A DNA stretch of 64,000 nt from a virus (lineage: Duplodnaviria; Caudoviricetes). Position numbers and translations under genes: made by a program. How positions within the stretch are numbered: position 1 is the first letter of the stretch; each line of letters opens with the position of its first letter. The stretch lies in IMG/VR virus record IMGVR_UViG_3300025735_000004, positions 1-64,000 of that record; one strand, written 5' to 3'. Below are positions 1-64,000 of this stretch, in pieces. The notes beneath the pieces were generated by a model. That model made no database searches and was not told the DNA's origin. It worked only from the letters and a program-made list of their open reading frames with translations.

Positions 1-3000
1 ACGGCGCTGGGTGCGGTCGCCGGGGATCAGGCCCTTGTCTTCAAGCCGTGCATCATTCAGCAGGTTGCCGCTGGTAAGCGAGCGTTCCAGCAGGGAGTCG
101 ATTTCGTCGCGGGCTTGGCGCTCACGGTGGAACACCAGCTCCAGATAGGCCGCTTGCTCTTTGTAGGGTGCCAGCGACTTGCGTTTTTCTTCGATCTCGG
201 CTTCCGACAGCTCGGTCAAGGTGCCTTGCTGCTTCAGCTGTTTCTCAAACAGGGCCAGGCGTTCGGCGTTGACCTTGTCGTACTGCTCGATCGTCGAGTC
301 AATCGTCCCGTTTGGCGTCAGGTTGGTGGCGCTGTCCAGCACGCCCTTCAGGCGTGTCGCCTCGCCAGTCTTCTGCCGCTGGCCACGGCCGATTTCGACC
401 TTGGCCGATTCGCGGTCGATTTTCTCCGACTCTTTGGCCTGCTTTTCTTTCAGCGCGTTGATGCGCGCCTCAGCCTCCACCCGGTCCTTGATCAGCGACT
501 TGGTTTTCTCCGGGTCCTTGGTAACGTCGGCCGGCATCGCGTCCTTGGCGTCCTGCAGCTTGCGTTCCTCGATCGCAATTTCAGCTGCCGTCAGCTCGGC
601 CAGTTTGGTTTTGGCCAGGCCAAACTGTTTGTTGGTTTTGGCGTCGTCATAGGCCTCGGCGGCGGCGGTGCGGCGTTTTTCCAACGCCAGCTGCTTCTCG
701 GTTTCCTTGGTGGTCTGTTCAACCAGCTGATCCTGGCGCAACTGGACATCGTTGTACTCTTTGACTTTTGCAGCCGTGAACTGGTAGCGCTGGGTGTTGC
801 CCCGGGCTTCCTCTTCGGGCAGCCCGCCGGCACTGATGTCGCTGTACAGCTGTTGAACGCCGCCGGTCTTCGCGTCCGTGGTCTTTTTCAAGTACTCCTT
901 GAACTTGGGGTTATTGAAGGTCTTGGTGATCGTGTCGCCGTACTTCACGCGATCAGCAGTGTCCTGCAAGACCTTGGTGGCTTGGGAGTCGAGGGTTTCC
1001 TGAATCTTGCCGACCGACAGGGTCAGCAGATTCTTCATCAGCCCGCCTTTGAGCTGATTGGCCGCATCAAACAGGGCGCCCTGAATTTCCTGCAGGTGGC
1101 CTACCGCAGCACCGTCCAGTTCGTGGAAGCGGGCCAGCAGTTCGATCACCGCGGCGCGCATGTCCGCTTCGGCGGTGCTCTTGTTGTCGCTGAGCGAAAT
1201 CGCCTTGATCCGCTGGATGAATTGTTGGGACACCTTCTTGGCGTTGTCATCCAGCGGGTTGACGGCGCCGTTCGCCCGCATCTGATCGGCCAGGGTCTGA
1301 GCAGCCTGCTGAAGAATCCCCAGCTGCATGTCCATGGCTTCCTTGCTGGTACCAGCAAGGATCTTTTGCAACGACTCGGACTGCGCCACGATCTGCTGGA
1401 ACAACTGGGCTTCCAGTTCCTGATCGTTGCTGGGGGCCGCACCGTCCATTTTCTCCAGCGTCTTGCGGGCGTTGACCAGCTTGTTGTTGAGCTGGTCGGT
1501 CATGCCTTTCAGGGTGCCGCTGACCGTGTTGCCCAGTTCTTCAATGGTGTACAGGGCGCGATCGGCCTCACTGCTGGTCATGCCCTGAATGAGCGCGGCC
1601 ATTTGCGGGAACTGGGTTTTCAATACTTCCAGCTGATCGGCACGCTCACTAGGGGCCAGCTTGGTGTAGCTTTTGACCAGCTCCAGCACCTGCTCGTTGG
1701 ACTTGCCCAGGTTGGTACCGAACACATTGCTGATCGCCGCGTTCAGGTCGTCGGCGGTGCGGCTGGCCGTGAGCAGGGATTCGGCCGTGGACCCCACGTT
1801 CTTGCCGAGTTCCGCCAGTTTGATGTCCCAGTTTTTGGCAGCCTGGTCGTACTTCTGGAACTTGTCTTCACTCTCGTTCAGTTTCTGGCCTTGGGCCGTC
1901 GCCTGTGCGTCGGCTTCTTCCTTGGACTGCTCCGGCGGGAAGACGCGACCAATCGTGTTGCGGTAGGCAAACTGCAGGGCCTGGCGTGGGGCGCCGCCCA
2001 GCAGCAGCTCAGCGGCGCCGGGCAGGCCCTTTTCCCCTTGCGCGCGCTTGGCCAGGTCGTACTCATCGAGCTTCTGGATTGCCTTGTCGGCAGAGTCAAA
2101 CACTGCGGCAAAGAACCCGAGAATGCCTTCGCTACGGTTGTAGGCAAAACCGGTGATTGTCGATTTCAGACGGGTAAAGCTGGCGTCCAGGCCCTTGATC
2201 GTGGTGTCCGCGCCTTCTGCGGCGGCGCGGCCAAAGGTGATCTTGGATTCGTTGGCGGCCAGTTCTTCCAAGTTCCCGATCATCGCCTTGATGGCGTTAC
2301 TCGACCGGATGTCGAAGGCCCGCGACAGGGTCGATTCGCCCTCATCGTTGAAGCCCAGACGCTTCAGTTCAGTCAGGGCCGCCTGCAGCGGGGCGCGGCC
2401 TTTGCTGAACGCGAAGAAGCGCGCCTTCACGGCCTCGGCACCCATGTCCTCGCCCATGGCGCGGTAGCGTTCCTGCAGCGCCTTGGTCAGCTTGAGGTCC
2501 GGGCTGAAAATTTCCAGCATGCCGCTACGAAGCCCCGTAGCCGCGGTACTAGCCTTCAAGCCAGCGTTTCGCAGCGTCGAAACGGCGGCCAAGAATTGCT
2601 CTGAAGTCAGGCCGAACGACTTGGCGGTCTGCGCACCGAGGGAGAGGATGGTTTTCAGATCCTCGCCGGTCAGTTTGGAAATGTTGATCGCCTTGGCCAG
2701 CTGGTTGGCGATCACGTCATCCGACAGCTCTTTGAACACCGAGCGGGTGGTGGAAATCAGATCCGCCGCGACCTGCAGGTTGGAACCGGTGGCCGCGGCA
2801 AAGTCCGCGGTGGCTTTCAACGTGGTGTTCATGTCCTCGACCGACACGCCGGCCTGCGCCAGCACCTTGGCGGCCTCGGTCAGTTCGCTGAGCGAGAACT
2901 TGCTGTTCTTCGCGACATCGAGCACGGTCTGCGACAGCTTGGCCATCTGGGTATCGGTGGAACCGGTGACCGCCTGGATGTCCAGGAAGGCGGTCTGCAG

Positions 3001-5256
3001 GTCGATCACATTTTTGGCCAGCGCACCCAGCGCTGCGGATAAGCCGTACAGCGCGGCATAGCCCACGGCGTATTTGAGGAACGAGCGCAGGGTGCTTTGC
3101 AGCAGGTTGAGGCCGGAGGACGGTGGTTTGATGGCCTCGTTTAGGACATCCAGATCCCCGGCGAATTTGCGTGCTGCATTGCCTGCCGCCACGGCTTGCG
3201 TGCTGCTGACACCGTAGAGGTTGCTGAACTCCTTGCCTTTGCCACGCACCTCGCTGAGCCGCGCCTGCACATACTGCCGGGCGCTTTTCGCGTCTTCCTC
3301 ATTGAGGTTGTTCAGGCCGCCCGGAGTCTTGCTGGCGTCCTGATAGATTTTGCGGCCTTCGGGGTAGACCGCACTGCCGACCGCGCTACGGGATGGCCGC
3401 GACACCCGCGTTTTGCTGTTCTGCGCCAGGCGTTCTTGTTGGGCATTCAGCTCGGCGACGGCGCGGGCGTACTTGTCCACCTCGGCGCTGACTTGCTTGT
3501 ACGCATCACTGTCACGCCCCGCCTCTTTGGCGGTGGCTTGTTGTTGCAGTTCCAGCTGGCGCAGCTCGCTCTCGGCGAACTTGGTGGCCTTGCGCACATC
3601 GCCAAGGGTCGACAACTGGCTGTAATCGCCGTTCGCCCGTTCGAACAGTTGCTTGCCTTTGTCGTTGACGGTGCCTCGGGTTCGCCGCTTGTCTTCCGAG
3701 GTCTGAATTTTCTCCTGCAGCCGGTCGATGCTGTTCTGATCTTGCTTGGCGGTGTTGAGTACCTCGATCCGGCCTTTCAGCTTGTCCAGGTAGTCCCCGT
3801 ATTTTTCGGCTTCCCGGCCAGCGCGCTTGGCCTGGTCGCTGCTCGCACCAAAGGCGTTGGCGTAGTTGCGTTGCAGGGTGGCCAGGTCGTTCATTTCGCC
3901 CCGGACAAAGGCCTGCGCCTTGCGGGCGGCGCCGATGTCGGTGAACGCATCGACGTTACCGTCCACACCGCCGGCCTGTTGCAGCGCTTTACGACCTTGG
4001 CGTTCAGCACGACCGCGCAGGGTGCGGTTGAACGAGGCGTTGCTTTCCGCTTTGGCGACGGCGTTGGCTGCGGCTTCATCCTTTTTGCGCAGTTTCTCGA
4101 CCTGGCGCAGTTCCTCGACACGATTTGTCAGGCGGGCGTAAGCCTGCGATACCGCGTCCAGCTCGCGGGCTGTGCGCTGGGCTTCCTTGGATTCCGCGCC
4201 AAACATTTCGCGGGTGAGGCGGTCGATTTGCGTGCGCGCACTCAGCTCTTTTTCGGCAAAGGAGAGGCCGGCGCTGGCGTTTTTCGAAGTCTCGATCGAC
4301 GCCGTGTCACCCCGCGCCGCTGCGTAGAACGCCTTTTGGCCAGTGGGGTTCTTCTGCTGCGCAACGCGAGCGTTGGTGTCGATTACCTGCTGGCGAATCG
4401 CCTGAGAGTCCCGGGTCCGTTTGGTTTGTTTGGCCGTCGCTTCCTGCGCCGCGAGCTGGGTGGCGCGGGTGTCGAGGTCGCTAAACGCCTGTGCCGACAG
4501 GGCCAGCTTGCGCTCAGCACGGCGAGCCTCCGGGGAATCGGCCCCGAACTTGTCTTGTTGCAGGCGCACCGCCCGCTCGCCGGCCGTCAGCGCCGAGGCA
4601 GCAAAGGCACGCCCCTGCTTGGCGCTGGCGGCAGTTTCAATTGCGCCGGTGTTACCGCGGGCGGCGGTGAGGAACACCTTGCGACCTTCCGGGGACTGGA
4701 TCGCCTTGGTCCGGCGCGCACGCTCCAGGGTTTCCGCCGTGCGGGCGCGGGATTCTTCCAAGCGCTGGTCGCGCACGGCGTCGGTCTGCGCCTTGCGCAC
4801 GGCGGTGGCGTTGGCTTTAAAGCTTTTGGTGACGTTGTCGATCAGGGGCGCGATGTTCTTAGACATCGCCCCCAGGTTGGCCATGACCTTTTCCAGCCCG
4901 GTGAGGTGCCGGAACATCGGGATCTCTTGGGCGTTGCCTGCGTTTCGCAGGGTGTTGGCCAGCTTGCCCAGTTGGTCCTGGAAGGTCTTGAGGCGGCCAA
5001 ACGCTTCCGGCAGCCGCGCTTGCTGGCCACGGGTCAGCCTGTCCGGGGAGGTGGCCGCCCGCTCCAGCAGCGTCTTGTCTTTCTTGACCTGGGTGAGCAG
5101 TTTGCCGAGTTCCCTAGCCTGCTCCTTGGCGGGTTTCAGGTCGAACGTCGTCTGCCCAAGCTTAGTCAGAGTCGCTTTGGCGTTGGCCAGGTCCTGGTCG
5201 TCGAGTTTCAGGCCGGCACGGATCAGCGTTCTGATAATGATGTTGTCGCCGGCCAT
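1..5256 (-). CDS. Tail tape measure protein (TP901-type core), runs off the left edge, >1750 aa
   Basis: ATG at 5256 (MAGDNIIIRTLIRAGLKLDD...). Ala/Lys-rich helical frame with a TMP core (AVTGSTDTQMAKLSQTVLDVAKNSKFSLSELTEAAKVLAQAG). Lies after the tail tube and chaperone genes. Absent from the ORF track, consistent with no stop in the window. Confidence 0.92.
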   Translation of the reverse strand, partial: MAGDNIIIRTLIRAGLKLDDQDLANAKATLTKLGQTTFDLKPAKEQARELGKLLTQVKKDKTLLERAATSPDRLTRGQQARLPEAFGRLKTFQDQLGKLANTLRNAGNAQEIPMFRHLTGLEKVMANLGAMSKNIAPLIDNVTKSFKANATAVRKAQTDAVRDQRLEESRARTAETLERARRTKAIQSPEGRKVFLTAARGNTGAIETAASAKQGRAFAASALTAGERAVRLQQDKFGADSPEARRAERKLALSAQAFSDLDTRATQLAAQEATAKQTKRTRDSQAIRQQVIDTNARVAQQKNPTGQKAFYAAARGDTASIETSKNASAGLSFAEKELSARTQIDRLTREMFGAESKEAQRTARELDAVSQAYARLTNRVEELRQVEKLRKKDEAAANAVAKAESNASFNRTLRGRAERQGRKALQQAGGVDGNVDAFTDIGAARKAQAFVRGEMNDLATLQRNYANAFGASSDQAKRAGREAEKYGDYLDKLKGRIEVLNTAKQDQNSIDRLQEKIQTSEDKRRTRGTVNDKGKQLFERANGDYSQLSTLGDVRKATKFAESELRQLELQQQATAKEAGRDSDAYKQVSAEVDKYARAVAELNAQQERLAQNSKTRVSRPSRSAVGSAVYPEGRKIYQDASKTPGGLNNLNEEDAKSARQYVQARLSEVRGKGKEFSNLYGVSSTQAVAAGNAARKFAGDLDVLNEAIKPPSSGLNLLQSTLRSFLKYAVGYAALYGLSAALGALAKNVIDLQTAFLDIQAVTGSTDTQMAKLSQTVLDVAKNSKFSLSELTEAAKVLAQAGVSVEDMNTTLKATADFAAATGSNLQVAADLISTTRSVFKELSDDVIANQLAKAINISKLTGEDLKTILSLGAQTAKSFGLTSEQFLAAVSTLRNAGLKASTAATGLRSGMLEIFSPDLKLTKALQERYRAMGEDMGAEAVKARFFAFSKGRAPLQAALTELKRLGFNDEGESTLSRAFDIRSSNAIKAMIGNLEELAANESKITFGRAAAEGADTTIKGLDASFTRLKSTITGFAYNRSEGILGFFAAVFDSADKAIQKLDEYDLAKRAQGEKGLPGAAELLLGGAPRQALQFAYRNTIGRVFPPEQSKEEADAQATAQGQKLNESEDKFQKYDQAAKNWDIKLAELGKNVGSTAESLLTASRTADDLNAAISNVFGTNLGKSNEQVLELVKSYTKLAPSERADQLEVLKTQFPQMAALIQGMTSSEADRALYTIEELGNTVSGTLKGMTDQLNNKLVNARKTLEKMDGAAPSNDQELEAQLFQQIVAQSESLQKILAGTSKEAMDMQLGILQQAAQTLADQMRANGAVNPLDDNAKKVSQQFIQRIKAISLSDNKSTAEADMRAAVIELLARFHELDGAAVGHLQEIQGALFDAANQLKGGLMKNLLTLSVGKIQETLDSQATKVLQDTADRVKYGDTITKTFNNPKFKEYLKKTTDAKTGGVQQLYSDISAGGLPEEEARGNTQRYQFTAAKVKEYNDVQLRQDQLVEQTTKETEKQLALEKRRTAAAEAYDDAKTNKQFGLAKTKLAELTAAEIAIEERKLQDAKDAMPADVTKDPEKTKSLIKDRVEAEARINALKEKQAKESEKIDRESAKVEIGRGQRQKTGEATRLKGVLDSATNLTPNGTIDSTIEQYDKVNAERLALFEKQLKQQGTLTELSEAEIEEKRKSLAPYKEQAAYLELVFHRERQARDEIDSLLERSLTSGNLLNDARLEDKGLIPGDRTQRR

Positions 5257-5259
5257 ATC

Positions 5260-5790
5260 TTAGAACCCCAGTTTTTTCATGATATCGATCATCGAATCCA
5301 CCGACTGCTTGTCGGTCATGTCGATGTCGTGGACTGATTCGTTCTGGCTGGTCAGCTTCCCGCCCGCGCCGAGTAGACAGGCTTCAAAGCGGGTGCGCAG
5401 GTCTTGCCAAACGTGCGCGGTTTTCAGCTCGATCATGGACTTGACCAGGTCCATGTCGACTTCGCAGTACAGGGTCTGAGCCCGCAGCGGGTCGTAGTCG
5501 GCCAGCCACAGGCAGAGCTGGTCGGTCTTCAGGGAATTCAGCCACGCGGTGTACGCCGAACCGTAGCCATTGCCTTTGGGGCCGGGCTGCGTCGGGGTGG
5601 CGGGGGTTTTGTTTTCTTCCAGCAGGCGCTGCGCCAGGGCCTCGATGTTGGGGCAGGGCAGCTTTGCCTGTTCGGCGGCCAGCTCGATCGCCACCCACAG
5701 AACCAAGTCGGGTTGCTGCTCGATGAGTTCGCCCAAAATCTCTTTGAACAACAGGGTGATCTTCGGCTTGCTGACGCGGAATAACGACAT
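5260..5790 (-). CDS. Probable tail assembly chaperone
   Basis: 176 aa helical protein between tail tube and tape measure genes; positional inference. Confidence 0.6.
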   Translation of the reverse strand: MSLFRVSKPKITLLFKEILGELIEQQPDLVLWVAIELAAEQAKLPCPNIEALAQRLLEENKTPATPTQPGPKGNGYGSAYTAWLNSLKTDQLCLWLADYDPLRAQTLYCEVDMDLVKSMIELKTAHVWQDLRTRFEACLLGAGGKLTSQNESVHDIDMTDKQSVDSMIDIMKKLGF

Positions 5791-5813
5791 CGCACACCTC
5801 CGATCGCTGATGG

Positions 5814-5837
5814 AAAAAGGCCGGGCAGCGCCCGGCC
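5814..5837 (-). terminator. Rho-independent terminator after major tail gene
   Basis: Minus strand GGCCGGG-cgctg-CCCGGCC-TTTTT. Confidence 0.7.
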
Positions 5838-5855
5838 CCTGTTGCGTTCCCGGAC

Positions 5856-6659
5856 TTAGCTACCGCCGAGGGCGAGGAAGCCAGTTGGGTGGGTTGGGAT
5901 AATGTTGGCCAGGTGCGCCAGGTTGGCCCCGACGCCATACTCGGCCGCGGCCGGCTGCAGGCATTTCAGGGTCATCGTGGTGGACGCGAAGTCGCTGGCG
6001 TTGGTGGCGTATTCCAGGTTCCCCGAGATCGAGGCTTTCCAGAAGTTCCACACCAGCGGACGGCCCGAGCTGTTTTCCTTCTGAACGATGGCCGCAGCCA
6101 TGTAGTTCGTTTGGGAAACCGCACCGATCGCCACTTGCTTGGCCACAAACACCGGATCACCTACCGCCAGGTCGAACAGCAGCGGGGTGGAGGCGTCGAG
6201 GGTCAGGGTGTTGGTCGACACCGAAGCCACGCGCAGGATCTGCACGGTTTCCGGGGTGTTGACCTTGTACGACACGATCAGGTCGCTGCCCGAAATGCCG
6301 GTACCGGCAACGAGGGTCAACGTGGTCGCCGCAGCCGAAGCGGCGGTACCCACGGTGGTGGCCACGTCCGCGACAGCGGTGGTCACACCATCACCGATCG
6401 CGATTTTCAGGTTGCGGCGCGAGTATTCGCGCAGCACGGTGGACACTTCGGCGGTTTGACGCACCACCGCGCTGTCCATCAGTTGCTTCGGAAAGCCGCC
6501 TTCCAGGTCGACGGATTCTTGGCCGATGGTGACCGAGCAGCTGTCAACCAAGCCCACGGAGTGGGTCTGGAGCAGCTTCATGGCCGAGGTCATCGGGCCG
6601 ACCCTTAATTCAGCGGTCCCGATCTGAAACTTGTTAGTGACTGGCGAGCCCAAAGACAT
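5856..6659 (-). CDS. Major tail (tube) protein
   Basis: 267 aa, beta-rich and Thr/Ala/Val-rich with an Ig-like insertion; canonical position; no sheath gene seen, so a siphovirus-type tail. Confidence 0.8.
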   Translation of the reverse strand: MSLGSPVTNKFQIGTAELRVGPMTSAMKLLQTHSVGLVDSCSVTIGQESVDLEGGFPKQLMDSAVVRQTAEVSTVLREYSRRNLKIAIGDGVTTAVADVATTVGTAASAAATTLTLVAGTGISGSDLIVSYKVNTPETVQILRVASVSTNTLTLDASTPLLFDLAVGDPVFVAKQVAIGAVSQTNYMAAAIVQKENSSGRPLVWNFWKASISGNLEYATNASDFASTTMTLKCLQPAAAEYGVGANLAHLANIIPTHPTGFLALGGS

Positions 6660-6663
6660 GGCT

Positions 6664-7389
6664 TTATCTCCTACGAAGTAGTTTGGTCATCTGTTCTTGC
6701 ATTGCCTTGCCCAGCCTGATGGCCAGTGGTCGCATGAGCGGCCGTCGAACCTCGGTCTTGAACGCACGGTAAACACCATCCTGCCGATTCGTTCTGCCCA
6801 GTGGTTCCAGCACAGCCCCGCGCCTACCCGCTTCAGCCCCCGCGATCAGCGCTCTACGAAGCGCTTGATCAAGGAAAGCCGGAGACAGTTTTTTGAAAGC
6901 AAGGGGGTGGTCCACTTGGAAATCCCCATTGCTCAGTAATCGGATGCGCGGCTTGGATTTGGTCATCCCCGCCTTACCAGGAACCCAGCCCGCAAAAGAG
7001 TTGCGCAAGGTCCCGGTGTCGAGCCAGAACACCCGGGGACCGATGCTGCGCAACTTGCCTTTGTAGTTGCCCATTGCCCGTTCCCGCTTGTTCTCGCGCC
7101 AGTCAATGCTGAGCGGTTTCCAGTCCACCGCGACCTGCACATGCCGGCCACCAGGCAGGCGCACGCGCAGTCGAGTGCGTGGCTGGTTCGCGCCCTGGAC
7201 CCCGTCGTTCAACACCTTTTGGGTGTCCGCGAGCGCCGCCTGGTAGAAGTTGGTGCCGATCACTTCCAAGTCAGCCTGCTTGCCGTTGGCGCGCTCGGTA
7301 ATCGCGGCCAGAACGCCCTTGTGTTGCAGGACCATGGCGCGCAGCGCGCCCTCATTGATTTCAAAGCTGACGGTGGTGTTGTTAGCCAA
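6664..7389 (-). CDS. Neck/tail completion protein (basic)
   Basis: 241 aa Arg-rich, WLDTGTLRNS motif similar to virion morphogenesis proteins; position. Confidence 0.55.
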   Translation of the reverse strand: MANNTTVSFEINEGALRAMVLQHKGVLAAITERANGKQADLEVIGTNFYQAALADTQKVLNDGVQGANQPRTRLRVRLPGGRHVQVAVDWKPLSIDWRENKRERAMGNYKGKLRSIGPRVFWLDTGTLRNSFAGWVPGKAGMTKSKPRIRLLSNGDFQVDHPLAFKKLSPAFLDQALRRALIAGAEAGRRGAVLEPLGRTNRQDGVYRAFKTEVRRPLMRPLAIRLGKAMQEQMTKLLRRR

Positions 7390-7855
7390 AGTTCACCGCC
7401 TTGCCCCGGATCACCGCGTAGCGGATACCGGATTGGCGATCGAACATCTGCGGCGAAATCTCGTTGGAAATCACCCGCACAAAACCCTTGCTGAATGCGT
7501 CCGCTGGCGAGGCGGTGGACAGGATGTAGTTGAACAGCTGGAACTCCTGGTCCGCCCGGAACACGTCACGGATCTGTGACACCAGGTCGATCAGCGCGTA
7601 GTTGCTTGGGTCGGCCACGGTGCGTGCCCCCACCGAAAATTCAATCTCGTACAGGGGCGCCCGCGGGTCCGGGATGAACGACCCGAACTGCCAGAGCAGC
7701 GCCGGGCCTTGGCCCTTGAACGCGGCATCGGTTTGCAGCATGTCGTCGACTTCGGCCCACAACAGGCCGGGGTACTGCGCCTGCAGGGCGGCACACTTGT
7801 CGGAGACCAGCTTGTCGATCGTCCCTTTGACGATCAGTGGAAAGTCTTCAGCCAC
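7382..7855 (-). CDS. Tail terminator/completion protein
   Basis: 157 aa, GTG start, position in the neck module. Confidence 0.55.
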   Translation of the reverse strand: MAEDFPLIVKGTIDKLVSDKCAALQAQYPGLLWAEVDDMLQTDAAFKGQGPALLWQFGSFIPDPRAPLYEIEFSVGARTVADPSNYALIDLVSQIRDVFRADQEFQLFNYILSTASPADAFSKGFVRVISNEISPQMFDRQSGIRYAVIRGKAVNFG

Positions 7856-8453
7856 GGCGTTGGACCCTCGCGGCTGGGATTTCCAGGGATTGGAAAACCT
7901 CGGTGATGTCGAGCAGTTCGTTGTTGTCCAACCGGCGCACGTACATATCCGTGGTGGCGACGACGTTGCGCGGGAAATACACGGTGTAGATGGTGAAGTC
8001 GGTCAGCGGGAATTCCCGCGAGTCCACCGCCGAGTAGCGCGACAAGTTGACCCAAGTGTCAAACAACACCTCTTCGGCACCGGTCTTGCGCTTGGCCCCG
8101 GACTGCAGGGTCTCAACGACTTCGCGGCACACCCGCACATGGAACGGCGCCTGGTGCAGGGCGAAGGTGGTGCCGTACACGTCCGCGCCCTCGATGTCCT
8201 TGTTAAGGCTTTCGAGCATGTACACGGTCGTGCTGTTGCCGAGGCGGATCACCGAGTAGCTAGCCGGCAAGTCCTGATCCCCGGCAAGGGTCAGGATGCG
8301 TTTGCGCTGGCCGAAATCGCGCTCAGTGATAAACCGGTCGTAGACCTGCAGGCGCCCGCGCAGGCCGGTATCGTCCCAAACGCTGGTCGCAGCGTTCCAC
8401 CCCAGCAAGGGGGTGTGGGCAAAGCGGCCGAGGGCGCGGGAGAGGTCGGCCAT
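7848..8453 (-). CDS. Head closure/head-tail joining protein
   Basis: ATG at 8453 overlaps the upstream stop (MADLSRALGRF..., 201 aa). The longer 284 aa track ORF overlaps the previous gene. Confidence 0.55.
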   Translation of the reverse strand: MADLSRALGRFAHTPLLGWNAATSVWDDTGLRGRLQVYDRFITERDFGQRKRILTLAGDQDLPASYSVIRLGNSTTVYMLESLNKDIEGADVYGTTFALHQAPFHVRVCREVVETLQSGAKRKTGAEEVLFDTWVNLSRYSAVDSREFPLTDFTIYTVYFPRNVVATTDMYVRRLDNNELLDITEVFQSLEIPAARVQRRG

Positions 8454-8932
8454 TACTGGATCACCTCGGTCACAGGGTCGGCACCAGGTGTCGCCACGCT
8501 GACGTAGTTGGTGTACGGCGCCAGGTTTTGCGAACCGTCGACCGCACCCTGCAACTCGCCCTTGTACTTGGCCACCTTCTGCGCCGCCAGTTCCGCCACC
8601 TTGCTCAGGTCGACCTTGAACCGATCGAGCTGGGCCTTGCCGTCCGTGACGATCTGCGGCACGGCGAGCGGGCGGTTGGCGAACTCCAACGCCACGAACC
8701 ACTGCGCGTACAGCTTGAGCCGGTCGGCGATCGCCTTGGCGGCGGTGCTTGGCGTGCCCGTGGTGCCGGCGGTGAACAGTGCGGCGTGCGTCGGCAGCCA
8801 GCCGTCGAGGTCCAGGCTCAGTTCCAGGGCGACCTGCGAATCCACCATGTAGCGATCCGGGCAGTCATCCTGATCCACACCCAAGCACCCACGCACTGCG
8901 TCGGTGTTGGTGTACGAGCCGAGGGCGGTCAT
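8453..8932 (-). CDS. Head-tail adaptor/connector
   Basis: 159 aa helical protein following the capsid genes; position. Confidence 0.6.
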   Translation of the reverse strand: MTALGSYTNTDAVRGCLGVDQDDCPDRYMVDSQVALELSLDLDGWLPTHAALFTAGTTGTPSTAAKAIADRLKLYAQWFVALEFANRPLAVPQIVTDGKAQLDRFKVDLSKVAELAAQKVAKYKGELQGAVDGSQNLAPYTNYVSVATPGADPVTEVIQ

Positions 8933-8941
8933 TAGGCCCCC

Positions 8942-9166
8942 TTACGCTTCGCTGATCAGGTTGGCGGCCATCTGGCCGTGCAGCCAGCTGCCTTCGGCAG
9001 GCGCGGCGTCAATCTTGATCGGGGACACCGGGCCGAAATGGATGTTCGAATCCGGGTCGGTGTAACCAAATGGGGTGGTCGATTTGAGGTACTTCGGCCA
9101 GCCGTCTGCCTTGGCAGGGGCGGCGACCTTGGGTGCTTCTTGCTGTTTTTCAGTGGTACGGGACAT
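8942..9166 (-). CDS. Small virion-associated hypothetical protein
   Basis: 74 aa ORF with RBS immediately after the capsid gene. Confidence 0.55.
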   Translation of the reverse strand: MSRTTEKQQEAPKVAAPAKADGWPKYLKSTTPFGYTDPDSNIHFGPVSPIKIDAAPAEGSWLHGQMAANLISEA

Positions 9167-9190
9167 GGCTCGGCTCCTGCGGTTGGGGTT

Positions 9191-9208
9191 GGGGGCCTTG
9201 CGGCCCCC
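9191..9208 (-). other. GC hairpin with GCAA tetraloop after the capsid stop (stability/attenuation element)
   Basis: Minus strand GGGGGCC-gcaa-GGCCCCC, no U-tract. Confidence 0.4.
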
Positions 9209-9217
9209 TTATTCCAT

Positions 9218-10420
9218 TTACAGCGTGAGTGTCATCACCTTAAAAGCATCTGGGTATAAGGTGTGGGTCAATTCCCCGAAATCTACGCGGAACGCAGTTG
9301 CGCGGCGCAGGACGAACTGCTCGACCGCCGAGTAGGAGGCCGAGATGTTGATCACGCGGCGAAGGGCGAAGCGGGTGTCGATGCCAACGAACGTGTTCGC
9401 GGCGATCACACCGTCATCGACGATCAGCAGGCGAGGATCTGGACCAGTCAGATTCTCGATGGTGACGCCCTGGTTGAAGCCCTCGGCCTGCGGCATGAAC
9501 ACCGTGTCGCGGGTCGGTTTGCCCGAGCGCGCTTCGATGGCCATCGCGGTGTCGAGGTCGCAGATCGCGCCCAAGGTCATCATGTTGCGGCGCTGTTTGT
9601 GCATGTACTTCACCCAGCCTTTGTGGGTGATCGTACCGGCCGCAACAATCGCCGAGTCCAGGGTGTTGGCCTTGAAGGAGGTCTTCGCGGTCTCGCCCCG
9701 GTCAACGTCACCGGAGACGATTGCCGCGATGTCCGCCTGCACCATGCGCACACGTTCGGCGCGAGCCTGTGCGGTCATGGCCAGGTTGACCAAGTCCAAG
9801 GTCGACGCCTGGGCGGCCTGGTCGGAAATCAGCAGACCAATCGACTTGGTTGGGATGCTGTTCGAACGGGCAGCGGTGGTGATGGAGAGCATCACGTCCG
9901 GCTCAGCCAGCTGGGCGATCGGCATCGACGAGTAGCCTTCAGGGCGGCTTACGTCAATGATCGGCTGGTCGAATTTCGGGCCAGTGATGGTCTGGGTTTG
10001 CGCGATGAAGCTCGACCAAGTGCCCAGCAGGTCGTTGTAGTCGTCGCGCAGTTTCGACTCGATGGCGCGCATCAGAATCTCTGGGTACAGCATGCGGCCA
10101 GCCACGGTTGCACGGTCGGAACCGTCACCGCGGGTGATCGAACCCATCTGAATGCCGGTGTCGAACATTTGCTTCATGCTCGGCGGGTGCATGCCCATGC
10201 GGTTGTCGGTCGAGGTGTACATGCCGGAGTGCAGCATGGCCTGTTGCAGCACGTCGCCGTGTTTCACCAGGTCGGTGGCACCTGCGTACAGCTGGTTCAG
10301 GTGTTGCGACAGGGTCAGGCCCGCTTCGGAGGCCTGCGCGTACATGCGCACGTCGAACGGCACCTCAAAGAGGTTACCGTCGTTGCCACGCAATTTCAGC
10401 GTAGTGGTGAGATCGCTCAT
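9218..10420 (-). CDS. Major capsid protein
   Basis: 400 aa from ATG 10420 (MSDLTTTLKLRG), after the protease and decoration genes; size and order typical of HK97-fold capsids. Confidence 0.85.
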   Translation of the reverse strand: MSDLTTTLKLRGNDGNLFEVPFDVRMYAQASEAGLTLSQHLNQLYAGATDLVKHGDVLQQAMLHSGMYTSTDNRMGMHPPSMKQMFDTGIQMGSITRGDGSDRATVAGRMLYPEILMRAIESKLRDDYNDLLGTWSSFIAQTQTITGPKFDQPIIDVSRPEGYSSMPIAQLAEPDVMLSITTAARSNSIPTKSIGLLISDQAAQASTLDLVNLAMTAQARAERVRMVQADIAAIVSGDVDRGETAKTSFKANTLDSAIVAAGTITHKGWVKYMHKQRRNMMTLGAICDLDTAMAIEARSGKPTRDTVFMPQAEGFNQGVTIENLTGPDPRLLIVDDGVIAANTFVGIDTRFALRRVINISASYSAVEQFVLRRATAFRVDFGELTHTLYPDAFKVMTLTL

Positions 10421-10454
10421 TTCAGTTCCCCCAAAAAAGTTACGGAATGAGCGT

Positions 10455-10934
10455 TTAAACGCGCTCAACCAAAACGGTATCGCCGGCAGCACCGGTGCCC
10501 GTGACGATGCGGATCACGCGCCAGGCGAACAGACCGGCCTGGGTCAACGCGCCGTCGTCGGTGGCAGCAGTGGCGGTCGCCTTTTTCACTTGCGCGAAAC
10601 CGGCGGTACCGATGGCGGTTTGCGTGAAGGCGACGACAAAGTCACCGACACCCAACGTGGCCTGGGCTGCACCGTTTTGCACAACCTTGCGACCCCGACG
10701 CTGGACCGAGCCAAAGACGAAACCGTTGTTCACGGTGAATGGCTCGATCGCGGTCAAGAAGCCCTCGATCGCATCGCCGTCCGCGCAAGGCACGTAGTTC
10801 TGCGCCGTGCCCGCCTTGTAGGCTTTGTTCAGGTCGTTGTTCCCAATACCACTGGCCGCAGCTGCGCCAAGGGCAGTGGAAATGGTGTCCTTCATCGCGT
10901 CGGTGACGCTCTCGTTGTAAACAAAAGTAGTCAT
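10455..10934 (-). CDS. Head decoration protein
   Basis: 159 aa Ala/Gly/Thr-rich, between protease and capsid (lambda gpD-like position). Confidence 0.65.
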   Translation of the reverse strand: MTTFVYNESVTDAMKDTISTALGAAAASGIGNNDLNKAYKAGTAQNYVPCADGDAIEGFLTAIEPFTVNNGFVFGSVQRRGRKVVQNGAAQATLGVGDFVVAFTQTAIGTAGFAQVKKATATAATDDGALTQAGLFAWRVIRIVTGTGAAGDTVLVERV

Positions 10935-10958
10935 GGATCATTCCCCCAAAGTGTTGAG

Positions 10959-12458
10959 TTAGAGCTTCACGCAGTCCGCATTCGGGACGTAGGCCTGGGT
11001 CTTCTTCTCGCCCAAGTCGCTATCGCCCGGAACCTCGGCTTGCGCGCCGATCTTCATTCGCGAGTTGAAGTCCGAGAGCGTCCGGTGGTAGGTGCCGATC
11101 AGGGTTTCCGCGCTCATGCCGGTGAACGAGGTCGGGCTGCGGCTCAACGGCAATTCCATGCGGTTGATGGCATCCCCACAGATTTTCATCAGCGTGGTCA
11201 TGCTGGCCGAGCGTTCCGTTTCACTGGCTTGCAGGCGCTTCACTTCGCCCCGGGCGTCGGCCAAATCGCTGGAGAGCGAAATGATCTTGTCCAGGGTCTG
11301 ATCGCTCAGCTGTTCCGCTTTCGCGGCCGGGGCCGGGGCTGCATCTGGCTCAACTTTCGGATCTGTCACGACCGATTCAGCAGCGGCGGCAAGCACCGCA
11401 GCTTCTTCAATCGCCAGTTCCTCTTTGGTTTTTTCTTTCACTTCTTCGGACAGTTTCGGGTCAGCCAAGGCCAGTTTCTCAGCCATCCCCGAAGCGACGG
11501 CCGCTTGGCCCGCGTCAGTCAGTTTGCGCTTCATATCATCCACACCTAAGTAGGTTGAGGGGGTGAGTACAGAGACCTGTGGCTGTCGATCGCCCACCAG
11601 TTTCATCACGGCGGAAACCGCCTTGTCGAAGGTGGTGATGCCATCTACTAGCCCCACTGCTACGGCGTCGTCTCCCATGAAGACACGCCCTTCGGCAGCG
11701 GTTTTAGTCAATGCCGGTACGGCGATGCCCCGGTGCTCAGAGACGTGCGAGAGGAAGAGTTCGTAGAACTTCCCCATGCGCGCCTCAATGTCGGCCTTGG
11801 CCTTGTCGTCCAGCTTTTCGTAGGGGGAGCCCAATGCTTTGAACTCGCCCTGGCGAAGCATGGTTACGTCGATGCCCTGTTCCTTGAGCATTCGCACGTA
11901 ACTGAAATGTGCGCTCACAACGCCGATGGACCCGTTGGTGGCCATCGCGGAGCTGAAAACTTTGCGGCCGATGCAGCCGACCCAGTAGCCGGCGCTCAGC
12001 ATCTTGGTGCCGGTGTAGGTGTAAACCGGCATGACGCTCTTATCGAACTCGGTCAGGAAGTCCGTCAGTTCGCCAATGCCCTCGGCGCTGCCGCCGTTGG
12101 TGTCGATGTCGAGCAGCAGGCCGCGGCAACCGGACTCGGCCGCGACGATCGCGGCGTTGCGCACTTCCTGGTACGAGCACAACCCGACATAGCGGTTGTA
12201 GAAAGTTTCCTTGCTGACCATGCTGCCGCTGATGTTCAGCACCGCGATGTCGCCGTGGCGGGCGAGCATGTAGCCGTACTCGGGAAACCCGTCGAAGGTT
12301 TCTTCTTCGTCATCGCCGCCGGCATACATCTTGGGATCGAGCGCGGTCAGTTGCGTCAGGCTGGCGCGGGCGGACAGCATGCTGTCGTCGTCGCCATACC
12401 AGATGTCGCCGAGTTGCAGGCTTTGGCCGCGGGGCTTGTTGCTGCGTTTGGCGGTCAT
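10959..12458 (-). CDS. S49 family head maturation protease with C-terminal scaffold
   Basis: LDIDTNGGS, MLSAGYW, GSIGVV, GEFKALGSP motifs of SppA/lambda gpC peptidases; acidic helical C-terminus. Confidence 0.9.
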   Translation of the reverse strand: MTAKRSNKPRGQSLQLGDIWYGDDDSMLSARASLTQLTALDPKMYAGGDDEEETFDGFPEYGYMLARHGDIAVLNISGSMVSKETFYNRYVGLCSYQEVRNAAIVAAESGCRGLLLDIDTNGGSAEGIGELTDFLTEFDKSVMPVYTYTGTKMLSAGYWVGCIGRKVFSSAMATNGSIGVVSAHFSYVRMLKEQGIDVTMLRQGEFKALGSPYEKLDDKAKADIEARMGKFYELFLSHVSEHRGIAVPALTKTAAEGRVFMGDDAVAVGLVDGITTFDKAVSAVMKLVGDRQPQVSVLTPSTYLGVDDMKRKLTDAGQAAVASGMAEKLALADPKLSEEVKEKTKEELAIEEAAVLAAAAESVVTDPKVEPDAAPAPAAKAEQLSDQTLDKIISLSSDLADARGEVKRLQASETERSASMTTLMKICGDAINRMELPLSRSPTSFTGMSAETLIGTYHRTLSDFNSRMKIGAQAEVPGDSDLGEKKTQAYVPNADCVKL

Positions 12459-13906
12459 TGGCTCGCGCCTCCGGCTTTTTTCGGTTCATTCGATTGCAGG
12501 GCGCGGCCCTGCGGGTCGGCGTTCGGGCTCGCGGCGGTGGCGTCGATGCCCTTGCTGCCCCGGCGGAAACCGGTGCCGGCCAGTGGCGGGGCACCCGGGG
12601 CGCGGGGACCGGTACCGAGGTCCCAGGCCGCTTCGTCGTCGGTCAAAAAGCCTTCGGACAACAGTTCAAGGGTCCGCGCCTGGCGCATGGTCTTGAACGC
12701 TTCCAGCTCCAGATCCGGGCGCAGGTTGATCGGGTCAAAGCGGAATTTGATGTACACGTCGGCCCCGTACAGGCGGGCGGCCAGCGTGAGAATGCGTGAG
12801 AGGTTGGTTTCGACCGGGCGGCGGGCGGCGTTGGCGATCTTGAGGAACACCAGGCTTTCGGTGTTGCTCAACGATTGCGAGCCCTGCATGCGCAGGCCGA
12901 GCATCGACGGGTTCGATTTGAGCGAGGTGGCCAGCAGGCCGGACAGGGTTTCGATCAGCGGCACGTAGTCGCTTTTCTCGCCTTGGGCCTTGAGCATGTC
13001 CGGGGTCACGGTGTCGTAAATGACCAACGCATCCTCGGGGTTCATGCCTTTCAGGTTTTCTTCGATGTTGGCCTTCACGGCATCAAGCGCTTTCTGCAAC
13101 TTATCCTTGTCCGCCTTGATGTCAGGGGGCAGGGCGGCCATCACCTGCTCGATGGAAATCTTGAGCACCAGGCGGCCGTGGCCTTGGCGGCGCACGGCGC
13201 GGCGCATTTCTTCCAGAAACTCGCCGTAGGTGTAGGTGTTGTTCACGCCGGCCGAGAGCATCGAGTCGGAATAGGCGCGGTTGGCCTGGCGGTGCAGCTC
13301 GCTGACGAACACAGTGGGGAAATCCAGCAGCACCGGGTCGCCGACGCTGCGGTTCTGCTGCGGCACCTTCTTCGCCTTGGGGCCGCTGCCGATGTTCTTC
13401 CAGTCGATCGTTTCAAAAGGGATGGTGTTGATCTTGGTCGGGAAGCGCGCCTTATCCAGCACCAGCTCTTGGCACAGGGCGCTGGTTAACACCACTTCCA
13501 GCAGGGACTGTTCCAGCAGACTCTCAAAGCTGGTCTTGTCGCCGTAGCCCTGGCTGTAGTCAAACAGGGTGTCGAAGCCGGCGATGATTTGCCGGGCCAT
13601 GAGGCTGCCGGCCAGGTCGAACTGCCCGGTTTGCGTGTTGTAGGCCTTGGCGCTGTACCCGCTCAGGGCCACTTCGACAAAGCTGAACGCCGCTGACGAA
13701 AACGTCCCTTCGCGGGAATACAGTTCGCGGATCGAGCCAATCAGGCTGTTCCGTGCCCGACTGGCGCTGATCGCTTCGTTGACCGTTTGGCGGTTATCGC
13801 GGGGCACAACCTGGTCCGCCCCGGCGCGATCAAAGACCGTTTCAGTCACGGCTTTGTTCACCAGCGAGCGCGGCAGAACAATAGGTTGCGAGGTCGGTGC
13901 AGGCAC
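12455..13906 (-). CDS. Portal protein
   Basis: About 483 aa from GTG 13906 (track start 14014), between terminase and protease. Confidence 0.8.
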   Translation of the reverse strand: MPAPTSQPIVLPRSLVNKAVTETVFDRAGADQVVPRDNRQTVNEAISASRARNSLIGSIRELYSREGTFSSAAFSFVEVALSGYSAKAYNTQTGQFDLAGSLMARQIIAGFDTLFDYSQGYGDKTSFESLLEQSLLEVVLTSALCQELVLDKARFPTKINTIPFETIDWKNIGSGPKAKKVPQQNRSVGDPVLLDFPTVFVSELHRQANRAYSDSMLSAGVNNTYTYGEFLEEMRRAVRRQGHGRLVLKISIEQVMAALPPDIKADKDKLQKALDAVKANIEENLKGMNPEDALVIYDTVTPDMLKAQGEKSDYVPLIETLSGLLATSLKSNPSMLGLRMQGSQSLSNTESLVFLKIANAARRPVETNLSRILTLAARLYGADVYIKFRFDPINLRPDLELEAFKTMRQARTLELLSEGFLTDDEAAWDLGTGPRAPGAPPLAGTGFRRGSKGIDATAASPNADPQGRALQSNEPKKAGGASQ

Positions 13907-14025
13907 TTGTGATGGCCCCCCAAAGGCCCGGCGGTTATGGTGAAACCCGCTCTTATTCGTAAAGCGTAGACGTGGTTTCCAAAACGGTGGTTGCGAAGAC
14001 CAAAAAACCCGCAATACTCAGGGGT

Positions 14026-15834
14026 TTACCGTTTAAAACCGGGCGGCAACCACAGATCGGATTCGGCCTTTACGTCGTCTTCGGTCTTCAACCGCACCAG
14101 CCCGAGGGACGGGATGTAGGGCACCACCGACTCTTTCGGTGGGACGGCGATGATCCGCCGGGCCACGTCGGCATAGCCCAGCGAGTGGGTGTAGTGGTCG
14201 TCCGCGGTGGCCACCCACTGCACGATGGTTTCCCCGGATTCCTGGTCGTGGGTCTCGATCCGCTTGAAGGCGCGCAGGTGGGCACGGGCCAGTTCGTATT
14301 CCGAACTGTTCTTCGTCAGGCGTGTGCCGCCCTTGTTCACCCGGCGCACCAGGTTGTCGTAGAGCGCGGTGCGGTTGACCGTCACCAGGCCTTCGACTTC
14401 GTCGCGGGCAATCAGTACGTCGAGGGTCTTGAGGGTTTTCGCCGGGCCGGTGTGGTAGCGGCAGGCGTAGATCAGGCCGCCGCCTTCCTTGACCAGGTGC
14501 TGGGCCAGCGTCGAGTCCGGGCCGGAGTCGACCACCCCGCAGACGCAGCCGAACAGCTTGAACAGCAGCATGGTGCGTTTGCCGACGTAGTTGTCACCGT
14601 CCTGGCGGATACGTTCCTGATACAGCACATCCTCGCCGCCGCGATCGTTGGGCAGGGTGATGGTCAGCCAGCAGGTTTTGCCCACGTCGAGGCCGAGGTA
14701 GGTGCCGGAGGTCAGGCGCAGGCCAGAGAACTCGGTGTCTTCCGGGCGCGGGATGTGCAGGGTGGTGGCGTAGTTGACCATTTCTTCGTCGAGGAACGAC
14801 GACTGCGCATCCTCAAACGGTAAGCCTAATTTGAAGTTCACCCAATCCTTTTTGTTCTCGTACTCGCCGAGCAAGGCCAGCGTGCGCGCCAGCGGGTTGA
14901 TCGCCGGCACGTCGATCGGGATCACCTGGTAGGAGTGTTTGTCGGTGCGGTCGGGGAACGTGTGAATCCAGCGGCGGCGGGCCGGGTTCATGAAGTCGCT
15001 GTGCTTGAGGCTGTGCCGACACAGCGAGCAGAGGAAGTAAGCGTCGAGGATGTTGATCGCCGGGTTCAGCAGGTCGGAGCGTTCGAAGTCCCGCAGCGAG
15101 CCGTCGTAACCGGGGATCACCACGTCGCGGAAGTAGTCGAGGGTCATGTACTGGTGGCAGTGCGGGCACTTGGTGGCGTAGTGCGCCTGGCTGCCCTTTT
15201 CGAACATCAGGTTGATGCCGTAGCGGAACACCGTGGGGGTGGAGAAACTGCGCTTGAGGCCTTCGCCTTCCTTGCTGTGGCCGAGGCGGGAATCGAAGGT
15301 GGTCAGCACCCGCTGGTTGCAGAAATCCACTTCGTCACGGAACAGAGCCTGCGCCGGTACCGAAATCGCCGACACGCTGCCGAAGGTGCCGCTGATGTAC
15401 AGCAGCGAGCGGCCAATGCGCTTCTGCTCGTTGTTGTTCAGGTCCTTGTCGACCATCGCGCTCAGGGTCCGGGAGTCGGTCAACACCGGGTTGATCCGCC
15501 CTTGGGCGAAGCGCTTGGCCAGCGCCGAGGTCGGCATAATATAAATAATCGTGATTTTCTTGGCGATCGCCATCATCGCCAACATCATGCGAATCCAGAT
15601 TTCCGAGGCGCCGACCTGGCTGCACTTCTGCATCGACACGTCTTCGGTGGTGTCGGCCAGAATCTCCGGCTGGTATTCGTGTTCGTGAAAGGTCCACGGC
15701 CGGCTCGGGTCTTTCGGGTCGGTGGTGTGGTTGGTCAGCCACTTGGGAATGCCGCTGAAATCCCGGGCGTCATAGGCCTGCATGCGCAGGCGCTCCAGAT
15801 AAACTTCCAGCTCGGGGCGCAGGCCACTGCTCAT
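14026..15834 (-). CDS. terL: Terminase large subunit, lambda gpA-like
   Basis: QKCSQVGASE Walker A-like, RDEVD Walker B, FSTPT motif, CPHC/CSLC Zn finger, LGLDVG nuclease motif, DDHYTH C-terminal motif. Confidence 0.92.
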   Translation of the reverse strand: MSSGLRPELEVYLERLRMQAYDARDFSGIPKWLTNHTTDPKDPSRPWTFHEHEYQPEILADTTEDVSMQKCSQVGASEIWIRMMLAMMAIAKKITIIYIMPTSALAKRFAQGRINPVLTDSRTLSAMVDKDLNNNEQKRIGRSLLYISGTFGSVSAISVPAQALFRDEVDFCNQRVLTTFDSRLGHSKEGEGLKRSFSTPTVFRYGINLMFEKGSQAHYATKCPHCHQYMTLDYFRDVVIPGYDGSLRDFERSDLLNPAINILDAYFLCSLCRHSLKHSDFMNPARRRWIHTFPDRTDKHSYQVIPIDVPAINPLARTLALLGEYENKKDWVNFKLGLPFEDAQSSFLDEEMVNYATTLHIPRPEDTEFSGLRLTSGTYLGLDVGKTCWLTITLPNDRGGEDVLYQERIRQDGDNYVGKRTMLLFKLFGCVCGVVDSGPDSTLAQHLVKEGGGLIYACRYHTGPAKTLKTLDVLIARDEVEGLVTVNRTALYDNLVRRVNKGGTRLTKNSSEYELARAHLRAFKRIETHDQESGETIVQWVATADDHYTHSLGYADVARRIIAVPPKESVVPYIPSLGLVRLKTEDDVKAESDLWLPPGFKR

Positions 15835-16421
15835 TGCAGGTTCTCCAGCCGCACGCGCAGGCGTTCCAGGAACTGCTCTTTCAGCTCATCTTTCAGCTCG
15901 ACCAGGATGTCCACGGTCGCCGCTTCGACAGCGCGCATGCGTTCCATCGACATGATCCGGGCGTGGTTGTCCATCAGGGTCTTGATCATGATGTTGCAGG
16001 TGGTCAGCACCTCTTTCGCCTCGCGCACATTGCAGCCTTCGCGCAAGTGGCCGTTGGGGAAAACGTGCTGCCGCAGGTTCTGCACCGCGACGATCTGCAG
16101 GCCCATTTCATCCGCCAGCGAGAAGTCGGCGCCGTAGCCTTGGCCGGTCACTTCCAGCGTGCCGGCGGGCAGGGCGGACACCAGCTTGTGCAGCTGTTCT
16201 TTGTTCAGGCGCGGCAGGAAGTCGTGGATGAACACACTCAGGCCGGTCGCGGTGCGGCCCATGTCGGTCTCGGCGAACATCGCCGAGCGCGGGCTGATGC
16301 CCACGATCGGGCCGTCCATCGCGTCCAGGGCGTCCGGCATTGGCTGCAAACCTTCGGCCTTGGGCGGTTCCGGCGGCGCTTTGAGCACGGCCGGCGCGTC
16401 GAAATCAGACAATCTGCTCAT
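15831..16421 (-). CDS. Probable terminase small subunit
   Basis: 196 aa with coiled-coil C-terminus, translationally coupled directly upstream of terL. Confidence 0.55.
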   Translation of the reverse strand: MSRLSDFDAPAVLKAPPEPPKAEGLQPMPDALDAMDGPIVGISPRSAMFAETDMGRTATGLSVFIHDFLPRLNKEQLHKLVSALPAGTLEVTGQGYGADFSLADEMGLQIVAVQNLRQHVFPNGHLREGCNVREAKEVLTTCNIMIKTLMDNHARIMSMERMRAVEAATVDILVELKDELKEQFLERLRVRLENLQ

Positions 16422-16422
16422 G

Positions 16423-16773
16423 TCAGCCCCGCCGTAGAATTTTGCTGTCGTAGATCCGAACTTCGTCCGGGTCCAGGCCGGTCGACTGCATCAGCAGCAC
16501 CGGTTGCGGTTCGACGGTGTAGGCAATTTTTGAGCGGACCATGATGGTTTCGCGGGTCAGTTCGAAACGCACCCAGCCGCAGGCGGTGGCCTGTTTGATG
16601 AACTCGGCGGGGCCGCGCCCATCGGCGGCCATGCCGTCCGTGACCAGGCTCAGCCCGGAGAGGATTTCCAGCCATTCCGCAAACGCCCGCCAGCCGCACA
16701 ACACGGCGGGGTTGAAGGGCAGTTTGATCAGGCTGGCGGCAAGTTTCTGGAACGCTTCTTCTTCGGCAGACAT
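16423..16773 (-). CDS. Hypothetical protein
   Basis: ATG 16773 (MSAEEEAFQK..., 116 aa) preceded by GGAG-like RBS. Confidence 0.6.
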   Translation of the reverse strand: MSAEEEAFQKLAASLIKLPFNPAVLCGWRAFAEWLEILSGLSLVTDGMAADGRGPAEFIKQATACGWVRFELTRETIMVRSKIAYTVEPQPVLLMQSTGLDPDEVRIYDSKILRRG

Positions 16774-16916
16774 GCCGGAGCCGCGCCCCGTGCGAGAAAT
16801 CACACTGGTTTGAGACAAGGTGGTGCCCCCAAGGTCGCAAAACCCGAGTGCTACAGTGTCCTTATGGACGAAGGGCCTGTAATCAGGCCTCTGGCTGTAA
16901 CCTGCACCCGGCTTGA

Positions 16917-16938
16917 CTTGCCTCAAATACGAGGCAAG
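16917..16938. promoter_or_regulatory. Inverted-repeat operator in a divergent intergenic region
   Basis: CTTGCCTC-aaatac-GAGGCAAG overlapping a TTGACT hexamer at 16913. Confidence 0.45.
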
Positions 16939-16990
16939 GTATCTCCCAGTATAGGTGTGGTTCGGTTTTACTCGGTCCAGGAGGGCTGAA

Positions 16991-17245
16991 ATGGGAGAAG
17001 TACGGAAACCCGACACGGTTGTTCGGGTTCGGCGAAAAGGTAGCGCCACCAAGTTTGAACTGTTCTCGGCGCTGCAATTTCCAACCGAGGAATTTGATAA
17101 TAGCGACGGCGACCCCGTCATCTTGAACCAGCGGGGTCGGTATTACCGGGTACGAATTGACGGGGTATGGGTGCCCCTCGGTTCAAAGCGGTTGTACACC
17201 CAAACCCAATGCCACGAACTCATCAGAGGGGCAATGTTCGAATGA
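16991..17245 (+). CDS. Hypothetical protein
   Basis: 84 aa, GAGG RBS, ATGA overlap with the next gene. Confidence 0.6.
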   Translation: MGEVRKPDTVVRVRRKGSATKFELFSALQFPTEEFDNSDGDPVILNQRGRYYRVRIDGVWVPLGSKRLYTQTQCHELIRGAMFE

Positions 17246-17631
17246 GACTCAACGACTACGTGGCACTGAAACTGGCGGGACCCAGCTGTGGGGTGTTCAA
17301 GGCCTGGCGGACCATGGTGTGGGCGATTTGGGCGCTGCTGGCCAAGCCCGAAATCTTTTGGGTGAAGGGGCAGGATGAGCCGATCGAACTGGGGACAGGT
17401 GGCGGGCAGGTGTGGCGTTTGCTCCGCGGGTTGCTGGATGTCGTGATGGGCACACTCAAGGCGGTGAGCGCCGTGCTCGCCATGGCCTTGCTGCTGGCCT
17501 ACCTGGTGCTGACACCCTTGGGCGTGGTGCTGATGCGTCTGACGGCGCGGTTTTTGTCATGGCGCAACATGCGCCGCCGCGCCCAGCTGTTGGCCAAGGC
17601 GCGAGAGGCGCTAGATCCGCGTCAGCCGTAG
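17242..17631 (+). CDS. Membrane protein
   Basis: 129 aa with a hydrophobic segment (AVSAVLAMALLLAYLVLTPLGVVLM) and basic C-terminus. Confidence 0.6.
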   Translation: MRLNDYVALKLAGPSCGVFKAWRTMVWAIWALLAKPEIFWVKGQDEPIELGTGGGQVWRLLRGLLDVVMGTLKAVSAVLAMALLLAYLVLTPLGVVLMRLTARFLSWRNMRRRAQLLAKAREALDPRQP

Positions 17632-17957
17632 GTGGGGTAGCCGATGGTTTCCCGCGACTTGTCGCCGTCAGGCCGGATGCGGTTGGTGAGTGGGTCTTTG
17701 AACCAACCCTGCGGTTCTTCGTCAACTGCCGGGTCAAACGCCAGCATTGCGAGGATCGCGTCGGCCACGGTCTTGTAGCAGTAGCAGGCCTCAAAGCTGC
17801 AATAGCTGAGGTCGAAGAACAGGCGGCCGTTGTAGGCCATTTGGGCGACGGCCATCCAGGTGCCGTCCGGCAACTGCCGGGCGTACTGGTAACCCTGATC
17901 GAGCACCTGTTGCTCAGTCATCGGTTCCCTGAACCGGGGCGGGTTTTGCTTATTCAT
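17622..17957 (-). CDS. Hypothetical protein
   Basis: 111 aa ORF with phage-like codon usage. Confidence 0.65.
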   Translation of the reverse strand: MNKQNPPRFREPMTEQQVLDQGYQYARQLPDGTWMAVAQMAYNGRLFFDLSYCSFEACYCYKTVADAILAMLAFDPAVDEEPQGWFKDPLTNRIRPDGDKSRETIGYPTYG

Positions 17958-17979
17958 AGTTCATAATTCACAATTCATG
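17952..17979 (+). repeat. Heptad array (4 x RTTCAYR)
   Basis: ATTCATA GTTCATA ATTCACA ATTCATG, overlapping the ATG of 17622..17957. Confidence 0.85.
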
Positions 17980-17987
17980 TTTCCGAC

Positions 17988-18356
17988 TCAGTGCCCGGTC
18001 TGCCCTTCGGGGCGGGACATCAGGTGGGCAAGGCGCTGCGTAGCGTACTGGTCAATTTCGGTCAGGATCGCGTCGACCCACTGTTGCGCTGCCTCGCCAC
18101 CCTCGTTGAACTTGCCCAACATCAGTTTCATCAGCGTCTGACAGATCGCGTACTGCGCCTGTTCGGTTTCGTGGATCTGGCCAGCCGTGGCATTGGCGGG
18201 GATGATCCCCACCCGGTAGGCGGCGATGAGGTCCGCGATCGACTGCGCCCCCTCAAGCATCCCTTTCATTTGGTTCATGCGGCGCAGCGTTTCGGGGTTC
18301 TGTGCCGCGCTTGCTTGTATCCGGCGCAGCATCGCTTCTTTGTCTTGTAAGTCCAT
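17988..18356 (-). CDS. Hypothetical protein
   Basis: 122 aa helical ORF. Confidence 0.65.
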   Translation of the reverse strand: MDLQDKEAMLRRIQASAAQNPETLRRMNQMKGMLEGAQSIADLIAAYRVGIIPANATAGQIHETEQAQYAICQTLMKLMLGKFNEGGEAAQQWVDAILTEIDQYATQRLAHLMSRPEGQTGH

Positions 18357-18378
18357 GCGGGTCGTCCTTTTCAGGTGG

Positions 18379-18963
18379 TTACGCGAGCTGGATGCGATTC
18401 ATCGTCCAGCCAAACACGTACTTCTTGTTTTTCGGCCTTGCCTCGGTGCGGCCGAGGTAATACACCGCTTGCTGACTATTGATCAGGGCCAGCAGGCAGT
18501 GTTCGCCCTGTGCCTTGCGCAGCGCCAGAAAGGCATCCAGGGCGATAAAGCTCTGTGGCCCCAGGTTGCCGTCCGGCTCCAGCTGAGGGTAGTTTACCTT
18601 ACCGTCACCGTCCGGGTCGTTCAGCGCGTTGAGCGCACGTTGCAGGAACGTCGCGGCCTGGCCCGGCGGCAGGTTGACCTCGATTTCAAACAGCTCGGCG
18701 GCCAGTCGGTGGCTGCGCAGCAGCACCTGGTCGAAGTGCGGCTTGACGAAGTAGTTGCGCAGGTACAGCAACTCGGCGCTGTCGCGGGGGTAGTCCTTCA
18801 TTGCCCCCATGTAGCCGTCAGCGCGGGCCGCCGCTTCGGTCACCCCCCAACGGGTCGCACCCCCGGCGTCATTCGCGTCGATCTTGCCGCCGCCGTCCCC
18901 CTCGATGCCGATCAGCTCGGCAATGATCTTGTCGATTTCCGGTGTGCGTGTGATCAGCCCCAT
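18379..18963 (-). CDS. Endolysin, glycoside hydrolase family 108 with C-terminal peptidoglycan-binding domain
   Basis: IEGDGGG...DAGGATRWGVT catalytic region; FLQRALN, DGNLGPQS and FVFGW-like C-terminal motifs. Confidence 0.88.
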   Translation of the reverse strand: MGLITRTPEIDKIIAELIGIEGDGGGKIDANDAGGATRWGVTEAAARADGYMGAMKDYPRDSAELLYLRNYFVKPHFDQVLLRSHRLAAELFEIEVNLPPGQAATFLQRALNALNDPDGDGKVNYPQLEPDGNLGPQSFIALDAFLALRKAQGEHCLLALINSQQAVYYLGRTEARPKNKKYVFGWTMNRIQLA

Positions 18964-18990
18964 GGTGACGCTCCTTTCTTATTGTTTTGG

Positions 18991-19275
18991 TTATTGCACG
19001 ATCTCAATTTCAACCCACTCACTGCGCAGCTTCACGTCAGGCCCGAACTCGATGACGACCTGCAACCAGTAGCTGCCATACAGCGGCATGTCCCCAACTT
19101 TTGTGGTGTAACGCACCACCCCCGTTGCCGCGTTCAACACCGTCAACGCGGACGTAATGGTCACCCCCGCAGCATCCCGAATGTCCAGGGACAGCGCGGT
19201 CTTGTCGGTCAGGTCCACCCCCGCCGTGATGTCGATGTCGATGCCGTAGGTGTTGCGAAAAATCTTGATAGTCAT
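18991..19275 (-). CDS. Small beta-sandwich virion protein (BppU N-terminal-like)
   Basis: 94 aa; ATGVVRYTTKVGDMPLYGSYWLQVVIEF pattern. Confidence 0.5.
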   Translation of the reverse strand: MTIKIFRNTYGIDIDITAGVDLTDKTALSLDIRDAAGVTITSALTVLNAATGVVRYTTKVGDMPLYGSYWLQVVIEFGPDVKLRSEWVEIEIVQ

Positions 19276-19287
19276 GGGGCGCTCCAC

Positions 19288-20751
19288 TTAGGCGGTGTCG
19301 ACCGTGACGCTGAAACCGGCACTGGTCTTGGTGCTAACAACAAGGGGGAGGACTGGCACGGCCCCGACCACGGCCACTGTCGTGAGCACGGCTGCGGAAG
19401 TGGTGAATTCGGCAGGGCTCAGTGACCCGGTGGTGGTGAGCCTGGCTGCCGCGGTGGTGTGGCTTTGCTGATTGCTCTTGAGCGCGATCCGCGTGGTCAA
19501 ACCGGCCGAGGCCCCTGGCTGGTCCAGCAGGCCGGCGCGCAAACCCGCGACCGCCGCCGCGAGCCTGGCAGTCGCTGTGCTGTGGCTACTGGCGTTGACC
19601 TTGAGCAGGCTCTGCGTGCCGAGGCTGGCCGTTGCATTGGCTTGGCCAGCCAAGGCCGCGAGCAACCCGATCTGTGTGGTGAGCCTGGCGGTCGCGGTGA
19701 CCTGCACACTCACCGTGGCGCCCATGTTGTCGTGCGTGGTCAGGCTGGCCGTGGCTGCACTGACGCCGTGGGCACCCACCTGCAGCGCAATCGCGGTGGT
19801 GAGCGCGGCGCCCACCGACACTTGGCCAGCGGCGGCGGCCTTTGGACGGATCGCGGTGGTAATGGCGGCACTGAGAGTTGATGCACTGCTACCGTTCGCT
19901 TTCGGGCGGATCGCCGTGGTGAAAGCGGCACTCACCGTTGTCGAGCTACTGCCGTTCGCCTTCGGACGGATCGCCGTGGTCAACGCCGAAGTTGCAGTCA
20001 CCTGGTCGGCAGCGTTCGCCTTCGGGTGAATCCCGGTGGTCAACGCCGCCGTGCGCGAACACACGCTGCTCAGTGCCGCCGCCAAATGGGCGGCTGGGCT
20101 CTTGAACACCAGGTTGTCGTCGAAGTCAACAAACGCCGCGTGGTTGCTGACCGTCGCGTTCAGCGTGGCGTTTTCTGTGGTGCCGTCGAAAAAGAAGTCC
20201 GCCGTATAGGCCGAGGCAGCGCCTTGCAAAAGCGCCGGCCATACCTCGCAGATCAGCACATCGCCGTCGAGCGCCATGATCATCGTGCCGGGCGTGTTGT
20301 ACGACCCCCAGTCGACTTTCTCGGTGTTGGCCGCAGAGGGTGGTGCCACGCCCGTAAGCGGAATCGAGTTCCCAGGCCCCTCAAGCAACTTCCCCACCAC
20401 CGCCCCGGTGGACGGACGCCACACGTACAGGCAGGTAGTCAGGTACTGGCCCAGGTTCATTTGGGTGTTTGACTGGGTTAACGCGACGTTCAACCGGAAA
20501 ACAGCGGTCACGGATTGGTTGCCGTTTAACGGGGGGCTGGCGAAGTACCCCATGAACGGCAGTTGCAGGGCGGTGTTTGCCAGCGAGGTGCCGGACAGTG
20601 AAGCCTGCGCCGTGCCGATGGTGGTGTTCATCGTGCGCAGGGTGGCCGCGCCGGTGGCACTCCAGCTCGGCGTAGCCGAAGACTGCGGGCCGGTGGGGAA
20701 GGTGCCCGCCGCAGTGTTAGAGGCGTTGTGTAAATAGAGTTTGGTTGTCAT
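19288..20751 (-). CDS. Fibre/adhesin-like structural protein with 20-aa repeats
   Basis: 487 aa; N-terminal globular domain followed by TTAIRPKANGSS...-type 20-aa repeats. Confidence 0.6.
   Translation of the reverse strand: MTTKLYLHNASNTAAGTFPTGPQSSATPSWSATGAATLRTMNTTIGTAQASLSGTSLANTALQLPFMGYFASPPLNGNQSVTAVFRLNVALTQSNTQMNLGQYLTTCLYVWRPSTGAVVGKLLEGPGNSIPLTGVAPPSAANTEKVDWGSYNTPGTMIMALDGDVLICEVWPALLQGAASAYTADFFFDGTTENATLNATVSNHAAFVDFDDNLVFKSPAAHLAAALSSVCSRTAALTTGIHPKANAADQVTATSALTTAIRPKANGSSSTTVSAAFTTAIRPKANGSSASTLSAAITTAIRPKAAAAGQVSVGAALTTAIALQVGAHGVSAATASLTTHDNMGATVSVQVTATARLTTQIGLLAALAGQANATASLGTQSLLKVNASSHSTATARLAAAVAGLRAGLLDQPGASAGLTTRIALKSNQQSHTTAAARLTTTGSLSPAEFTTSAAVLTTVAVVGAVPVLPLVVSTKTSAGFSVTVDTA
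19840..20045 (-). repeat. 60-bp tandem repeats encoding the 20-aa unit (4 clear copies plus degenerate copies)
   Basis: Plus-strand (G/C)GATCGC(G/C)GTGGT-like cores recur at about 19844, 19904, 19964 and 20024. Confidence 0.8.
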
Positions 20752-20781
20752 CCCCTTTCACCTCGACGAAGGTGAAGTGGA

Positions 20782-21222
20782 TTAGTTGTCGATCTGGAAC
20801 GTCAGGTCGCCGATGGCAAACACTGGAGCCGGGTCACCGTTGTTGACCGTCTTGCTGACCGTCAGGGCGCTGTAGAACAGCATGTTGCCCGAGGTCGACG
20901 CATCCATCACGGCCATGCCGGTCACCGTGCCCCAGTTGGCGGTCGGAGTCGGAAAGGTGATCGTGGCGTTGTTCGACGTGGTGCCGCCGGTGCCGCTGGA
21001 GGCGGTCGTGCTGCCCGCACTTTGGGTGCCGGCCCAGTTGGCTAGGCTGTTGGTCACCGCGACCCGCGCATAACTGCCGCCAGTGGCCTCGGTGCCCCCG
21101 GAGGTGTCGGTGGGGTTGGCGGTAAACAGGGCGATGTAGAGCGTGGACGGAAAGGTGTAAGCCTGGCCGCGAAACAGCTGATCGATCAGCTTGTTTTCCA
21201 GGTAGTCGGTCATTGCGCCCAT
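20782..21222 (-). CDS. Phage tail-fibre-associated structural protein
   Basis: MTDYLENKLID...LYIALFTANP...GGSYARVAV...FPTPTANWGTVT, a widespread virion protein pattern. Confidence 0.75.
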   Translation of the reverse strand: MGAMTDYLENKLIDQLFRGQAYTFPSTLYIALFTANPTDTSGGTEATGGSYARVAVTNSLANWAGTQSAGSTTASSGTGGTTSNNATITFPTPTANWGTVTGMAVMDASTSGNMLFYSALTVSKTVNNGDPAPVFAIGDLTFQIDN

Positions 21223-21354
21223 GAAGCACCCCAAAGTAGGTCGTGTGAAGTACGCGGTCCTACGTTGGGGCCGCTTGCCATTAAAGCGTAGGTTACGACC
21301 CCGGATTTCGCTTAAATTTCATAGCTCTAGGTGTCTAAACCAACGCTTTTGGGA

Positions 21355-21645
21355 CTACGCCGCGTGTTGCGCGGTGACCACGGCGGTGAGTTGGCCAACC
21401 CGTTCCGCCAAGCGCGACAGGCGCTGCTCAAAGATGTGCTCAAACTCGCCTTTGCCTTCCTCGCGCAGGGCGGTCAGGGCGTCGGGCATGGTCATCGGCA
21501 CGATCAACGCTCGGGTGCTGTCGGGCAGGCTGGCCATGTGGGCCTCTGCTTCGTCGCGGTGGGTGTAAACCCCCGCCACCACAAGGGCTTCGCGTACTTC
21601 GTCCAGCCGGTAGAGCACCAGTGCTTCAGGTGTGATTTCGCTCAT
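21355..21645 (-). CDS. Hypothetical protein, first gene of the late region
   Basis: 96 aa ORF. Confidence 0.55.
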   Translation of the reverse strand: MSEITPEALVLYRLDEVREALVVAGVYTHRDEAEAHMASLPDSTRALIVPMTMPDALTALREEGKGEFEHIFEQRLSRLAERVGQLTAVVTAQHAA

Positions 21646-21974
21646 GGGGAGACCTATGCAAAAAATCAGCTCGGCCGTCTTCGGTTGGGTGAAACACTCG
21701 CGGCCTTGGGTTAAAGACTAGGCGAGGATCGCGAAAAAATTTTGCGTTGCTTCAAAATCGAGGCAACGGAGGCCTCAAAAGCGGGTGTTTTACCCCCTCT
21801 TCGAAAGTTTTTTTAACTATTTTTTCGGTTGTACTGGGAACCTTTTCTGACAAGGCTTTGACGCCAGAGATTGTCCGACAAAACAGGGCGTTTTGATGGC
21901 ACTTTTGTGAATGTCAAGGGGGGTAAAGACGGAGGCTTGGTTGTCTTTACCCCTCAATGCTCCGTATCCTATTG

Positions 21975-22004
21975 ACCATAAACGAAAAAGCCCCCGCTGT
22001 TAGG
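21975..22004 (-). terminator. Terminator-like hairpin
   Basis: AAAAAGCCC...GGGCTTT stem, U-rich tail on the minus strand. Confidence 0.5.
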
Positions 22005-22017
22005 CGAGGGCTTTACG

Positions 22018-22581
22018 GACTGGCGGGTGTTACAAGCACCTCCAGTCAAGGTCTCGGGGTATCTCTGCTTAGCTGGCCGGGGTACGAGACCGGGTCTAAA
22101 AAGTATACGCGAACATTGATCGCGTGTTCAACCATGCCCGCCTCATCCCCGTAACCCTTCCATTGCGCGTCTGGATCAAGATGGGGCGTTCGTTCGCCTA
22201 TTGGGCCGCAGTGCGTAAAACCACCCACAAGGGGATCTTCTCAGGGTGGTCGGTATAGCCGGGAGGTACGAACCTGGAAACAGGTCGGGAAGGCAATGGC
22301 AGGGCGGCGTATTACCCAGACACAGGCGCCGTCGACTGTCCCAAAACCTACCCCCGCCGTGCGCCGAGAAGGGCCGAGGGCGCTTGTAACGCATAACCTC
22401 GAAAGCGCGGAACGCCAGCTGGGAGTGGGAGCCGGGAAACCGGGATTTCCCCATTGCGTGGAGTTGTGTGGAAGGCCTTTTTTCAAGGGCTGGACGCAGG
22501 GGCTCGCACGCCAGTGGGAGCAAAAAGGGGGCCAGCTTTAGGCGGCCCTCACAAGCGTTTGTACCCCCCGCCTTGGGGTAC
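22018..22581 (+). ncRNA. Candidate large structured non-coding RNA
   Basis: No credible ORF; nested helices, two GAAA tetraloop hairpins, G-U pairs that favour the plus strand (details in findings). Confidence 0.4.
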
Positions 22582-22701
22582 GAATAGGGACTGGAACGAT
22601 TTAAATAATATTACGTTCAGCATCTGTTCAGACTTGTATGAGAAATGTAACGTGCTGTGCCCAGTACCAGGACAAATCCGAAAACAACAAGGAGAAGGAC
22701 A

Positions 22702-22896
22702 ATGTTGATACTGACCCGCCGTATTCACGAAACCATCATGATTGGCGACGACATCCGCGTCACAGTGCTCGGTGTCAGCGGCCTGCAGGTGCGCGTCGGC
22801 ATTGATGCGCCCAAGGGCGTCGATGTCCATCGCGAGGAAATCTACAACCGCATTCAGGCTGAAAAAGCTGATCTCGCAAAACTGGACCTAGACTGA
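22702..22896 (+). CDS. csrA: CsrA/RsmA family translational regulator
   Basis: [52 protein letters not shown]; AAGGAG RBS. Confidence 0.96.
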
Positions 22897-22926
22897 ACGG
22901 ATAGCTTCATCACAGGGAGTTCACCG

Positions 22927-23307
22927 ATGCCCAACATCGCAAAGCTGCTGTACCAGTACGTTGGCAAAGACGACACCTACGAGCTGCTGGGTGACTGCAT
23001 CGGCGCTGGTACCGACCGTGGCCACGACACCAAAATTTATCGCAACATCCACACCGGCCAGTTGCACAGCCGGTTGCCGGATGACTTCGAAGTCCGCATG
23101 AAACGCATCGGCGAGCTGGTCGAATTCCAGCACGACGACACCGATCTGCTGCGCGAAGCACTTGCGCTTTTCGAGTACGTCACCTGGCACGATGGCCGCT
23201 ACCGTCAAGAGTCCAGTTTGAAGTTTCAGACCCCGGCGCAGAAGTTGGTGAGCCGGTTGGCCGAACGCCTCGGGGTTGTGCCGTATCAGTCACTCAAACA
23301 AGAGTAA
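22927..23307 (+). CDS. Hypothetical protein
   Basis: 126 aa, GGAG RBS. Confidence 0.65.
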   Translation: MPNIAKLLYQYVGKDDTYELLGDCIGAGTDRGHDTKIYRNIHTGQLHSRLPDDFEVRMKRIGELVEFQHDDTDLLREALALFEYVTWHDGRYRQESSLKFQTPAQKLVSRLAERLGVVPYQSLKQE

Positions 23308-23318
23308 GGGACTACGAC

Positions 23319-23765
23319 TTGAAAACACTTCGCTGGTTTTTCACCTCGCACATTTTCTTGGCACTGGTCGCGATCCAGGTGTTCGTCCAGGTGTGGTCGA
23401 GGGCCGTGGAAATGCCGATCCTCGGGCTGTTCATCGGCCTCTGGCTGTCCTGGAAACTCGGCTGTTTGGCTGGCTGGGCCGACTTCCAGCAACGCGGGAT
23501 TGACCATGAGCGCTTGGTGGCCAAGGACATCGCCCAGCTGCAGGAGGACTTCGAGGGTCAGCCCGAAGACGTGCGCCTGGCGATGGCCCCGCAGTATTCC
23601 CGGGCGTTGGAGTCGCTGACGTGGCTGCACCAACGACTGGTCGAGCGCAGCAACGCTCCCTACGTCCCCACGCGATTGCGTGACGCGCTGCCGTCGCCCG
23701 CCCGTTGGCTGGCCCGCCGCCGCGAGCGCCAAATCATGGCCACGGACAAGGTGCTGCACCCATGA
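23319..23765 (+). CDS. Membrane protein (two N-terminal TM segments)
   Basis: 148 aa with hydrophobic N-terminus. Confidence 0.6.
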   Translation: MKTLRWFFTSHIFLALVAIQVFVQVWSRAVEMPILGLFIGLWLSWKLGCLAGWADFQQRGIDHERLVAKDIAQLQEDFEGQPEDVRLAMAPQYSRALESLTWLHQRLVERSNAPYVPTRLRDALPSPARWLARRRERQIMATDKVLHP

Positions 23766-23965
23766 TCGCGATCGTCAACACCGGCAAGCGGCACCCGAAG
23801 AAGGGCCACCACTACCGCCTGCAAATCAATGACCAGTTGATCACCGAGTTCTGGCACCGCCGGGTCGATGGCCTGAGCACCTGCCTGCAACGGGCCGCCG
23901 AAGCGGCCGAGGCCGCGCACCAGCAACAGGTCGAGGCGATGCTGCAACTGATCAACAAACAATAA
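23762..23965 (+). CDS. Hypothetical protein
   Basis: 67 aa, ATGA overlap with the previous stop. Confidence 0.6.
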   Translation: MIAIVNTGKRHPKKGHHYRLQINDQLITEFWHRRVDGLSTCLQRAAEAAEAAHQQQVEAMLQLINKQ

Positions 23966-23980
23966 AAACAAGGATGCCCC

Positions 23981-24391
23981 ATGGCTTTCACCGTCCCCGA
24001 GCGTTTCCGCGTCACCGCCGGCATGTTGGCCAGCGCCAAGGCCACCCACGGCAACAACGGCGCGTTCATCATTCCGTTGCGCGACCCCGCCACCCAAACC
24101 GTGTTGCAGGCGAGGGCGATTGCCTCCGACTGCGAGGGCTGGGAGCACGTCAGCGTCAGTTTCCCGAGCAAAACCCCGTCCTGGGATGTGATGTGTACGA
24201 TCAAAGACCTGTTTTGGGGGCCGCAGGACTGCGTGATGCAGTTCCATCCCCCGGAGAAGGAATATTCGAACTTCCACCCGTTCTGTCTGCATCTCTGGCG
24301 CCCGATCGGTAAAGAATTTCCGCGCCCGCCGCACCACCTGGTCGGCCCGCTGGCTCGCCGCACCCCTGAACCCAACGCCAAGGAGTCCTGA
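23981..24391 (+). CDS. Conserved phage protein (HVSVS...PSW..M...HP...Y.N.HP.CLHLW family)
   Basis: Recognisable His-rich motif set common in phages. Confidence 0.75.
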   Translation: MAFTVPERFRVTAGMLASAKATHGNNGAFIIPLRDPATQTVLQARAIASDCEGWEHVSVSFPSKTPSWDVMCTIKDLFWGPQDCVMQFHPPEKEYSNFHPFCLHLWRPIGKEFPRPPHHLVGPLARRTPEPNAKES

Positions 24392-24393
24392 CC

Positions 24394-24843
24394 ATGGGCA
24401 AATGCACGACCTACTACGACGAACTGCGCTTTGACACTCGCGACCCCGAGTTCACCCATGTGTATTGCTTCATCCGGGGCGAGGGCGATTGCCCGTTCAT
24501 GGTCCATGGCTGGCATCACAAAGCGTTCCCCAAGACGCTCACCACCCACGAAATTTTCTCCAACATCTGGACCGGGCAGACCGACCCGATGACCTGGGAG
24601 CGCGAAGCGCCGCGGGCCGTCCTCACCCCGGCGATCTACAACCCCAACGATCGTGTGCCGGTGCCGGTCGAGCAGTTGCAGGCCTGGCGCGACAGCTTTA
24701 CCGCCTGGGACACCACGGTGTCCGGGGAAATGGCCGAGCAGATCACGGCGCACCTCACCTCGGTGACCCAGTGGGACAAGATTTGCCCGCACTGCCGCGC
24801 CCAGGACATGTGGAACCAGCACCAGCGGGAACAAAAGAATTGA
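24394..24843 (+). CDS. Hypothetical protein
   Basis: 149 aa with a CPHC motif. Confidence 0.6.
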   Translation: MGKCTTYYDELRFDTRDPEFTHVYCFIRGEGDCPFMVHGWHHKAFPKTLTTHEIFSNIWTGQTDPMTWEREAPRAVLTPAIYNPNDRVPVPVEQLQAWRDSFTAWDTTVSGEMAEQITAHLTSVTQWDKICPHCRAQDMWNQHQREQKN

Positions 24844-25298
24844 GCCAGGCGCCTGCCACTTGGGCCGCTGAAATGCAGGCCCTGCAGGACCAGATCGAGC
24901 AGCTGACGCTGGATCTGGAGTGTGCGCGGCGCAACGAGGCCGCCGCCACCTACTGGTATGGGCAGGATGACGGCGTGCGGGGGGCTTGCCTTCGCTGGGA
25001 GGAAGCGCTGACCAACCTGATCCCCAAGGACGGCACGATGCGCGAGCCGCTGGAATCGCTGTATCGCCGCACCGAAGTGCTGCGCCTGGATCTGGCCGCC
25101 GCCATCAGCGACATCGCCTTCCTGCGCGGCCAGCGCGATGGTTACGCCTCCTTGTTGGCCAGCGCCCTGCAGACCATCAACGCCTACTGGGTGCCGCACA
25201 ACGAGGCGGCCGAGACGCTTCGCACCGAGTTAATGCGGCGCCTGCTTACAGTCGTCAAAGCAGCCTGGGAGGCGCGGGTGGCAGGAGCCCACCCGTGA
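24840..25298 (+). CDS. Coiled-coil hypothetical protein
   Basis: TTG start overlapping the previous stop, 152 aa (alternative ATG 24873). Confidence 0.6.
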   Translation: MSQAPATWAAEMQALQDQIEQLTLDLECARRNEAAATYWYGQDDGVRGACLRWEEALTNLIPKDGTMREPLESLYRRTEVLRLDLAAAISDIAFLRGQRDGYASLLASALQTINAYWVPHNEAAETLRTELMRRLLTVVKAAWEARVAGAHP

Positions 25299-25522
25299 GC
25301 CCGAACTACGCGATCGAGCAGCGCCTGCGCCTGATTGATTTCCTGCTGGAGCACTACGGCCACGTCGGCCGCCCCGAGCTGTGCGACTTCTTCGGGATCA
25401 GCCTGCCGTGCGCCTCGCTGGACCTCACGATGTACCGGGAGGCCAACCCGGGGAATGCCGACTACGACTTCAAGAGCAAACGCTGGGTGCGTGCGGCGAC
25501 CTTCAAACCTCGATATTCCTGA
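25295..25522 (+). CDS. Stand-alone winged-HTH resembling the N-terminal domain of CapW-type WYL repressors (copy 1)
   Basis: EQRLRLIDFLLEHYGHVGRPELCDFFGISLPCASLDLTMYREANPGNADYDFKSKRWVRAATFKPRY; 75 aa, no WYL domain. Confidence 0.75.
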   Translation: MSPNYAIEQRLRLIDFLLEHYGHVGRPELCDFFGISLPCASLDLTMYREANPGNADYDFKSKRWVRAATFKPRYS

Positions 25523-25556
25523 CCGACAAGACAACTATAAATAGAAGGAACTGTTC

Positions 25557-25829
25557 GTGGAGAAAGACAAGGTTGTGGTAGGCCTGACCCCTTGCGGGCG
25601 GCCGAAGTTGACCTACGCCATGGAGCAACGCATGCGCTTCATCGACTTCCAGATATTCCACTACGGCCACATTACGCGCCGCCATCTGATCGACTTTTTC
25701 GGCGTGACCTCGGCCACTGCGACCCGCGATTTCGCCCTGTTCATCGAGCTGTACCCGGGCCAGATCAAGCTCCACACGATGACCAAACTCTACGTCCCGA
25801 CCAAGCAATACCAGCGCATTTTCCCCTGA
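25557..25829 (+). CDS. Stand-alone CapW-like winged-HTH (copy 2)
   Basis: EQRMRFIDFQIFHYGHITRRHLIDFFGVTSATATRDFALFIELYPGQIK; paralogous to the previous gene. Confidence 0.75.
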   Translation: MEKDKVVVGLTPCGRPKLTYAMEQRMRFIDFQIFHYGHITRRHLIDFFGVTSATATRDFALFIELYPGQIKLHTMTKLYVPTKQYQRIFP

Positions 25830-25860
25830 TTCACCCCCCAACCATGCAAAGGAATAAGAC

Positions 25861-26151
25861 ATGGCAACGCGCATCTGGAAATGGCCCCTGCAAATGACCA
25901 CCGAACAAACCCTGGAACTGCCGATCGGCGCGGTATGGCTGGACGTGCAGCTGCAGGGCGGCGTGCCGCAGATTTGGTGGCTGTGCAATGCCAACGCGCC
26001 ACTGGAACCGCGCCACTTCGCCATCCACGGCACCGGCAACGAGATGCCGGACGACCCGGGCGAGTACCTGGCCACGTTCCAGACCGGCGCCTTCGTGTGG
26101 CACCTGTTCGAAGTTTTCACCCCCACCATCGAGCAAAGGAATGAAGCATGA
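25861..26151 (+). CDS. Conserved small phage protein (IWKWPL...GTG...YLATFQ...VWHLFE family)
   Basis: 96 aa, recognisable motif set. Confidence 0.7.
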   Translation: MATRIWKWPLQMTTEQTLELPIGAVWLDVQLQGGVPQIWWLCNANAPLEPRHFAIHGTGNEMPDDPGEYLATFQTGAFVWHLFEVFTPTIEQRNEA

Positions 26152-26816
26152 ATACTGAAATTCTCGCGATACTCGACCGCAGCGGTTCCATGTTCAACAT
26201 CGCGGAGGACGCGATCGGCGGCTACAACACCTTCCTCAAGGATCAGCAGGCGATCGAGGGTGAAGCGCGGATCACCGTCGTGCTGTTCGATGACCAGTAT
26301 GAGCTGCTGTACGCCGCCACGCCGTTGGCCGACGCCCAGCCGCTGACCGCGCAGACCTTCGTGCCCCGCGGCGGAACGGCGCTGATGGACGCGATCGGGC
26401 GCACCCTGCAGGTCGAAGGGGCACGGATCGCGGCCGAGGGCTGGGCCGAGAAAGTCATCGTCTGCATCACCACCGATGGTGGCGAGAACCAGAGCAAGGA
26501 ATTCACCGCGCCGATGGTGCGCGAACTGGTCACGGCGGCCGAGGCCAAAGGCTGGGCGTTTGTGTTCCTCGCGGCCAACCAGGATGCGTTCGCCACCGCC
26601 AGGTTCTACGGCATGAGCGGCGCCCACGCGCAGACCTTCGCCGCCAACAGCGCCGGGGTGGGGGAGGCTTACGCCAGCATCAGCAACGTCACGCGCAGCC
26701 TGCGCACCGGGCCGGAGGGGGCGGCGGCGGGTGCGCTTGAGTTACGCGATACGCTGGCCACGGCGCAGGCCGGGGTCACGCCGAAGAAGAAAGCCAAAGC
26801 GCAAAAAGGTGCGTGA
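26148..26816 (+). CDS. von Willebrand factor A domain protein
   Basis: ILDRSGSM MIDAS motif, GGTALMDA, ITTDGGEN. Confidence 0.9.
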   Translation: MNTEILAILDRSGSMFNIAEDAIGGYNTFLKDQQAIEGEARITVVLFDDQYELLYAATPLADAQPLTAQTFVPRGGTALMDAIGRTLQVEGARIAAEGWAEKVIVCITTDGGENQSKEFTAPMVRELVTAAEAKGWAFVFLAANQDAFATARFYGMSGAHAQTFAANSAGVGEAYASISNVTRSLRTGPEGAAAGALELRDTLATAQAGVTPKKKAKAQKGA

Positions 26817-27052
26817 TGAGCGCCCCGCAGCGCGGCGGTTCGGAATTGCGCAAGCTGATCGAGTTCGCCAAGGAGCTGGGCTTTACCTGCGAAACGACCG
26901 GTAGCACGCAATTGGCCTTTCACCGACCGCACACGCGGGCGGTGTGGGCCTCTTACACTCCGAGCTGTCGCCACGCCCGCAAGAACACTCGCCGCGACCT
27001 GCTCCGGGCCGTGCGCGAGGCGGATGCACCAACCAATACGTCAAAGGAATGA
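26813..27052 (+). CDS. HicA-like fold small protein
   Basis: RKLIEFAKELGFTCETTGSTQLAFHRP...SYTPS..HARKN pattern; the usual His in G(S/G)H is Gln. Confidence 0.5.
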   Translation: MMSAPQRGGSELRKLIEFAKELGFTCETTGSTQLAFHRPHTRAVWASYTPSCRHARKNTRRDLLRAVREADAPTNTSKE

Positions 27053-27055
27053 GCA

Positions 27056-27349
27056 GTGAGCGGGACCAAAGCATCACCGGAAATTGAATACCTGGGGCAG
27101 TTCATGTACGTCCAACGCAAGGCCCTGCGCCTGACGTTGGACGAAGTGGCCACAGGAGCCGGCACGTCGAAATCCTACCTGTGGGAGATCGAGCACGGGC
27201 AGGCGTCACCCTCGTTCATGTTGGTCGCCCGCTTGTGCCAGGTCTTGTGCCTGGACATCGGCGGGCTGGCCGCTGGATCGTTGAAAGTGGCTGAGCTGTG
27301 CGGGGAGGTCGAGCAAGATCCGGGGCGGCTTCATCGCGCCGGGGCTTGA
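27056..27349 (+). CDS. XRE family HTH transcriptional regulator
   Basis: RKALRLTLDEVATGAGTSKSYLWEIEHGQASPS. Confidence 0.9.
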   Translation: MSGTKASPEIEYLGQFMYVQRKALRLTLDEVATGAGTSKSYLWEIEHGQASPSFMLVARLCQVLCLDIGGLAAGSLKVAELCGEVEQDPGRLHRAGA

Positions 27350-27449
27350 TTGACCCGACAACGAGCGAAGCGAGGCGTCAGGCTTTTCGGGGCCTCTGAA
27401 AACACCCCTATATTAAGACTAAGAAGGGAAATCGCTACAGCCCTTTGTT

Positions 27450-27735
27450 TTCAAGGGGGTCAGTCTTGAATTTCTGGACTACTTGTTTAGAAACTCAAGA
27501 CTTTTTACTTGAATAAATGGCCATATCCAAGTGTTATGTATAGAATTTGTGCTTAAATTCAACGAAACCGTTTTGAAGTTCAAGTGATTGGTCTTGAAAT
27601 TGCCCCATGATTTCAACGTTTGCGCTGAGAAGTTCTAACAAAACGGTGCGAAAACACCCCCCAAATTCAAGAGTGGGGGCCAGAATACCCCAACGAATCC
27701 AAGAAATGACTGGAATTCAACGTGACTGAGAAGAA
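27450..27735. repeat. AT-rich putative origin with about 11 phased TTC-N14-GAA palindromic boxes
   Basis: Boxes start at 27450, 27472, 27494, 27526, 27558, 27579, 27612, 27633, 27666, 27698 (weak) and 27716; consensus TTCAAG-N8-CTTGAA; directly upstream of rep. Confidence 0.75.
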
Positions 27736-28348
27736 AAAGTCCTACTACACCTCCCGGGCCGACGTGGTGCCCACTCGACATAACCCATGGGCGGGTGAGT
27801 TGGCACACACGATCAAGAAAGGGAACAAGGTCACCGGCTTTGCCAGCTCCAAGCACGCCTTGGTGAACCAAGCTACCGGCGAGGTGATGACGGACGACAT
27901 CGCCCTGGTGGGGGTGCGCAAGGTAGTGGACAAGGAAGAGTTCATCAAGTTTTTCGGGGCAGGGATCATGGAGGTGTTCGAACTGACCACCCCGGCCAAA
28001 GACGTGTTCAAGGCGATCCTGAACGTGTACTTGGACCAGAAAAACCAGCCGGATCAGCTGTACCTGAACTACGACGAAATCAAAGAGATTTATGGCTACG
28101 GAAAGTCGCCCTCGACCTACTACAACGGTCTGAACGAACTGATCGTGAAAGGCTTCTTGGCCCCGGTGCAGTTCCGCGAAAGCCACTACTGGGTCAACCC
28201 GAACCTGTTCTACAAAGGCGACCGTATCCGTATCGTGCGCGAGTACGTGCGCGCCGGGACCAAGGCGGCCAAGCAGGTGGAGAAGGAGAACGCCGCGCTG
28301 AATCAGCTGGGGCTGCCGCTCGATGGCCCCATCATCGACACGGTATAG
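27722..28348 (+). CDS. RepL-type replication initiator (winged helix)
   Basis: LVNQATGEV N-terminus, STYYNGLNELIVKGFL helix, YWVNPNLFYKGDR signature of RepL-family proteins. Confidence 0.75.
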   Translation: MTEKKKSYYTSRADVVPTRHNPWAGELAHTIKKGNKVTGFASSKHALVNQATGEVMTDDIALVGVRKVVDKEEFIKFFGAGIMEVFELTTPAKDVFKAILNVYLDQKNQPDQLYLNYDEIKEIYGYGKSPSTYYNGLNELIVKGFLAPVQFRESHYWVNPNLFYKGDRIRIVREYVRAGTKAAKQVEKENAALNQLGLPLDGPIIDTV

Positions 28349-28367
28349 GGGAAACCCCTAGTCGGGT

Positions 28368-28510
28368 ATCAGGGACAGATTTATGGTCGTGCCGGAATCT
28401 CTCCCTAATGGGACCCCACTGGACACCCGTTTGCCCCAGTAGAACCGGGGTGTTCACGCGCCTAGCCGGAATCTCTCCCCGATAGGTTCATCAGGGACAG
28501 ATTTATGGTC
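28368..28510. repeat. Two interleaved direct repeats (A-B...B-A)
   Basis: A = ATCAGGGACAGATTTATGGTC at 28368 and 28490; B = GCCGGAATCTCTCCC at 28391 and 28465. Confidence 0.9.
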
Positions 28511-28922
28511 AGTCAGTGGCAGGCTCCGGCCGCGCCACCGGCCCCAGCAACACCGCCAAGGCCTGCGCACAGCGGGCCTGATAGGCTTCCTCCCCCAACG
28601 CCTTGCGCAGCTCCCGCAGCAGCACCAGGTCGACACTGTTGGCCTCCAGCCGTTCGGCCTTGTTCAGCTCGGCCACATGGCGCATCAGGCGCTGCTGGTC
28701 GCGGCGCAGGTAACGCAGCTTGGCGGTCGCCCGGCTGTACCAATCGGAATCGGCAAACACCTGGTCGATCGCGCTGCGCCGCCGCACCACGTCGAGCTTG
28801 TTGCTCAGCTCGATGATCGTCGAATCCAGCTCGACGCGCAGGGTTTCGCACTCGCGCAGGTTGGTCGGCAGTTCCAGCAGGTCGGGGCGGGGGCGTAGGG
28901 CAACGGCAGCGGGTGCGTTCAT
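28509..28922 (-). CDS. Coiled-coil hypothetical protein
   Basis: 137 aa. Confidence 0.65.
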   Translation of the reverse strand: MNAPAAVALRPRPDLLELPTNLRECETLRVELDSTIIELSNKLDVVRRRSAIDQVFADSDWYSRATAKLRYLRRDQQRLMRHVAELNKAERLEANSVDLVLLRELRKALGEEAYQARCAQALAVLLGPVARPEPATD

Positions 28923-28973
28923 GCGGGGGTCTTCGCTTTTGGTGGATGACCCCCTTGAGTTTAGGTCAGGTTC

Positions 28974-29243
28974 TCAGGCGGTCAGTGCATCCGGCAGCTT
29001 CGGCCCGCCCAGCGCTTCCCACTTGCCGGGGTGGGCGGTTTCGACGGCGGCGTACAGCCAACGCACTTCCATCACCGCTTCCTCTGCGCTCAGGTAGTCG
29101 TGAACACGCATCGCACCGAGGGCGGTGACGTGCAGTTCAATCACCAGGGCGGCGGCTTCTTCGCTACTGCCGGGGAGGAACATCAGGCCGCCGCGCAGGT
29201 TGGTCAGGGTTTGTTCGGTGATTTCTTTTTTGGTCCGGGTCAT
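28974..29243 (-). CDS. Small helical protein, paralogue 5 of tandem family
   Basis: AMRVHDYLSAEEAVMEVRWLYAAVETAHP shares the family C-terminal motif. Confidence 0.65.
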   Translation of the reverse strand: MTRTKKEITEQTLTNLRGGLMFLPGSSEEAAALVIELHVTALGAMRVHDYLSAEEAVMEVRWLYAAVETAHPGKWEALGGPKLPDALTA

Positions 29244-29506
29244 TGCGGGGTGTCCTTGGGGTTGTGAGCGCGATAGGCGCCATGTACGCGATCAAGCAGG
29301 GCCTCGGCCTCGGCGTCGTCGATCAACCCCTGGCCGTACAGGATGCGCACCGTGGCCCGGCCGTTGTTGAGGATCTGGAACGCGCCGTCGTCGCTGGCCA
29401 GCGGCAACAGGCGGTCGAGCAGGTGGTCGAGGTGTTCCAGCAGGGAGGTGTAGACCGGGCCGCGGTTGGGCTCGGGGTACTCGAAACCTTCGACGGGGAT
29501 GATCAT
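29240..29506 (-). CDS. Small helical protein, paralogue 4
   Basis: ATG 29506 (MIIPVEG..., 88 aa); ILYGQGLIDDAEAEALLDRVHGAYRAHNP. Confidence 0.7.
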   Translation of the reverse strand: MIIPVEGFEYPEPNRGPVYTSLLEHLDHLLDRLLPLASDDGAFQILNNGRATVRILYGQGLIDDAEAEALLDRVHGAYRAHNPKDTPQ

Positions 29507-29838
29507 GCCTGCCCCTCCGGTTTGCGGCTGTCCGGGTCGTAGTCGACGTGCCCAGTGCAATGCACGTCCGGCTCCGGCGGCAGGGTGTCGCGCAGCACCT
29601 GGCGCGTGATGTCGTCGATCCGGCCCACCGTGGTCTGTTGCAGCTCGATGATCAGGGCTTCGGCTTGGGCCTCGGTCAGCGCACCGCACAGCACCATGCC
29701 CTGAAACACCCCGAGGACATTGAACCGGCGGTTGCTCGCCGCCTGCAGGTCGTGGGCCAGGGTGACAAAGCGGATCTGCTGCCGCGCCATGGCGTGCAGC
29801 TGGGCGCGTTCGTGGTCGGTGTATTCAGGCATGGTCAA
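29503..29838 (-). CDS. Small helical protein, paralogue 3
   Basis: GMVLCGALTEAQAEALIIEL. Confidence 0.7.
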   Translation of the reverse strand: MTMPEYTDHERAQLHAMARQQIRFVTLAHDLQAASNRRFNVLGVFQGMVLCGALTEAQAEALIIELQQTTVGRIDDITRQVLRDTLPPEPDVHCTGHVDYDPDSRKPEGQA

Positions 29839-30130
29839 TGCTCCCCAGCAGGCCAGGGTGTTCGCGCTCGTAGGCGCGGTTGAGGTCGGCCAGGCCGAGC
29901 TGGAAGCGTTCGTCGCTCAGCAGGCCAATGCCCCACAGCGCTTCCAGGTGTTTGACGATCCGCGTGTGCAGGTGCAGGGCGGCGTCGGCCGGGCGCAGGT
30001 GCAGGATCTGCAACTGGCGGACGATGGCCACCAGCACGTTGGTGCGGTAGTCGGCGGTGGCCTGCGCGTCGGTCATGTCCGGCAGGTGCAGGCGGTTGAT
30101 GGCTTCGTCGAGGGTTTCGGTGGTGGCCAT
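29825..30130 (-). CDS. Small helical protein, paralogue 2
   Basis: ALWGIGLLSDERFQLGLADLNRAYEREHP. Confidence 0.7.
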   Translation of the reverse strand: MATTETLDEAINRLHLPDMTDAQATADYRTNVLVAIVRQLQILHLRPADAALHLHTRIVKHLEALWGIGLLSDERFQLGLADLNRAYEREHPGLLGSIDHA

Positions 30131-30132
30131 GG

Positions 30133-30444
30133 TCAGTCGTCCTTTTCAGGTAATAGATCCGCCAGCGTCGGCTGGGCGCGGACGTAGGTGCGGCGCACGT
30201 CGGCCAGGGCCAGGTCCAGTTCCACTCCGGTGAGCGCATCCACGGCGTGCAGGGCATACAGCTGCACGGTGATCCGGGTGAACAGGGCTAGGGCGTCCCG
30301 GGCGCCGAACCTCTCCAGCAGCAACAGGCGCGAGAGGATCGCCCCCAGCACGCGGATGCGGTGCGCGTATCGGCCTTGCGGGGTGATCAGGTCGGGGCGG
30401 CCGAAGCTGTTTATGTCGGCGTCGAGGGCATCGCTGGGGGACAT
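30133..30444 (-). CDS. Small helical protein, paralogue 1
   Basis: ATG 30444 after an AAGGAG RBS (MSPSDALDAD..., 103 aa); ALHAVDALTGVELDLALADVRRTYVRAQP. Confidence 0.7.
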   Translation of the reverse strand: MSPSDALDADINSFGRPDLITPQGRYAHRIRVLGAILSRLLLLERFGARDALALFTRITVQLYALHAVDALTGVELDLALADVRRTYVRAQPTLADLLPEKDD

Positions 30445-31113
30445 GGCAGTGCGCTCCTTGCGGATGGTGGTGCGAAATAGGTGGGGGCCTGTGTCAGCGG
30501 TGAGGGAACCGACACGGCCGCCCGGGACGTACCTGCCTGGGGGTCGACCAGGCGAGCGGCAGCGTCGGCGCACGGTAGCACGCGGCTTGCGGGGTTTGGA
30601 ATAGGGGGTGGGGGGTGTTTCGGGGTGGGTGAGTCGCCCGCCTGCCCGGAAAAACCGGCGGGCGACTCGCGAGGGGCGCGATCTGCCAATGCACGACCCT
30701 CGTGGCGGCGACGATAGCACGGGCGGGGTCGGCGGGGCGAGTCGGGGAAAAGGTGCCGAGGGGGTGCGGGGTGAGAACCAATGCCCCCTCGGCGGTGCGG
30801 CGCCCCTGGTGTTGCGACGGTGGGGACAAGGCGGCCGCAGTCCACCCCGGAACCCTGAGCATAGCGCGGCGGTGGAGGGGTGGTGGGTGAGGGGATCAGC
30901 GGTGGGGTGAGGGGTGTTTTCGGGGTGGTTTAGTGGGTCAGTATGGGTAACCATGGATTTGGGTGGGTTGTGGGGGTTGGCATGGGATTTTCCCTTTGGC
31001 TTGCCATTGTACGGTGTACCGCTGGGATTTTTGTGGGGTTGAGTATGGAAAGGGGGTCTAAGTGCTTGTCCTGGCTCACCATTCGTCGGAAAAAGTGTGG
31101 TCGGGGTCGATTG

Positions 31114-31135
31114 TGGCACAACAATTGTTGTGCCA
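31114..31135. repeat. Perfect 22-bp palindrome at the divergence point of transcription
   Basis: TGGCACAACAATTGTTGTGCCA. Confidence 0.9.
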
Positions 31136-31403
31136 AGTACATGTTTTAGGTGTGGTCTTTGTTGCTATATGCCTTATGCCTAACCCGTCTAATGTGTTCT
31201 TATGGGTATGCTATAGTTTTAGTGTACCACTCGCTCTTTAAAAAACAGTAGCTAGCCGAGTCGCCCCGCCGGGGGCGCGTCCAGTGAACCTTGCAAAAGG
31301 TACAGCGGACAAACTCGCCTAGTGAAAAAGGCGCGACATTGTCGCGCTGGCGGATGTCGAGACATAGAGTCTCTGCCCGCCCCCCGGACACGGAGTTCAT
31401 GCC

Positions 31404-31541
31404 ATGCGTTCCCTTATCGCTTCTGTAGTCGTGCTTCTTATCAGCGCCATGCTGGCCACCGAGGTTAGCGGGTTCGTGAGTGCGCGTATCGGTGCGCTGA
31501 CTGACGCCGTGTCCCTTTCTTCACGGAGTGCCACCAAATGA
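31404..31541 (+). CDS. Small hydrophobic peptide (45 aa)
   Basis: MRSLIASVVVLLISAMLATEVSGFVSARIG...; GGAG upstream, ATGA overlap with the next gene. Confidence 0.5.
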   Translation: MRSLIASVVVLLISAMLATEVSGFVSARIGALTDAVSLSSRSATK

Positions 31542-32263
31542 AAGCTAAAATCCCTAGCTACTTCGACGCCGGTCTGGTAGCTCGCGCCACCGAGCGCGCC
31601 GCCACCGACGCCGTGTATAGCGCTTTGTTGGATCAAGCGGTTACCGCTGGCAAGGTCGCTGGCGCAGCGGTCAACAATACCGACGCTAGCGCCTACTGGA
31701 AGGCTCTCGGTGATTCGCTGGCGCGTCACGGCGTGGCCATGCTGGCTCACCCTGATGACGTGCCTAGCGCCAAAGAGCTGCGCGACTTGTGCGCGCTGGT
31801 CAATTCCGGGATCAAGGCCGCGCAGTCGGCGGCCAAAGCGCATGCGCTCAAAACTTTCGAGGCCGCGCAGATGGCCGACCGCGCCAAAAAAGCGCGTGAC
31901 CGGATCGTCAAAGCGCTCACCCGTGCGCTGACCCCCTACGCGCTGAAAATCAATTTTCAGACCGCTAAAGTGGAAGCACTGGCCGCCGTCGCCGAATCGG
32001 ACGCCCCGGATAAATCCGCCGATACGGCAAAGGCCGCCGTGACCGCTGGCACTACGGCGAACCTTGACGCCTTTCTTGATGGGTTGTGCGCGCTAGATCC
32101 CGCCACGCAAAAAATGATTCTGGCGCGTGTCGGCGCCTCCTATAAAAAGTGGCAAGAAGAAGAGGCGACCAAAAAGGTCGAGGCGGACAAGCGCGCCAGC
32201 GCGGCCACTCAGAAAAAGCTGGATGACGAAAAATCGCGTAAAGAGGCCCGCGACGTAGCCTAA
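31538..32263 (+). CDS. Ala/Lys-rich helical hypothetical protein
   Basis: 241 aa. Confidence 0.7.
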   Translation: MKAKIPSYFDAGLVARATERAATDAVYSALLDQAVTAGKVAGAAVNNTDASAYWKALGDSLARHGVAMLAHPDDVPSAKELRDLCALVNSGIKAAQSAAKAHALKTFEAAQMADRAKKARDRIVKALTRALTPYALKINFQTAKVEALAAVAESDAPDKSADTAKAAVTAGTTANLDAFLDGLCALDPATQKMILARVGASYKKWQEEEATKKVEADKRASAATQKKLDDEKSRKEARDVA

Positions 32264-32281
32264 CCAACCCGGCGACACAAC

Positions 32282-32304
32282 CCCCACGCGGCCCCCGCGT
32301 GGGG
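32282..32304 (+). terminator. GC hairpin, possible terminator
   Basis: CCCCACGCGG-ccc-CCGCGTGGGG, weak U-tract. Confidence 0.4.
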
Positions 32305-32358
32305 CGTTCGTGTGCCCGTCACTTTTTCCCGCGACACAGTCGCGCAAAGGGGTTTCCC

Positions 32359-32697
32359 ATGGCTTTCGATGACAGCACCGGCGGCGCTGACCGCCTGCAC
32401 TACCGCGCCAACGCCGGCCAGTATGGCAACGACTGGGGCGACCATAGCCCGCAAAGCCTGTTTGGCGCGCTCTACGCCAGCCACGAGCGCGCCGAAGTGG
32501 ATTCCGTGAAACAGGCCGAGTATCTGGCCCGCCGCGCCCGGATCGCCGCCGACGCGACTCGGCGCCGATCCGCCCCGGTCGAGGCCGCGATTCTGGCGGA
32601 ACGGCTCGCCCAGTCGAAAACCGTTATGGGCGCGGCAATGCGCGCTGCCCTGGACAAGCGCGATCGGCAGAACGGCAGGGAACGGCTCGAAAAGTAA
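32359..32697 (+). CDS. Hypothetical protein
   Basis: ATG 32359, 112 aa. Confidence 0.55.
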   Translation: MAFDDSTGGADRLHYRANAGQYGNDWGDHSPQSLFGALYASHERAEVDSVKQAEYLARRARIAADATRRRSAPVEAAILAERLAQSKTVMGAAMRAALDKRDRQNGRERLEK

Positions 32698-32749
32698 ACA
32701 CCGTCCGTCAAGTTTATAGGGGTTCCCTCAGCTAGCCCCCCTTGACCCA

Positions 32750-32826
32750 ACCAAACGGCGTACCAGTTAATTGTGTTTGACCGCCTAAACCGGTACAACA
32801 CTAACTGGCACCCTAAACCAGTACAA
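32750..32826. other. Putative res site / autoregulatory region of the resolvase
   Basis: Direct repeats CCTAAACCRGTACAA at 32784 and 32812; inverted CCAGTTA/TAACTGG at 32763 and 32802; directly upstream of the resolvase. Confidence 0.5.
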
Positions 32827-32835
32827 GGAGGCCCT

Positions 32836-33486
32836 ATGGCCAATTCTCTACCGTTGGTGCGGGCGTACTTGCGCGCCTCCACCGCTGAACAGGATGCACA
32901 ACGCGCCCGCGGCGCGCTGCTTGCATTCGCCGACGCTCATGGCCAGCGAATCGCTGGATTTTACCCAGAGAACGAAACCGGGACGAAACTCAACCGCCCG
33001 GAACTGTTCCGCCTGCTGAACGACAGCCAACCCGGCGACATTCTGCTGTGCGAACAAGTTGACCGGTTGAGCAGGTTGACCGAGGCCGATTGGTTGAGCC
33101 TGCGCGGAATCATCCAGACCAAGGGCCTGCACATTGTGTCGCTCGATCTGCCGACTTCGCACCAGCTCATGGCCGGACTGGGCGAGGAAACTTTCGCCGG
33201 GCGCATGCTCGGCGCGATGAACTCGATGCTGCTCGACATGCTCGCGGCCATTGCGCGCAAGGACTATGAAGACAGGGTGCGCCGCTCCCGCGAAGGGATT
33301 GAGAAAGCCCGGAAAATTCCAGGCAAGTACAAGGGGCGCATCCCTGACCTGGTGCTGCACGCCCGTGTCAAGTCGTGCCTGGAAGCCGGGATGGCGATTC
33401 GCAAAACGGCCACGGTGTGTGACTGCTCGAAAACCACGGTGCAGAAAATCAAGGCGGAACTGGACAAGGAGACCGAGGCCGCCTGA
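32836..33486 (+). CDS. Small serine recombinase (plasmid multimer resolvase type) with C-terminal HTH
   Basis: RAYLRAST catalytic Ser motif, RPELFRLL, VDRLSR, GKYKGR hinge, HTH; 216 aa. Confidence 0.93.
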   Translation: MANSLPLVRAYLRASTAEQDAQRARGALLAFADAHGQRIAGFYPENETGTKLNRPELFRLLNDSQPGDILLCEQVDRLSRLTEADWLSLRGIIQTKGLHIVSLDLPTSHQLMAGLGEETFAGRMLGAMNSMLLDMLAAIARKDYEDRVRRSREGIEKARKIPGKYKGRIPDLVLHARVKSCLEAGMAIRKTATVCDCSKTTVQKIKAELDKETEAA

Positions 33487-33721
33487 CCAACTATGAACGG
33501 ATCAATCGAGCCGTTTTCCGGGGGGTTGAAGCCCCCCGGCCTTTGAAGGGATCAATCTGTCCTTTTTTGGAGCCCGCAGGCCGTGGGTGCCTTGCCGGAG
33601 GCACCCCCTTTGTTCTCTATATAAAAGAAATAATTTTTTATTTTTATAAGACGGTAAGGGCACGCTCTATTTTGTACCGTCTCGCACACTTTAAAAAGCT
33701 GACCCGGAAATCAACAAAAAT

Positions 33722-33770
33722 CTAGTTGACTAGTTTAAAACCCAAACTAGATGACTAGTTTGAAGCCCAA
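33722..33770. repeat. Two 24-bp direct repeats (25-bp period) downstream of an AT-rich tract
   Basis: CTAGTTGACTAGTTTAAAACCCAA / CTAGATGACTAGTTTGAAGCCCAA. Confidence 0.75.
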
Positions 33771-34116
33771 TATCCGACCTCGTTTCAACTCGCCCTTTTC
33801 CATTTCCCCTTACAAATCAACAGGTAGCCTAATGGTATGCGAGATGGGTCAACCCCCGAGCGTATGTTTTGCGGTATGCCTCGGGTAGGGGCAAAACGCC
33901 TTTCCCCGAAATGCAAGCAATATCGTTCGCCTACCTTGCCTTTTTTCGCGTTCCGGTGCTTCCGCTCGACCATTTACCCATTTCCGACCCATCGCTTTTT
34001 AGCCGGCACCCACTTGCCGCAAAAACGCAGCAACGCCTATGAAGGCGACAAACCCCCCGGAACCCCCAAGGCCCGGCCGACCCCCCCTGTCACAACCGCC
34101 AACAAGGAACCGCACC

Positions 34117-34410
34117 ATGACCACCACGCCCCACATCCGCGCCTTCAATACCGGGCGCACCTACACCGCCCACGGCCAGCGCATTGCCTACGCTGAGATC
34201 AGCCGCGACGACCACCCGCACATCCCGATCGCCGAGGTGGTGTTCTACGACGTGGACCGCCACATCGACGGCCAGATCAAGGTCGTGGCCTTCCCCCACG
34301 AACCGGTCAATGACCACGCCCTGCTCCAGGCCTACGACCACGGCGGCTACGTCTACAGCGCCGACCGCGAGCTGCTGGCCCAGCTCAAGGCCGCCGCCGA
34401 GGCGCTGTAA
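34117..34410 (+). CDS. Hypothetical early protein
   Basis: 97 aa, AAGGAA RBS. Confidence 0.7.
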   Translation: MTTTPHIRAFNTGRTYTAHGQRIAYAEISRDDHPHIPIAEVVFYDVDRHIDGQIKVVAFPHEPVNDHALLQAYDHGGYVYSADRELLAQLKAAAEAL

Positions 34411-34446
34411 CCCTCACCCCCCGACCACCCCGAAGGAGTCACTGCC

Positions 34447-34893
34447 ATGACCTATGAAGACGACGACGCCGTGTTGCGCGCCGCCCTGCAGATCGCCGAA
34501 CGGCGCCTGACCTACACCGGCTGCGTCCTCACCAGCCCGCAGGTGGTGCGCGACTACCTGCAGGTGTGGGCTGCGCGCCTGACCGAGGAAGCGTTCGGCG
34601 TGCTGTGGCTGACCAGCGCCCACGAGCTGGTGCAGACCGAGGTGCTGGCCACCGGTTCGATCGATCAGGCCACGGTCTATCCGCGGGTGGTGGTGCGGGC
34701 CGGGATCGCGCACAACGCGGCGGCCTGTCTGGTGTTCCACAACCACCCCAGCGGCAACCCCGCGCCGAGCGGCGGCGACATCGCCCTGACCCGGCGCTTG
34801 AAGGAGGCGTTGGCCATGGTCGACATCACCCTGCTCGATCACCTGGTGGTCGGCCGCACCATTGTCAGCCTGGCCGAACAGGGGGTGCTCTAG
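34447..34893 (+). CDS. radC: RadC-like JAB/MPN domain protein
   Basis: EEAFGVLWL, PRVVVRAGI, HNHPSGNPAPSGGD, LLDHLVVG. Confidence 0.93.
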   Translation: MTYEDDDAVLRAALQIAERRLTYTGCVLTSPQVVRDYLQVWAARLTEEAFGVLWLTSAHELVQTEVLATGSIDQATVYPRVVVRAGIAHNAAACLVFHNHPSGNPAPSGGDIALTRRLKEALAMVDITLLDHLVVGRTIVSLAEQGVL

Positions 34894-34940
34894 GAAGGGT
34901 TCGAATACATACGCTACATACCACGTACTACGTAGTACGA

Positions 34941-34980
34941 CATGAACCATGAATTCACAGTTCATGGTTCACAATTCACA
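34941..34980 (+). repeat. Heptad array (2 inverted + 4 direct)
   Basis: CATGAAC CATGAAT/ATTCACA GTTCATG GTTCACA ATTCACA. Confidence 0.9.
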
Positions 34981-34995
34981 ACGAGGAACCGCGCC

Positions 34996-35232
34996 ATGAC
35001 CACCACCCTCCTGAACCACTGGGACCGTATCGCCCAGCTGATCTACGCCCTGCTGCTGGACTACCTGCCCCGTCAGCTGGCCGCTGTGCTGGCCATGCTG
35101 TGGCCGATGTTCGTTGTGCTGCTGGTCATCCTCATCGTCGGCGGGCTGCTCGCCTGGCAGGACCGCCGCGACCTCAACCGCCGCGTTCACCGGCGCCTGG
35201 CTCAGCTGCGCGACGAACGCCGCGACCGCTGA
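34996..35232 (+). CDS. Small membrane protein
   Basis: 78 aa with a long hydrophobic segment. Confidence 0.65.
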   Translation: MTTTLLNHWDRIAQLIYALLLDYLPRQLAAVLAMLWPMFVVLLVILIVGGLLAWQDRRDLNRRVHRRLAQLRDERRDR

Positions 35233-35237
35233 GCCGA

Positions 35238-35270
35238 CATGAACCATGAACCCGTAATTCACAATTCATA
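35238..35270 (+). repeat. Heptad array
   Basis: CATGAAC CATGAAC ccgta ATTCACA ATTCATA. Confidence 0.85.
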
Positions 35271-35284
35271 GAAGGAAGCACCCC

Positions 35285-35752
35285 ATGAAAACCTTGCACG
35301 ACGCCCACGCCCTGACTGACTACGGCCTCAACCCGCTGACCGGCGAGGCCGACGCCTATTCCCGCCGTACCCTGTGCGACCTCAGTGATGAAGGGATCAT
35401 TCTGCTCACCGCCTACTTCGGGCTGGCCCACACCAAGGCCGCCGGGCAGGCGTTCCCGAAGAACTACAACAGCAGCGTGGGGGACAAGCCGGCGGTGGCC
35501 AGCGTGATGCTGGCCCGTGGCACCATGGACGATTTGATGGTGTTCGCCCTGCTGCACGTCGATCAGTTCGACTACGTGATGCAGACCCCGGGCGGCTACG
35601 CCGGCTTCAACGACGGCGACCAGTACGGCGAGCACTACCTGCACGCCGCCCTGCCCGAGGGCTACCGCCTGCACTACAACGCCGCCAAGCGCAGCGCCCA
35701 CCCGCACGTCGGGGACCGCAACGTCCACGCGATGAGTGGCAGGGTTCTCTGA
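35285..35752 (+). CDS. Hypothetical early protein
   Basis: 155 aa. Confidence 0.7.
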   Translation: MKTLHDAHALTDYGLNPLTGEADAYSRRTLCDLSDEGIILLTAYFGLAHTKAAGQAFPKNYNSSVGDKPAVASVMLARGTMDDLMVFALLHVDQFDYVMQTPGGYAGFNDGDQYGEHYLHAALPEGYRLHYNAAKRSAHPHVGDRNVHAMSGRVL

Positions 35753-35767
35753 GTGGAAACAGCGGCA

Positions 35768-35782
35768 ATATGCCGTATAATT
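35768..35782 (+). promoter_or_regulatory. TATAAT -10 box beside a CGGCA-ata-TGCCG inverted repeat
   Basis: TATAAT at 35776-35781, upstream of the RHH gene. Confidence 0.45.
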
Positions 35783-35814
35783 TCCGTACATTCCCACCAG
35801 AAAGGAGCACCACC

Positions 35815-36033
35815 ATGACCCGCATGACCCTCGACCTGTCCGATGAAATCGACCAGAAGCTCACCGCCATCGCCAAGGAACGCGGCATGACCAAGGCTGA
35901 AGCGATGCGCAAGGCCTTTGCCCTGCTGGTCATCGCCGATAACGAAGCGCGCAAGCCCGGCTTCTCGCTGGGCATCGTGCGTGAACGCGACGACCACACC
36001 CTGGAAGCGGTTGGCCGCGTGGTGGGGCTGTAA
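35815..36033 (+). CDS. CopG/RHH family DNA-binding protein
   Basis: RMTLDLSDEIDQKLTAIAKERGMTKAEAMRKAFALL. Confidence 0.85.
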   Translation: MTRMTLDLSDEIDQKLTAIAKERGMTKAEAMRKAFALLVIADNEARKPGFSLGIVRERDDHTLEAVGRVVGL

Positions 36034-36287
36034 TGGACAAGTTCGATACCGACATGAACCGCGTGTTCACCGACCCGGGCGGCGTCAACGTCAATGCCCT
36101 CGACCGCCTGCGCTTTGCCAAGCAGGTGTTGCTGGGGCTGGCCTTGATCTGTTCCGCGGTGTTCATCGCCTACGGGCTGGAACCGGACAACGCCGGGCTC
36201 GGCCATATCTTTGAACTGATCAAGATCGGCGCCTTGCCCCTGGTCACCTTGGTGATCTCGTTCTACTTCCCCAGTTCGACCAAGTAA
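36033..36287 (+). CDS. Small two-TM membrane protein
   Basis: 84 aa, coupled (TAATG) to the RHH gene. Confidence 0.7.
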   Translation: MDKFDTDMNRVFTDPGGVNVNALDRLRFAKQVLLGLALICSAVFIAYGLEPDNAGLGHIFELIKIGALPLVTLVISFYFPSSTK

Positions 36288-36311
36288 CCCACCCTCACCG
36301 GAGTCACTGCC

Positions 36312-36722
36312 ATGACCCACCTTGCCCCCCGCGCCCAGCTGATCCAGCTCGACGCCCGCCTGACCTTTCACTACGTCCAAGGCTGGCGCGGTGAAGACCA
36401 GTGGGCGCCGCTGAGCGCTGCCCGCCTCACCGCCGGCACGCCGATCGCCCACGACGAAGACGACTACAGCACCACCTATCGCCACCTGCTAACCTTCGGC
36501 CCGCACGGCTGGCAGGAGGCCAAGAAGGCCTACCGGCGCCTGCTGCCGCGCAAGGAACGGCCGACCTTTGTGCGCTGGCTGGCCCGCATGATCGGCGAGC
36601 ACTTCGCCTTCGGCTGCCGCTGTGAACACGACTGCTGCGGCCACCTGCAAGGCAGCGCCAGTGCCACCTACATTGGCCGGCGCCGCTTCAGCGTGGAACG
36701 GCACAACACCCGCAACGTGTAG
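36312..36722 (+). CDS. Hypothetical protein with Cys/His cluster
   Basis: GCRCEHDCCGH motif. Confidence 0.7.
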   Translation: MTHLAPRAQLIQLDARLTFHYVQGWRGEDQWAPLSAARLTAGTPIAHDEDDYSTTYRHLLTFGPHGWQEAKKAYRRLLPRKERPTFVRWLARMIGEHFAFGCRCEHDCCGHLQGSASATYIGRRRFSVERHNTRNV

Positions 36723-36737
36723 CCCGGAGGATTCACC

Positions 36738-37100
36738 ATGAAACGCACCAAACAGCAGGCGAAGGCCTACCACAGCGCCGCGCTGGGCATCCTGCGCGGC
36801 TTCGGCGCGCAGTTGTCGGACACGCACCACCCGTACCAGCTCGAAACCACCGCTGGGACGCTGCGCGTGTCGGTCTATGGCAGCTACATCTGCACCCGGT
36901 TCGACGACGTGGCGCGGGCCAAGGCGCTGCTGCCCCCGGGGCGGTTGAACCCGTTCAGCGGCAAGTGGAACTGGATGGGCGGCATGACCCATGAAGGCGA
37001 CCTGACCGACCTCGCCCGGTTCCAGAACGAGCTGCGCCACCTGCTGCCCGAAGGCCACCAACCCAACCCGGACCTGCCCCTGGTCCCTTTCGAGGACTGA
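36738..37100 (+). CDS. Hypothetical early protein
   Basis: 120 aa. Confidence 0.7.
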   Translation: MKRTKQQAKAYHSAALGILRGFGAQLSDTHHPYQLETTAGTLRVSVYGSYICTRFDDVARAKALLPPGRLNPFSGKWNWMGGMTHEGDLTDLARFQNELRHLLPEGHQPNPDLPLVPFED

Positions 37101-37102
37101 CC

Positions 37103-37546
37103 ATGAACCGCGAACGCCTTGAACTGATGGTCACCCTGCTCGCCGAAGTCGAGGCCGGCACCTGGGAACCGACCGGCACCACCCTCGGCCACCAGCCGCT
37201 GCCGCTGCCCCCTCGCCCCGGCCACCGCTTCGACATGATCGACTGGGTCGACGACGTGCGCCCCGACTGTGGCTTTGCCGCCTGCGCCATCGGCCACGCC
37301 TGCTTGGACGAACGGTTCAACCAGCACGGCCTGTTCCTGCAATGGGGTGACCCCGGCCAGTCGCACGCCCCGATGTACTCCCACCAGAACCGCCTGCACA
37401 GATCCTGGGCCGCCGTGGGCCGGTTCTTCGACCTCACCCCCACGCAGGAAGACCACCTGTTCGACGGGGACCGGTACCCCTACGACCAGAAGAAAGACCC
37501 GGCCGCCGTGCGCCAGCGCATCGAAGCGTTTTTGGCCGCCGACTAA
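37103..37546 (+). CDS. Hypothetical early protein
   Basis: 147 aa; FDMIDW...CGFAACAIGHA motif. Confidence 0.7.
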   Translation: MNRERLELMVTLLAEVEAGTWEPTGTTLGHQPLPLPPRPGHRFDMIDWVDDVRPDCGFAACAIGHACLDERFNQHGLFLQWGDPGQSHAPMYSHQNRLHRSWAAVGRFFDLTPTQEDHLFDGDRYPYDQKKDPAAVRQRIEAFLAAD

Positions 37547-37571
37547 CCCACCCGACAAGGGAGCGACAACC

Positions 37572-37886
37572 ATGAAAAAGATCATCGACGGCAAGCGCTA
37601 CGACACCGCCACCGCGACCCTGCTGGGCGAGGACAGTGGCGGCGGCGGACCCAGTGACTTCAACTACTTTGACGAGGCGCTGTATCGCACCGCCAAGGGC
37701 GCGTATTTCCTCGCCGGGGAAGGTGGTGCGCTCACCAAGTACGCCCTGCGCTGCGGCGACAACTCGCGCACCTTCGGCGAGGGCCTGTTCCCCCTGACCG
37801 CTGGCGAGGCCCGGGAATGGGCGGAACAGCACCTCACCACCGAGGAAGTCGAAGAACACTTCGGTGGCGCCATCGAAGACGCTTAA
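37572..37886 (+). CDS. Conserved mobile-element protein (MKKIIDGKRYDT family)
   Basis: 104 aa, recognisable N-terminus and LYRT.KG.YFL.G.GG motif. Confidence 0.75.
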   Translation: MKKIIDGKRYDTATATLLGEDSGGGGPSDFNYFDEALYRTAKGAYFLAGEGGALTKYALRCGDNSRTFGEGLFPLTAGEAREWAEQHLTTEEVEEHFGGAIEDA

Positions 37887-37919
37887 CCCACCCCACCACC
37901 CCCCGAAAGGATCACTGCC

Positions 37920-38351
37920 ATGGTCAAACTCAGCCAGCTCACCCAATGCTTCTACGTGCCCGGACAAGGCCACATCATTGACTCGGCCTACCAGAATGAA
38001 GCCGGCGAATGGGTCAGTCACATCCACCGCAAGAACCTGATGCAGATGCGCGACGAGCACCCCGACGTGGTGCTGGGCAACCTCGACGAATGGATTGACG
38101 CCGATGAGAAACGCCTGATCAGCCCGCCCAAGGAGATCACCAAGGAAGAGTGGTGGGAGGCGCTGGAATGCCTGCCGCCGGAGAGCTGGCAGAACAGCGG
38201 CGGCGGGGAATCGTTCGTCATGATGGAATACTACAGCGGCCGGATTACCAGCATCTACGTGCGCCTGGGCGAGCGCTATTGCACCTTCCACGACGTGGCC
38301 AACCTGCCGCACCTGGACCGCCTGGCCAAGGCTCGCACCCTGCTGGGCTAA
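37920..38351 (+). CDS. Hypothetical protein (DUF1419-like C-terminus)
   Basis: EEWWEALECLPP...FVMMEYYSGRITSIY. Confidence 0.65.
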   Translation: MVKLSQLTQCFYVPGQGHIIDSAYQNEAGEWVSHIHRKNLMQMRDEHPDVVLGNLDEWIDADEKRLISPPKEITKEEWWEALECLPPESWQNSGGGESFVMMEYYSGRITSIYVRLGERYCTFHDVANLPHLDRLAKARTLLG

Positions 38352-38360
38352 GCCGCTGGC

Positions 38361-38393
38361 CATGAATTCACGGTTCACAATTCACAATTCACC
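38361..38393 (+). repeat. Heptad array
   Basis: CATGAAT/ATTCACG GTTCACA ATTCACA ATTCACC. Confidence 0.9.
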
Positions 38394-38411
38394 CAAGAAG
38401 GAAGCACTGCC

Positions 38412-38693
38412 ATGCCCACCCAAACCACCCTGTTCGCCCTGTTCAAAGTCGCCGACGTGATCGAAATCGACGGCTACGAAGTCGATAACTGCGCCTTCCT
38501 GCCCAACGACGTGGTGCGGCTCGACTACTGCCACGACGACGAGCGCACCTGCTTTGTGGACCAGCCGGTCAGCCTCGATGACGGCGCCTGCCAAGCCGTT
38601 TCCTGCGACGACCCCCAGTATGGCGGTGAAGCCGGGGATACCTGCGACCTGACCTTCAAGGTCACCCGCCTGCTGCAACCCGAGGATCTGTGA
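38412..38693 (+). CDS. Acidic hypothetical protein
   Basis: 93 aa. Confidence 0.65.
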   Translation: MPTQTTLFALFKVADVIEIDGYEVDNCAFLPNDVVRLDYCHDDERTCFVDQPVSLDDGACQAVSCDDPQYGGEAGDTCDLTFKVTRLLQPEDL

Positions 38694-38714
38694 ATTCACA
38701 ATTCACAATTCACA
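38689..38714 (+). repeat. Heptad array
   Basis: TGTGAAT/ATTCACA ATTCACA ATTCACA, overlapping the upstream stop codon. Confidence 0.9.
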
Positions 38715-38739
38715 AACCACCCGAGAAGGGACCACCGCA

Positions 38740-38913
38740 ATGAACCCGATTGACCCCAACTTCGTACAGTTCTGCCGGGGCTTGACCGACAAGCAACTGG
38801 AAAACGTCCTCGCGGACGAATGGAGCGCCCACAAACACCGTGACTACGCCTCGGCGCAGCAGGCGGCCGTGGAACGCGGCTGGACCGTGCAAGATGGCCA
38901 GCGCATCAACTAA
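38740..38913 (+). CDS. Small hypothetical protein (57 aa)
   Basis: MNPIDPNFVQFCRGLTDKQLENVLADEW...; AAGGGA RBS; below the ORF-track cutoff. Confidence 0.65.
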   Translation: MNPIDPNFVQFCRGLTDKQLENVLADEWSAHKHRDYASAQQAAVERGWTVQDGQRIN

Positions 38914-38918
38914 CCCGC

Positions 38919-38951
38919 CATGAACCATGAAGTCACAATTCATGGTTCACA
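38919..38951 (+). repeat. Heptad array
   Basis: CATGAAC CATGAAG/AGTCACA ATTCATG GTTCACA. Confidence 0.85.
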
Positions 38952-38977
38952 AACCAACACCTGAACAGGAGGCCGCC

Positions 38978-39373
38978 ATGGCCCTGATGATCCCCCTGAA
39001 TGACGCGCCGTACCTGATGACCACCGAAACCCACCCGGAGCTGTACGAGACCAGCGGCAGCCTGACCTTGGAGGCCATGCAGCAGATGGTCGGCGGCTAC
39101 ATCGAGCACGTCTTCCTGCACCCGACGCCGCGCCTGCGCCTGACCTTGGACACCAGCAACGACCTGCGCGGCGTGCTGGAAGGCGCCCCGCCCAACGCCA
39201 CGGACGTGCCCGACGACTTCCTTCCCTACGTTCACTTGGTGATCAATGAAGAGGGCAAGCTGAACGGCCTGGCCATCAACCCGATCGCCTCGGCGCTGGT
39301 CCAGCGCCACGGCCTGCGCGGGGACGTGATCTGCGGCCCCGCGCTGTTCCTCGGCCAGGACGAAATGCAATAA
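38978..39373 (+). CDS. DUF3846-like protein
   Basis: LEAMQQMVGGYIE...NEEGKLNGLAINPIAS...DVICGPAL. Confidence 0.75.
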   Translation: MALMIPLNDAPYLMTTETHPELYETSGSLTLEAMQQMVGGYIEHVFLHPTPRLRLTLDTSNDLRGVLEGAPPNATDVPDDFLPYVHLVINEEGKLNGLAINPIASALVQRHGLRGDVICGPALFLGQDEMQ

Positions 39374-39380
39374 CGCCCAC

Positions 39381-39413
39381 CGTGAATTCACAATTCACAG
39401 TTCACAGTTCACA
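39381..39413 (+). repeat. Heptad array
   Basis: CGTGAAT/ATTCACA ATTCACA GTTCACA GTTCACA. Confidence 0.9.
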
Positions 39414-39451
39414 AACCGCAACACACCCACCCCGAAAGAAGGATCACTGCC

Positions 39452-40159
39452 ATGAACCTGATTCAAGTGAAAAGCTGGAACATCGAACGCGGCCAAGACA
39501 TCGACGCCGCCATGCTGATGGGCAGTTTCACCCGCTACCTGTACCGCGATCTGGACGCGGTGGAAGTGCCGGGTAGGCCGTCGTTCCACGAGGGTATCGA
39601 AACCAGCTTCGACCGCCTGCACGGCGGCTGCCTGTTCCTGTCGTTCACCGCCTTGGCCGTGCTGGAAGAGTTGATCGACTGGGACAAGTGGGGCGAGTTC
39701 GGCGGCGGGGTGTTCGCCTACGAGCACTTGGAAGCCGACGATACCCAGCCCTATACCGAGGGCACCGACCTCGCCGCCTTCCTGCTGCGCGAGATCCCCG
39801 CAGTGGCCTGGTACGAGATCGCCGAAAACTGGGACGTGCCCAACGACACCGAGCTGACCGACCTGCTGACCCGCTGGGCGGTGGCGGTCAAATTGCCGTT
39901 GGTGGACAGTGCCGTGCCGCTGCCCGCTGAGGCCCCCGTGCTGTTAGCCGAGGCCCCCGAGCCGGAGCGCCGCTGCGACTCCTTGCCCTACGACTTCGAA
40001 GACTTCGGCCTGAACCTCACCGAGTTGCAGGACAAGTACGCCACCGAGCAGGAACACCCCGAGTACCCCAACGGCCGCTGGGGGAGGGAGGCGCCCACGA
40101 CCCCCTACTGGGACTGGGTCATGGCCTGCATCGCCAAGGATGACGACGACACCGAGTAA
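39452..40159 (+). CDS. Acidic hypothetical protein
   Basis: 235 aa. Confidence 0.7.
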   Translation: MNLIQVKSWNIERGQDIDAAMLMGSFTRYLYRDLDAVEVPGRPSFHEGIETSFDRLHGGCLFLSFTALAVLEELIDWDKWGEFGGGVFAYEHLEADDTQPYTEGTDLAAFLLREIPAVAWYEIAENWDVPNDTELTDLLTRWAVAVKLPLVDSAVPLPAEAPVLLAEAPEPERRCDSLPYDFEDFGLNLTELQDKYATEQEHPEYPNGRWGREAPTTPYWDWVMACIAKDDDDTE

Positions 40160-40210
40160 GGCCCACGGGCAGGGACGCCCACTCCACCTACCCGAGAAGG
40201 GAGCACCACC

Positions 40211-40747
40211 ATGACTACCCCCAACCCTGCGCACGCGGCGCGAATCCAGTGCCTCGACCGCGACGGCAACGTCAGCTTCTTGCACTACCAGAACGGCTGG
40301 ACCGTGACCCTGGCCCACGGCCAACGCGCCGCGCTGTCCTACGCCGGCTTCCCGCACCACCAGGCCGCGGCCTGCAAGTTCGCCCTCGACGACTGCAAGA
40401 CCCCGGCCGAGGTGCTGGCGGCAGCCCGGCGCTACGGCTGCCACACCTACACCTTGGAACTGCCCGCCAAGGAAGTCGACGATGACGGCGGCCCAGCGCC
40501 CGCTGACCACTACCGTGCGGTCGACGCGACCGGCAGCAAGATGGTGTGGGTCCCGCTCCCACAGGCGCCGAGCCTGAGCGACCGCCTCACCGCGATCGTC
40601 GACGAAGCCCGCGCCGCCGGCTACGCGGTGGCGGTGCTGTACCCCGAGGAACTGATCGGAGTCGACAACGAAGCGCTGCAGGTCCACCTGGTGCGGGCAG
40701 GGAAGGCCTTCATCGACGCCAACCGTGAACCGGAAGAAGAGGAATAA
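40211..40747 (+). CDS. Hypothetical protein
   Basis: 178 aa. Confidence 0.7.
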   Translation: MTTPNPAHAARIQCLDRDGNVSFLHYQNGWTVTLAHGQRAALSYAGFPHHQAAACKFALDDCKTPAEVLAAARRYGCHTYTLELPAKEVDDDGGPAPADHYRAVDATGSKMVWVPLPQAPSLSDRLTAIVDEARAAGYAVAVLYPEELIGVDNEALQVHLVRAGKAFIDANREPEEEE

Positions 40748-40751
40748 CAGC

Positions 40752-41141
40752 ATGAAAGCCGTCACCCAAGCCCCCAAGCCGGTCGAGATCATCGCCGGGC
40801 GTTTCGTCGTCATGTTCGAAGCGCAGGAAGAGGACACCGACCCGCGCAAACACTTCGTTGAGCAGTGCGGCTGGACGCCGAAGGACTACGCCAAGCAGCG
40901 CAACACCCAGTGGTTCGGCGTGCATATCACCCTGTGGGCCGGGGGCGAGCAGGTCGCTGAGCAGTTCCTGGGCGCCTGCGCCTACAAGAACCCCGATGAG
41001 TTCTGGCAGCGCTATCGCGGCGACTACTACGCCGACATGGTTAGCGAATGCCTGACCGCTGCCGGAGAACCCGTGCTCGCCACCATGTGGCGCGACACCG
41101 TGCGAGCTGAAACAGCCGCTAAACAAGGAGTAGCCCCATGA
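40752..41141 (+). CDS. Hypothetical protein
   Basis: 129 aa from ATG 40752. Confidence 0.7.
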   Translation: MKAVTQAPKPVEIIAGRFVVMFEAQEEDTDPRKHFVEQCGWTPKDYAKQRNTQWFGVHITLWAGGEQVAEQFLGACAYKNPDEFWQRYRGDYYADMVSECLTAAGEPVLATMWRDTVRAETAAKQGVAP

Positions 41142-42130
41142 CCATCACCATTGACCCGAAGCACCCCCTCGGCAGCGGCTCGCTGCTCTGGCTGCTGTCC
41201 GGGCGCATCCCCGGGGATGACGACGACACGCCGATGCTGTTCCTCGCCAACACCGAGGCAGGCGCCAAAGCCGCCTACGTGAAGTACATGCACGAACTGG
41301 CGGACCTCGATGCGGACGGCCTTAAGCAGCTGGAAGCCGACCATGGCAAAACCTGTTACATCAACGTCTGCGATCAGATCGGCGCTGAGCAGTCCGAGCC
41401 CCGGGAGTACGCCATCGCGATGCACGGGCTGCCCGGCCCCACCTGGCTGCAACAACCTGAAGACGACAACGACCTGGTGCTGCCGCTGACCTCTAACCCG
41501 GTGCTGGCCGCGACGTACACCGAAGCCGAGGCGCGCAGCCTGTGGGCGGACGTGTCCAAGCGGTTCCCCTCGGCGTCGTTTCGCCTTGATCGGCTGGTCA
41601 CCCCGGCGCGGATCGCGGATCTGGAGCAACGCCTGCGCGACCTCGCCGAGGGCGCCCGCAGCAAAGCCGACCTGATCGCCAGCGGCTCGCCGACCTCGGC
41701 CTACGCCAATCCGGTGCAGATCCTGCGGGCGATCGCCAAGGAAGCCGAGGACGGGTTGGGTCCCGACCCGGCCGCCGAGCTGGAGATTCAGCGCACACTG
41801 ATGCTCAGCACCGCCCACCTGCCGGACCTTTACCTTAAGTGGCTCAATGCGCAGGACCGGGTCAATGAAGGCGTCTTGTGGGAAGTCCCGCCGACTGCGA
41901 TTGCCGATGACGACGCGGAACCATCGAGCCTGATCGTCGACCCGGTCGGCGAATACGGCTGGCGGATCTGCATCACCGACTCGGTTGATGAATTCTCCGC
42001 AAGGGTGCCCGCTGACGACCCACTGCTGGCCTTGCTGCGCTTCGCCGAAACCCACCACTGCGACTGGCTGGGCATCGACCGGGACGGCCCGATCGTGCCC
42101 GGCCTGCCGACCTTTGAGGACGATGAATAA
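41138..42130 (+). CDS. Multi-domain hypothetical protein, C-terminus DUF5983-like
   Basis: LMLSTAHLP...EYGWRI...CDWLGIDRDGPIVPGLPTFE. Confidence 0.7.
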   Translation: MTITIDPKHPLGSGSLLWLLSGRIPGDDDDTPMLFLANTEAGAKAAYVKYMHELADLDADGLKQLEADHGKTCYINVCDQIGAEQSEPREYAIAMHGLPGPTWLQQPEDDNDLVLPLTSNPVLAATYTEAEARSLWADVSKRFPSASFRLDRLVTPARIADLEQRLRDLAEGARSKADLIASGSPTSAYANPVQILRAIAKEAEDGLGPDPAAELEIQRTLMLSTAHLPDLYLKWLNAQDRVNEGVLWEVPPTAIADDDAEPSSLIVDPVGEYGWRICITDSVDEFSARVPADDPLLALLRFAETHHCDWLGIDRDGPIVPGLPTFEDDE

Positions 42131-42131
42131 C

Positions 42132-42338
42132 ATGCGCATTCTCCCTGTCATCACCAGCCGCAACCCGAGCAGTCGCCCCGAAAACGACACGCTGCTGCAC
42201 TGCTACGTCTGCCCGCTGCAGGCCACCTTCAGCACGGCAGCGGCCACCGGCTGGACCTTCGACGCGGACGGGGAACCGTTCCGCACCTACTACTGCCCGG
42301 CTCACCGGCCGGACCCACGCAAAGAGAGGCAACCATGA
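42132..42338 (+). CDS. Small Zn-finger-like protein
   Basis: 68 aa, CYVC...YYCPAH. Confidence 0.6.
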   Translation: MRILPVITSRNPSSRPENDTLLHCYVCPLQATFSTAAATGWTFDADGEPFRTYYCPAHRPDPRKERQP

Positions 42339-42940
42339 AACGCCCAATGAGCAACGATGAACTGCTCCATCACATCATGCTGTACAGCAAGCACGGCTCG
42401 CTGATGCAGCTGATCGTGATGGAAGGGATACGCAACTACGCCGAAGCGATCGTGGACGCCGAGCCAGGCTTTCTCGGTACCGCCGCGCTGATGTTCAACG
42501 AAGACGACTGGCGCAACTGCTGCCGAGAGCTGCTGGACACGCTGGCCAACCGCGGGCAGCTGATGACCGAGGAAATCAGCGTGGAAGTGGAACTGGAGGA
42601 CTTCACTCCGGCGGCCCATGAAGACCCCGAAAAGGCCGGGCTGCTCAAGACCCTGCTGCACCTGGTCGGCCAAGGCTGGCAACCGGTCGAGCTGTACGAC
42701 TCGGAAGAATGGCGCAACTTCAAAGCAGGGGCGCCGCTGCCGGACGTGGTTGAGGCCTGCGCGGAAGTCGAAATGGCGACCCTGCGCCTGCGCCACTGGG
42801 ACGGCCGCACTGGCTCGCTCGGGCTGGTGTGGGGCAACAGCCCGCTTGAACTGATCGCCGACCACACCACCGACCACGGCTTTGACGAAGCGGTTGCCGC
42901 CGCCCAGCGCAGCGTGTGGCCCAACTACCCGGAGGAATGA
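42335..42940 (+). CDS. Hypothetical protein
   Basis: 201 aa. Confidence 0.7.
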   Translation: MKRPMSNDELLHHIMLYSKHGSLMQLIVMEGIRNYAEAIVDAEPGFLGTAALMFNEDDWRNCCRELLDTLANRGQLMTEEISVEVELEDFTPAAHEDPEKAGLLKTLLHLVGQGWQPVELYDSEEWRNFKAGAPLPDVVEACAEVEMATLRLRHWDGRTGSLGLVWGNSPLELIADHTTDHGFDEAVAAAQRSVWPNYPEE

Positions 42941-42941
42941 C

Positions 42942-43205
42942 ATGAGCAAGGAAGAACTGTTGGCCCAGGCCATTCAGGCCGGCGCCTCGATAAGCGAATT
43001 CATCAACAAGTTCGTGGAGCTGAACCCCCCGAGCGAGCGTGAAGTCGCGCTGATCAACAAGGCCCGAGAGCAGTACGTCAACGAGGGCGTGCTGGAGATT
43101 GACGAGCCCACCATTGCATCCATCGGCGACGACCCCGGTGGCTACGTGCTGGCGTGGGTATGGGTCTACGACAAGGTCGATGACGAAGAAGAGGAAGAGG
43201 GCTGA
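42942..43205 (+). CDS. Acidic hypothetical protein
   Basis: 87 aa; GYVLAWVWV motif. Confidence 0.7.
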   Translation: MSKEELLAQAIQAGASISEFINKFVELNPPSEREVALINKAREQYVNEGVLEIDEPTIASIGDDPGGYVLAWVWVYDKVDDEEEEEG

Positions 43206-43208
43206 GCC

Positions 43209-43433
43209 ATGTGGAAGTGCCCGGAATGCCACAGCCATCACCTGAACGTGATGATCACCACCTGCGCCAAGTTGTTGCAGTACGAGGACAACTTTGAAAC
43301 CGAGGTGGCCGGCGACCACGAGTGGGACGACACGTCGAACATGACCTGCGAAGACTGCGGGCACTGCGATGCCGCGTTGCACTTTGACACCGACCAAGAT
43401 GAACCAACACCTGAGAAGGAACCGCAACCATGA
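43209..43433 (+). CDS. Zn-ribbon protein
   Basis: CPEC and CEDC pairs. Confidence 0.7.
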   Translation: MWKCPECHSHHLNVMITTCAKLLQYEDNFETEVAGDHEWDDTSNMTCEDCGHCDAALHFDTDQDEPTPEKEPQP

Positions 43434-43870
43434 GCACCTGGCACCAAGACAAAGCCCCCGTGAACCCGCAACACCCGTTCAACTGGACGGTGTACACCAA
43501 CCCGCCGAACCGCTCGGCCTCGGCGATGGCCTACCCCACCCAGGCCGAGGCCGAGGCGTTCATGGAACGGCTCAAGGCCGCCGTGAAGCCCGACGATCTG
43601 GAACGGCAGCTCGCGCTCAAGCACACCCGCATCCTGCCGCCGGTGTACACCAACGACCAGCGCCACGAACTGTTCTACGACGTGCGCAAACCCAGCGGCC
43701 AGCTCGGTTACGTGAAGAAGGAACACATCGAGCGCTTCCTGCTGGAGCTGTGCGGCGGGGGCATGGACGCCAAGCAGACGGCCAGCGCCATGCAGTACGG
43801 CGGCGAGTTGAAGTTGAACACCCGTGTCGTCGTCAAGGGGCACAAGATCGGCCCGGTCGGGACGGTGTGA
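43430..43870 (+). CDS. Hypothetical protein
   Basis: 146 aa. Confidence 0.65.
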   Translation: MSTWHQDKAPVNPQHPFNWTVYTNPPNRSASAMAYPTQAEAEAFMERLKAAVKPDDLERQLALKHTRILPPVYTNDQRHELFYDVRKPSGQLGYVKKEHIERFLLELCGGGMDAKQTASAMQYGGELKLNTRVVVKGHKIGPVGTV

Positions 43871-43871
43871 C

Positions 43872-44069
43872 ATGCACAAACCCATCCTGATCGCCACGGA
43901 CGGGCGCAAGAACGGCCTGGAAGCCTGGGCGCTGTACGACGACACCATCCCGGGCTATGAGCTGTTCGCCAGCCAGGCCTGCAACGATTACTTCGGGGAT
44001 GCCGACACCCTGGAAGACTGCAAGAAAGTCGCGCAAGCCTGGTTTGACCAGCGCGCCAGCGAGCAATAA
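43872..44069 (+). CDS. Small hypothetical protein
   Basis: 65 aa. Confidence 0.6.
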   Translation: MHKPILIATDGRKNGLEAWALYDDTIPGYELFASQACNDYFGDADTLEDCKKVAQAWFDQRASEQ

Positions 44070-44158
44070 CCCCCGCACCACCCCGTAACCCCAAACCCCA
44101 ATAAGGCCAGCCAACTACCCCGGCAGGCCTACTCTTGCCTGTAGAAAGGAGAATCACC

Positions 44159-45001
44159 ATGCAACGCGCCCTTAGCCGTAACTTCGCTCACAACGCCAAC
44201 TCGCTGCGCAGCGAAATCGCCCTCACCGACGACCAGATTTTCCGGGTCGCCCCCTCGATCTTTGCGCAGGAACCACACGGCTCCCGCAGCGAACGCTATG
44301 CCTACATCCCGACCATCGACGTGCTCAACGGCCTGCGCAAGGAAGGCTTCGAACCCTTCGCCGTGGTGCAGTCCAAGTGCCGGCTGGAAGGTAAGAGTGA
44401 GTTCACCAAGCACATGATCCGCATGCGCCACGCCAACAACATCCTCGCCCCGCAGGCCAACGAGATCATCCTGCTCAACAGCCACGACGGCACGTCGTCC
44501 TATCAGATGCTGGCCGGGTGTTTCCGCTTCGTCTGCCAGAACGGCATGATTGCCGGCGACATCCTGGAAGACATCCGCATTGGCCACCGCGGTGACGTGA
44601 TGGGCAACGTGATCGAGGGTGCCTACACCGTGCTGCAGGGCTTCGACCTGGTGGATGAATCCCGCGAGGTGATGCAACAGACCCGCCTCAGTCAGGAGGA
44701 ACAGGCGGTGTTCGCCCGCTCGGCGCTGATGCTGCGCTACGACACCGAAGACGCTGGCAAGGCGCCAATCCAGGCCGACCAGCTGCTGCGGCCACACCGC
44801 CGGGAAGACACCGGCACCGACCTGTGGACCACCTTCAACGTCGTGCAAGAGAACGCCTTGAAAGGCGGGCTGCGGGGCCGCACGGCCAACAACCACCGCA
44901 CCACCACCCGTGCCGTCACTGGCATCACCCAGGACATGAAACTCAACCAGGCCCTGTGGGCACTGGCCGAGGGCATGCGCCAGCTGAAAGCCGCCGCCTG
45001 A
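44159..45001 (+). CDS. DUF932 family protein (plasmid leading-region type)
   Basis: PHGSRSERYAYIPTIDVL, FTKHMIRMR, NSHDGTSSYQMLAGCFRFVCQNG, LWTTFNVVQEN. Confidence 0.92.
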   Translation: MQRALSRNFAHNANSLRSEIALTDDQIFRVAPSIFAQEPHGSRSERYAYIPTIDVLNGLRKEGFEPFAVVQSKCRLEGKSEFTKHMIRMRHANNILAPQANEIILLNSHDGTSSYQMLAGCFRFVCQNGMIAGDILEDIRIGHRGDVMGNVIEGAYTVLQGFDLVDESREVMQQTRLSQEEQAVFARSALMLRYDTEDAGKAPIQADQLLRPHRREDTGTDLWTTFNVVQENALKGGLRGRTANNHRTTTRAVTGITQDMKLNQALWALAEGMRQLKAAA

Positions 45002-45084
45002 CGGCGGGCACGTTGGAACCGGACGCTGCTGGTAGACTGTCGGTCTACCCGCAGCCCCCTCCACCCTTTAAGTGACTCACTGCC

Positions 45085-45711
45085 ATGAGCAAAAAACCGA
45101 TCGACCCCGCCCGACTGATCCCCGTCGAGCAACTGCCCGCCCTGCGCCAGCAGGCCGAGGAACAAGCCCACGTCAACGTCGACCGCCTGAACGCCAAGAC
45201 CCGCAGGGCGGCGACCTTGGGCGATGACGCGATGGAGATTGCCCGACTGCCCCTCAGTCAGCGCATTCGCTACAACAAACTGGTCAAACTGGTGGATGCG
45301 GCCAGCGCCGACATCATGCCGTTCACCGCCTGCCGCAAGGGGTGCAGCCACTGCTGCAACATCGCGGCGTTGATTTCCGATGTCGAAGCGCAGCGCATTG
45401 GCGAAGCGATCGGACGCAAACCGGTGAAGACCGGCGCGTTTCCGGCCGATGTCCCCGCGCTGCAGAAGAAATACTTTGGCGTGCCTTGCACCTTCTTGAA
45501 GGGCGGGCGCTGCTCGATCTACGAGGTTCGCCCGCTGGCCTGCCGGCTGCACTTCAGCATGGCCGACGACTCGTTCTTCTGTTCCACCGCGATCGCCCCG
45601 CAGAACAGCCTGGTGCCGGCGCTCAACCTGCAGGGCGTCGACCGGGCGCTGTTTATGATGACGCTCGGGTCGATGCACGCGGACATCCGCGACTTCTTTC
45701 CGAAGAGGTGA
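45085..45711 (+). CDS. YkgJ/FliB-like cysteine-cluster protein
   Basis: CRKGCSHCC, CTFL..GRCSIYEVRPLACR. Confidence 0.88.
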   Translation: MSKKPIDPARLIPVEQLPALRQQAEEQAHVNVDRLNAKTRRAATLGDDAMEIARLPLSQRIRYNKLVKLVDAASADIMPFTACRKGCSHCCNIAALISDVEAQRIGEAIGRKPVKTGAFPADVPALQKKYFGVPCTFLKGGRCSIYEVRPLACRLHFSMADDSFFCSTAIAPQNSLVPALNLQGVDRALFMMTLGSMHADIRDFFPKR

Positions 45712-45899
45712 GGGGAGGGGCAAAGGCCGTGTCTGTCCGCTCTGGCTAATCGCGCATCTTTCAGCGCGGTAGACGCAACCCCGTCCGTTCTGCGTGAGTG
45801 CCGGCTTATGGGGAGAATTCGTCCGGCAGCACCTTTGCCCCTCGCTACAACTCTAGGCCAACCTGTCCGGTCGAGCAAAGCACGCCGACAGGCGCTTTC

Positions 45900-45946
45900 C
45901 ATGAACTCATAATTCACTATTCACATATATGAATTGCGTATTCATG
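45900..45946 (+). repeat. Heptad array upstream of parA (putative operator/parS)
   Basis: CATGAAC/ACTCATA ATTCACT ATTCACA, then TATGAAT and ATTCATG; about 70 bp before the parA ATG. Confidence 0.8.
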
Positions 45947-46014
45947 GTGCGGACACTAGGCTCACCACCGGTACTGTGTACCAATGGGTTTTAAAACTGG
46001 TGAGGGCCTTTTTT

Positions 46015-46656
46015 ATGAACGTCGTAATTGGCAGCAACAAGGGCGGGGTCAGCAAGTCAACCACCTGCATGAATCTTGCGATTGGTCTGACGCTTAGAGG
46101 CAAGGACGTGATCGTGCTCGACGCCGATGGACAGGGGAGTAGCAACCGCTGGCACGACAACCGGGAAGCCGCCAAACGTCACCCGATGGTCCCGCTCGCA
46201 CAGAAATACGGGAACCTGGTGAACACCGTCACCAGCCTGGCCGACAAGTACGAGCATGTGTTGATCGACACGGCTGGGCACAACAGCGCGGAACTGATCA
46301 CGTCGATGTGCGTGGCGGATATTGTGATCGTCCCGCTCCATTGCAGTGATCTGGACATCGACACGCTCAAGCGGTTGCGCAAGCAATATGCCGAGATTTC
46401 GGCGTCGAACCCGAAGTTGCGCGTGCTGATCTATCAGACGTTCGGCACCACCCACTCCAAAGGCAGGATCACCGAGCGTGCGGAATTCCTCGAAGAACTG
46501 CTGGCGTACCCGGAGTTTGAAGTGCTGAACAGCGTCGGGCGCTACCGCAAAAGCTACATAGACTGCATCAAGAAGGGGCTGTCGGTGCTGGAGTCCCGCG
46601 ACATCGAAGCCAAACAAGAAATCAACGAATTACTAGACGAGGTGTTTTATGGCTAA
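46015..46656 (+). CDS. parA: ParA family partition ATPase (short type Ib)
   Basis: NKGGVSKST deviant Walker A, LDADGQGS, LIDTAGH, ADIVIVP; no N-terminal HTH; 213 aa. Confidence 0.93.
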   Translation: MNVVIGSNKGGVSKSTTCMNLAIGLTLRGKDVIVLDADGQGSSNRWHDNREAAKRHPMVPLAQKYGNLVNTVTSLADKYEHVLIDTAGHNSAELITSMCVADIVIVPLHCSDLDIDTLKRLRKQYAEISASNPKLRVLIYQTFGTTHSKGRITERAEFLEELLAYPEFEVLNSVGRYRKSYIDCIKKGLSVLESRDIEAKQEINELLDEVFYG

Positions 46657-46894
46657 GGCAGAGGCGGTGAAAACCACTGCGCAAATCGCTGGGGACTTGG
46701 CCAAACGCTTGGCCGGCGCGGTCGGGGACGGCGAGAAGGACATCCCGGCCTCGATCACCATCAGCTTACCGAAGTCAATGATCCGCGCACTGGAGGCCCG
46801 CCGTCTGGAGAACAAGGACGCCGCCGCCGGGCCGAAAACCATCAGCGGGCTGATCAAGGCCGCGCTGGAAAAAGACGGCTACGGGGTGCTGTGA
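46649..46894 (+). CDS. Putative RHH centromere-binding protein (ParG/omega-like)
   Basis: 81 aa overlapping the parA stop; flexible N-tail, then SITISL strand and two helices. Confidence 0.7.
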   Translation: MAKAEAVKTTAQIAGDLAKRLAGAVGDGEKDIPASITISLPKSMIRALEARRLENKDAAAGPKTISGLIKAALEKDGYGVL

Positions 46895-47346
46895 CCATGA
46901 ACCCGGGATTGAAGACACACATCATGGACGACATCGCCCGCAGCGGATTCACCACGCTCGCGTCGAACGACCCGGCAGGGTGGATCGCTCACACCGTGGG
47001 CTTGACCGACCGGGGGCACCCGGAAATCCTGATCAGTGGGCTGCGCGGGGATTACTGTCACAGGGTGTTCTGGACTGCCTATGAAGCGATCATGGAAGGC
47101 CGACACTTCAAGGCTGGGCAGTTGGACGACACGCTGGGCAACCTGACTTGCGCCTTCAAGACGCTGAGCCCGGCCGCGGCCAAAAAGTTCTGCGGGCAGG
47201 CGCAAGCGTTCTACGCCGGCACGTCGAAGACGCCGACCTTTGTGCAACTGGTGATGCCGGACAAGGAAGGGCACCTGCCGTGGCAGCCGGGCTACAACGC
47301 CGAACTGATGAAGGTGCAGCGCCATCTGTGGGTGCAGCTGCACTGA
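46891..47346 (+). CDS. DUF4262-like protein
   Basis: AHTVGLTDRGHPEILISGL; QLVMPDKEGHLPWQPGY. Confidence 0.75.
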   Translation: MTMNPGLKTHIMDDIARSGFTTLASNDPAGWIAHTVGLTDRGHPEILISGLRGDYCHRVFWTAYEAIMEGRHFKAGQLDDTLGNLTCAFKTLSPAAAKKFCGQAQAFYAGTSKTPTFVQLVMPDKEGHLPWQPGYNAELMKVQRHLWVQLH

Positions 47347-47410
47347 TCTTGCTGGCCATCTGCAACCAAGGCAATGTGTGGGGAGTATTCCAAAAACAAG
47401 GAAGCCCCCC

Positions 47411-47629
47411 ATGCGTGCTCCACGCCCCTCCCGCCGCATCACCTACGATCTTTTCCATGTGCAGGGCCTGTACGTTGGCCACGGCTGGGTGTCCCTGCTC
47501 AGTACCTTCGACCGCGACGAAGCGGACGCCTGCCTGCGCAAGCAGCGCGCCAAGAACCCGCTGGTCACCTACCGGATTGAACCCCAGCGCGTGCGCAGCA
47601 AGACCGTGCAAACCGTGGGGCTCAGCTGA
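47411..47629 (+). CDS. Hypothetical protein
   Basis: 72 aa from ATG 47411. Confidence 0.55.
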   Translation: MRAPRPSRRITYDLFHVQGLYVGHGWVSLLSTFDRDEADACLRKQRAKNPLVTYRIEPQRVRSKTVQTVGLS

Positions 47630-47883
47630 TGGCGGCCCGGTATAGCGCAGTTGACGCCGTGCTGCTGATCGTCCTCGCCGCCCGCATCCACAAGACCGAC
47701 GCCGCCGTGCGCACCGTGGCCCGCAATATCGTCAAGCAGTTGCCGGTTGCTGACCGCCCCGGCGTGCGCAAGATCATGACCAGCCGGTACCCGCTACGAG
47801 TGGCCGAACTGCTGCTCGACTGCTGGGCGCTGGTGCATGGCGAAGAACCACCCCAACCACCCGACAAGGGAGCGACACCATGA
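47629..47883 (+). CDS. Hypothetical protein
   Basis: 84 aa, coupled to neighbours. Confidence 0.65.
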   Translation: MAARYSAVDAVLLIVLAARIHKTDAAVRTVARNIVKQLPVADRPGVRKIMTSRYPLRVAELLLDCWALVHGEEPPQPPDKGATP

Positions 47884-48359
47884 AACGTGACATCCAACCA
47901 CCTACCCATGAACAAGCCTGCGCCGTGCTGCGCTTCGCCAAAAGCAACGGGCTCGCCTGGAAACGCGCCTTGGCTGAACACTGGATGAACGAGTGTTCAG
48001 CGCACCGCCTGACCGACGCCGACCGGGCGCTGCTGCGCCAGGCGCGCAACCAGTGCGGCCCGCTGTGGCTGGAACAGGTCCGAGTGCCAGAGCTGACCGC
48101 GACCTGTGTGCTGCCCACCATGAAGGTCTGCGCGATCCTTGCGAAAACCCACTACGGGGTGACGCCCGCTGACCTGGGCATTGAAGACCGCGAGCTGATC
48201 GCCTGCATCCTGGAAGGGGAGAGCCTGGTGGAGGTGATCAACCGGCCGGCGCAGAAGTACGAACTGGCCCGCCTCGACAAGTCGCAATGGGGCGTACCCT
48301 CCACCGACCCGCTCAACGACGAGGATCTGGCCGCCGCGATCGCGCAAGTTAACGCCTGA
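47880..48359 (+). CDS. Hypothetical protein
   Basis: 159 aa; WKRALAEHWM...LRQARNQCGPLWL motif. Confidence 0.7.
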   Translation: MKRDIQPPTHEQACAVLRFAKSNGLAWKRALAEHWMNECSAHRLTDADRALLRQARNQCGPLWLEQVRVPELTATCVLPTMKVCAILAKTHYGVTPADLGIEDRELIACILEGESLVEVINRPAQKYELARLDKSQWGVPSTDPLNDEDLAAAIAQVNA

Positions 48360-48438
48360 TTTATGGCTTTCTAACATCGGGTTTGGGAACCCCGACTATC
48401 GTTAAATAACGAAGTCGCAAGTTGATCGGAGAATCGAC

Positions 48439-48690
48439 GTGCATGTAGTCAGTAAAAAGCGGTGGCAGATCGAGACAGGCTGTGTCGACTTCACCGAAAC
48501 CGTCATTCAATGCGCCGATTTCCCTGCTGTGCTGGCCGCGCTTACCGGCTACCGCCTGCAGAACGGAGCACCCCCTGTAGATCCGCGAATCTTGTTCGGG
48601 TTATTTGACCCGAAGGTTCAAACCTGCCCGGTCGCCCTGTGGGCCACCGATGGGCTGGCGGACAGCGTCACGATCCACCGGCTGCACTAG
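48439..48690 (+). CDS. Hypothetical protein
   Basis: 83 aa, GTG start after GGAG. Confidence 0.5.
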   Translation: MHVVSKKRWQIETGCVDFTETVIQCADFPAVLAALTGYRLQNGAPPVDPRILFGLFDPKVQTCPVALWATDGLADSVTIHRLH

Positions 48691-48719
48691 GACATAACTA
48701 AACGGCTGAATGATCAGCC

Positions 48720-49265
48720 TTGGAGCCTGAAATGTTCATGATGAATCCATTGGTTTGCGTGGAACCCCCAGTCATTTCCTCCCCAGTCACCCCCCGCGCC
48801 GGCACGGCCACGCCGTTGACCCTGCGCTTCCTGCGGCGAACCTTGCCGTGCGGAACCGAGATTTTGGGGGTGGCAGTGCAGGTCAAGCATCGTGAACTGA
48901 TGTACAGCATCGTGGCCCTGCCCGGGTTTGAAGGTGGCGGCAGGGATGCGGAAGGCTCAATGATGCCGCGCAGTGTGAGCGCGGCCTACACCCCGAAGCT
49001 CTACAACCCGGAGAGCCAGGCACAGGAACCGGTATGGCCGCCCCTGCTGCCGACCATGCGCCTGGTCAACGGTCATGAGTACACCGACTGGCAGTTCCCG
49101 GAAACCTCGCTGACTCGCCGCCTGGAACGCACCTACGCCGCCGCCGAGCCGCTGCTGCGCCAGCTGTGCAACCTGATTCAGGTCAAGCTGGTCAAGGGCT
49201 CACGCAAACAGGTGTCCACCACCGTGCTGGTTGAACGGATCAACGAACTGTTGGCCAACGCATGA
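48720..49265 (+). CDS. Hypothetical protein
   Basis: About 178-181 aa; start uncertain. Confidence 0.6.
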   Translation: MEPEMFMMNPLVCVEPPVISSPVTPRAGTATPLTLRFLRRTLPCGTEILGVAVQVKHRELMYSIVALPGFEGGGRDAEGSMMPRSVSAAYTPKLYNPESQAQEPVWPPLLPTMRLVNGHEYTDWQFPETSLTRRLERTYAAAEPLLRQLCNLIQVKLVKGSRKQVSTTVLVERINELLANA

Positions 49266-49274
49266 GGGCTGGGT

Positions 49275-49493
49275 ATGTTCTGGATTCTGCAAGCCAAGAC
49301 GTTCCTGGAAGCCTGGTGGGCCAAGCTATTCGCGCTGCGCGATAACTACTACCTGGTCACCCTGGAACAGCCCAACGGGACACGTCGACAGGTGCCGGTG
49401 ATGGCCGTCGACGCTGACGCGGCCTACATCTGGCTGGGCCAGCACTACCCGGCAGACGACGTGATCGACGTGCAGCTGCAGAAATGGGGATGA
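49275..49493 (+). CDS. Hypothetical protein
   Basis: 72 aa. Confidence 0.6.
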   Translation: MFWILQAKTFLEAWWAKLFALRDNYYLVTLEQPNGTRRQVPVMAVDADAAYIWLGQHYPADDVIDVQLQKWG

Positions 49494-49891
49494 GCGCCAT
49501 GGGGTATCCGTCACGCAACCAGCTCGACCTGTTTCCGCAGCCCGGGAACTACGAGGAAGTCCACGGCGACCTCTACGACCGGCGCACCGGCAAGCGGTTG
49601 CGCACCGGTTACCGTGACGTGTTCTACCAGATCAGCGACGGGCATCAGCTGCGCGCCACGCTGCGGTTTCTGGAGGACGCCGTGGAAGGCCGGCGCTTCG
49701 TCTGCATCACCGACGAAGGCCGGGCGATCTGCCGGCACTGCATGCGCTCGATGCTGCGTGACCTGCTCTTTGGCCTGCGCCACCCGGAGAGTTACCTGCT
49801 CCGGGTGGTGTCCACCGAACCACGGTACTCAGAACCGCTGTGTTGCGATTGCTGCGACGACGAAATACCCCCGATCGAGGACCGGCCATGA
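49490..49891 (+). CDS. Cys-containing hypothetical protein
   Basis: 133 aa; CRHC and CCDCC motifs. Confidence 0.65.
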   Translation: MSAMGYPSRNQLDLFPQPGNYEEVHGDLYDRRTGKRLRTGYRDVFYQISDGHQLRATLRFLEDAVEGRRFVCITDEGRAICRHCMRSMLRDLLFGLRHPESYLLRVVSTEPRYSEPLCCDCCDDEIPPIEDRP

Positions 49892-50157
49892 ACGCACCCC
49901 CGCTACCTGCGCAGATCCTCACCGCCTGTCGAAAAGCTCGCGGGGAGGGGCAGTTCCTGGACATCGACTTTATGCTGCCCTCGGTGCTGTATAACCGCGG
50001 CGCCGGCACCGAGTTCCACTTTCGGGAAGAGGGGGCACAGACCCTGTTCGACCGCTACCGCCCGGTGGCTGAACAGACCGGCCTGCCTATGAAGGACGTG
50101 TTGCTGTGGGCTGCGCAGGAGTGGGACCTAAGCGGCAGCAAGCTAACACTGGGCTGA
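49888..50157 (+). CDS. Hypothetical protein
   Basis: 89 aa, ATGA overlap. Confidence 0.6.
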   Translation: MNAPPLPAQILTACRKARGEGQFLDIDFMLPSVLYNRGAGTEFHFREEGAQTLFDRYRPVAEQTGLPMKDVLLWAAQEWDLSGSKLTLG

Positions 50158-50318
50158 CCTAACTCAAGAGAAGGGAAACTAGCGGCGAAGTGTAGTCGAA
50201 GTTTTCGCCTGCGCGAGTTTGATGGCGTTTTGTTGTCAAGGGGTTGATATTATTTTAAATGATAGGCACCTTACAGCTCACGGACTGACTGGCAACACAA
50301 CAATTAGGAGCCAAACGA

Positions 50319-50936
50319 ATGGCTTTAAATGCGGGATCAGGATTTAGCAAGCTGGCACAAATGGACTCTCAGATACAGGCGGTGATAGCTGCCTACGTTG
50401 AAGAACCGACCCCCAAACACCAGCCCTTCGTCTCCAAGAAAAAAGAAGCTCGACGCCAGCGAGAGGCCAAGGAGCGAGAGCTAGCCGCGCTCCGTGACGC
50501 CCCATTAGAAGAGTTAATTTTTTCAACGCCCGCCCCTGATCAGCAGCTAACGCTAGCCGCTAAGCAGCAAGCCGAGCGCGATGAACTTGAACAACAGATG
50601 CGCTTAGCATTGGGCATCGACAGCATTACTCCCGCTAGCGTTACCCCACCGAAACCTAAAGCGAAAGCCGCTATCAAGCCGCTAATTGCTAAGCCTAGTG
50701 CTCCGGTTCCGGTAAAACCCCGCGTTGAATTTAGTTTGCTCAAACGTAGCATCGAAGTGCTGTTGCGCATCCGCCGGCCGGACGGTCTGGAACTGCCGTT
50801 CTTTCACGCAGAGTCCCACGGTAGCCAGCTAGAAGCCGAGCTGGCAGCGGGCCGCAAGGCGCGGGGCTATGGCTTCAAGGTGCTCGCCACGATCAAGATC
50901 AGCATCAAAGAAGAAGTCTGCGAACACCACGCTTAA
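50319..50936 (+). CDS. Hypothetical protein (Pro/Lys-rich linker, small C-terminal domain)
   Basis: 205 aa, AGGAG RBS, atypical codon usage. Confidence 0.7.
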   Translation: MALNAGSGFSKLAQMDSQIQAVIAAYVEEPTPKHQPFVSKKKEARRQREAKERELAALRDAPLEELIFSTPAPDQQLTLAAKQQAERDELEQQMRLALGIDSITPASVTPPKPKAKAAIKPLIAKPSAPVPVKPRVEFSLLKRSIEVLLRIRRPDGLELPFFHAESHGSQLEAELAAGRKARGYGFKVLATIKISIKEEVCEHHA

Positions 50937-50950
50937 CAATTAAATCCTGT

Positions 50951-50982
50951 ACCGGGCTGCCGTTTTGGCAGCCCGTTTTATT
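50951..50982 (+). terminator. Rho-independent terminator
   Basis: ACGGGCTGCC-gtttt-GGCAGCCCGT stem followed by TTTATTT. Confidence 0.75.
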
Positions 50983-51002
50983 TGAGTAGTTAGGAATCGG
51001 TC

Positions 51003-51371
51003 ATGTCTAAACTTGCAGAGTTCCGCGCTGCGGAAGAACAGCTGGGCAAACAACTGGCGGCCTTGGAAGAATTACGAAACGACATCGGCCTCAAGCGTGA
51101 ATTGGAATTTGATTCGGCGTTGAAACGCCTGATGGCAGACTACGGCGTGAGCGGCGAAACAGTGGCGATTCTCGTGGGTGTAGAGTCTCGACCTGCGGCA
51201 GGTAAAGCCACTGGGGGCAAGCGCAAAGTTAACAACCGGGAGGCGGCCAAGACGTTCCTAAACCCGCACACCGGCGAGAGCCTGACGATCAAACGCCTGA
51301 CCAATTCTAAGTACAAAGAATGGGCTGCGAAGTACGGCGAAGTCATCGTACACACCTGGCTGCAAGACTAA
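51003..51371 (+). CDS. MvaT/TurA-like H-NS family protein (copy 1)
   Basis: MSKLAEFRAAEEQL...ELEF..LKRLMADY N-domain; NPHTGE...KEWAAKYG C-domain. Confidence 0.88.
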   Translation: MSKLAEFRAAEEQLGKQLAALEELRNDIGLKRELEFDSALKRLMADYGVSGETVAILVGVESRPAAGKATGGKRKVNNREAAKTFLNPHTGESLTIKRLTNSKYKEWAAKYGEVIVHTWLQD

Positions 51372-51403
51372 TTCCGGCGCTAACTTAATACTAAGGAAGT
51401 AAT

Positions 51404-51811
51404 ATGTTTGAGAAATTCGCCGAGTACACTGCGGCAGAGTTAGCGCTGGCTAAACAAGTTACCGCCCTCGAAGAACTCAAGAACGACCCCGAGCTAAAGC
51501 AGGAGTTAGAGTTCAGCTTTGAGTTAGAGGCCTTGCTGTCCAAGTATTCGTTCAGCAAATCCAAGCTGTACGGCTTCCTTGAGGCGCAGTACGGGGCCGC
51601 CAAGGCCGCTGAAACGAAGGCGCCTAGCCCGGCTAAAGCTGGCAAAGCGAGCAAGGAAAAGGCGGGGTATGAAGGGCATAAAGACAAGCTCTGGACCAAC
51701 CCGCATACCGGGGAAGCCGTGAAGTCCAGACGCCGCGACCACAAGACCATCTTGGGGTGGATCGAAAAGCATGGCCTAGAAGAGGTCTTGACCTGGATGA
51801 AGCGGCTCTGA
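51404..51811 (+). CDS. MvaT/TurA-like H-NS family protein (copy 2)
   Basis: LEELKNDPELKQELEF..LEALLSKY; NPHTGE...HKTILGWIEKHG. Confidence 0.88.
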   Translation: MFEKFAEYTAAELALAKQVTALEELKNDPELKQELEFSFELEALLSKYSFSKSKLYGFLEAQYGAAKAAETKAPSPAKAGKASKEKAGYEGHKDKLWTNPHTGEAVKSRRRDHKTILGWIEKHGLEEVLTWMKRL

Positions 51812-52041
51812 TGGAAACGGATGACTACATGGCCATCTGGACGGTGTACCTGCGCCCGGCAAACCACCCCGAGATTTACATCGCCCACAAAGAGCTGATT
51901 GGTAAGGGGCATGTGATCAAAACCGGGGTCACTTTAGCGGCAGAAACTCTGGACGCCGTGCGCGACAAACTGCCCTTTGGCCTGATCCTTTTTTGCCGAG
52001 CGGAAAGTGACGCCCCCGACATCGTGGAGAGCTGGTTATGA
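51811..52041 (+). CDS. Small conserved phage protein
   Basis: 76 aa; IWTVY.RP..HP...D.PDIVESWL. Confidence 0.65.
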   Translation: METDDYMAIWTVYLRPANHPEIYIAHKELIGKGHVIKTGVTLAAETLDAVRDKLPFGLILFCRAESDAPDIVESWL

Positions 52042-52472
52042 GCGACATCGATGCGCTGCTGGCCCGCGCCCGCGCCGCGTTGCAGAGGCCGGAACCCACG
52101 GTAACCCCGTTATTTCGGACCCTGCCCAAAGAGGTGCCGGTGCCGATCCCGCGCAGCAACTACGGCGGCGGAAACTCCCGGGATGCGGACAAGTTCGTGG
52201 TGCGCATGCCGGATGACATGCGCGAGCGCATGGCGCGCTTCTCCCGCCTGCATTTCCGCAGCATGAACTCGGAATGTCTGGTGGCGATGGAGTGGTGGAT
52301 GGATCGGCAGGCGCTGATGTGGACGATGTTGCAGGCCACCGAGCGCGAGCTGGCCATTCAGGAAAGCATCAGCAAGGGTGCCACCGAGACGGCGCTGGAC
52401 CTATGGGCCGAGCGCCATCCCGAGGCGAAGGAAACGATCGAGCAGCTGCGTGCGCTGCTCTACGTGGACTAG
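52038..52472 (+). CDS. Arc/AmrZ(AlgZ)-like RHH transcription factor
   Basis: SRDADKFVVRMPDDMRERMARFSRLHFRSMNSE resembles the AmrZ RHH core (ADKFVVRLP...RSMNSE). Confidence 0.88.
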   Translation: MSDIDALLARARAALQRPEPTVTPLFRTLPKEVPVPIPRSNYGGGNSRDADKFVVRMPDDMRERMARFSRLHFRSMNSECLVAMEWWMDRQALMWTMLQATERELAIQESISKGATETALDLWAERHPEAKETIEQLRALLYVD

Positions 52473-52524
52473 TCGGTGGACGCACTGCGTTCCGCAACCT
52501 GCGTGCGCAGTGCGTCGGCCTGTT

Positions 52525-52640
52525 GGTCATTGAGGAAGCCGTGAAACAGCAGGAACTGGATGCAGGTCTGCGCCCGGCCAGTGTTCGAATTACTCTCCCA
52601 CGCGCCATTGGTGGCGTGCGCTTCTGGCCACGGCTTGACC
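52525..52640 (+). ncRNA. Candidate tRNA-like structured RNA
   Basis: Closing stem GGTCA..AGCCGTG / CACGGCT-TGACC enclosing D-like, anticodon-like and GTTCGAAT T-like arms. Confidence 0.35.
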
Positions 52641-52813
52641 TTCTTCGCTTGGACAGGGATAGGGGGGTTGCTCACGGCGTTCTCCAGGCCCACAACGGGC
52701 TCAGCTGAAAAGAGGGAAGGGCACAAGCCCATCCTAAGTGTGGCAGGGAATCCAGAATCCCAAACCTCTGAACTACGCTCAGGTGATCTAAGACGCCCGA
52801 GAAGAGGTGCCCG

Positions 52814-53077
52814 ATGCACATACAAGAACTGCGTGCGCTGCTGGAAAAAGGCGTGACCCGCATCGTCTTCCTGAAAGCCGACAACAGCGAGCGCATCCTG
52901 CTCGCGACCCTTCACCCCTCCCGCATGCCACCCCCGCCACCGGTTGAAGCCGGCGCGAAACCGGGGCGTCCGATGCCCGCCGGCAACCTGCTGGTATGGG
53001 ACACCGAAGCCCAGGCCTTGCGCAGCTTTTGCGTCGACCGCTTGCTGGAAGTGCCGGCACTCATTGAGGAACTTTGA
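52814..53077 (+). CDS. Stand-alone WYL-like/SH3-barrel (DUF2693-type) protein
   Basis: LLEKGVTRIVFLKADNSER..LATL...LVWDTEAQALRSFCVDRL. Confidence 0.7.
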   Translation: MHIQELRALLEKGVTRIVFLKADNSERILLATLHPSRMPPPPPVEAGAKPGRPMPAGNLLVWDTEAQALRSFCVDRLLEVPALIEEL

Positions 53078-53078
53078 C

Positions 53079-53825
53079 ATGAACGCAATGGAGATCCGCG
53101 AACAGGAACGCCGGCTCGCGGCGCTGACCTTTGACCAGTCGCCGTGCCGGGCTTTCCGGCTCTACCCGGAAGACGGCGACGACGATGAGTGGATCGACAT
53201 CAAACCCGGCAAGGACGGGGAAGCCTTCCTGACCTACTGGATGCTCAACGAAGCCCGGCGCCGCTTGCAGCTGGTGGGCCTGTCCGAACTGGAGCCGGGT
53301 GTGTGGACCTTGGCGCTGCATTTCAGCGGCGATCGCTGGGCGTCCTACACCCTGCGCGCCGTGGCCTGTAGCAGCTGGTCGGGTGTGCTGTTCCCGCTGG
53401 CGGATATGGTGAAGAATCTGCCAGAGGGGGTGGTGCTGGACCCCGAAGAACTCGACTTCGCCCTGGAGCTGGAGACCGATCTGATCGGCCTGGCCCTGCC
53501 CGGGGCGAGCTGGACGGTGCTGTGGTTCCTCGCCAGCGAGTACAACGAATACGAAGTGGAACGGCTGGCCAAGAAGCTGGAGGACCCGTTTCAACGGGCG
53601 GCCTACTTGCAGGAACGGAGCCCGCTGACCGGACTGCCCCGGCCGGTCCTGACCTTGGAACACCCCAACGCGGTCCCGCTGGAACGCATTCAGTTCCTGC
53701 CGCCGCAACCCGGAATCACGGTCGACCCCGACCAAGCCACCAGCAAGCGCCTGTTCAAAGAACACTGGATCTTGCGACTGTTGAACCCACCTGAAAAGGA
53801 TCACTGCCATGATGACCTCAAGTAA
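53079..53825 (+). CDS. Hypothetical protein
   Basis: 248 aa from ATG 53079. Confidence 0.65.
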   Translation: MNAMEIREQERRLAALTFDQSPCRAFRLYPEDGDDDEWIDIKPGKDGEAFLTYWMLNEARRRLQLVGLSELEPGVWTLALHFSGDRWASYTLRAVACSSWSGVLFPLADMVKNLPEGVVLDPEELDFALELETDLIGLALPGASWTVLWFLASEYNEYEVERLAKKLEDPFQRAAYLQERSPLTGLPRPVLTLEHPNAVPLERIQFLPPQPGITVDPDQATSKRLFKEHWILRLLNPPEKDHCHDDLK

Positions 53826-54252
53826 TGTTCTAAGCCTCGCAACCTTCCGCGCCAAACGCGGTTTGCCCGAGGTGTTCCAGGACACCCGCACGCCGCTGGA
53901 AAAGATCCTCGCCTGCTACCTGCCCCCCACGAAGAACATGACCAAGGAAGCGGCGCTTCGACTGCTCGCCAGCGGCTGCGCCACCTCGATCGTGCGCTGG
54001 GCGGAAGACAACGGCTCGGCGGTGGATGACGCGGCGCGGTTCCAGTTCTTCGCCGCCGGCAGCCCGGCGCGGCTGGTGCTACAGATCCGCGTCAGCCGCG
54101 TCGGCCAGCCCAAGGGGCCATGGCAGGCGATGGAGTTTCACCTGGACGCCGACAGCAAGGCGCTGGTGCCGCAGGCGTATGTGCAGGGAGTGGCCGAAGT
54201 ATTCAAACCCCTGCTCACGCTGCCGATGACCGGGTTTTACAGGCTACGCTGA
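53809..54252 (+). CDS. Hypothetical protein
   Basis: 147 aa, AAAGGATCACTGCCATG start module. Confidence 0.65.
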   Translation: MMTSSNVLSLATFRAKRGLPEVFQDTRTPLEKILACYLPPTKNMTKEAALRLLASGCATSIVRWAEDNGSAVDDAARFQFFAAGSPARLVLQIRVSRVGQPKGPWQAMEFHLDADSKALVPQAYVQGVAEVFKPLLTLPMTGFYRLR

Positions 54253-54297
54253 AGGTATGCGACGGAGGATCACCGTCGCGCATACCAACAGGAAGCC

Positions 54298-54825
54298 ATG
54301 ATGACCAGAAAGCGCACGCCGTTAAGCGAGTGGTCGAAAGAGAACACTCAATTCCAGATCATCAAGACCGGGACGCTGGCCTTTGAGGCCGTGACCAGTA
54401 CGAGCCGGGTCCGCGGTTCGATCGGCCAGCCGTCCACCGTCCTCTACGATTCGATCGCGTTGCGGTACAACCAGTGCGAACCGGGCGATCTGTTCCTGAT
54501 GCGCCTGCCGAACAACCCGGCGCTGTACAACATGCGCAAGCATTTCAAGGCCCGCGGGCTGGCGGAAACGGACTACCGCGTGTTCCGTCCGTTGTGCGAT
54601 GAGACGGGCGCGCACTTCAAACCCAGCAAGCGCCCGTTGGCAGTTCAGCGCCTGACGGCCGCCCGCATGAACCCCCTGCAACCCTTCCCGCGAGAAGCCG
54701 CGGCGCTGGCAAAAGCCGCCGAGGAACGCGGCGTCGGTGCGTTCCTCGTGCAAGATGAAAACCCAGTAAAACCGGGGCCTGCAGACGAGTTTTCGGCAGG
54801 AAATGGGAACGTGGTTAATACTTGA
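54298..54825 (+). CDS. Hypothetical protein
   Basis: 175 aa. Confidence 0.65.
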   Translation: MMTRKRTPLSEWSKENTQFQIIKTGTLAFEAVTSTSRVRGSIGQPSTVLYDSIALRYNQCEPGDLFLMRLPNNPALYNMRKHFKARGLAETDYRVFRPLCDETGAHFKPSKRPLAVQRLTAARMNPLQPFPREAAALAKAAEERGVGAFLVQDENPVKPGPADEFSAGNGNVVNT

Positions 54826-54885
54826 GTCTTGAGGGTTAGCGTGCGAGTGACCGGCCCAAGCGAAAGGCTGGCACTCGAATTTTAT

Positions 54886-54910
54886 CGCCCGGGAAACCGG
54901 GCGTTTTTTT
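54886..54910 (+). terminator. Rho-independent terminator
   Basis: CGCCCGG-gaaa-CCGGGCG-TTTTTTT. Confidence 0.85.
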
Positions 54911-54972
54911 CCCTCGACCGTCTGTGCAGGGCACATTGTCCTCCCGTTTTGGGGGGTTGACCGGGGCGCTTA

Positions 54973-55224
54973 ATGAATCCGCATTATCTTCCAACGACCG
55001 GCGAAAAATTGACTGACGACGAACGCCTTTTGTTCATCCGTCACATCATCGAAAAGCACAACCTCACCCATGTCGACCTGGCTCGGTTCACCGGCTATGC
55101 CCGTGACAGCGTGTCCGGTTGGCTCACGGAAAAGACCTCACCACGCTATCGCGCCGTGCCTGTCCGGGCGTTCGACCGCCTGCTCGACCAATTGCAACTG
55201 GGCAAAGTCAAGGGCAGCAAGTAA
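54973..55224 (+). CDS. HTH DNA-binding protein
   Basis: LTHVDLARFTGYARDSVSGWL. Confidence 0.75.
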   Translation: MNPHYLPTTGEKLTDDERLLFIRHIIEKHNLTHVDLARFTGYARDSVSGWLTEKTSPRYRAVPVRAFDRLLDQLQLGKVKGSK

Positions 55225-55239
55225 AGCGGGGGCGGGGCC

Positions 55240-58062
55240 ATGTATCACTACTATCAGCGTTCGGAACATGACGCCTGGTTTCTGCTCTCCAGTCAGGGTG
55301 AAGAGAACCCGGTGGAGCTGGCCAAGGCGCAGGGCGCGAAGAAACTGACCATCCTCGCCCTGAACCAGATGGTCAACGATGGTACCGAGGCCGAGCTGCC
55401 GCGCAACCGCGACAAGATCGGCTACCGTGGCCCGCTGTATTTCGACATCGACTGCAAGGATGACCTCGGCCAGGCCATCACCAGTGGTCAGGAACTGGTC
55501 GGCAAACTGACCCGCATGGGGGTGCCGAAAGGCTGCCTCGAAATCTTTCTGTCGGGCAGCAAGGGCCTGCACGTTCTGGTCAACGAAAGCCTGTTTGGTG
55601 CCCGCCGCTTCACCCTGCGCCTGCCGGAAATCTACAAGGAAATGGCCCGCGACCTGTTCGTGATCGGCCTCGACTATTCGGTGTACAGCAGCGGCCGGGG
55701 CAACAGTTTCCGCATCGTCAACCTGCAGCGCCATGACGGTAAGTACCGGGTGCCCGTCAGCCCCGAGGAACTGGCCGAACTGACCGTCGACCGCTACCGC
55801 GAGCTGGTCAAGGCGCCCCGGGCGGTGGAAGTCGACGACCCGCAGGGGCTGGTGGTGCATGAACTCAAGGCCATGTTTGAAGAGGCCAAGAAGCGCGTCA
55901 ACGCCAAGCCGAAGCTGGTGATCATCGCGTCATCGGCCGACATGGAAGCGATCCGCGAACCGGTCCCGACCTGCATCCAGATGCTGTGCGACAGCGATTC
56001 GTTGAAGGCCGATGCGTCCTACAACCAGGCCGCCACCCAGTTGGCCGCGTACATCGTGCGCGCCGGGGTGTCGCAGACGGTGAGCGAAAGCCTGGCGGCG
56101 CGGCTGGCCAGCAGCGCCAAGTCGAGCAAGTACAACACCGCCAAGTTGCGCCGCGATCACATCGAGGCGCAGATCCGTTACGTCGAACACACGCCGACGT
56201 TCAGCTTTGGCTGCAACGCGATCCGCGCCCTGCTCAGCAAGCGCCCGTGTGAAGGCTGCGCGATCGAGGCCGGGGCGAACAAGGGCGGCGATCAGGACGC
56301 CGGCCTGTGTGCCTTGGTTGAACCGGACGGCTATTACATCCGCCTGGGGGACGGCAAGCGGCGCATCAGCAACTTCACCCTGTCGCCGATCGATGTGTTC
56401 ATTGACGTGCCGCAGGACGGCACCGCCCCGCGCCGGGTCGGCACGCGGATGGCGGTGATGAAGGACGGCAACGAGCTGTCCAAGATCATTTTCAAAGAAG
56501 CGGCCTTCGCCAGCCGCTCGGCGTTTCTGAAAGAGCTGGAAGGCCTCACTGACCTGACGTTTCAGGGGTCCGATCTGGAGATTCAGAAAATCAAACTCGC
56601 AATTTTCCGGGAGGCTCAGGACGTGGGAGAAATTTTCCAGGTCTACACCGCCGGGGTCCACATGGACTTCGTCGATGACATCCCGCTGTTCACCTATGTC
56701 GAACCTGATATGTCGGTGAACACGGTCAAGGTGCGCGGCACCCACCAGTTCCTCGGCAACCTGGTGGCCCGTCCTTACTTTGCGCACACCACCATGCCCG
56801 AGCGCGCCGATCAGACCGTGGACAATGTGTTGGACAACCTGCTCAGGATTAACCAGCGACACGAAATGGGCATGCTGATTGGCTGGAGCATCGCGGCGCA
56901 TTTTAAGACGCACCTGATGTACCTCTACAGCCAGTTTCCTGTGCTCGCCCTGTGGGGCAGCGCCGGTTCCGGCAAGTCGAAGACGGCGGGCTTGATCACC
57001 TGGCTCAACGGCACCGACTACATGCTCAAGGACTCCGGGGTTAGCGCCCCGTCGACCTCGCCCTACGGCATGCTGGATTACCTGTCGAGCACCACCACGG
57101 TTCCCCGGATCATTGAAGAATTCAACAAGTCCAAGATGAGCAGCCATGCCTACAAGGACGTGGGCGAGCGGATCAAGCAGGCCTGGAACGCTGAGTCGAC
57201 CTTGAAAGGAAAGCTCGGCCGGGGCATGGGCCGCACCGGCGCCGAAGCGGTGGCCATCCCGCTGTCCTCGCCGCTGGTGGTGATTTCGGAGCAAGAAATT
57301 GAAATCCCGGCGATCCAGGAACGCAGCATCCGCGTCCACCTGACCAAACAGAAGCGTGGCAAATGCCGCGAGCCGTTCTTTCTGGCCAGCGAAGGGCGCC
57401 AGCACCTGCGCCGGCTCGGCAAGGCCGTGATGGCCAAGGCGCTGACCACCACGCCCGAGGAAATCGAAGCGCTGATGACCAAGGCGTCGGGCCTGCTGCC
57501 CAAGGACATGGACGATCGCCCACGCTACTCGCAGCAGGTGGTGCTGGTCGGGCTGTGGCAGTTGCAGGCGGTGTGTGAAGAACTGCACCTGTTCCAGTCA
57601 CTGAAGACGCTGGAGCCAATCATTGACGTGGTGATCGGCCGCTTCGATGCCCCGGACCAAGGTTACGTGCAGAGCGAAATCGACCTGGTGCTGCAAAAGC
57701 TCGCGATCATCGTGGCCATTTCACGCAGCGTGCAGGAAGCGGGGCAGGGCTATGTGCATCTGGTTGAGGGCCTACACTACTCGGTAACCCCGGAGTACCT
57801 GATCCTCGACCCGGTGCTGGGCCATGCCGCCTACACCCGCTTCTGTACCGTCGAGGAACGCACCGCGCCAGTGATCAGCAGCGGGGCGCAGTTCACCAAG
57901 TTGATCAACGAAGAACCCTATTTCATCAAGTACGCGCCATTCGCCGGGTTAGGTGGTGGCCGTCCGATGCTCTACCTGTCGCTCAAAGAAATGCAGGGGA
58001 AGAACATCGACACCAGCCTGCTCGGCTGGGAGGGTGGGTATGACCGCTCCTACACTAGCTGA
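55240..58062 (+). CDS. Fused primase(-polymerase)/helicase
   Basis: AEP-like YFDID and SGSKGLH motifs, CEGC Zn motif, P-loop WGSAGSGKSKT, IIEEFN Walker B; 940 aa. Confidence 0.85.
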   Translation: MYHYYQRSEHDAWFLLSSQGEENPVELAKAQGAKKLTILALNQMVNDGTEAELPRNRDKIGYRGPLYFDIDCKDDLGQAITSGQELVGKLTRMGVPKGCLEIFLSGSKGLHVLVNESLFGARRFTLRLPEIYKEMARDLFVIGLDYSVYSSGRGNSFRIVNLQRHDGKYRVPVSPEELAELTVDRYRELVKAPRAVEVDDPQGLVVHELKAMFEEAKKRVNAKPKLVIIASSADMEAIREPVPTCIQMLCDSDSLKADASYNQAATQLAAYIVRAGVSQTVSESLAARLASSAKSSKYNTAKLRRDHIEAQIRYVEHTPTFSFGCNAIRALLSKRPCEGCAIEAGANKGGDQDAGLCALVEPDGYYIRLGDGKRRISNFTLSPIDVFIDVPQDGTAPRRVGTRMAVMKDGNELSKIIFKEAAFASRSAFLKELEGLTDLTFQGSDLEIQKIKLAIFREAQDVGEIFQVYTAGVHMDFVDDIPLFTYVEPDMSVNTVKVRGTHQFLGNLVARPYFAHTTMPERADQTVDNVLDNLLRINQRHEMGMLIGWSIAAHFKTHLMYLYSQFPVLALWGSAGSGKSKTAGLITWLNGTDYMLKDSGVSAPSTSPYGMLDYLSSTTTVPRIIEEFNKSKMSSHAYKDVGERIKQAWNAESTLKGKLGRGMGRTGAEAVAIPLSSPLVVISEQEIEIPAIQERSIRVHLTKQKRGKCREPFFLASEGRQHLRRLGKAVMAKALTTTPEEIEALMTKASGLLPKDMDDRPRYSQQVVLVGLWQLQAVCEELHLFQSLKTLEPIIDVVIGRFDAPDQGYVQSEIDLVLQKLAIIVAISRSVQEAGQGYVHLVEGLHYSVTPEYLILDPVLGHAAYTRFCTVEERTAPVISSGAQFTKLINEEPYFIKYAPFAGLGGGRPMLYLSLKEMQGKNIDTSLLGWEGGYDRSYTS

Positions 58063-59572
58063 ATACTTTCAGCGCGCCGGCATCGAACGCTACCCATCGT
58101 TCGCCCCGTTCGTGCAGCTCAAGCACACCCCGTTCCAGTCGCAGGTCGAAGGCCTGAGCCTGTGCGTACATTACCAGTGGTTCGGTCTGCTCGATGAGAC
58201 CGGCGCCGGCAAGTCGATCCCCGTGGTGGGTGCGGCCCTGCACTACATCGGCCTGGGCAACAAGGTCGTGGTGCTGACGCTGGCCACCCTGATCTACCAG
58301 TTCGCCGAGTCCGTGATCGAAGAGTTTCAGGGCGTCGACAAGTACGTGCGCGTCCATGTGCTGGATGAACCGCCGGCCAAGCGCGCCAAGCTGATCGAGA
58401 AGTGGGACAACGAAGGTTGGCCAGAAATGATGGTCATGAGCTACGAGCTGTTTGGCCACCAGAAACTGTGCAAGATCCTCAAGGAAAAGGGCTACGACGT
58501 ACTGATCACGGACGAAAGCCAGAAGTGGAAGTCACCGGAAAGCACGCTGGCCAAACGCATTGGCGAGTACGTCGGCAACCCGGCGCAGCCGGACACCGCG
58601 TTCTTTCCCATGACCGGCACGCCGATGCACACCTACATGAGTGACTGCTACACCCTGCTCACCTTCATGAGCCCGGGGGCGTACCTGTCCTACGACCACT
58701 TCTGTCGCCGGCACTGCCGCTACAAGCTGATCCGCTTGAAGGTGCCCAAGATCACCAGCGGTGGCAAACGCATCAGCCGGGTCAAGGAACTGGTGGGCTA
58801 CCAGCGGCACGCCGAGTTGTCGGCCAACCTGTATGCCCGCTGCCGGCGTGTGCTGAAAAGCCAGATCCCGGAACTGCGCGACCTGAAGGAGCCGATCATT
58901 ACCGAAGTGCCGGTCAGGCTGAGCCCGGCGCACCGCGAGGCGTACCGCAAACTCACCATCGAACGCTTCATCGACTACGGCGACGGCACCATCCTCTCTG
59001 CCCTGCAGGAGCAGGAGCTGCGCCAGAAGGTGTTGCAGATTGTCACCTGCCCGGAACTGTTCCTGCCCGAAGGCGCCAAGATCGACAACCAGGTGCTCGC
59101 CACCTGCCGCGACTTGGCCGAGGCGCACGTCACCGATTCCAAGGTGATCCTGTTCGTGAATTTCAAGGAGACCGTGGCGCGCTATGCCGAGTTCTTTGCG
59201 GACATGAACCCGGCGACCATGAACGGGGCTCTGTCCGCGACCCAGCGCCAGGCGATGACCGAGAAGTTCCTGCACGACCCGACCTGCCGGCTGCTGGTGG
59301 CCAACCCACGATCCGCCGGGGCGGGCTTCAACTTTCAAGGGGTCAGTCACACGGTGATCTTTGCCGAACCGACCGGCTCCCCGGGGGAATTCAAGCAGGC
59401 GATGGACCGGGTCGTCAGACCGGGCCAGCTCTGGCAGTGCAACATCTACGTGTTGAAGGCGCTGGAAACCCTAGCGCCCAACGCCATCCGCAACATGCTC
59501 AAGCGTGACGGGGACATCGGGCAAGTGACCCTCGATCCTCGCACCCTGCGCCACTTTTACAACGTCGCATAA
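58040..59572 (+). CDS. SF2 (SNF2-like) helicase
   Basis: DETGAGKS, ITDESQ, MTGTP, SAGAGFN, QAMDRVVRPGQ; 510 aa from ATG 58040. Confidence 0.9.
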   Translation: MTAPTLAEYFQRAGIERYPSFAPFVQLKHTPFQSQVEGLSLCVHYQWFGLLDETGAGKSIPVVGAALHYIGLGNKVVVLTLATLIYQFAESVIEEFQGVDKYVRVHVLDEPPAKRAKLIEKWDNEGWPEMMVMSYELFGHQKLCKILKEKGYDVLITDESQKWKSPESTLAKRIGEYVGNPAQPDTAFFPMTGTPMHTYMSDCYTLLTFMSPGAYLSYDHFCRRHCRYKLIRLKVPKITSGGKRISRVKELVGYQRHAELSANLYARCRRVLKSQIPELRDLKEPIITEVPVRLSPAHREAYRKLTIERFIDYGDGTILSALQEQELRQKVLQIVTCPELFLPEGAKIDNQVLATCRDLAEAHVTDSKVILFVNFKETVARYAEFFADMNPATMNGALSATQRQAMTEKFLHDPTCRLLVANPRSAGAGFNFQGVSHTVIFAEPTGSPGEFKQAMDRVVRPGQLWQCNIYVLKALETLAPNAIRNMLKRDGDIGQVTLDPRTLRHFYNVA

Positions 59573-59662
59573 GACGACGGCACGAATTCCGGGAGACCGG
59601 GATAACAAGCGGCGGTAACAGCCGCAATTTGAATGACATTTTGAAGTTCAAAGACTAGGGGA

Positions 59663-60460
59663 ATGACAATGCCACTGATCAAAGATGGTAGCGCCGTAAG
59701 CAAGGACGCGGTGGAAACCGCAGAAGCGAGCGCCGCACAAAACTCCGAAACCCTGCAGGAAGAGGCCTCCGTGTTGGATGAGCCGGCTGTCCTGGACCCT
59801 GAACCGGCTGCGCAGCCTGCGGCTCAACCCACCTCTACCTCCACCGCTGTCGCCCCTCGCGCCGATGCGCCTGCGGCTCGCAGCAATGGCAGCCAGATGA
59901 AAGCCATGCAGGAAATGGAAGACGCCGGTTTTGGTGGCGGTCACATTGACTTCACGTCTTTCACCAACATCGTTTTGAAAGACGGTGAGTTCCAACTGGT
60001 CGGCACCACTAAGTCGTTCTCCGCGACCGAAGGGTTTACCGGCACCATCCTGCAGGGTCGCGCCAAATGGGCGATGCGTGTGGGCAACGACGACGACGCC
60101 GACGTGTGCTTCGCGTACTCCAAGGCGGAATTCAACGACGTTGAAACCGAATCCGGGGCCAAGGTGGCCGAGTGGCGTGCGGAAAACCTGAAGCCTGAGC
60201 TGAAGGAATACGCCGAACTCTTTGTCATGGTCGACAAGATTCACGCCAGTGAATGCAAGGAGCTGGAAGGTGACGCCGTGGTTGTGCAGGTGTCGCCGAT
60301 GTCGATCGGCAGGTGGGCGGGCTACAAGTTCAAGATGCAGAGCCGCACTGGCTGCCTCCCGAACGGCTACAAAACCCTGTTCATCCGTGGCGAAAAGGTC
60401 ACGGCCGCCAAGTTTCCGTTCTACCCATGGGATTTCAAGTTTGTTGAATTGAACGCCTAA
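59663..60460 (+). CDS. Acidic replication protein, possible single-stranded DNA-binding protein
   Basis: 265 aa, disordered N-terminus, aromatic beta-rich core, between helicase and polymerase; positional inference. Confidence 0.45.
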   Translation: MTMPLIKDGSAVSKDAVETAEASAAQNSETLQEEASVLDEPAVLDPEPAAQPAAQPTSTSTAVAPRADAPAARSNGSQMKAMQEMEDAGFGGGHIDFTSFTNIVLKDGEFQLVGTTKSFSATEGFTGTILQGRAKWAMRVGNDDDADVCFAYSKAEFNDVETESGAKVAEWRAENLKPELKEYAELFVMVDKIHASECKELEGDAVVVQVSPMSIGRWAGYKFKMQSRTGCLPNGYKTLFIRGEKVTAAKFPFYPWDFKFVELNA

Positions 60461-60481
60461 GCCTCACGGCTAGCTGTGGTT

Positions 60482-60507
60482 TGCCGGCGGGTTCGCGCCC
60501 GCCGGCA
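60482..60507 (+). terminator. GC hairpin, possible terminator or processing site
   Basis: TGCCGGCGGG-ttcgcg-CCCGCCGGCA followed by CTCTCTTGT. Confidence 0.5.
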
Positions 60508-60540
60508 CTCTCTCTTGTCGTCCGAGGAATGGGGTGCAAC

Positions 60541-63500
60541 GTGAAACTGAATGGACTTGCTCTGCTCGATGTGCGCGGCTTGCTGCTGCACGCCTACCAC
60601 CGGGGCACTGACCCCGATGCCAAACTCAGCCCCCTGACTGACAAGCCGGTGAACTCTGCCGGCTACGGTTTGCGTGGGTTCCTGGACACCTACATCATTC
60701 CCCTGCTGTCTGATTTCTCCCCCCTCAACATCATTGCGGTGTGGGATGGGGGCAACACCTTCCGCGAGAGCCTGTTCGCGAACTACAAGGCCAAGCGCCA
60801 CGCCGAGGAAAAAGACCCGGCGGTCGAAGCCCAGCTGAAAAAGATGTTCGACATGGCCAAGGCGCTGCTGGCCTATGCCGGCGCCTTCAACGTGCGCGTC
60901 GAAGGCGTGGAAGCGGACGACGTGATCGGCGCCTTCTGCCTGCACTTCCCTGAAGTGCTCAAGCTGGTTCACACCGTGGACCGCGACCTGACCCAACTCA
61001 ACGACGACAACACCACCGTGCTGGTGAAGGCTCTGCCGGCGGACGATTTCGAAGGCTACCCAACCCGCTACGTGCGGATCTACAAGTCCCTGGTGGGGGA
61101 CAAGACCGACGAATACGGCGGCGTGCCGCAGGTCGGGCCGGTGGCGTTCAAGTTCCTGGTCGACACCTACGGCTGGGACGGCATCGAGCAGCTGGAAGCC
61201 TGTGTGGCCAGCAACGACTACACCTTTCTGCTGGAAGCGTGCGAAGCCACCAGCTGCAAGGTGCTGCGCAAAATCTACGAGAGCCGCAGCACCTGGCGCC
61301 TGATGTACACCCTGGCGGGGCTGCACCCGGAACTGCTGTATGGCGCGCAGGGCCGCACGATCATCCGCCCGGAGTGGTACGTGCGCCTACCGGACGCGAC
61401 CAAGGTGCTGGACCTGCTGACCATCGCAGGTGACCCGAGCCTGTTCGAACACTTCGCCCCGCACATGCCGACCATGACCCTGGTGACGCCGGAGAACTGG
61501 CCGCAGGTGCATGCCGCCTACGTTGAAGGGCTGCGCGACACCCCGCTGGCCAGCTTCGACTATGAAACCTACGACAGCCTTGGCCACGACTGGTCGGCCG
61601 CCCTGCCGGACAGCTCCCGCGGCTACGTCGACGTGCTGTCGCAGCGCCTGACCGGGGGGTCTTTCACCTACGGCAGCAACCTGCAACACACCTTCTACCT
61701 CCCGGTGCTGCACAAGAACACGGCCAACCTGGACAAGGCGCGGCTGGTGGATCTGCTGCTCGACATCGAAGAGGCGCGGGTTGATTTCGTCGCACACAAC
61801 GCGAGGTTCGAAGCGTTGGTGACCAAGCTGACGCTGAACTTCCAGCTGGAGGGGCCGATCTGTACGCAGATGCTCGGCACCTACGTCGACGAAAACCTGG
61901 AGCAGGGCTTGAAGGCCCACGCCCGGCACTGGCTGAAGTACGACCAGGTCGAGTACAAGGAGCTGCTGGCCCAGCACGGCGCCCGGGACATGCGCGACCT
62001 CACTGGCGAGCAGGTGACCCACTACGCCTGTGATGACGCCTTCGTCGCGGCGCGGCTGGCGGTGCTGTTCTTCCTGATCCTCAAGCTGGAACAGCAGTGG
62101 GACTTCGCCTACAACGAGGACCGCTACACCCTGCACCCGTTCAACGACAGCTTTGAAACCGGCGTGCAGCTCGACTACGCCCGCCTGGACGAACTGGCCG
62201 CTGCCGATGCCGAGGTGGTCAAGAACAACACCGAACGGTTGCACAGCCTGCTGGCTGAGCATTGCAACCAGATCAGCGACATCGGCGCTGAGGGCTTGAA
62301 GAAGGCTGAGGGCGACAACCTGCTCCGGCTGTTCATCCACGACAAGCTGAACCGCTCGCAGGCACAGGCCAAGGTGGCCGAGGCCTATGAGCGCTGGCGG
62401 CTGGGTTCGGTGTACGTCCCCTACACCGAGACCTTTACCCCGGCCGAGTTCATCGCCACGGAGAAGGGATTCACCCGCGTGGCCGAGAAGGTCGGGCTGC
62501 CGATCGTGATGGAAAGCGTCAGCGGCAAGGGCGTCACCGCCTGGCTGATGACCAGCCAGCACCACCTGAAACAGCACGGCAGTACCGACCCGCGTGCCCG
62601 CATGCTGGTCGAGCTGGTGCAGGCCGCTGCCGGCGAGATTCGCAAGCGCGAGGGCGAGGCGTTCCTGACCTTGAAGCGGTTCATTGAAACCGAAGTGCTG
62701 CACCTGGACGGCGTGCGCGTGATCGAGGGCGACGAACTCAACCTCAACAGCCCCAAGCAAATGCAGATGCTGCTGTACTGCAAGTTGCAATTGCCGGTGC
62801 GCCTGCGCACCTTCCCGCAGAAGGGCAGCCGGCGGGATGAACTCGGCCTGGAAGGCAACCCCTCGACCAACGAGGACGCGATGTTGGCCGCGATGGCCGA
62901 GGACTGCCCCGAGGGCGATTGGCGCCGCGAGGTGTTGCAGCTGCTGATCGGCACCAAAGAGTGCATGACCCGCCAGTCCCTGTACTACGCCAAGTATCCG
63001 CACTGGCGGCACCCGAGCACTGGCGTGGTCCACCCTGGCACCCGCAACAATGGCACCAAGACCCGCCGCCCGGCCGGCTCCAGCCTAAACATCCTCGCCG
63101 TGAGCAAAGGCCCGCTGCGCTCGATCTTTCTGCCCCGGTACAAAGGGCATGTGATCGTCTCGCTGGACTTCTCCGGGCAGGAACTGCGCATCACGGGCAG
63201 CGAGGCAAAAGACCCGGTGCTGATTCAGGCCTACACCAGCCTGCCGAGCTACCTCGACGACGACGGCATGCTGCGCGCACGCTTCCAGGACATTCACTCG
63301 GTCACCGGCTGCACCTTCGCCGCCAAGGTGCTGGAGCAGCAGCTGGGCGGCGACATCCTCAAGCGCCTGAGTTTCAACAGCGCCGGCACCATGGACTACG
63401 AACAGTTTGTCAGCCTGTTGAAGGAAGGCGAGCACCTGTATGAGTTGGCCGGCGACCAGGCTCTGCCGCTGGGCAAGGCCATCATCAAGATCCGCAAGAT

Positions 63501-64000
63501 GGCCAAGACCGTGAACTTCCTGATCATCTACGGTGGCCAGGCGTTCTCGATGGGCATGAAACTGGGTATCCCGGAAAGGGCCGCCCAGCAGATCATCGAC
63601 GGCGTGTTCGCCGGCTACCCACGGCTCGGCCCGTGGCAGCAGGAAACCATCGCCGAAGCCCGGCGGCAAGGCTACATCACCACGGCGTTTGGCACCCGCA
63701 AGCACTGCGACCCCAACATTCTCAGCCGTGACGGCTCGCTGCGTTCGCGTGCCGAACGGCAGACGGTCAACCACAAGGTGCAGGGCTGCGCCGCCGACAT
63801 CCTGAAAAAGGCCCTGACCAAGGCCCACCACACCCGTCTGTACGAAGAAACCCGCGCCCACCTGATCGCTCCGGTCTACGACGAGCTGACCAACAGCGTG
63901 CCGATCGACAACGTGTTTGAGTTCGTCGAGCGCGCCCAGGACTGCATGAACATCACCCCGCCAGGGCATGCGATTCCGATGCTGGCCGAGGTGTCGATCG
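60541..64000 (+). CDS. polA: Family A DNA polymerase with fused 5'-3' and 3'-5' exonuclease domains, runs off the right edge
   Basis: GTG 60541. 5'-exo: NYKAKR, VEADDVIG, VDRDLTQL, GDKTDEYGGV. 3'-exo: FDYET, HNARFE, YACDDA. Polymerase: motif A DFSGQELR, motif B RKMAKTVNFLIIYG, motif C VYDEL. Confidence 0.93.
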   Translation, partial: MKLNGLALLDVRGLLLHAYHRGTDPDAKLSPLTDKPVNSAGYGLRGFLDTYIIPLLSDFSPLNIIAVWDGGNTFRESLFANYKAKRHAEEKDPAVEAQLKKMFDMAKALLAYAGAFNVRVEGVEADDVIGAFCLHFPEVLKLVHTVDRDLTQLNDDNTTVLVKALPADDFEGYPTRYVRIYKSLVGDKTDEYGGVPQVGPVAFKFLVDTYGWDGIEQLEACVASNDYTFLLEACEATSCKVLRKIYESRSTWRLMYTLAGLHPELLYGAQGRTIIRPEWYVRLPDATKVLDLLTIAGDPSLFEHFAPHMPTMTLVTPENWPQVHAAYVEGLRDTPLASFDYETYDSLGHDWSAALPDSSRGYVDVLSQRLTGGSFTYGSNLQHTFYLPVLHKNTANLDKARLVDLLLDIEEARVDFVAHNARFEALVTKLTLNFQLEGPICTQMLGTYVDENLEQGLKAHARHWLKYDQVEYKELLAQHGARDMRDLTGEQVTHYACDDAFVAARLAVLFFLILKLEQQWDFAYNEDRYTLHPFNDSFETGVQLDYARLDELAAADAEVVKNNTERLHSLLAEHCNQISDIGAEGLKKAEGDNLLRLFIHDKLNRSQAQAKVAEAYERWRLGSVYVPYTETFTPAEFIATEKGFTRVAEKVGLPIVMESVSGKGVTAWLMTSQHHLKQHGSTDPRARMLVELVQAAAGEIRKREGEAFLTLKRFIETEVLHLDGVRVIEGDELNLNSPKQMQMLLYCKLQLPVRLRTFPQKGSRRDELGLEGNPSTNEDAMLAAMAEDCPEGDWRREVLQLLIGTKECMTRQSLYYAKYPHWRHPSTGVVHPGTRNNGTKTRRPAGSSLNILAVSKGPLRSIFLPRYKGHVIVSLDFSGQELRITGSEAKDPVLIQAYTSLPSYLDDDGMLRARFQDIHSVTGCTFAAKVLEQQLGGDILKRLSFNSAGTMDYEQFVSLLKEGEHLYELAGDQALPLGKAIIKIRKMAKTVNFLIIYGGQAFSMGMKLGIPERAAQQIIDGVFAGYPRLGPWQQETIAEARRQGYITTAFGTRKHCDPNILSRDGSLRSRAERQTVNHKVQGCAADILKKALTKAHHTRLYEETRAHLIAPVYDELTNSVPIDNVFEFVERAQDCMNITPPGHAIPMLAEVSI

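Follow-up and report, generated by a model that had tools for sequence, protein, structure and literature searches.

The phage DNA analysed here (the window, 64,000 nucleotides: positions 1 to 64,000 of IMG/VR record IMGVR_UViG_3300025735_000004) contains eight short arrays of tandem 7-bp units, one of them close to a parA gene and the others at a distance from it. This raises the question of which protein recognizes the arrays, and of what role such sites may have when they are found so far from a partition locus.

The phage and its probable lifestyle

The whole contig is a circular assembly of 81,709 bp with 62% GC (termed G000), and thus represents an ~82-kb phage. The structural module of a tailed phage is present (terminase, portal, protease and capsid), as are genes for plasmid maintenance, i.e. 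parA with an RHH gene, a serine resolvase (at 32773) and a primase. A search of G000 for a PF00589 integrase found none. The missing integrase, together with the resolvase and primase, fits a plasmid prophage, and the ~82-kb phage probably lives as a plasmid. Megablast searches with G000 produced no match among phages, and DUF932 fragments were the sole matches among plasmids.

Heptad arrays form a 7-bp lattice

The initial annotation had reported eight heptad arrays, and all of them are present. The double heptad RTTCAYRRTTCAYR is found 17 times where 0.01 occurrences are expected by chance, and none of 100 shuffles reaches 17. No further array was found over the whole 81,709-bp contig; all eight are within 17.9–46 kb. 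The arrays are about 70% AT and the surrounding DNA is GC-rich.

Although the arrays are real, the RTTCAYR register in which they were originally read is not retained: inverted and direct units then overlap by 2 bp, and the register is therefore shifted by one base. In the resulting TTCAYRN register all units fall onto one uninterrupted 7-bp lattice, with 56 of 58 neighbour pairs in phase (27/28 direct–direct and 29/30 inverted–direct). The lattice of G000 matches the geometry of omega operators, which consist of unspaced 7-bp heptads in either orientation. Seven of the eight arrays start with one or two inverted units, and these inverted heads, as had been noticed earlier, create the palindrome (C/T)(A/G)TGAATTCA.

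All arrays are given here on the + strand. Array 1 (17953..17980) consists of four contiguous direct TTCAYRN units and a degenerate fifth unit that extends to 17987, and is the one with no inverted head. Its direct units are indeed situated on the + strand between two − strand genes, upstream of packaging and morphogenesis genes. The following six arrays each come after a stop codon and ahead of the next RBS, again as described, within a co-directional + strand cluster. Array 2 (34940..34981) has six contiguous units, two inverted and then four direct, and is located after the radC stop codon and before the RBS of a 78-aa gene at 34996. Array 3 (35237..35271) spans five steps of the lattice, of which two are inverted units, one is degenerate and two are direct, and it precedes the gene at 35285–35752. 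One inverted and four direct units form both array 4 (38360..38394), before the gene at 38412–38693, and array 7 (39380..39414), before a 235-aa gene at 39452–40159. Between these are array 5 (38688..38715), with one inverted and three direct units, a perfect TGTGAATTCACA head and a 57-aa gene behind it (38740–38913), and array 6 (38918..38952), with two inverted and three direct units before a DUF3846 gene (38978–39373). Array 8 (45899..45947) was correctly placed upstream of parA; in the TTCAYRN register it has seven contiguous units of mixed orientation, and is a candidate for a parC1-like operator/centromere.

The lattice is strict regardless of unit orientation, and both orientation and position are kept in relatives. 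This upholds the earlier view of a DNA-level signal. It also bears on whether the arrays act in mRNA, as G-poor unstructured leaders or as sites of RNA-binding proteins that tune cassette translation. Six arrays precede an RBS by 8–30 nt in the sense direction, and would be part of the transcript. However, a strict 7-bp phase between inverted and direct units is meaningless for single-stranded RNA, the array at 17953 is antisense to its own operon and conserved as such, plasmid and island modules also have arrays after the RHH stop codon with no downstream gene start, and junctions that lack arrays share the same C/A-rich leader. A role in mRNA is thus very improbable.

Conservation in relatives

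Arrays are conserved in relatives at orthologous junctions, at parA and on the late-operon side (G001, G002, L046, L052 and L053). The orthologue of array 1 has the same orientation in G001 (five units) and G002 (four units). Arrays 2, 3 and 4 each have an orthologous array in G001, and array 4 also resembles one in L053. L046 carries an array before the orthologue of the 57-aa gene that follows array 5, and the orthologue of the gene behind array 7 is preceded by an array in L046 (reduced), L052 and L053. The parA-upstream array 8 is conserved in L024, L025, L046, L052 and L053. Individual junctions gain or lose arrays between relatives, and this junction-by-junction turnover indicates that no single array site is indispensable. 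The arrays at accessory-gene junctions and at the late operon are most likely copies that originated at the partition locus.

ATTCACA triple heptads were also found in viral contigs (23 matches), but these show no DNA or protein similarity to G000 and were rejected as unrelated. The eight loci inspected among the 23 are mostly lower in GC and have long heptad runs, often beside arrays of other heptads; they are microsatellite- or STRR-like, with no inverted head and no ParA.

The parA–RHH partition module

The parA gene (46015..46656, + strand) encodes a 213-aa Walker-type ATPase of type Ib size that has no N-terminal HTH. The protein matches the Pfam domains AAA_31, CbiA, ParA and MipZ, and is 43% identical over its full length to the par2-type ParA of pRS218 (E = 4e-60). 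The adjoining gene (46649..46894, + strand) overlaps the parA stop codon by 8 nt and encodes a ParB-like RHH protein of 81 aa, P0001, with an N-terminal tail, the ribbon SITISLP and two helices. The predicted structure displays the same tail, ribbon and two helices (pLDDT 76); its best fold matches are MetJ and other RHH proteins, all with weak E-values, and T37 aligns with Thr25 in the MetJ ribbon. Comparison of the family profile with pRS218 ParB by hhalign gives a probability of 98% (E = 1.6e-13). In Pfam there is only a sub-threshold match to RHH_1, and no family model for P0001 was found in Pfam, NCBIfam or PHROGs. This unnamed ParB family is very widespread, with homologues on more than 1,100 plasmids.

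The region upstream of parA contains a sigma-70-like promoter, CCGACA-17-CATAAT (45885..45913, + strand), which is a consensus match only and has its −10 hexamer inside array 8. The parA leader contains a hairpin, GGTAC-TGT-GTACC, followed by a T-run (45970..45982, + strand); its position is kept across lineages and its sequence differs.

Every ParA/RHH module sampled, be it from a plasmid, a genomic island or a phage, has lattice heptad arrays beside parA. The modules of L048, L049, L050 and L056 show an inverted head and direct units just before parA, and contiguous units directly after the RHH stop codon as well (5, 8, 11 and 7 units, respectively, where ~0.05 runs are expected per locus). 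Unlike the pRS218-type locus and all plasmid and island modules, G000 has no array directly after the RHH gene; G001 has one ~0.8 kb past the RHH stop codon.

By its homology to the type Ib system of pRS218 (pB171 par2-type), the partition module is of a known kind. The comparison with pB171 par2 was made through the homologous pRS218/pUTI89-type locus, and the equation of the two is based on gene layout and on the published presence of double par loci in pUTI89 and pB171. The pRS218 double-par locus of Escherichia coli has a ParA and an RHH ParB homologous to those of the phage, and its operon is flanked, in the intergenic regions, by TCAY-core units like those of the phage, again set on a 7-bp lattice. 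In the pB171-par2-type locus as in the phage, the array upstream coincides in part with the par promoter region. The ParB of pB171 is an RHH ParB with dual repeat arrays, of which the upstream array regulates the operon (PMC2441792; PMC7602700). The phage differs in that the host replicon is a tailed phage genome. It differs also in layout: the 114-kb E. coli plasmid has multi-unit arrays at the par locus only, whereas the phage has seven more, up to 28 kb away. This dispersal of eight multi-unit arrays is the new part.

Which protein binds the arrays

Homology to a characterized type Ib ParB family, arrays beside every homologous module and covariation between heptad core and ribbon all point to the RHH protein encoded at 46649, which had been proposed as the binder and is the most likely one. 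Judged from sequence comparison, the eight arrays are probably binding sites of this protein, a putative type Ib centromere-binding ParB of the pB171-par2 family.

The covariation is as follows. Ribbons SITIS, VTIS and PITIN accompany a TCAY heptad core; where the ribbon is S[ML]SIS (L047, L051) or ISIS (L054), the core at parA is T[AG]GC. The dispersed junction arrays of L047, the only switched-ribbon lineage with junction sequence sampled, switched core together with its parA array. The Ser-type lineages do not form one clade on the ParA tree, which implies at least two independent ribbon/heptad switches. It should be pointed out that a T-to-S change alone may be insufficient for a two-base change in specificity, and other, unseen proteins could have co-varied with the heptad.

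Also counting against this binder are the ribbon of P0001, where only Ser/Thr/Ser face the DNA, with no Arg or Lys, and the lack of an array directly after the RHH gene of G000.

Two other encoded proteins had been named as controls. The first, an RHH protein (control RHH 35815, gene at 35770), was rejected as the binder since its gene is missing from G001 and G002, two relatives in which the arrays persist. The second is an Arc/Mnt-like protein (52038). Arc/Mnt-type RHH proteins are classical phage repressors, and this one has been retained by all relatives in the phage group. Perhaps it, or an unrecognized repressor, binds the arrays, and the parA promoter is one target of that regulator. 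Yet the predicted DNA-facing residues of the Arc-like protein (K52, V54 and R56) are unchanged in L047 and L051 despite the core switch, which disfavours it as the binder. In addition, no array was found upstream of the Arc-like gene, and the same heptad lattice flanks plasmid and island ParA–RHH modules, where an Arc-family gene was not seen in the sampled loci. Binding by another phage regulator is therefore an improbable explanation.

The arrays may also be looked at as recombination junctions, either crossover sites of the resolvase (32773) or homology patches that swap cassettes, with protein binding incidental. The arrays of G001 flank cassettes that are non-orthologous to those of G000, the number of arrays per junction varies, the resolvase gene is just upstream of the cassette cluster, and resolvase genes are found near the par loci of L048 and pRS218 too. 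The covariation of heptad core with RHH ribbon argues against recombination junctions, as do the long arrays of island modules L049 and L050, which have no resolvase nearby; we also know of no res or hix sites that resemble a lattice of up to 11 tandem units. Recombination at arrays is compatible with binding by the ParB-like RHH protein as a side effect and is not an alternative to it; as the full explanation it is quite improbable.

The least probable proposal takes the arrays as AT-rich patches where MvaT/H-NS-type silencers nucleate, be these proteins of the host or the two MvaT-like proteins of the phage. The arrays are AT-rich in a 62% GC genome, and this phage group encodes MvaT_DBD proteins. 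However, such silencers recognize general AT-rich shape, and would explain neither the exact 7-bp lattice with its defined inverted head nor the discrete CA-to-AG core switch, which leaves AT content unchanged. Plasmid and island modules, moreover, have arrays beside parA whatever their MvaT gene content.

Comparison with omega, N15 SopB and RK2 KorB

The likeness to omega of pSM19035 consists of a single replicon that bears arrays of 4–10 units in several distinct places, and of an RHH protein with a flexible N-terminal tail and a small ParA partner. Omega recognizes heptads that have no spacing and may point either way, requires four or more contiguous units, and is both centromere binder and repressor (PMC2441792; PMC9499535). 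The initial annotation drew on omega as its model; the closest family of the phage protein is that of pB171 par2 ParB, not omega. P0001 did not retrieve omega by phmmer, by a family profile search of PDB sequences or by Foldseek, and no sequence link of P0001 to omega or ParG was found. The exact omega heptad WATCACW is absent from G000, whose unit is TTCAYRN; an ATCAC core is shared with omega only in the distant modules L049 and L050 (ATCACAG) and in pRS218. The ribbons differ as well, with Ser/Thr/Ser in P0001 and Thr/Arg in omega. Furthermore, omega sites are all at promoters, whereas seven of the phage sites are inside operons with no recognizable promoter.

N15 is similar in being a phage that persists as a low-copy plasmid. 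Its centromere sites are close to regulatory regions of the phage and affect the expression of late genes. These sites, IR1–IR4, are separate single sites that do not form one cluster (PMC7205306). N15 SopB belongs to the type Ia HTH ParBs, and its spreading starts at single inverted repeats; the phage protein, unlike it, is a type Ib RHH protein that putatively binds multi-unit arrays with no spreading. RK2 KorB combines its partition function with global regulation, for which the replicon has about a dozen dispersed operators. It is an HTH ParB that acts on 13-bp palindromes at or near promoters, and RK2 is a conjugative plasmid, not a phage.

Proposed mechanism and regulatory role

We propose that one RHH dimer would bind per 7-bp unit (TTCAYRN). 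Since neighbouring units adjoin directly whichever way they point, dimers would cover each array of 28–49 bp in one unbroken protein filament, in the manner of omega on its heptads. At the parA promoter, the array of seven units would correspond to parC1, with a role in operon autoregulation and as centromere. The other seven arrays would then be extra copies, six just before cassette RBSs and one beside the late operon. Since RHH-type ParBs, to our knowledge, cannot spread along DNA, the extra arrays would most likely enlarge or multiply the partition complex. As a secondary effect, arrays may impede transcription through the cassette cluster.

The initial annotation went further, and saw operators of early anti-host genes in the intergenic arrays. 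It also proposed that bound arrays act as road-blocks and couple segregation to lysogeny control; both roles, like that of a centromere, are putative. A scan for sigma-70-like promoters at these arrays found none, the single match being that at parA, and the idea that arrays are themselves sigma-70 promoters was rejected. With no such promoter at the dispersed arrays of the co-directional cluster, a classical operator role is not evident there. The term anti-host has no basis, since the genes behind the arrays have no recognizable function: beyond one DUF3846 protein, and RadC upstream of array 2, nothing was found.

A broader and rather doubtful possibility is that this phage group has converted its ParB-type RHH protein into a gate that acts across the genome. 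RHH-coated arrays at cassettes and the late operon would set expression during plasmid maintenance, and one autoregulated protein would run both segregation and maintenance of the carrier state. Portable units of array plus leader would recruit newly acquired cassettes to the regulon, and lineage-specific changes of ribbon plus heptad would give rise to groups of incompatibility or immunity.

If the arrays affect transcription, a Pseudomonas-like phage-plasmid would possess the type Ib equivalent of N15 SopB and RK2 KorB; if they do not, its partition system would be ordinary apart from the unusual arrangement of the centromere. For the ParB family, the covariation offers a testable recognition rule, in which a ribbon Thr (or Gly) goes with TCAY and a ribbon Ser with T[AG]GC. 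RHH ParBs do not spread, which raises the question of how they assemble a partition complex of sufficient size, and eight multi-unit arrays over 28 kb provide a natural test case.

The replicon and its heptad arrays

The phage genome under study, G000, derives from a contig of 81,709 bp (GC 62%) whose 127-bp terminal overlap indicates a circular assembly; the window covers the first 64 kb of this contig. Genes for terminase, portal, S49 protease and capsid were identified, as expected of a tailed phage; the nearest isolates are the Pseudomonas phages Lana and PMBT3, with terminase identity of only ~32%. A ParA of 213 aa is followed by the RHH protein P0001 of 81 aa (46649–46894), the two genes overlapping by 8 nt. 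A serine resolvase and a primase are also encoded, and no tyrosine integrase was found in the genome. Together with the structural genes, this gene content fits a phage-plasmid. The resolvase, which contains an HTH_7 domain, is encoded at 32773–33486, shortly upstream of the accessory cluster. The mobilisable plasmid L048 and the Escherichia coli plasmid pRS218 likewise have resolvase genes close to their homologous par loci, an arrangement suggestive of a linked module that combines multimer resolution with partition.

The initial annotation reported eight arrays of 7-bp units, at 17952, 34941, 35238, 38361, 38689, 38919, 39381 and 45900. All were found there, and a whole-genome scan detected no other array in the remainder of G000. 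Shuffled sequence would be expected to contain 0.01 copies of the double heptad RTTCAYRRTTCAYR, whereas 17 are present, and Tandem Repeats Finder places period-7 arrays at the same positions. The settings described were likewise borne out: six of the eight arrays are placed after a stop codon and ahead of the following RBS within a co-directional + strand cluster, one is upstream of parA, and the array at 17953 has + strand units and is flanked by two − strand genes.

In the register first used, the inverted head and the first direct unit share 2 bp. A one-base shift, which gives the unit TTCAYRN, makes inverted and direct units abut. Among pairs no more than 49 bp apart, exact phasing then holds for 27 of the 28 that are direct-direct and for 29 of the 30 that are inverted-direct. 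Taken in order, the arrays span 4, 6, 5, 5, 4, 5, 5 and 7 lattice positions without a break, the last being the parA-upstream array (45899–45947), whose seven units are of mixed orientation. A consensus scan places the −10 of a sigma-70-like promoter (CCGACA-17-CATAAT) inside this array; by the same scan the intergenic arrays are not promoter-like. What follows each array is the C/A-rich leader that these phages generally have around an RBS, and it is also present at array-less junctions.

The omega sites on pSM19035 are defined by heptads that abut without gaps whichever way they point (PMC2441792), and the G000 units show this geometry as well. Full ParA activation in the omega system requires at least four contiguous units (PMC9499535). 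Omega was not retrieved with P0001 by sequence, profile or fold search.

Several other features are found near the arrays. A perfect 14-bp palindrome, GTACTACGTAGTAC (34923–34938), is directly upstream of the second array, after radC; it is kept with one change in the relative G001, and a different regulator might use it as an operator where the gene cluster begins. In every lineage, the interval from the heptad array to the parA start contains a small hairpin with a T-run after it (window 45960–46005, and 9930–9960 and ~1700–1730 in the diverged lineages L047 and L051). The stems differ (GGTAC-TGT-GTACC, AACGGTGCA-T-TGCACCGTT and GGGTAC-TCA-GTACCC), and the hairpin may function as an attenuator in the leader or as another operator. 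Two tandem repeats are unrelated to the heptads: a 25-bp repeat in two copies (33722–33770), in the 550-bp gap before the accessory cluster, and a 60-bp repeat in 2.4 copies (19840–19980) in the late region.

Conservation and dispersal

Relatives were gathered by ParA and RHH searches, as contigs of 72–84 kb. In G001, complete at 84 kb, the same heptad recurs in arrays at parA, at the orthologous junctions (behind radC, and at the equivalents of 35238 and 38361) and beside the late operon, the last in the same orientation as in G000. Further G001 arrays stand in front of cassettes without orthologues among those of G000, and another is found downstream of the par genes. G002, L046, L052 and L053 display the same pattern, with some arrays gained or lost.

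Runs of three direct units are confined to the par locus in pRS218 (114 kb). G000 has 11 matches at 8 sites and G001 has 10 at ~7 sites, and there were no control matches in this comparison. On a Pseudomonas plasmid with a homologous module, the extra units amount to only a few pairs, close to a single other operon. Among the replicons compared, dispersed multi-unit arrays therefore characterise this phage group.

On the Pseudomonas aeruginosa plasmid pPA1045-2 (L058), extra inverted heptad pairs (TTATGAA-TTCATAT, TTGTGAA-TTCATAA and ATATGAC-TTCATAG; 20242–20310 and 21841–21880) lie to either side of a ZapB/KlcB-like gene that is remote from the par locus, a hint that this ParB family may regulate other plasmid operons too. 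Long ATTCAYA heptad runs were also seen in viral contigs of lower GC (38–50%; L003, L005/L009, L006, L014 and L017), in several of which they adjoin other heptad runs (TTTTCAA, TCTTGAA, GTAAACR, AATCYGY) and appear STRR-like. No proteins are common to G000 and these contigs.

The ParA-RHH module family

Lattice heptads are present at all the more distant ParA-RHH modules sampled, where chance would give ~0.05 runs per locus. In L048, five TTATGAA units and one TTCATAA precede the parA RBS, and five units directly follow the RHH stop codon. In two genomic islands (L049 and L050), parA is preceded by one inverted unit and by three to four direct units, those of L050 having been read by eye as automated tiling there was off phase; after the RHH gene are one inverted and 7 or 10 direct units, mostly ATCACAG. 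In L056, a Pseudomonas plasmid, four units form a 28-bp palindrome beneath the promoter, and seven more come after the RHH gene.

In pRS218, parM/stbB is divergent from parA and the gene for a 91-aa protein. The P0001 family matches this protein by profile with 98% probability, the ParA proteins are 43% identical, and the intergenic regions carry ATCACAT, TTCACAT, TTCATAA and TTATGAA units on the same 7-bp lattice. Plasmid pUTI89 is a close relative of pRS218. Double par loci of this kind are described for pUTI89 and pB171 (PMC9800825), the pB171 ParB, ParG and omega are grouped together as RHH-type ParB proteins (PMC2441792), and pB171 has dual repeat arrays, the upstream one of which regulates the operon (PMC7602700).

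A family profile search gave 148 representative clusters, and tblastn found homologues on >1,100 plasmids, pRS218 among them; the family is unnamed in the curated libraries searched. The AlphaFold model of P0001 (pLDDT 76) comprises a tail helix plus a ribbon and two helices; a fold search with it ranked MetJ and other RHH proteins highest, although every E-value was weak. By its homology, the module belongs to a known type Ib family.

The probable array-binding protein

Three RHH-type candidates were weighed: P0001, the RHH protein at 35770 and an Arc-like protein (52038). The RHH 35770 is excluded because its gene is missing from G001 and G002, both of which keep the arrays. This gene and the 84-aa gene that follows it with a 1-nt overlap (35770–36287) look like a toxin-antitoxin pair. 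The Arc-like protein is conserved in relatives, so that a sharper test was needed, and the diverged lineages supply it.

In L047 and L051 (ParA 63–65% identical), the RHH ribbons are SMSIS and SLSIS instead of SITIS, and TAAGCAA/TTAGCAA replaces TTCACAA in the parA-upstream arrays. The junction arrays of L047 carry the switched heptad as well, while the lattice and the downstream leader stay as they were, as does the inverted head (GCTAATTAGC against TGAATTCA). As junction and parA arrays switched alike, one binder appears common to both. Residues K52, V54 and R56 of the Arc-like protein, predicted to face DNA by Arc alignment, are invariant in L047 and L051. A third Ser-type lineage, L054, has the ribbon ISIS and TTGGCAA/TTAGCAA-type units; in the ParA tree it falls outside the clade of Thr-type phages in which L047 and L051 are nested, which indicates at least two independent specificity switches. 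Profile alignment pairs T37 of P0001 with MetJ Thr25, a base-contacting residue of the MetJ ribbon.

One intergenic array of L047 (12787–12947) mixes, on a single lattice, T[AG]GC-core units of the Ser-type ribbon (CTGCTAA, TGAGCAA, TTGCTAA, CTAGCAA) and TCAY-core units of the SITIS type (TTGTGAA, TTCACAG). It may be a relic of a specificity switch or a site for both ParB types.

The core proposal of the initial annotation, that the RHH protein at 46649 binds the arrays, gains support from the covariation of ribbon and heptad, the link to the module and the lattice, and P0001 is the probable ligand of each array. Binding by the Arc-like protein or another repressor is weakened, since the heptad covaries with the RHH ribbon, the lattice is independent of unit orientation, and the arrays are tied to the ParA-RHH module in unrelated replicons. 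The same three observations weaken the ideas of an RNA-level signal, of recombination sites and of MvaT nucleation.

Proposed role

P0001 would coat each array. If parC1 is taken as the model, the parA array would most likely serve as both operator and centromere, and the remaining arrays would most likely supply additional ParB-loaded sites. Such sites make sense because RHH-type ParB cannot spread (PMC9499535). Repression or road-blocking of early genes had also been proposed; with no promoters at the dispersed arrays and no recognisable function found for the genes behind them, a road-block or other transcription effect is possible but unsupported. The presence of arrays at the edges of non-orthologous cassettes suggests that the arrays may additionally be used as recombination patches. 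The dispersed layout and the specificity switches are what set the phage system apart, and modest experimental follow-up is merited.

Follow-up and report, generated by a model that had tools for sequence, protein, structure and literature searches.

A PAGEV-type RNA module in an 82-kb tailed phage is a candidate protein-free replication origin

An intergenic RNA module in an 82-kb tailed phage

We analysed a window of 64 kb, the first part of a complete, metagenome-derived virus record of 81,709 bp with terminal repeats. In this window, a gene-free folded stretch sits inside a 1,057-bp intergenic gap, bounded on the left by a leftward gene of the structural side and followed on the right by csrA. 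The features of the gap and its borders are as follows, by position in the window and by strand.

21355–21645, minus strand: last leftward structural-side gene, the left boundary of the gap
21941–21970, plus strand: putative promoter of the long RNA, TTGTCT-18 nt-TATCCT, with a start near 21978; a weak candidate read from the sequence
21978–22521, plus strand: long, structured RNA resembling RNA II, about 545 nt, the presumed pre-primer (BLAST block, alignments, covariation)
21982–22095, minus strand: predicted RNA I-like antisense RNA, about 113 nt long and folding into three hairpins, whose sequence complements the long RNA at its 5′ end (fold z −3.76)
21987–22014, minus strand: predicted strong intrinsic terminator of the antisense RNA, an 11-bp stem and then a T-run (terminator scan)
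22018–22047, plus strand: second hairpin of the 5′ domain, whose apex at 22029–22037 is the long-range partner (folds; stem compensated among homologues)
22049–22091, plus strand: hairpin whose stem, GGTCTCG/CGAGACC, hardly changes around a variable interior (helix 3, 99% of cells paired)
22102–22131, minus strand: sigma-70-like antisense promoter, TTGAAC-18 nt-TATACT (promoter scan, conserved boxes)
22165–22417, plus strand: PAGEV RNA (RF03037), the central domain (80.3 bits against 61.1, full model)
22228–22238, plus strand: G-rich loop CAAGGGGATCT, unchanged in 33 of 36 homologues and also a loop in the Rfam consensus
22382–22390, plus strand: apical loop of the last PAGEV hairpin, complementary to 22029–22037 (duplex energies, covariation)
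22448–22519, plus strand: long 3′ hairpin, 22448–22470 with 22495–22519, with a conserved AGGGGCT inside; past the end of the Rfam model
22529–22581, strand not assigned: two phage-lineage hairpins 3′ of the module, at 22529–22548 and 22561–22581 (sequence and terminator scan; absent from plasmids)
22702–22896, plus strand: csrA, 64 aa (PHROG 9500, E 5.5e-30), a neighbouring gene outside the module

The virus encodes a phage structural and lysis set (terminase, portal, protease, major head protein and endolysin) and is only distant kin to cultured phages, its terminase being about 32% identical to those of the Pseudomonas phages Lana and PMBT3. Its ParA has its closest matches in Pantoea phage G19 and the E. 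coli phage-plasmid D6, the gene beside parA gives a weak match to a ribbon-helix-helix protein, and a small serine recombinase (resolvase) is also encoded. By the gene criterion for a phage-plasmid, we found complete morphogenesis genes together with ParA and the resolvase and, in the complete 81,709-bp record with terminal repeats, no match to the tyrosine integrase family PF00589. No plasmid record carrying this phage was found, and we know of no isolate in which the phage has been seen as a plasmid. Among the other genes, proteins with DUF932 and DUF5983 are encoded at 44135–45001 and 41138–42130, respectively. Both families are common on plasmids and integrative elements, and their presence would fit a plasmid-like lifestyle of the phage. 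The phage also encodes replication enzymes of its own, namely a family-A DNA polymerase, a helicase and a primase. The polymerase is a protein of 1,208 aa with an N-terminal 5′–3′ exonuclease domain; its gene occupies 60481–64000 of the window and extends to 64107 in the genome (L004:481–4107).

A covarying plus-strand fold and a predicted minus-strand antisense unit

The initial annotation had described the stretch as an ORF-free, highly paired region that might give rise to a large non-coding RNA. The absence of open reading frames is true in substance, although mechanical ORFs of 81–115 aa exist. Between homologues, the longest open frame differs in strand and frame, so we take the region to be non-coding; a protein-coding reading was rejected because open frames are not conserved among homologues.

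We examined the fold in an alignment of 36 homologues at less than 97% identity (A1), for which RNAalifold gave 93 pairs, 41 of them with compensatory changes. The structure tested consisted of the window's 5′ hairpins and the consensus for the remainder. On A1, 85.9% of the cells of this combined structure were paired, and 57 pairs had changes on both sides, compared with 28.9 ± 2.8 in shuffles and 21–29 with slid partners. The strong covariation of the plus-strand fold supports the proposal of a large structured RNA, and many conserved G–U pairs indicate that the RNA is on the plus strand, as had been argued from the window alone. Pairing was highest in the PAGEV consensus, where helices 9, 17 and 19 were paired in 99–100% of cells with both-side changes at nearly every pair. 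More generally, the helices downstream of 22140 were paired in 87–100% of cells, mostly more than 96%, and helix 20 (22448–22470 with 22495–22519) was paired in 96.5% of cells, with 12 of its 19 pairs changed on both sides. In folding energy, the 564 nt originally described had only a modest advantage over shuffles on the plus strand (z −1.98, equalled by 3 of 100 shuffles) and none on the minus strand (z 0.03). The 5′ 146 nt, by comparison, folded strongly on both strands (z −4.37 on the plus strand and −3.76 on the minus strand; 0 of 200 shuffles as good).

Every helix that the initial annotation had listed could be read from the sequence where it had been placed, and seven of them covary or are kept among homologues, but the other three, CTGGCG/CGCCAG, CGCCTCATC/GATGGGGCG and GTACCCC/GGGGTAC, are not kept beyond the phage lineage. 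Covariation was clearest for ACCACCC/GGGTGGT (22220/22244), in which six of seven pairs are compensated, and also supports the ACCTG-GAAA-CAGGT hairpin, GTCTCG/CGAGAC, GACTGG/CCAGTC, ACGCGA/TCGCGT, GTTACAAGC/GCTTGTAAC and the hairpin at 22432, which occurs in all homologues with variable length. The long-range helix CTGGCG/CGCCAG was dropped on account of its lineage restriction, as was CGCCTCATC/GATGGGGCG, which lies partly within a lineage-specific insertion; GTACCCC/GGGGTAC is beyond the conserved module. At 22183–22198, the phage lineage has an insertion, GGGGCGTTCGTTCGCC, in the loop of the first PAGEV hairpin; it is itself a small hairpin and is lacking in all plasmid copies.

One of the covarying pairings is a long-range contact between two loops, in which GTTACAAGC (22029–22037), the apex of the second 5′ hairpin, joins GCTTGTAAC (22382–22390), the apical loop of the last PAGEV hairpin. 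The contact covaries across clades: locus L159 has GTTGACGC with GCGTCAAC, pPMA4326D has TTTGCAG with CTGCAAA, locus L165 has TTCGCAG with CTGCGAA, and the common plasmids vary between ACGGC/GCCGT and ACTGC/GCAGT. In an alignment-independent comparison, cognate loop duplexes had a mean energy of −11.0 kcal/mol, compared with −8.7 ± 0.4 for swapped partners, a difference that 0 of 10,000 shuffles reached, and in alignment A1 the covariation score of the contact was 0.406 compared with 0.205 ± 0.022, with the sequences compared in these statistics being related to each other. About one third of the unique loop combinations pair poorly, and one slid control, at a slide of −3, also gave good pairing (71.4% of cells). 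We found no such contact in the Vibrio copies of PAGEV; our attempt to extend it to them failed, as they have a short GNRA hairpin as the terminal hairpin at this position.

The 5′ loop at 22029–22037 is also the predicted target of the antisense RNA. These data suggest that the covarying contact is an intramolecular pairing with which the antisense RNA could compete, and competition between a contact in cis and an antisense RNA in trans would make a possible simple control switch. The suggestion in the initial annotation that competition at the hairpin at 22018–22047 is 'switch-like' is supported. The covarying contact also offers a simple mutational route to how the antisense RNA would switch off the primer.

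The minus-strand antisense unit, like the plasmid-origin context of the module, was not part of the initial annotation. A promoter scan gave two sites, compared with 0.5 ± 0.7 expected, and the boxes of the predicted antisense promoter are conserved in place across the 36 homologues, as TAGACA, TGGACA or TTGAAC and as (C)AGAAT or TATACT. Folding of the antisense interval gave exactly three hairpins in all 36 homologues. Their stems are compensated between clades and their loops are variable, as expected of incompatibility determinants, and the stem of the terminator likewise has compensatory changes between the phage and plasmid clades. The Rfam RNAI model (RF00106, ColE1 RNA I) aligned to exactly the antisense interval, but its score of 27.5 bits (E 0.012) is far short of the cut-off of 47, and the model had no match in the plasmid homologues. 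A predicted antisense promoter and terminator around a three-hairpin RNA is the layout of RNA I and RNA II of ColE1. The putative promoter of the long RNA matches at 8 of 12 positions, which is under the threshold of the scanner; within the phage lineage it is conserved. Its putative −35 box is overlapped by a perfect 11-bp inverted repeat at 21920–21953 (GGGGTAAAGAC-12 nt-GTCTTTACCCC), which could be an operator or a terminator.

Distribution of the module and its probable function

Comparison with Rfam identified 22165–22417 on the plus strand as PAGEV (RF03037), with a score above the cut-off (80.3 bits; gathering score 61.1) and a match to model positions 1–185, the full length. The structured RNA core is therefore not new, as it is already a curated Rfam family. 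PAGEV has been described as plasmid-associated, with one copy inside a predicted replication origin (Weinberg et al. 2017, PMC5737381), and the plasmid paper cited there deals with a set of plasmids of P. syringae pv. maculicola. With the same Rfam model, pPMA4326D, a plasmid of this set, scored 104.7 bits for PAGEV.

The conserved module, at approximately 21980–22521, is larger than the Rfam model. Local BLAST against plasmids gave a shared block at 21980–22521/22534, in which the window shares about 70% identity with non-coding DNA of 4.5–10 kb Pseudomonas plasmids, and conservation halts sharply after GCCAGTGGGAGC (22510–22521) in plasmids and phage relatives alike. No Rep genes are annotated in the small Pseudomonas plasmids with the module, and the coding sequences of one such plasmid had no match to Rep families in Pfam. 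Pattern scans found the module in five viral contigs of the same lineage (87–99% identity), in 40 metagenomic contigs and, as one more distant copy, in another complete phage (G155); of the loci from a short-pattern scan of genome contigs, L052 was the sole true homologue. Fourteen of the metagenomic contigs have terminal overlaps and are thus circular. In the smallest circles, of 3.3–3.5 kb, the module is accompanied by a gene for either a MobA/MobL relaxase or a HigB toxin; no Rep domain of Pfam was found in them, with some of their proteins being unassigned. Because these circles have no recognisable replication protein, their replication would probably come from the module.

Of 151 genomes sampled from the genus of a Pseudomonas reference, 4 also contained PAGEV, in all cases with plasmid-type scores of 112–115 bits. 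The P. fragi plasmid pLKYC.ZH (L002; NZ_CP141900, 9.2 kb) has two full copies of the module (PAGEV scores of 113.6 and 112.7 bits), resembles a heterodimer of two 4.5-kb plasmids and contains a borderline traJ-II RNA match.

The second phage, G155, is a different, unrelated-looking complete phage of 64.5 kb with terminal repeats. Its module (L193, G155:19391–23016) is flanked by a tail-fibre-like gene and the large terminase gene, and its ParA is distant, with only 31% identity to the ParA of the window. We found no csrA in G155, and no match there to the RepL-like protein described below or to PF00589. Within the lineage of the window, origin identities are 98.8%, 93.9% and 87% at the nucleotide level, compared with 94%, 86% and 68% at the amino acid level for the neighbouring csrA, and the compensatory changes of the module are retained. 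Conservation at least equal to that of csrA, together with these retained changes, argues that the module is in use.

PAGEV membership, the covariation of the fold, the conservation of the antisense promoter, three hairpins and terminator, and homology to the sole module common to small plasmids in which no Rep protein is recognisable are established here. Our reading of the locus is that 21980–22521 is probably a PAGEV-type, Rep-independent RNA replication origin with a ColE1-/MRB-like layout. It would most likely be the replicon of a plasmid-like prophage, as it lies in a complete phage whose genes include those for ParA, a ribbon-helix-helix protein and a resolvase and none for a tyrosine integrase. 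The plus strand would be transcribed into a folded RNA of about 545 nt, similar to RNA II, which would stay hybridised to the DNA near the conserved 3′ end and prime leading-strand synthesis by host enzymes. An RNA I-like RNA of about 113 nt with three hairpins would be made from the minus strand, running from its own promoter to its own terminator, and pairing of this RNA with the 5′ hairpins of the long RNA would set copy number and incompatibility. In the Pseudomonas-type clade, the second 5′ hairpin would pair through its apex with the apical loop about 350 nt downstream, and the antisense RNA, by binding, would compete with this pairing and so provide a direct route to an inactive primer fold. 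The transcript ends, the priming of DNA synthesis, the control by antisense RNA and the use of the origin by the phage are parts of this scheme that we infer from the sequence. ColE1-type origins require DNA polymerase I and the phage encodes a family-A polymerase, which makes it possible that a PAGEV-type origin is served by a phage enzyme; the phage may thus supply its own polymerase to the origin at 21980–22521.

A gene elsewhere in the window raises the question of a second replicon. The ORF at 27722–28348 (208 aa) is 31–35% identical by tblastn to RepL/RepA genes of 2.7–6.7 kb plasmids (best 35%, E 5e-18), a likeness that makes it a second candidate replicon of the phage. It had no match in Pfam or PHROGs, so membership of the Pfam RepL family was not confirmed. 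Its counterpart is present in the relatives G153 and G154, and no match was found in G152 (89% complete) or in G155. One may speculate that the RepL-like gene drives lytic replication, as in P1. Given this gene and the phage's own polymerase, helicase and primase, the PAGEV module is not required to account for replication. The module could then be a passenger, a plasmid origin gained by recombination that is idle in the phage or serves only for recombining with, or hitch-hiking on, resident plasmids, with the RepL-like gene 5 kb away as the true replicon. Such a history has precedent, as co-integrates with ColE1-type origins are common (PMC8683028), but we consider it unlikely: the phage lineage has kept the compensatory changes and conserves the module at least as well as the adjoining csrA, the antisense promoter and terminator are intact, and the module is present in G152 and G155, where the RepL-like protein was not matched.

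It is also conceivable that the module encodes a free-standing structured sRNA with a role other than replication, for example as a trans-acting regulator of plasmid or phage genes or as the RNA component of a maintenance system. Rfam lists PAGEV solely as an sRNA candidate ('Gene; sRNA'), and covariation demonstrates a structured RNA, not priming. However, the 3.3–3.5 kb circles contain the module and no recognisable replication protein, and the module agrees with known RNA-based origins both in its antisense layout and in its size, which makes an sRNA of this kind quite improbable. The csrA leader or CsrA/RsmA-titrating RNA proposed in the initial annotation, in favour of which are csrA lying downstream of the module in three related phages (G152–G154) and two GGA-bearing tetraloop hairpins at 22272 and 22432, is implausible in the extreme and was rejected, as csrA adjacency is limited to this one phage lineage, all plasmids and phage G155 have the module without an adjacent csrA, the downstream genes vary between plasmids, neither GGA nor ANGGA is enriched (15 against 12.6 ± 3.0 and 1 against 2.8 ± 1.6, respectively) and Rfam gave no RsmY or RsmZ match in the window. 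What stands of the initial reading is a large covarying plus-strand RNA with a switch-like competition between hairpins; the roles linked to csrA do not, and the core of the RNA was already known as PAGEV.

Returning to the RNA-primed origin, we tentatively extend this reading to a broader hypothesis, to which we give somewhat less than even weight, that tailed phages of Pseudomonas-like hosts use a protein-free PAGEV origin as the replicon of a plasmid prophage, and that the kiss between the two loops is needed for an active primer and is blocked by the antisense RNA. If the origin reading is right, the orphan motif PAGEV would gain a concrete function as the core of an RNA-primed origin, and RNA-only replicons would occur not just in small plasmids but also in large tailed phages that have partition genes and no integrase. 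Because replicon typing by Rep proteins misses RNA-only replicons, some phage-plasmids, and their incompatibility with small plasmids, would then likely have been overlooked. The RNA family is known and the proposed mechanism is of a known kind; what goes beyond the searchable literature is how far the module extends, antisense unit included, the covariation of its long-range contact and its residence in two tailed-phage lineages.

Comparison with known RNA-based origins and phage-plasmids

The window's copy resembles PAGEV as described in that 22165–22417 fits the full model above the cut-off, its helices covary, and the family has a plasmid association and a predicted-origin context. It differs in that the unit here is about 545 nt long, extending beyond the model by about 190 nt upstream, where the antisense unit lies, and by about 100 nt downstream, where the long 3′ hairpin lies. 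This copy also has lineage-specific insertions and is in a tailed-phage genome rather than in a plasmid.

Several properties are shared with ColE1 and pMB1 (class B theta). No Rep protein was recognised in the minimal plasmids with the module, and the module, like ColE1, is found in small mobilizable plasmids with a relaxase. In the ColE1 record, RNA I lies at 645–749 on the strand opposite RNA II, and the A-run of the origin is about 555 nt from the start of RNA II; in the window, about 545 nt separate the likely start (about 21978) from the point where conservation ends. The predicted antisense RNA, at about 110 nt with three hairpins and its own promoter and terminator, also lies over the 5′ end of the long RNA. 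Finally, the G-rich loop CAAGGGGATCT precedes, by about 270–290 nt, a conserved G-run close to the module's 3′ end, as in ColE1, and this loop might serve R-loop formation as it does there. Set against these likenesses, the RNAI model stays at 27.5 bits against its cut-off of 47, the hosts here are apparently Pseudomonas, and family scans gave no Rop among the ORFs tested. A global alignment of the module to the ColE1 origin, in which the motifs at both ends are in the same order, scored z 2.8 against shuffles, which is not significant, so common descent with ColE1 is not demonstrable.

The MRB plasmids of Vibrio provide a second comparison. They have been shown experimentally to replicate from a 500-bp non-coding region that produces two partly complementary RNAs, the small one being a negative regulator (Le Roux, Davis and Waldor 2011, PMC3035462). 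The predicted module is similar in its non-coding minimal origin of about 500 bp, in its two partly complementary RNAs and in a small RNA that would regulate through loop contacts. MRB, which we compared by its description, has a two-hairpin RNA I of about 68 nt in a conserved 110-bp core, whereas the antisense RNA predicted here is about 113 nt long with three hairpins. MRB is described as confined to the Vibrionaceae, whereas the homologues reported here are in Pseudomonas plasmids and genomes and in metagenomic contigs, and the Vibrio copies of PAGEV do not have the long apical loop that is used here in the long-range contact.

MRB plasmids have been treated as a Vibrionales branch of the ColE1-like origins, and a ColE1-type origin has been placed beside an rpn-like nuclease gene in V. 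campbellii NZ_CP026317 (Ares-Arroyo et al., PMC8683028). We found two PAGEV matches in NZ_CP026317, a 195-kb Vibrio plasmid (L199 and L200), and the match at 138775–139025 directly adjoins the Rpn gene at 137736–138668. This match at the Rpn-adjacent origin indicates that PAGEV is very probably the central domain of the long RNA in the ColE1-like/MRB class of origins. In the same plasmid, one PAGEV copy lies amid IS elements and the other between the ParA and Rpn nuclease genes and an IS256 element. Ares-Arroyo et al. (PMC8683028) also ask whether divergent variants of ColE1 occur in Pseudomonadales. Our hypothesis, if true, bears on this question, as PAGEV would be the long-sought divergent ColE1-like class of replicons in Pseudomonadales, common to small plasmids and at least two phage lineages.

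Among phage-plasmids, the closest parallels are P1 and D6. The phage of the window resembles both in being a tailed phage whose genome has ParA-type partition genes and a resolvase and no integrase, and it resembles P1 in having a RepL-like gene alongside another replicon, here a candidate one. To our knowledge, the replicons of known phage-plasmids are protein-based. In contrast to those of P1 and D6, the candidate plasmid replicon of this phage would be based on RNA.

Follow-up and report, generated by a model that had tools for sequence, protein, structure and literature searches.

Introduction

BrxR/CapW-type repressors are a main bacterial route to raised expression of defence systems after DNA damage or failed infection. 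CapW, a wHTH-WYL-WCX repressor of CBASS, has been solved from P. aeruginosa (7TB5), S. maltophilia (7TB6) and R. leguminosarum (9C5G), and BrxR, a regulator of BREX and defence islands, from E. fergusonii (7QFZ) and Acinetobacter (7T8K/7T8L). The protomers of CapW and BrxR are held together by crossing linker helices, the WYL domain and the WCX domain, and their winged helices (wHTHs) lie side by side, ~25 Å apart (PMC9122601, PMC9122588). Such regulators bind, as homodimers, a palindrome of ~20-27 bp that overlaps their own promoter or that of the defence genes, and they are encoded beside the defence system under their control. On DNA, BrxR makes base contacts at positions +/-6/7 and a wing contact at +/-10/11 (PMC9122589), and its Kd for a half-site is 24-85 nM versus 13 nM for the full site (PMC9122601). 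R17 of E. fergusonii BrxR (BrxR_Efer) is essential to DNA binding and repression (PMC9122601). For S. maltophilia CapW, the R32A substitution abolishes binding, and a triplet, S42/Q45/S47, has been described in CapW (PMC9122588). Induction through the WYL domain matters against prophage induction (PMC11662680) and in primed immunity (bioRxiv 10.1101/2025.11.13.688357).

The winged helix of these regulators also exists as a stand-alone protein in phages. Members of PF26109 (WHD_BrxR) such as gp088 of phage Sonora and gp136c of Salmonella phage Arash (109 aa) share this one-domain form. Their annotations read either hypothetical or, mistakenly, 'WYL domain-containing', the latter in the case of gp136c. 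A widespread phage family is made of the DNA-binding head of a defence regulator alone, and our literature search on stand-alone phage BrxR/CapW winged helices found no paper and no published function. Here we describe a phage locus with two such genes, A and B. New at this locus are the tandem pairing of a CapW-class with a BrxR-class domain, the optional presence of A, and a partner protein, U, with natural fusions. Tandem pairing and the U partner are both peculiar to this phage group.

Results

Two Winged-Helix Genes in a Phage Operon

The source record is 81,709 bp long, carries direct terminal repeats and is rated 100% complete. Bases 1-64000 of the record form the stretch of 64,000 nucleotides that was analysed (the window). 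The primase of the phage is ~27% identical to the primases of Pseudomonas phages Lana, PMBT3 and UAntarctica, and a megablast search of cultured phages with the A/B region gave no match. A and B lie within a rightward operon of 13 small early/accessory genes, which runs from csrA to a gene for an XRE-type HTH protein. The main features are as follows.

22702-22896, + strand: csrA, first gene of the operon, encoding a 64-aa CsrA homologue (Pfam CsrA, E 2.3e-25); kept in sister phages
24840-25298, + strand: U, 152 aa, all-helical, TTG start (alternative ATG at 24873), immediately 5' of A
25273-25297, + strand: inverted repeat, rich in GC (GGGTGG-N7-CCACCC), where U meets A, with the AGGAG ribosome-binding site of A in its loop
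25295-25522, + strand: A, stand-alone WHD_BrxR winged helix, 75 aa, GTG start; recognition helix SLPCASLDLTMY, CapW class
25523-25556, + strand: A-B spacer of 34 nt holding the AAGGA of B; conserved in sister phages with both genes
25557-25829, + strand: B, stand-alone WHD_BrxR winged helix, 90 aa, GTG start; recognition helix TSATATRDFALF, BrxR class
25861-26816, + strand: gene for a DUF7352 protein (96 aa), then gene for a VWA-like protein (222 aa; phrog_7371, E 1e-59), directly 3' of B
27056-27349, + strand: XRE-type HTH gene, last of the operon (PADLOC HTH_VI, E 7.5e-9; capH, E 3.1e-8)
51003-51371 and 51404-51811, + strand: two tandem MvaT-like proteins (MvaT_DBD, E 1e-3 and 1.7e-5, weak matches under the Pfam cut-off)

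Upstream of csrA, no promoter-like site was called, and a scan for inverted repeats returned only one, GC-rich, at 22558. The neighbours of A and B are DUF7694, DUF7352 and the VWA-like protein, and otherwise proteins without a known family. When ten neighbouring proteins were searched with PADLOC, none matched except the XRE protein with its generic and capH-like match, and no anti-defence function was assignable to any neighbour using Pfam, PHROG or PADLOC. The best solved relative of the XRE protein is a 69-aa chain, 7t5u, which is presumably the N-terminal domain of CapH. Further, no M78/CapP-type peptidase was found in the phage genome. One sister phage (L006) has an additional ORF between B and the DUF7352 gene, suggesting that the 25861-26816 stretch is a mosaic accessory region.

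An earlier note on this DNA had described two adjacent paralogues resembling the wHTH of WYL repressors. The coordinates were right, BLASTP confirmed the paralogy of A and B (42% identity over 62 residues, E 4e-19), and both sequence and fold matched CapW and BrxR as described below. The phage genome contains just these two copies of the domain and no third. B has an N-terminal arm of ~19 residues and its own ribosome-binding site, AAGGA. The pairwise dN/dS values of A and B versus sister phages were 0.16-0.58; therefore, both are maintained genes, and both are under purifying selection. A and B are anciently diverged, separately translated copies of one winged-helix domain.

A and B Are Winged Helices of the BrxR/CapW Type

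Scans of A and B against Pfam (a set without PF26109), PHROGs, PADLOC and NCBIfam gave nothing usable. When the two proteins were compared with the PDB using phmmer, A matched P. aeruginosa CapW (7tb5) with an E value of 9.5e-11 and B with 3.8e-8, and both also matched CapW 7tb6 and 9c5g and BrxR 7qfz and 7t8k. The matches always fell at chain residues ~5-92, the N-terminal part of chains of ~290 residues. Homologues at 76-91% identity to A carry a precomputed assignment to PF26109; the membership of A and B in this family is read from these homologues and from solved members.

The AF2 model of B (pLDDT 90, pTM 0.79) contains helices at residues 20-36, 41-48 and 52-65 and strands at 70-73 and 78-81. 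In a Foldseek search with this model, ranks 1-13 were all BrxR or CapW (0.7-1.2 Å over 68-74 columns), the best match being BrxR (E 3.4e-7; 0.9 Å over 74 columns), and other winged helices were found only at E >= 2e-2 and ~3 Å. The A-type domain, taken from the AF2 model of a fusion protein described below, matched BrxR 7qfz with Z 16.0 (1.2 Å over 75 residues) and CapW 7tb6 with Z 13.7 (0.6 Å over 74). Here the Z values for BrxR/CapW were 16.0, 13.7, 13.3 and 11.0, compared with 8.4 or less for other winged helices. Thus the match to the CapW fold, on which the earlier note had let its proposal depend, was found for both domains: CapW has the same winged helix at 0.6-1.3 Å, and BrxR is the best fold match of both. 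A and B are each a winged helix of the BrxR/CapW type with nothing after the wing.

Both chains stop 9-10 residues past the wing. The WCX/BrxR_CTD domain and the crossing linker helices are absent from A and B by length; full-length P0045, for comparison, has the architecture WHD_BrxR+WYL+BrxR_CTD. A search with the WYL profile (PF13280) found no match anywhere in the 81.7-kb genome, whereas control genomes gave matches. It was therefore correct that both proteins end before any WYL domain. Because the WYL/WCX sensor is absent, DNA binding by A or B, if any, would not be relievable by ssDNA as it is in CapW and BrxR, which agrees with the ligand-insensitive binding that had been proposed. The description 'sensor-less' holds in that neither A nor B has a WYL or WCX domain, but it is only half true for A, to which U is fused in relatives. 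A and B further differ from CapW in being phage-encoded with no adjoining defence operon, and in the U fusions of the A lineage the winged helix is C-terminal, the reverse of the CapW order.

B Is the Core Member and A an Optional Second Copy

B was present at 76-100% identity in eight IMG/VR loci, and A in most of them. In L006 and L007, the syntenic slot lacks A and U directly abuts B; the L006 record, which is 55% complete, has one copy of the domain. Among the loci compared, tandem pairs occur in this phage group alone, and elsewhere the gene is single. B is the conserved, core member and A an optional accessory second copy. An A-B heterodimer, a possibility raised earlier, is unlikely to be obligate because B occurs without A in two sister phages.

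U lies immediately upstream of the WHD_BrxR gene in every phage of the group. It has no family in Pfam, PHROG or PADLOC, and no relatives outside the phage group were found among Atlas features, with an HMM over the gathered proteins or in a search of 5.8 billion proteins. The 26 U-like clusters were all from this phage group, and one of their proteins (P0175) is 152 aa long and 99% identical to U. In at least four relatives (P0172-P0174, P0193, L003:3321-3965), U and the A-type domain form one polypeptide. These fusions are 215-232 aa long and in frame, and their junction is exactly at the point where, in the window, the stop of U and the start of A overlap as GTGA. The AF2 model of the U-A fusion (pTM low, 0.42) shows the wHTH after five long helices, and a fold search with the helical part of U returned only generic helical hairpins with Z about 7. 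Natural fusions are classical gene-fusion evidence, which suggests that U and A work together; to judge from these sequences, U is the evident partner of A. U probably supplies oligomerisation to A.

The GTGA overlap in the window suggests that A is translationally coupled to U. We rejected a programmed -1 frameshift as the link between U and A: a slippery heptamer is missing, the hairpin is located upstream, and coupling through the overlapping stop and start codons explains the junction more simply.

Stand-Alone Relatives of A and B

An exhaustive HMMER search of 1.84 billion representatives with B gave 331 matches at E <= 1e-3. The best of these were proteins of 73-120 aa with the domain at the C-terminus, and full-length matches of ~280-308 aa appeared from E about 5e-9 downward. 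Among 173 gathered proteins, 75 were short, 13 had an N-terminal extension before the domain, 28 were full-length and 57 were C-extended, many of the last probably being contig-end fragments.

We then examined a maximum-likelihood tree of 171 domains; based on 81 columns and with many open forks, it supports the main division but is no guide to finer branching. A and B were both inside one clade of 78 rows (SH-aLRT 93), comprising 60 short, 12 N-extended and 5 C-extended proteins and 1 full-length protein. The sister clade (57 rows) consisted of full-length regulators and their fragments. A and B were not sisters, and closer relatives of each were found elsewhere in the tree. Because the stand-alone forms constitute a clade of their own, apart from the full-length wHTH-WYL regulators, A and B appear not to be recent truncations of a host repressor but members of an old clade borne by phages and prophages.

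When a narrower alignment of the family was used as the query, only four prophage-type loci were found. Stand-alone members occurred in the orders integrase-WHD-MvaT-like...primase and DNA polA...WHD...tail genes, and in a Dechloromonas prophage the WHD gene was followed by an Xis-like gene and then an integrase. In the lytic Stenotrophomonas phage Sonora, gp088, to which A is 59% identical, lies amid a run of small genes. These contexts are ordinary regulatory or early regions of phages and prophages. Further, in a 145-aa protein (P0034; L020:2565-3002), a CI/XRE-type HTH is naturally fused to a WHD_BrxR domain at the C-terminus; its gene lies next to the primase of a 46-kb element with integrases, and zinc-ribbon-like N-terminal extensions are present in some family members. 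The fusions with CI/XRE-HTH, zinc-ribbon-like parts and U are modular, which is typical of phage regulators.

In Dechloromonas G002 (L028, L029), a stand-alone prophage WHD_BrxR of 73 aa occurs together with a full-length BrxR-type regulator (a 314-aa open frame). The pair is a natural setting for a test of operator competition, and the two proteins differ at the three mapped contact positions.

DNA-Contact Residues and Candidate Operators

R17 of BrxR_Efer aligns with R10 of A and R25 of B, the sole invariant column in an alignment of 62 family sequences. R32 of S. maltophilia CapW aligns with R26 of A and R41 of B, in a column that is nearly invariant. By alignment, the two arginines essential in BrxR/CapW thus correspond to the best-conserved residues of the A/B family. 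The CapW triplet S42/Q45/S47 corresponds to S36/C39/S41 in A and T51/T54/T56 in B. A therefore keeps equivalents of S42 and S47 as well as of R32, whereas Q45, the base-contacting Gln of CapW, is replaced by Cys throughout the A clade and by Thr in B.

The recognition helix of A, SLPCASLDLTMY, belongs to a CapW-like class, PQASLD[IL], and is close to SVPQASLDITEY of P. aeruginosa CapW. That of B, TSATATRDFALF (ATATRDFALF), belongs to a BrxR-like class, A[VG]ATRD[FL]ALY, and resembles the BrxR-class helix in full-length proteins; the HTH segment of B is 60% identical over 25 residues to full-length P0080 and P0060. The PQASLD and ATRDF classes each occur in stand-alone and in full-length proteins, and both are spread across the stand-alone clade. 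From these sequences, we infer that A and B bind DNA.

The BrxR operator of pEFER, read off the plasmid record, is GAAACCTACTG-N5-CAGTAGGTTGC. In 400 gammaproteobacterial genomes, ATCATCA-N1-3-TGATGAT was found upstream of full-length genes of the AAATRD[IL] subfamily (L034, L035, L038), and AATACTTTTTA-N5-TAAAAAGTATT upstream of those of the AAATKDLKLY subfamily (L048, L053, L055), both operator-like palindromes lying ~100-115 nt 5' of the wHTH-WYL genes. Thus operators differ between full-length subfamilies despite their look-alike recognition helices, and the operators of A and B are therefore not predictable from helix class. Neither the pEFER site, its half-site nor the two operator-like palindrome types occurred in the window, and an inverted-repeat scan of the window showed that no BrxR-geometry palindrome recurs in the operon or close to it.

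The AT-rich intergenic region at 27350-27720 carries palindromes of the form TTCAAG-N8-CTTGAA, ahead of the following gene.

27722-28348: ORF of 208 aa, no family match

The window contains 8 such palindromes versus 1.4 expected, with four, within 2 mismatches, at 27494-27685. As the protein that binds them, the XRE protein or the 208-aa protein is at least equally plausible compared with A or B.

Discussion

We favour, at about even confidence, the explanation that A and B are constitutive regulators acting within the phage over the explanation that they silence host defences. Under this explanation, A and B would recognise specific dsDNA sequences and thereby regulate the phage's own programme. 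Having neither WYL nor WCX, they would bind constitutively, with no release by ssDNA. Phage promoters would be the targets, a proposal that covers an Aca-like autorepressor role for an accessory operon. B would be the core member and A a second copy that reads with a different recognition helix. Further, A would act with U, which would replace the oligomerisation given by WYL/WCX in CapW and BrxR. This explanation is favoured by the old, phage-borne clade, the ordinary regulatory contexts of its members, their modular fusions and the variability of host operators. Aca-type HTH autorepressors provide a parallel, by analogy only, as small DNA-binding proteins amid small accessory phage genes; in contrast to A and B, they belong to another fold family, and no anti-defence gene or operator was identified at the A/B locus.

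Several points count against such a role within the phage. No operator of BrxR geometry was found in or near the operon, and the sole nearby palindrome array could belong to the 208-aa or the XRE protein. The N-terminal domain of CapH alone does not bind DNA (bioRxiv 10.1101/2022.04.27.489752), and a lone HTH monomer may therefore bind poorly. The 81 columns and many unresolved forks of the tree also weigh against it, as do CsrA and the capH-like HTH in the operon and the two MvaT-like proteins in the genome, which would fit a module directed at host regulation. If A and B are ordinary phage regulators, the wHTH of defence regulators would be derived from, or held in common with, the phage regulator pool, and A and B would offer a simple monomeric model of DNA reading by this domain. 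The U-A fusion is a concrete, testable partnership and an entry point to biochemistry.

The earlier note had put first the possibility that A and B keep host defence operons off. As such anti-defence silencers, they would hold host BrxR/CapW operators and, having no ssDNA sensor, keep CBASS, BREX or other systems repressed during infection. We consider this unlikely, although the HTH segments of A and B fall into the same two motif classes as those of full-length regulators and retain the DNA-contact arginines. The strong binding of BrxR to a single half-site (PMC9122601) and the dependence of defence on WYL-mediated induction (PMC11662680; bioRxiv 10.1101/2025.11.13.688357) would also suit a silencer. 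So would an operon that opens with a CsrA homologue and closes with a capH-like HTH in a genome without an M78 peptidase, and a phage that itself has no known BrxR-type operator, be it that of pEFER or of another full-length type. However, the stand-alone forms are one old clade and are not nested beside host regulators, and both helix motif classes are spread through that clade. Host operators vary strongly, from GAAACCTACTG-N5 in pEFER to ATCATCA-N1-3-TGATGAT and AATACTTTTTA-N5, and because they differ between subfamilies, a mimic would need to track each host. Further, the base-contacting Gln of CapW is Cys across the A clade, and in Dechloromonas G002 the prophage protein and the full-length regulator differ at the three mapped contact positions.

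A more specific version of the silencing proposal, which we regard as quite doubtful, treats the whole operon from csrA through U-A-B to the capH-like gene as a module that mimics host regulators. U would make A and B multivalent on WYL-controlled defence operators, and A and B, being unable to sense ssDNA, would block the infection-triggered up-regulation of CBASS, BREX or other systems. If it is true that A and B shut host defence operons, they would represent a new class of counter-defence, a transcriptional strategy so far undescribed.

It is improbable that A and B are DNA-binding accessory factors of replication or maintenance, for example on the palindromes before the 208-aa ORF. The TTCAAG-N8-CTTGAA array, with its excess of copies, lies 1.7 kb downstream, and the footprint of BrxR on DNA (PMC9122589) would accommodate a 20-bp palindrome whose half-sites lie at +/-5-10. 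However, this geometry is common to many HTH dimers, the XRE and 208-aa proteins are at least as good candidates, and family members elsewhere show no linkage to replication origins.

A dominant-negative action, offered earlier as an alternative, in which A and B would poison the host CapW/BrxR dimer as subunits, is very improbable: they have the wHTH fold in common with the host protein, but the dimer interface sits in the linker, WYL and WCX regions, none of which A or B has.

Other Repeats and an MvaT-Like Neighbour

The region 28368-28510, just past the 208-aa ORF, has two identical direct copies of a 21-nt sequence, ATCAGGGACAGATTTATGGTC (28368 and 28490), and two copies of a 22-nt repeat, GCCGGAATCTCTCCC... 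(28391 and 28465), are interleaved with them. Direct arrays of a 7-bp repeat ([AG][AG]TTCAC, three to four copies) are present at 34950, 38363, 38691 and 39383. Each array opens with an inverted copy that forms TGAATTCA, of which there are 4 in the window versus 0.3 expected. Direct 7-bp iterons are of the kind bound by RHH/omega-type proteins. We rejected the TGAATTCA-led arrays as operators of A and B, as they look like RHH-type iterons and not like wHTH sites.

In an unrelated contig (that of P0020), a WHD_BrxR gene also adjoins an MvaT-like gene.
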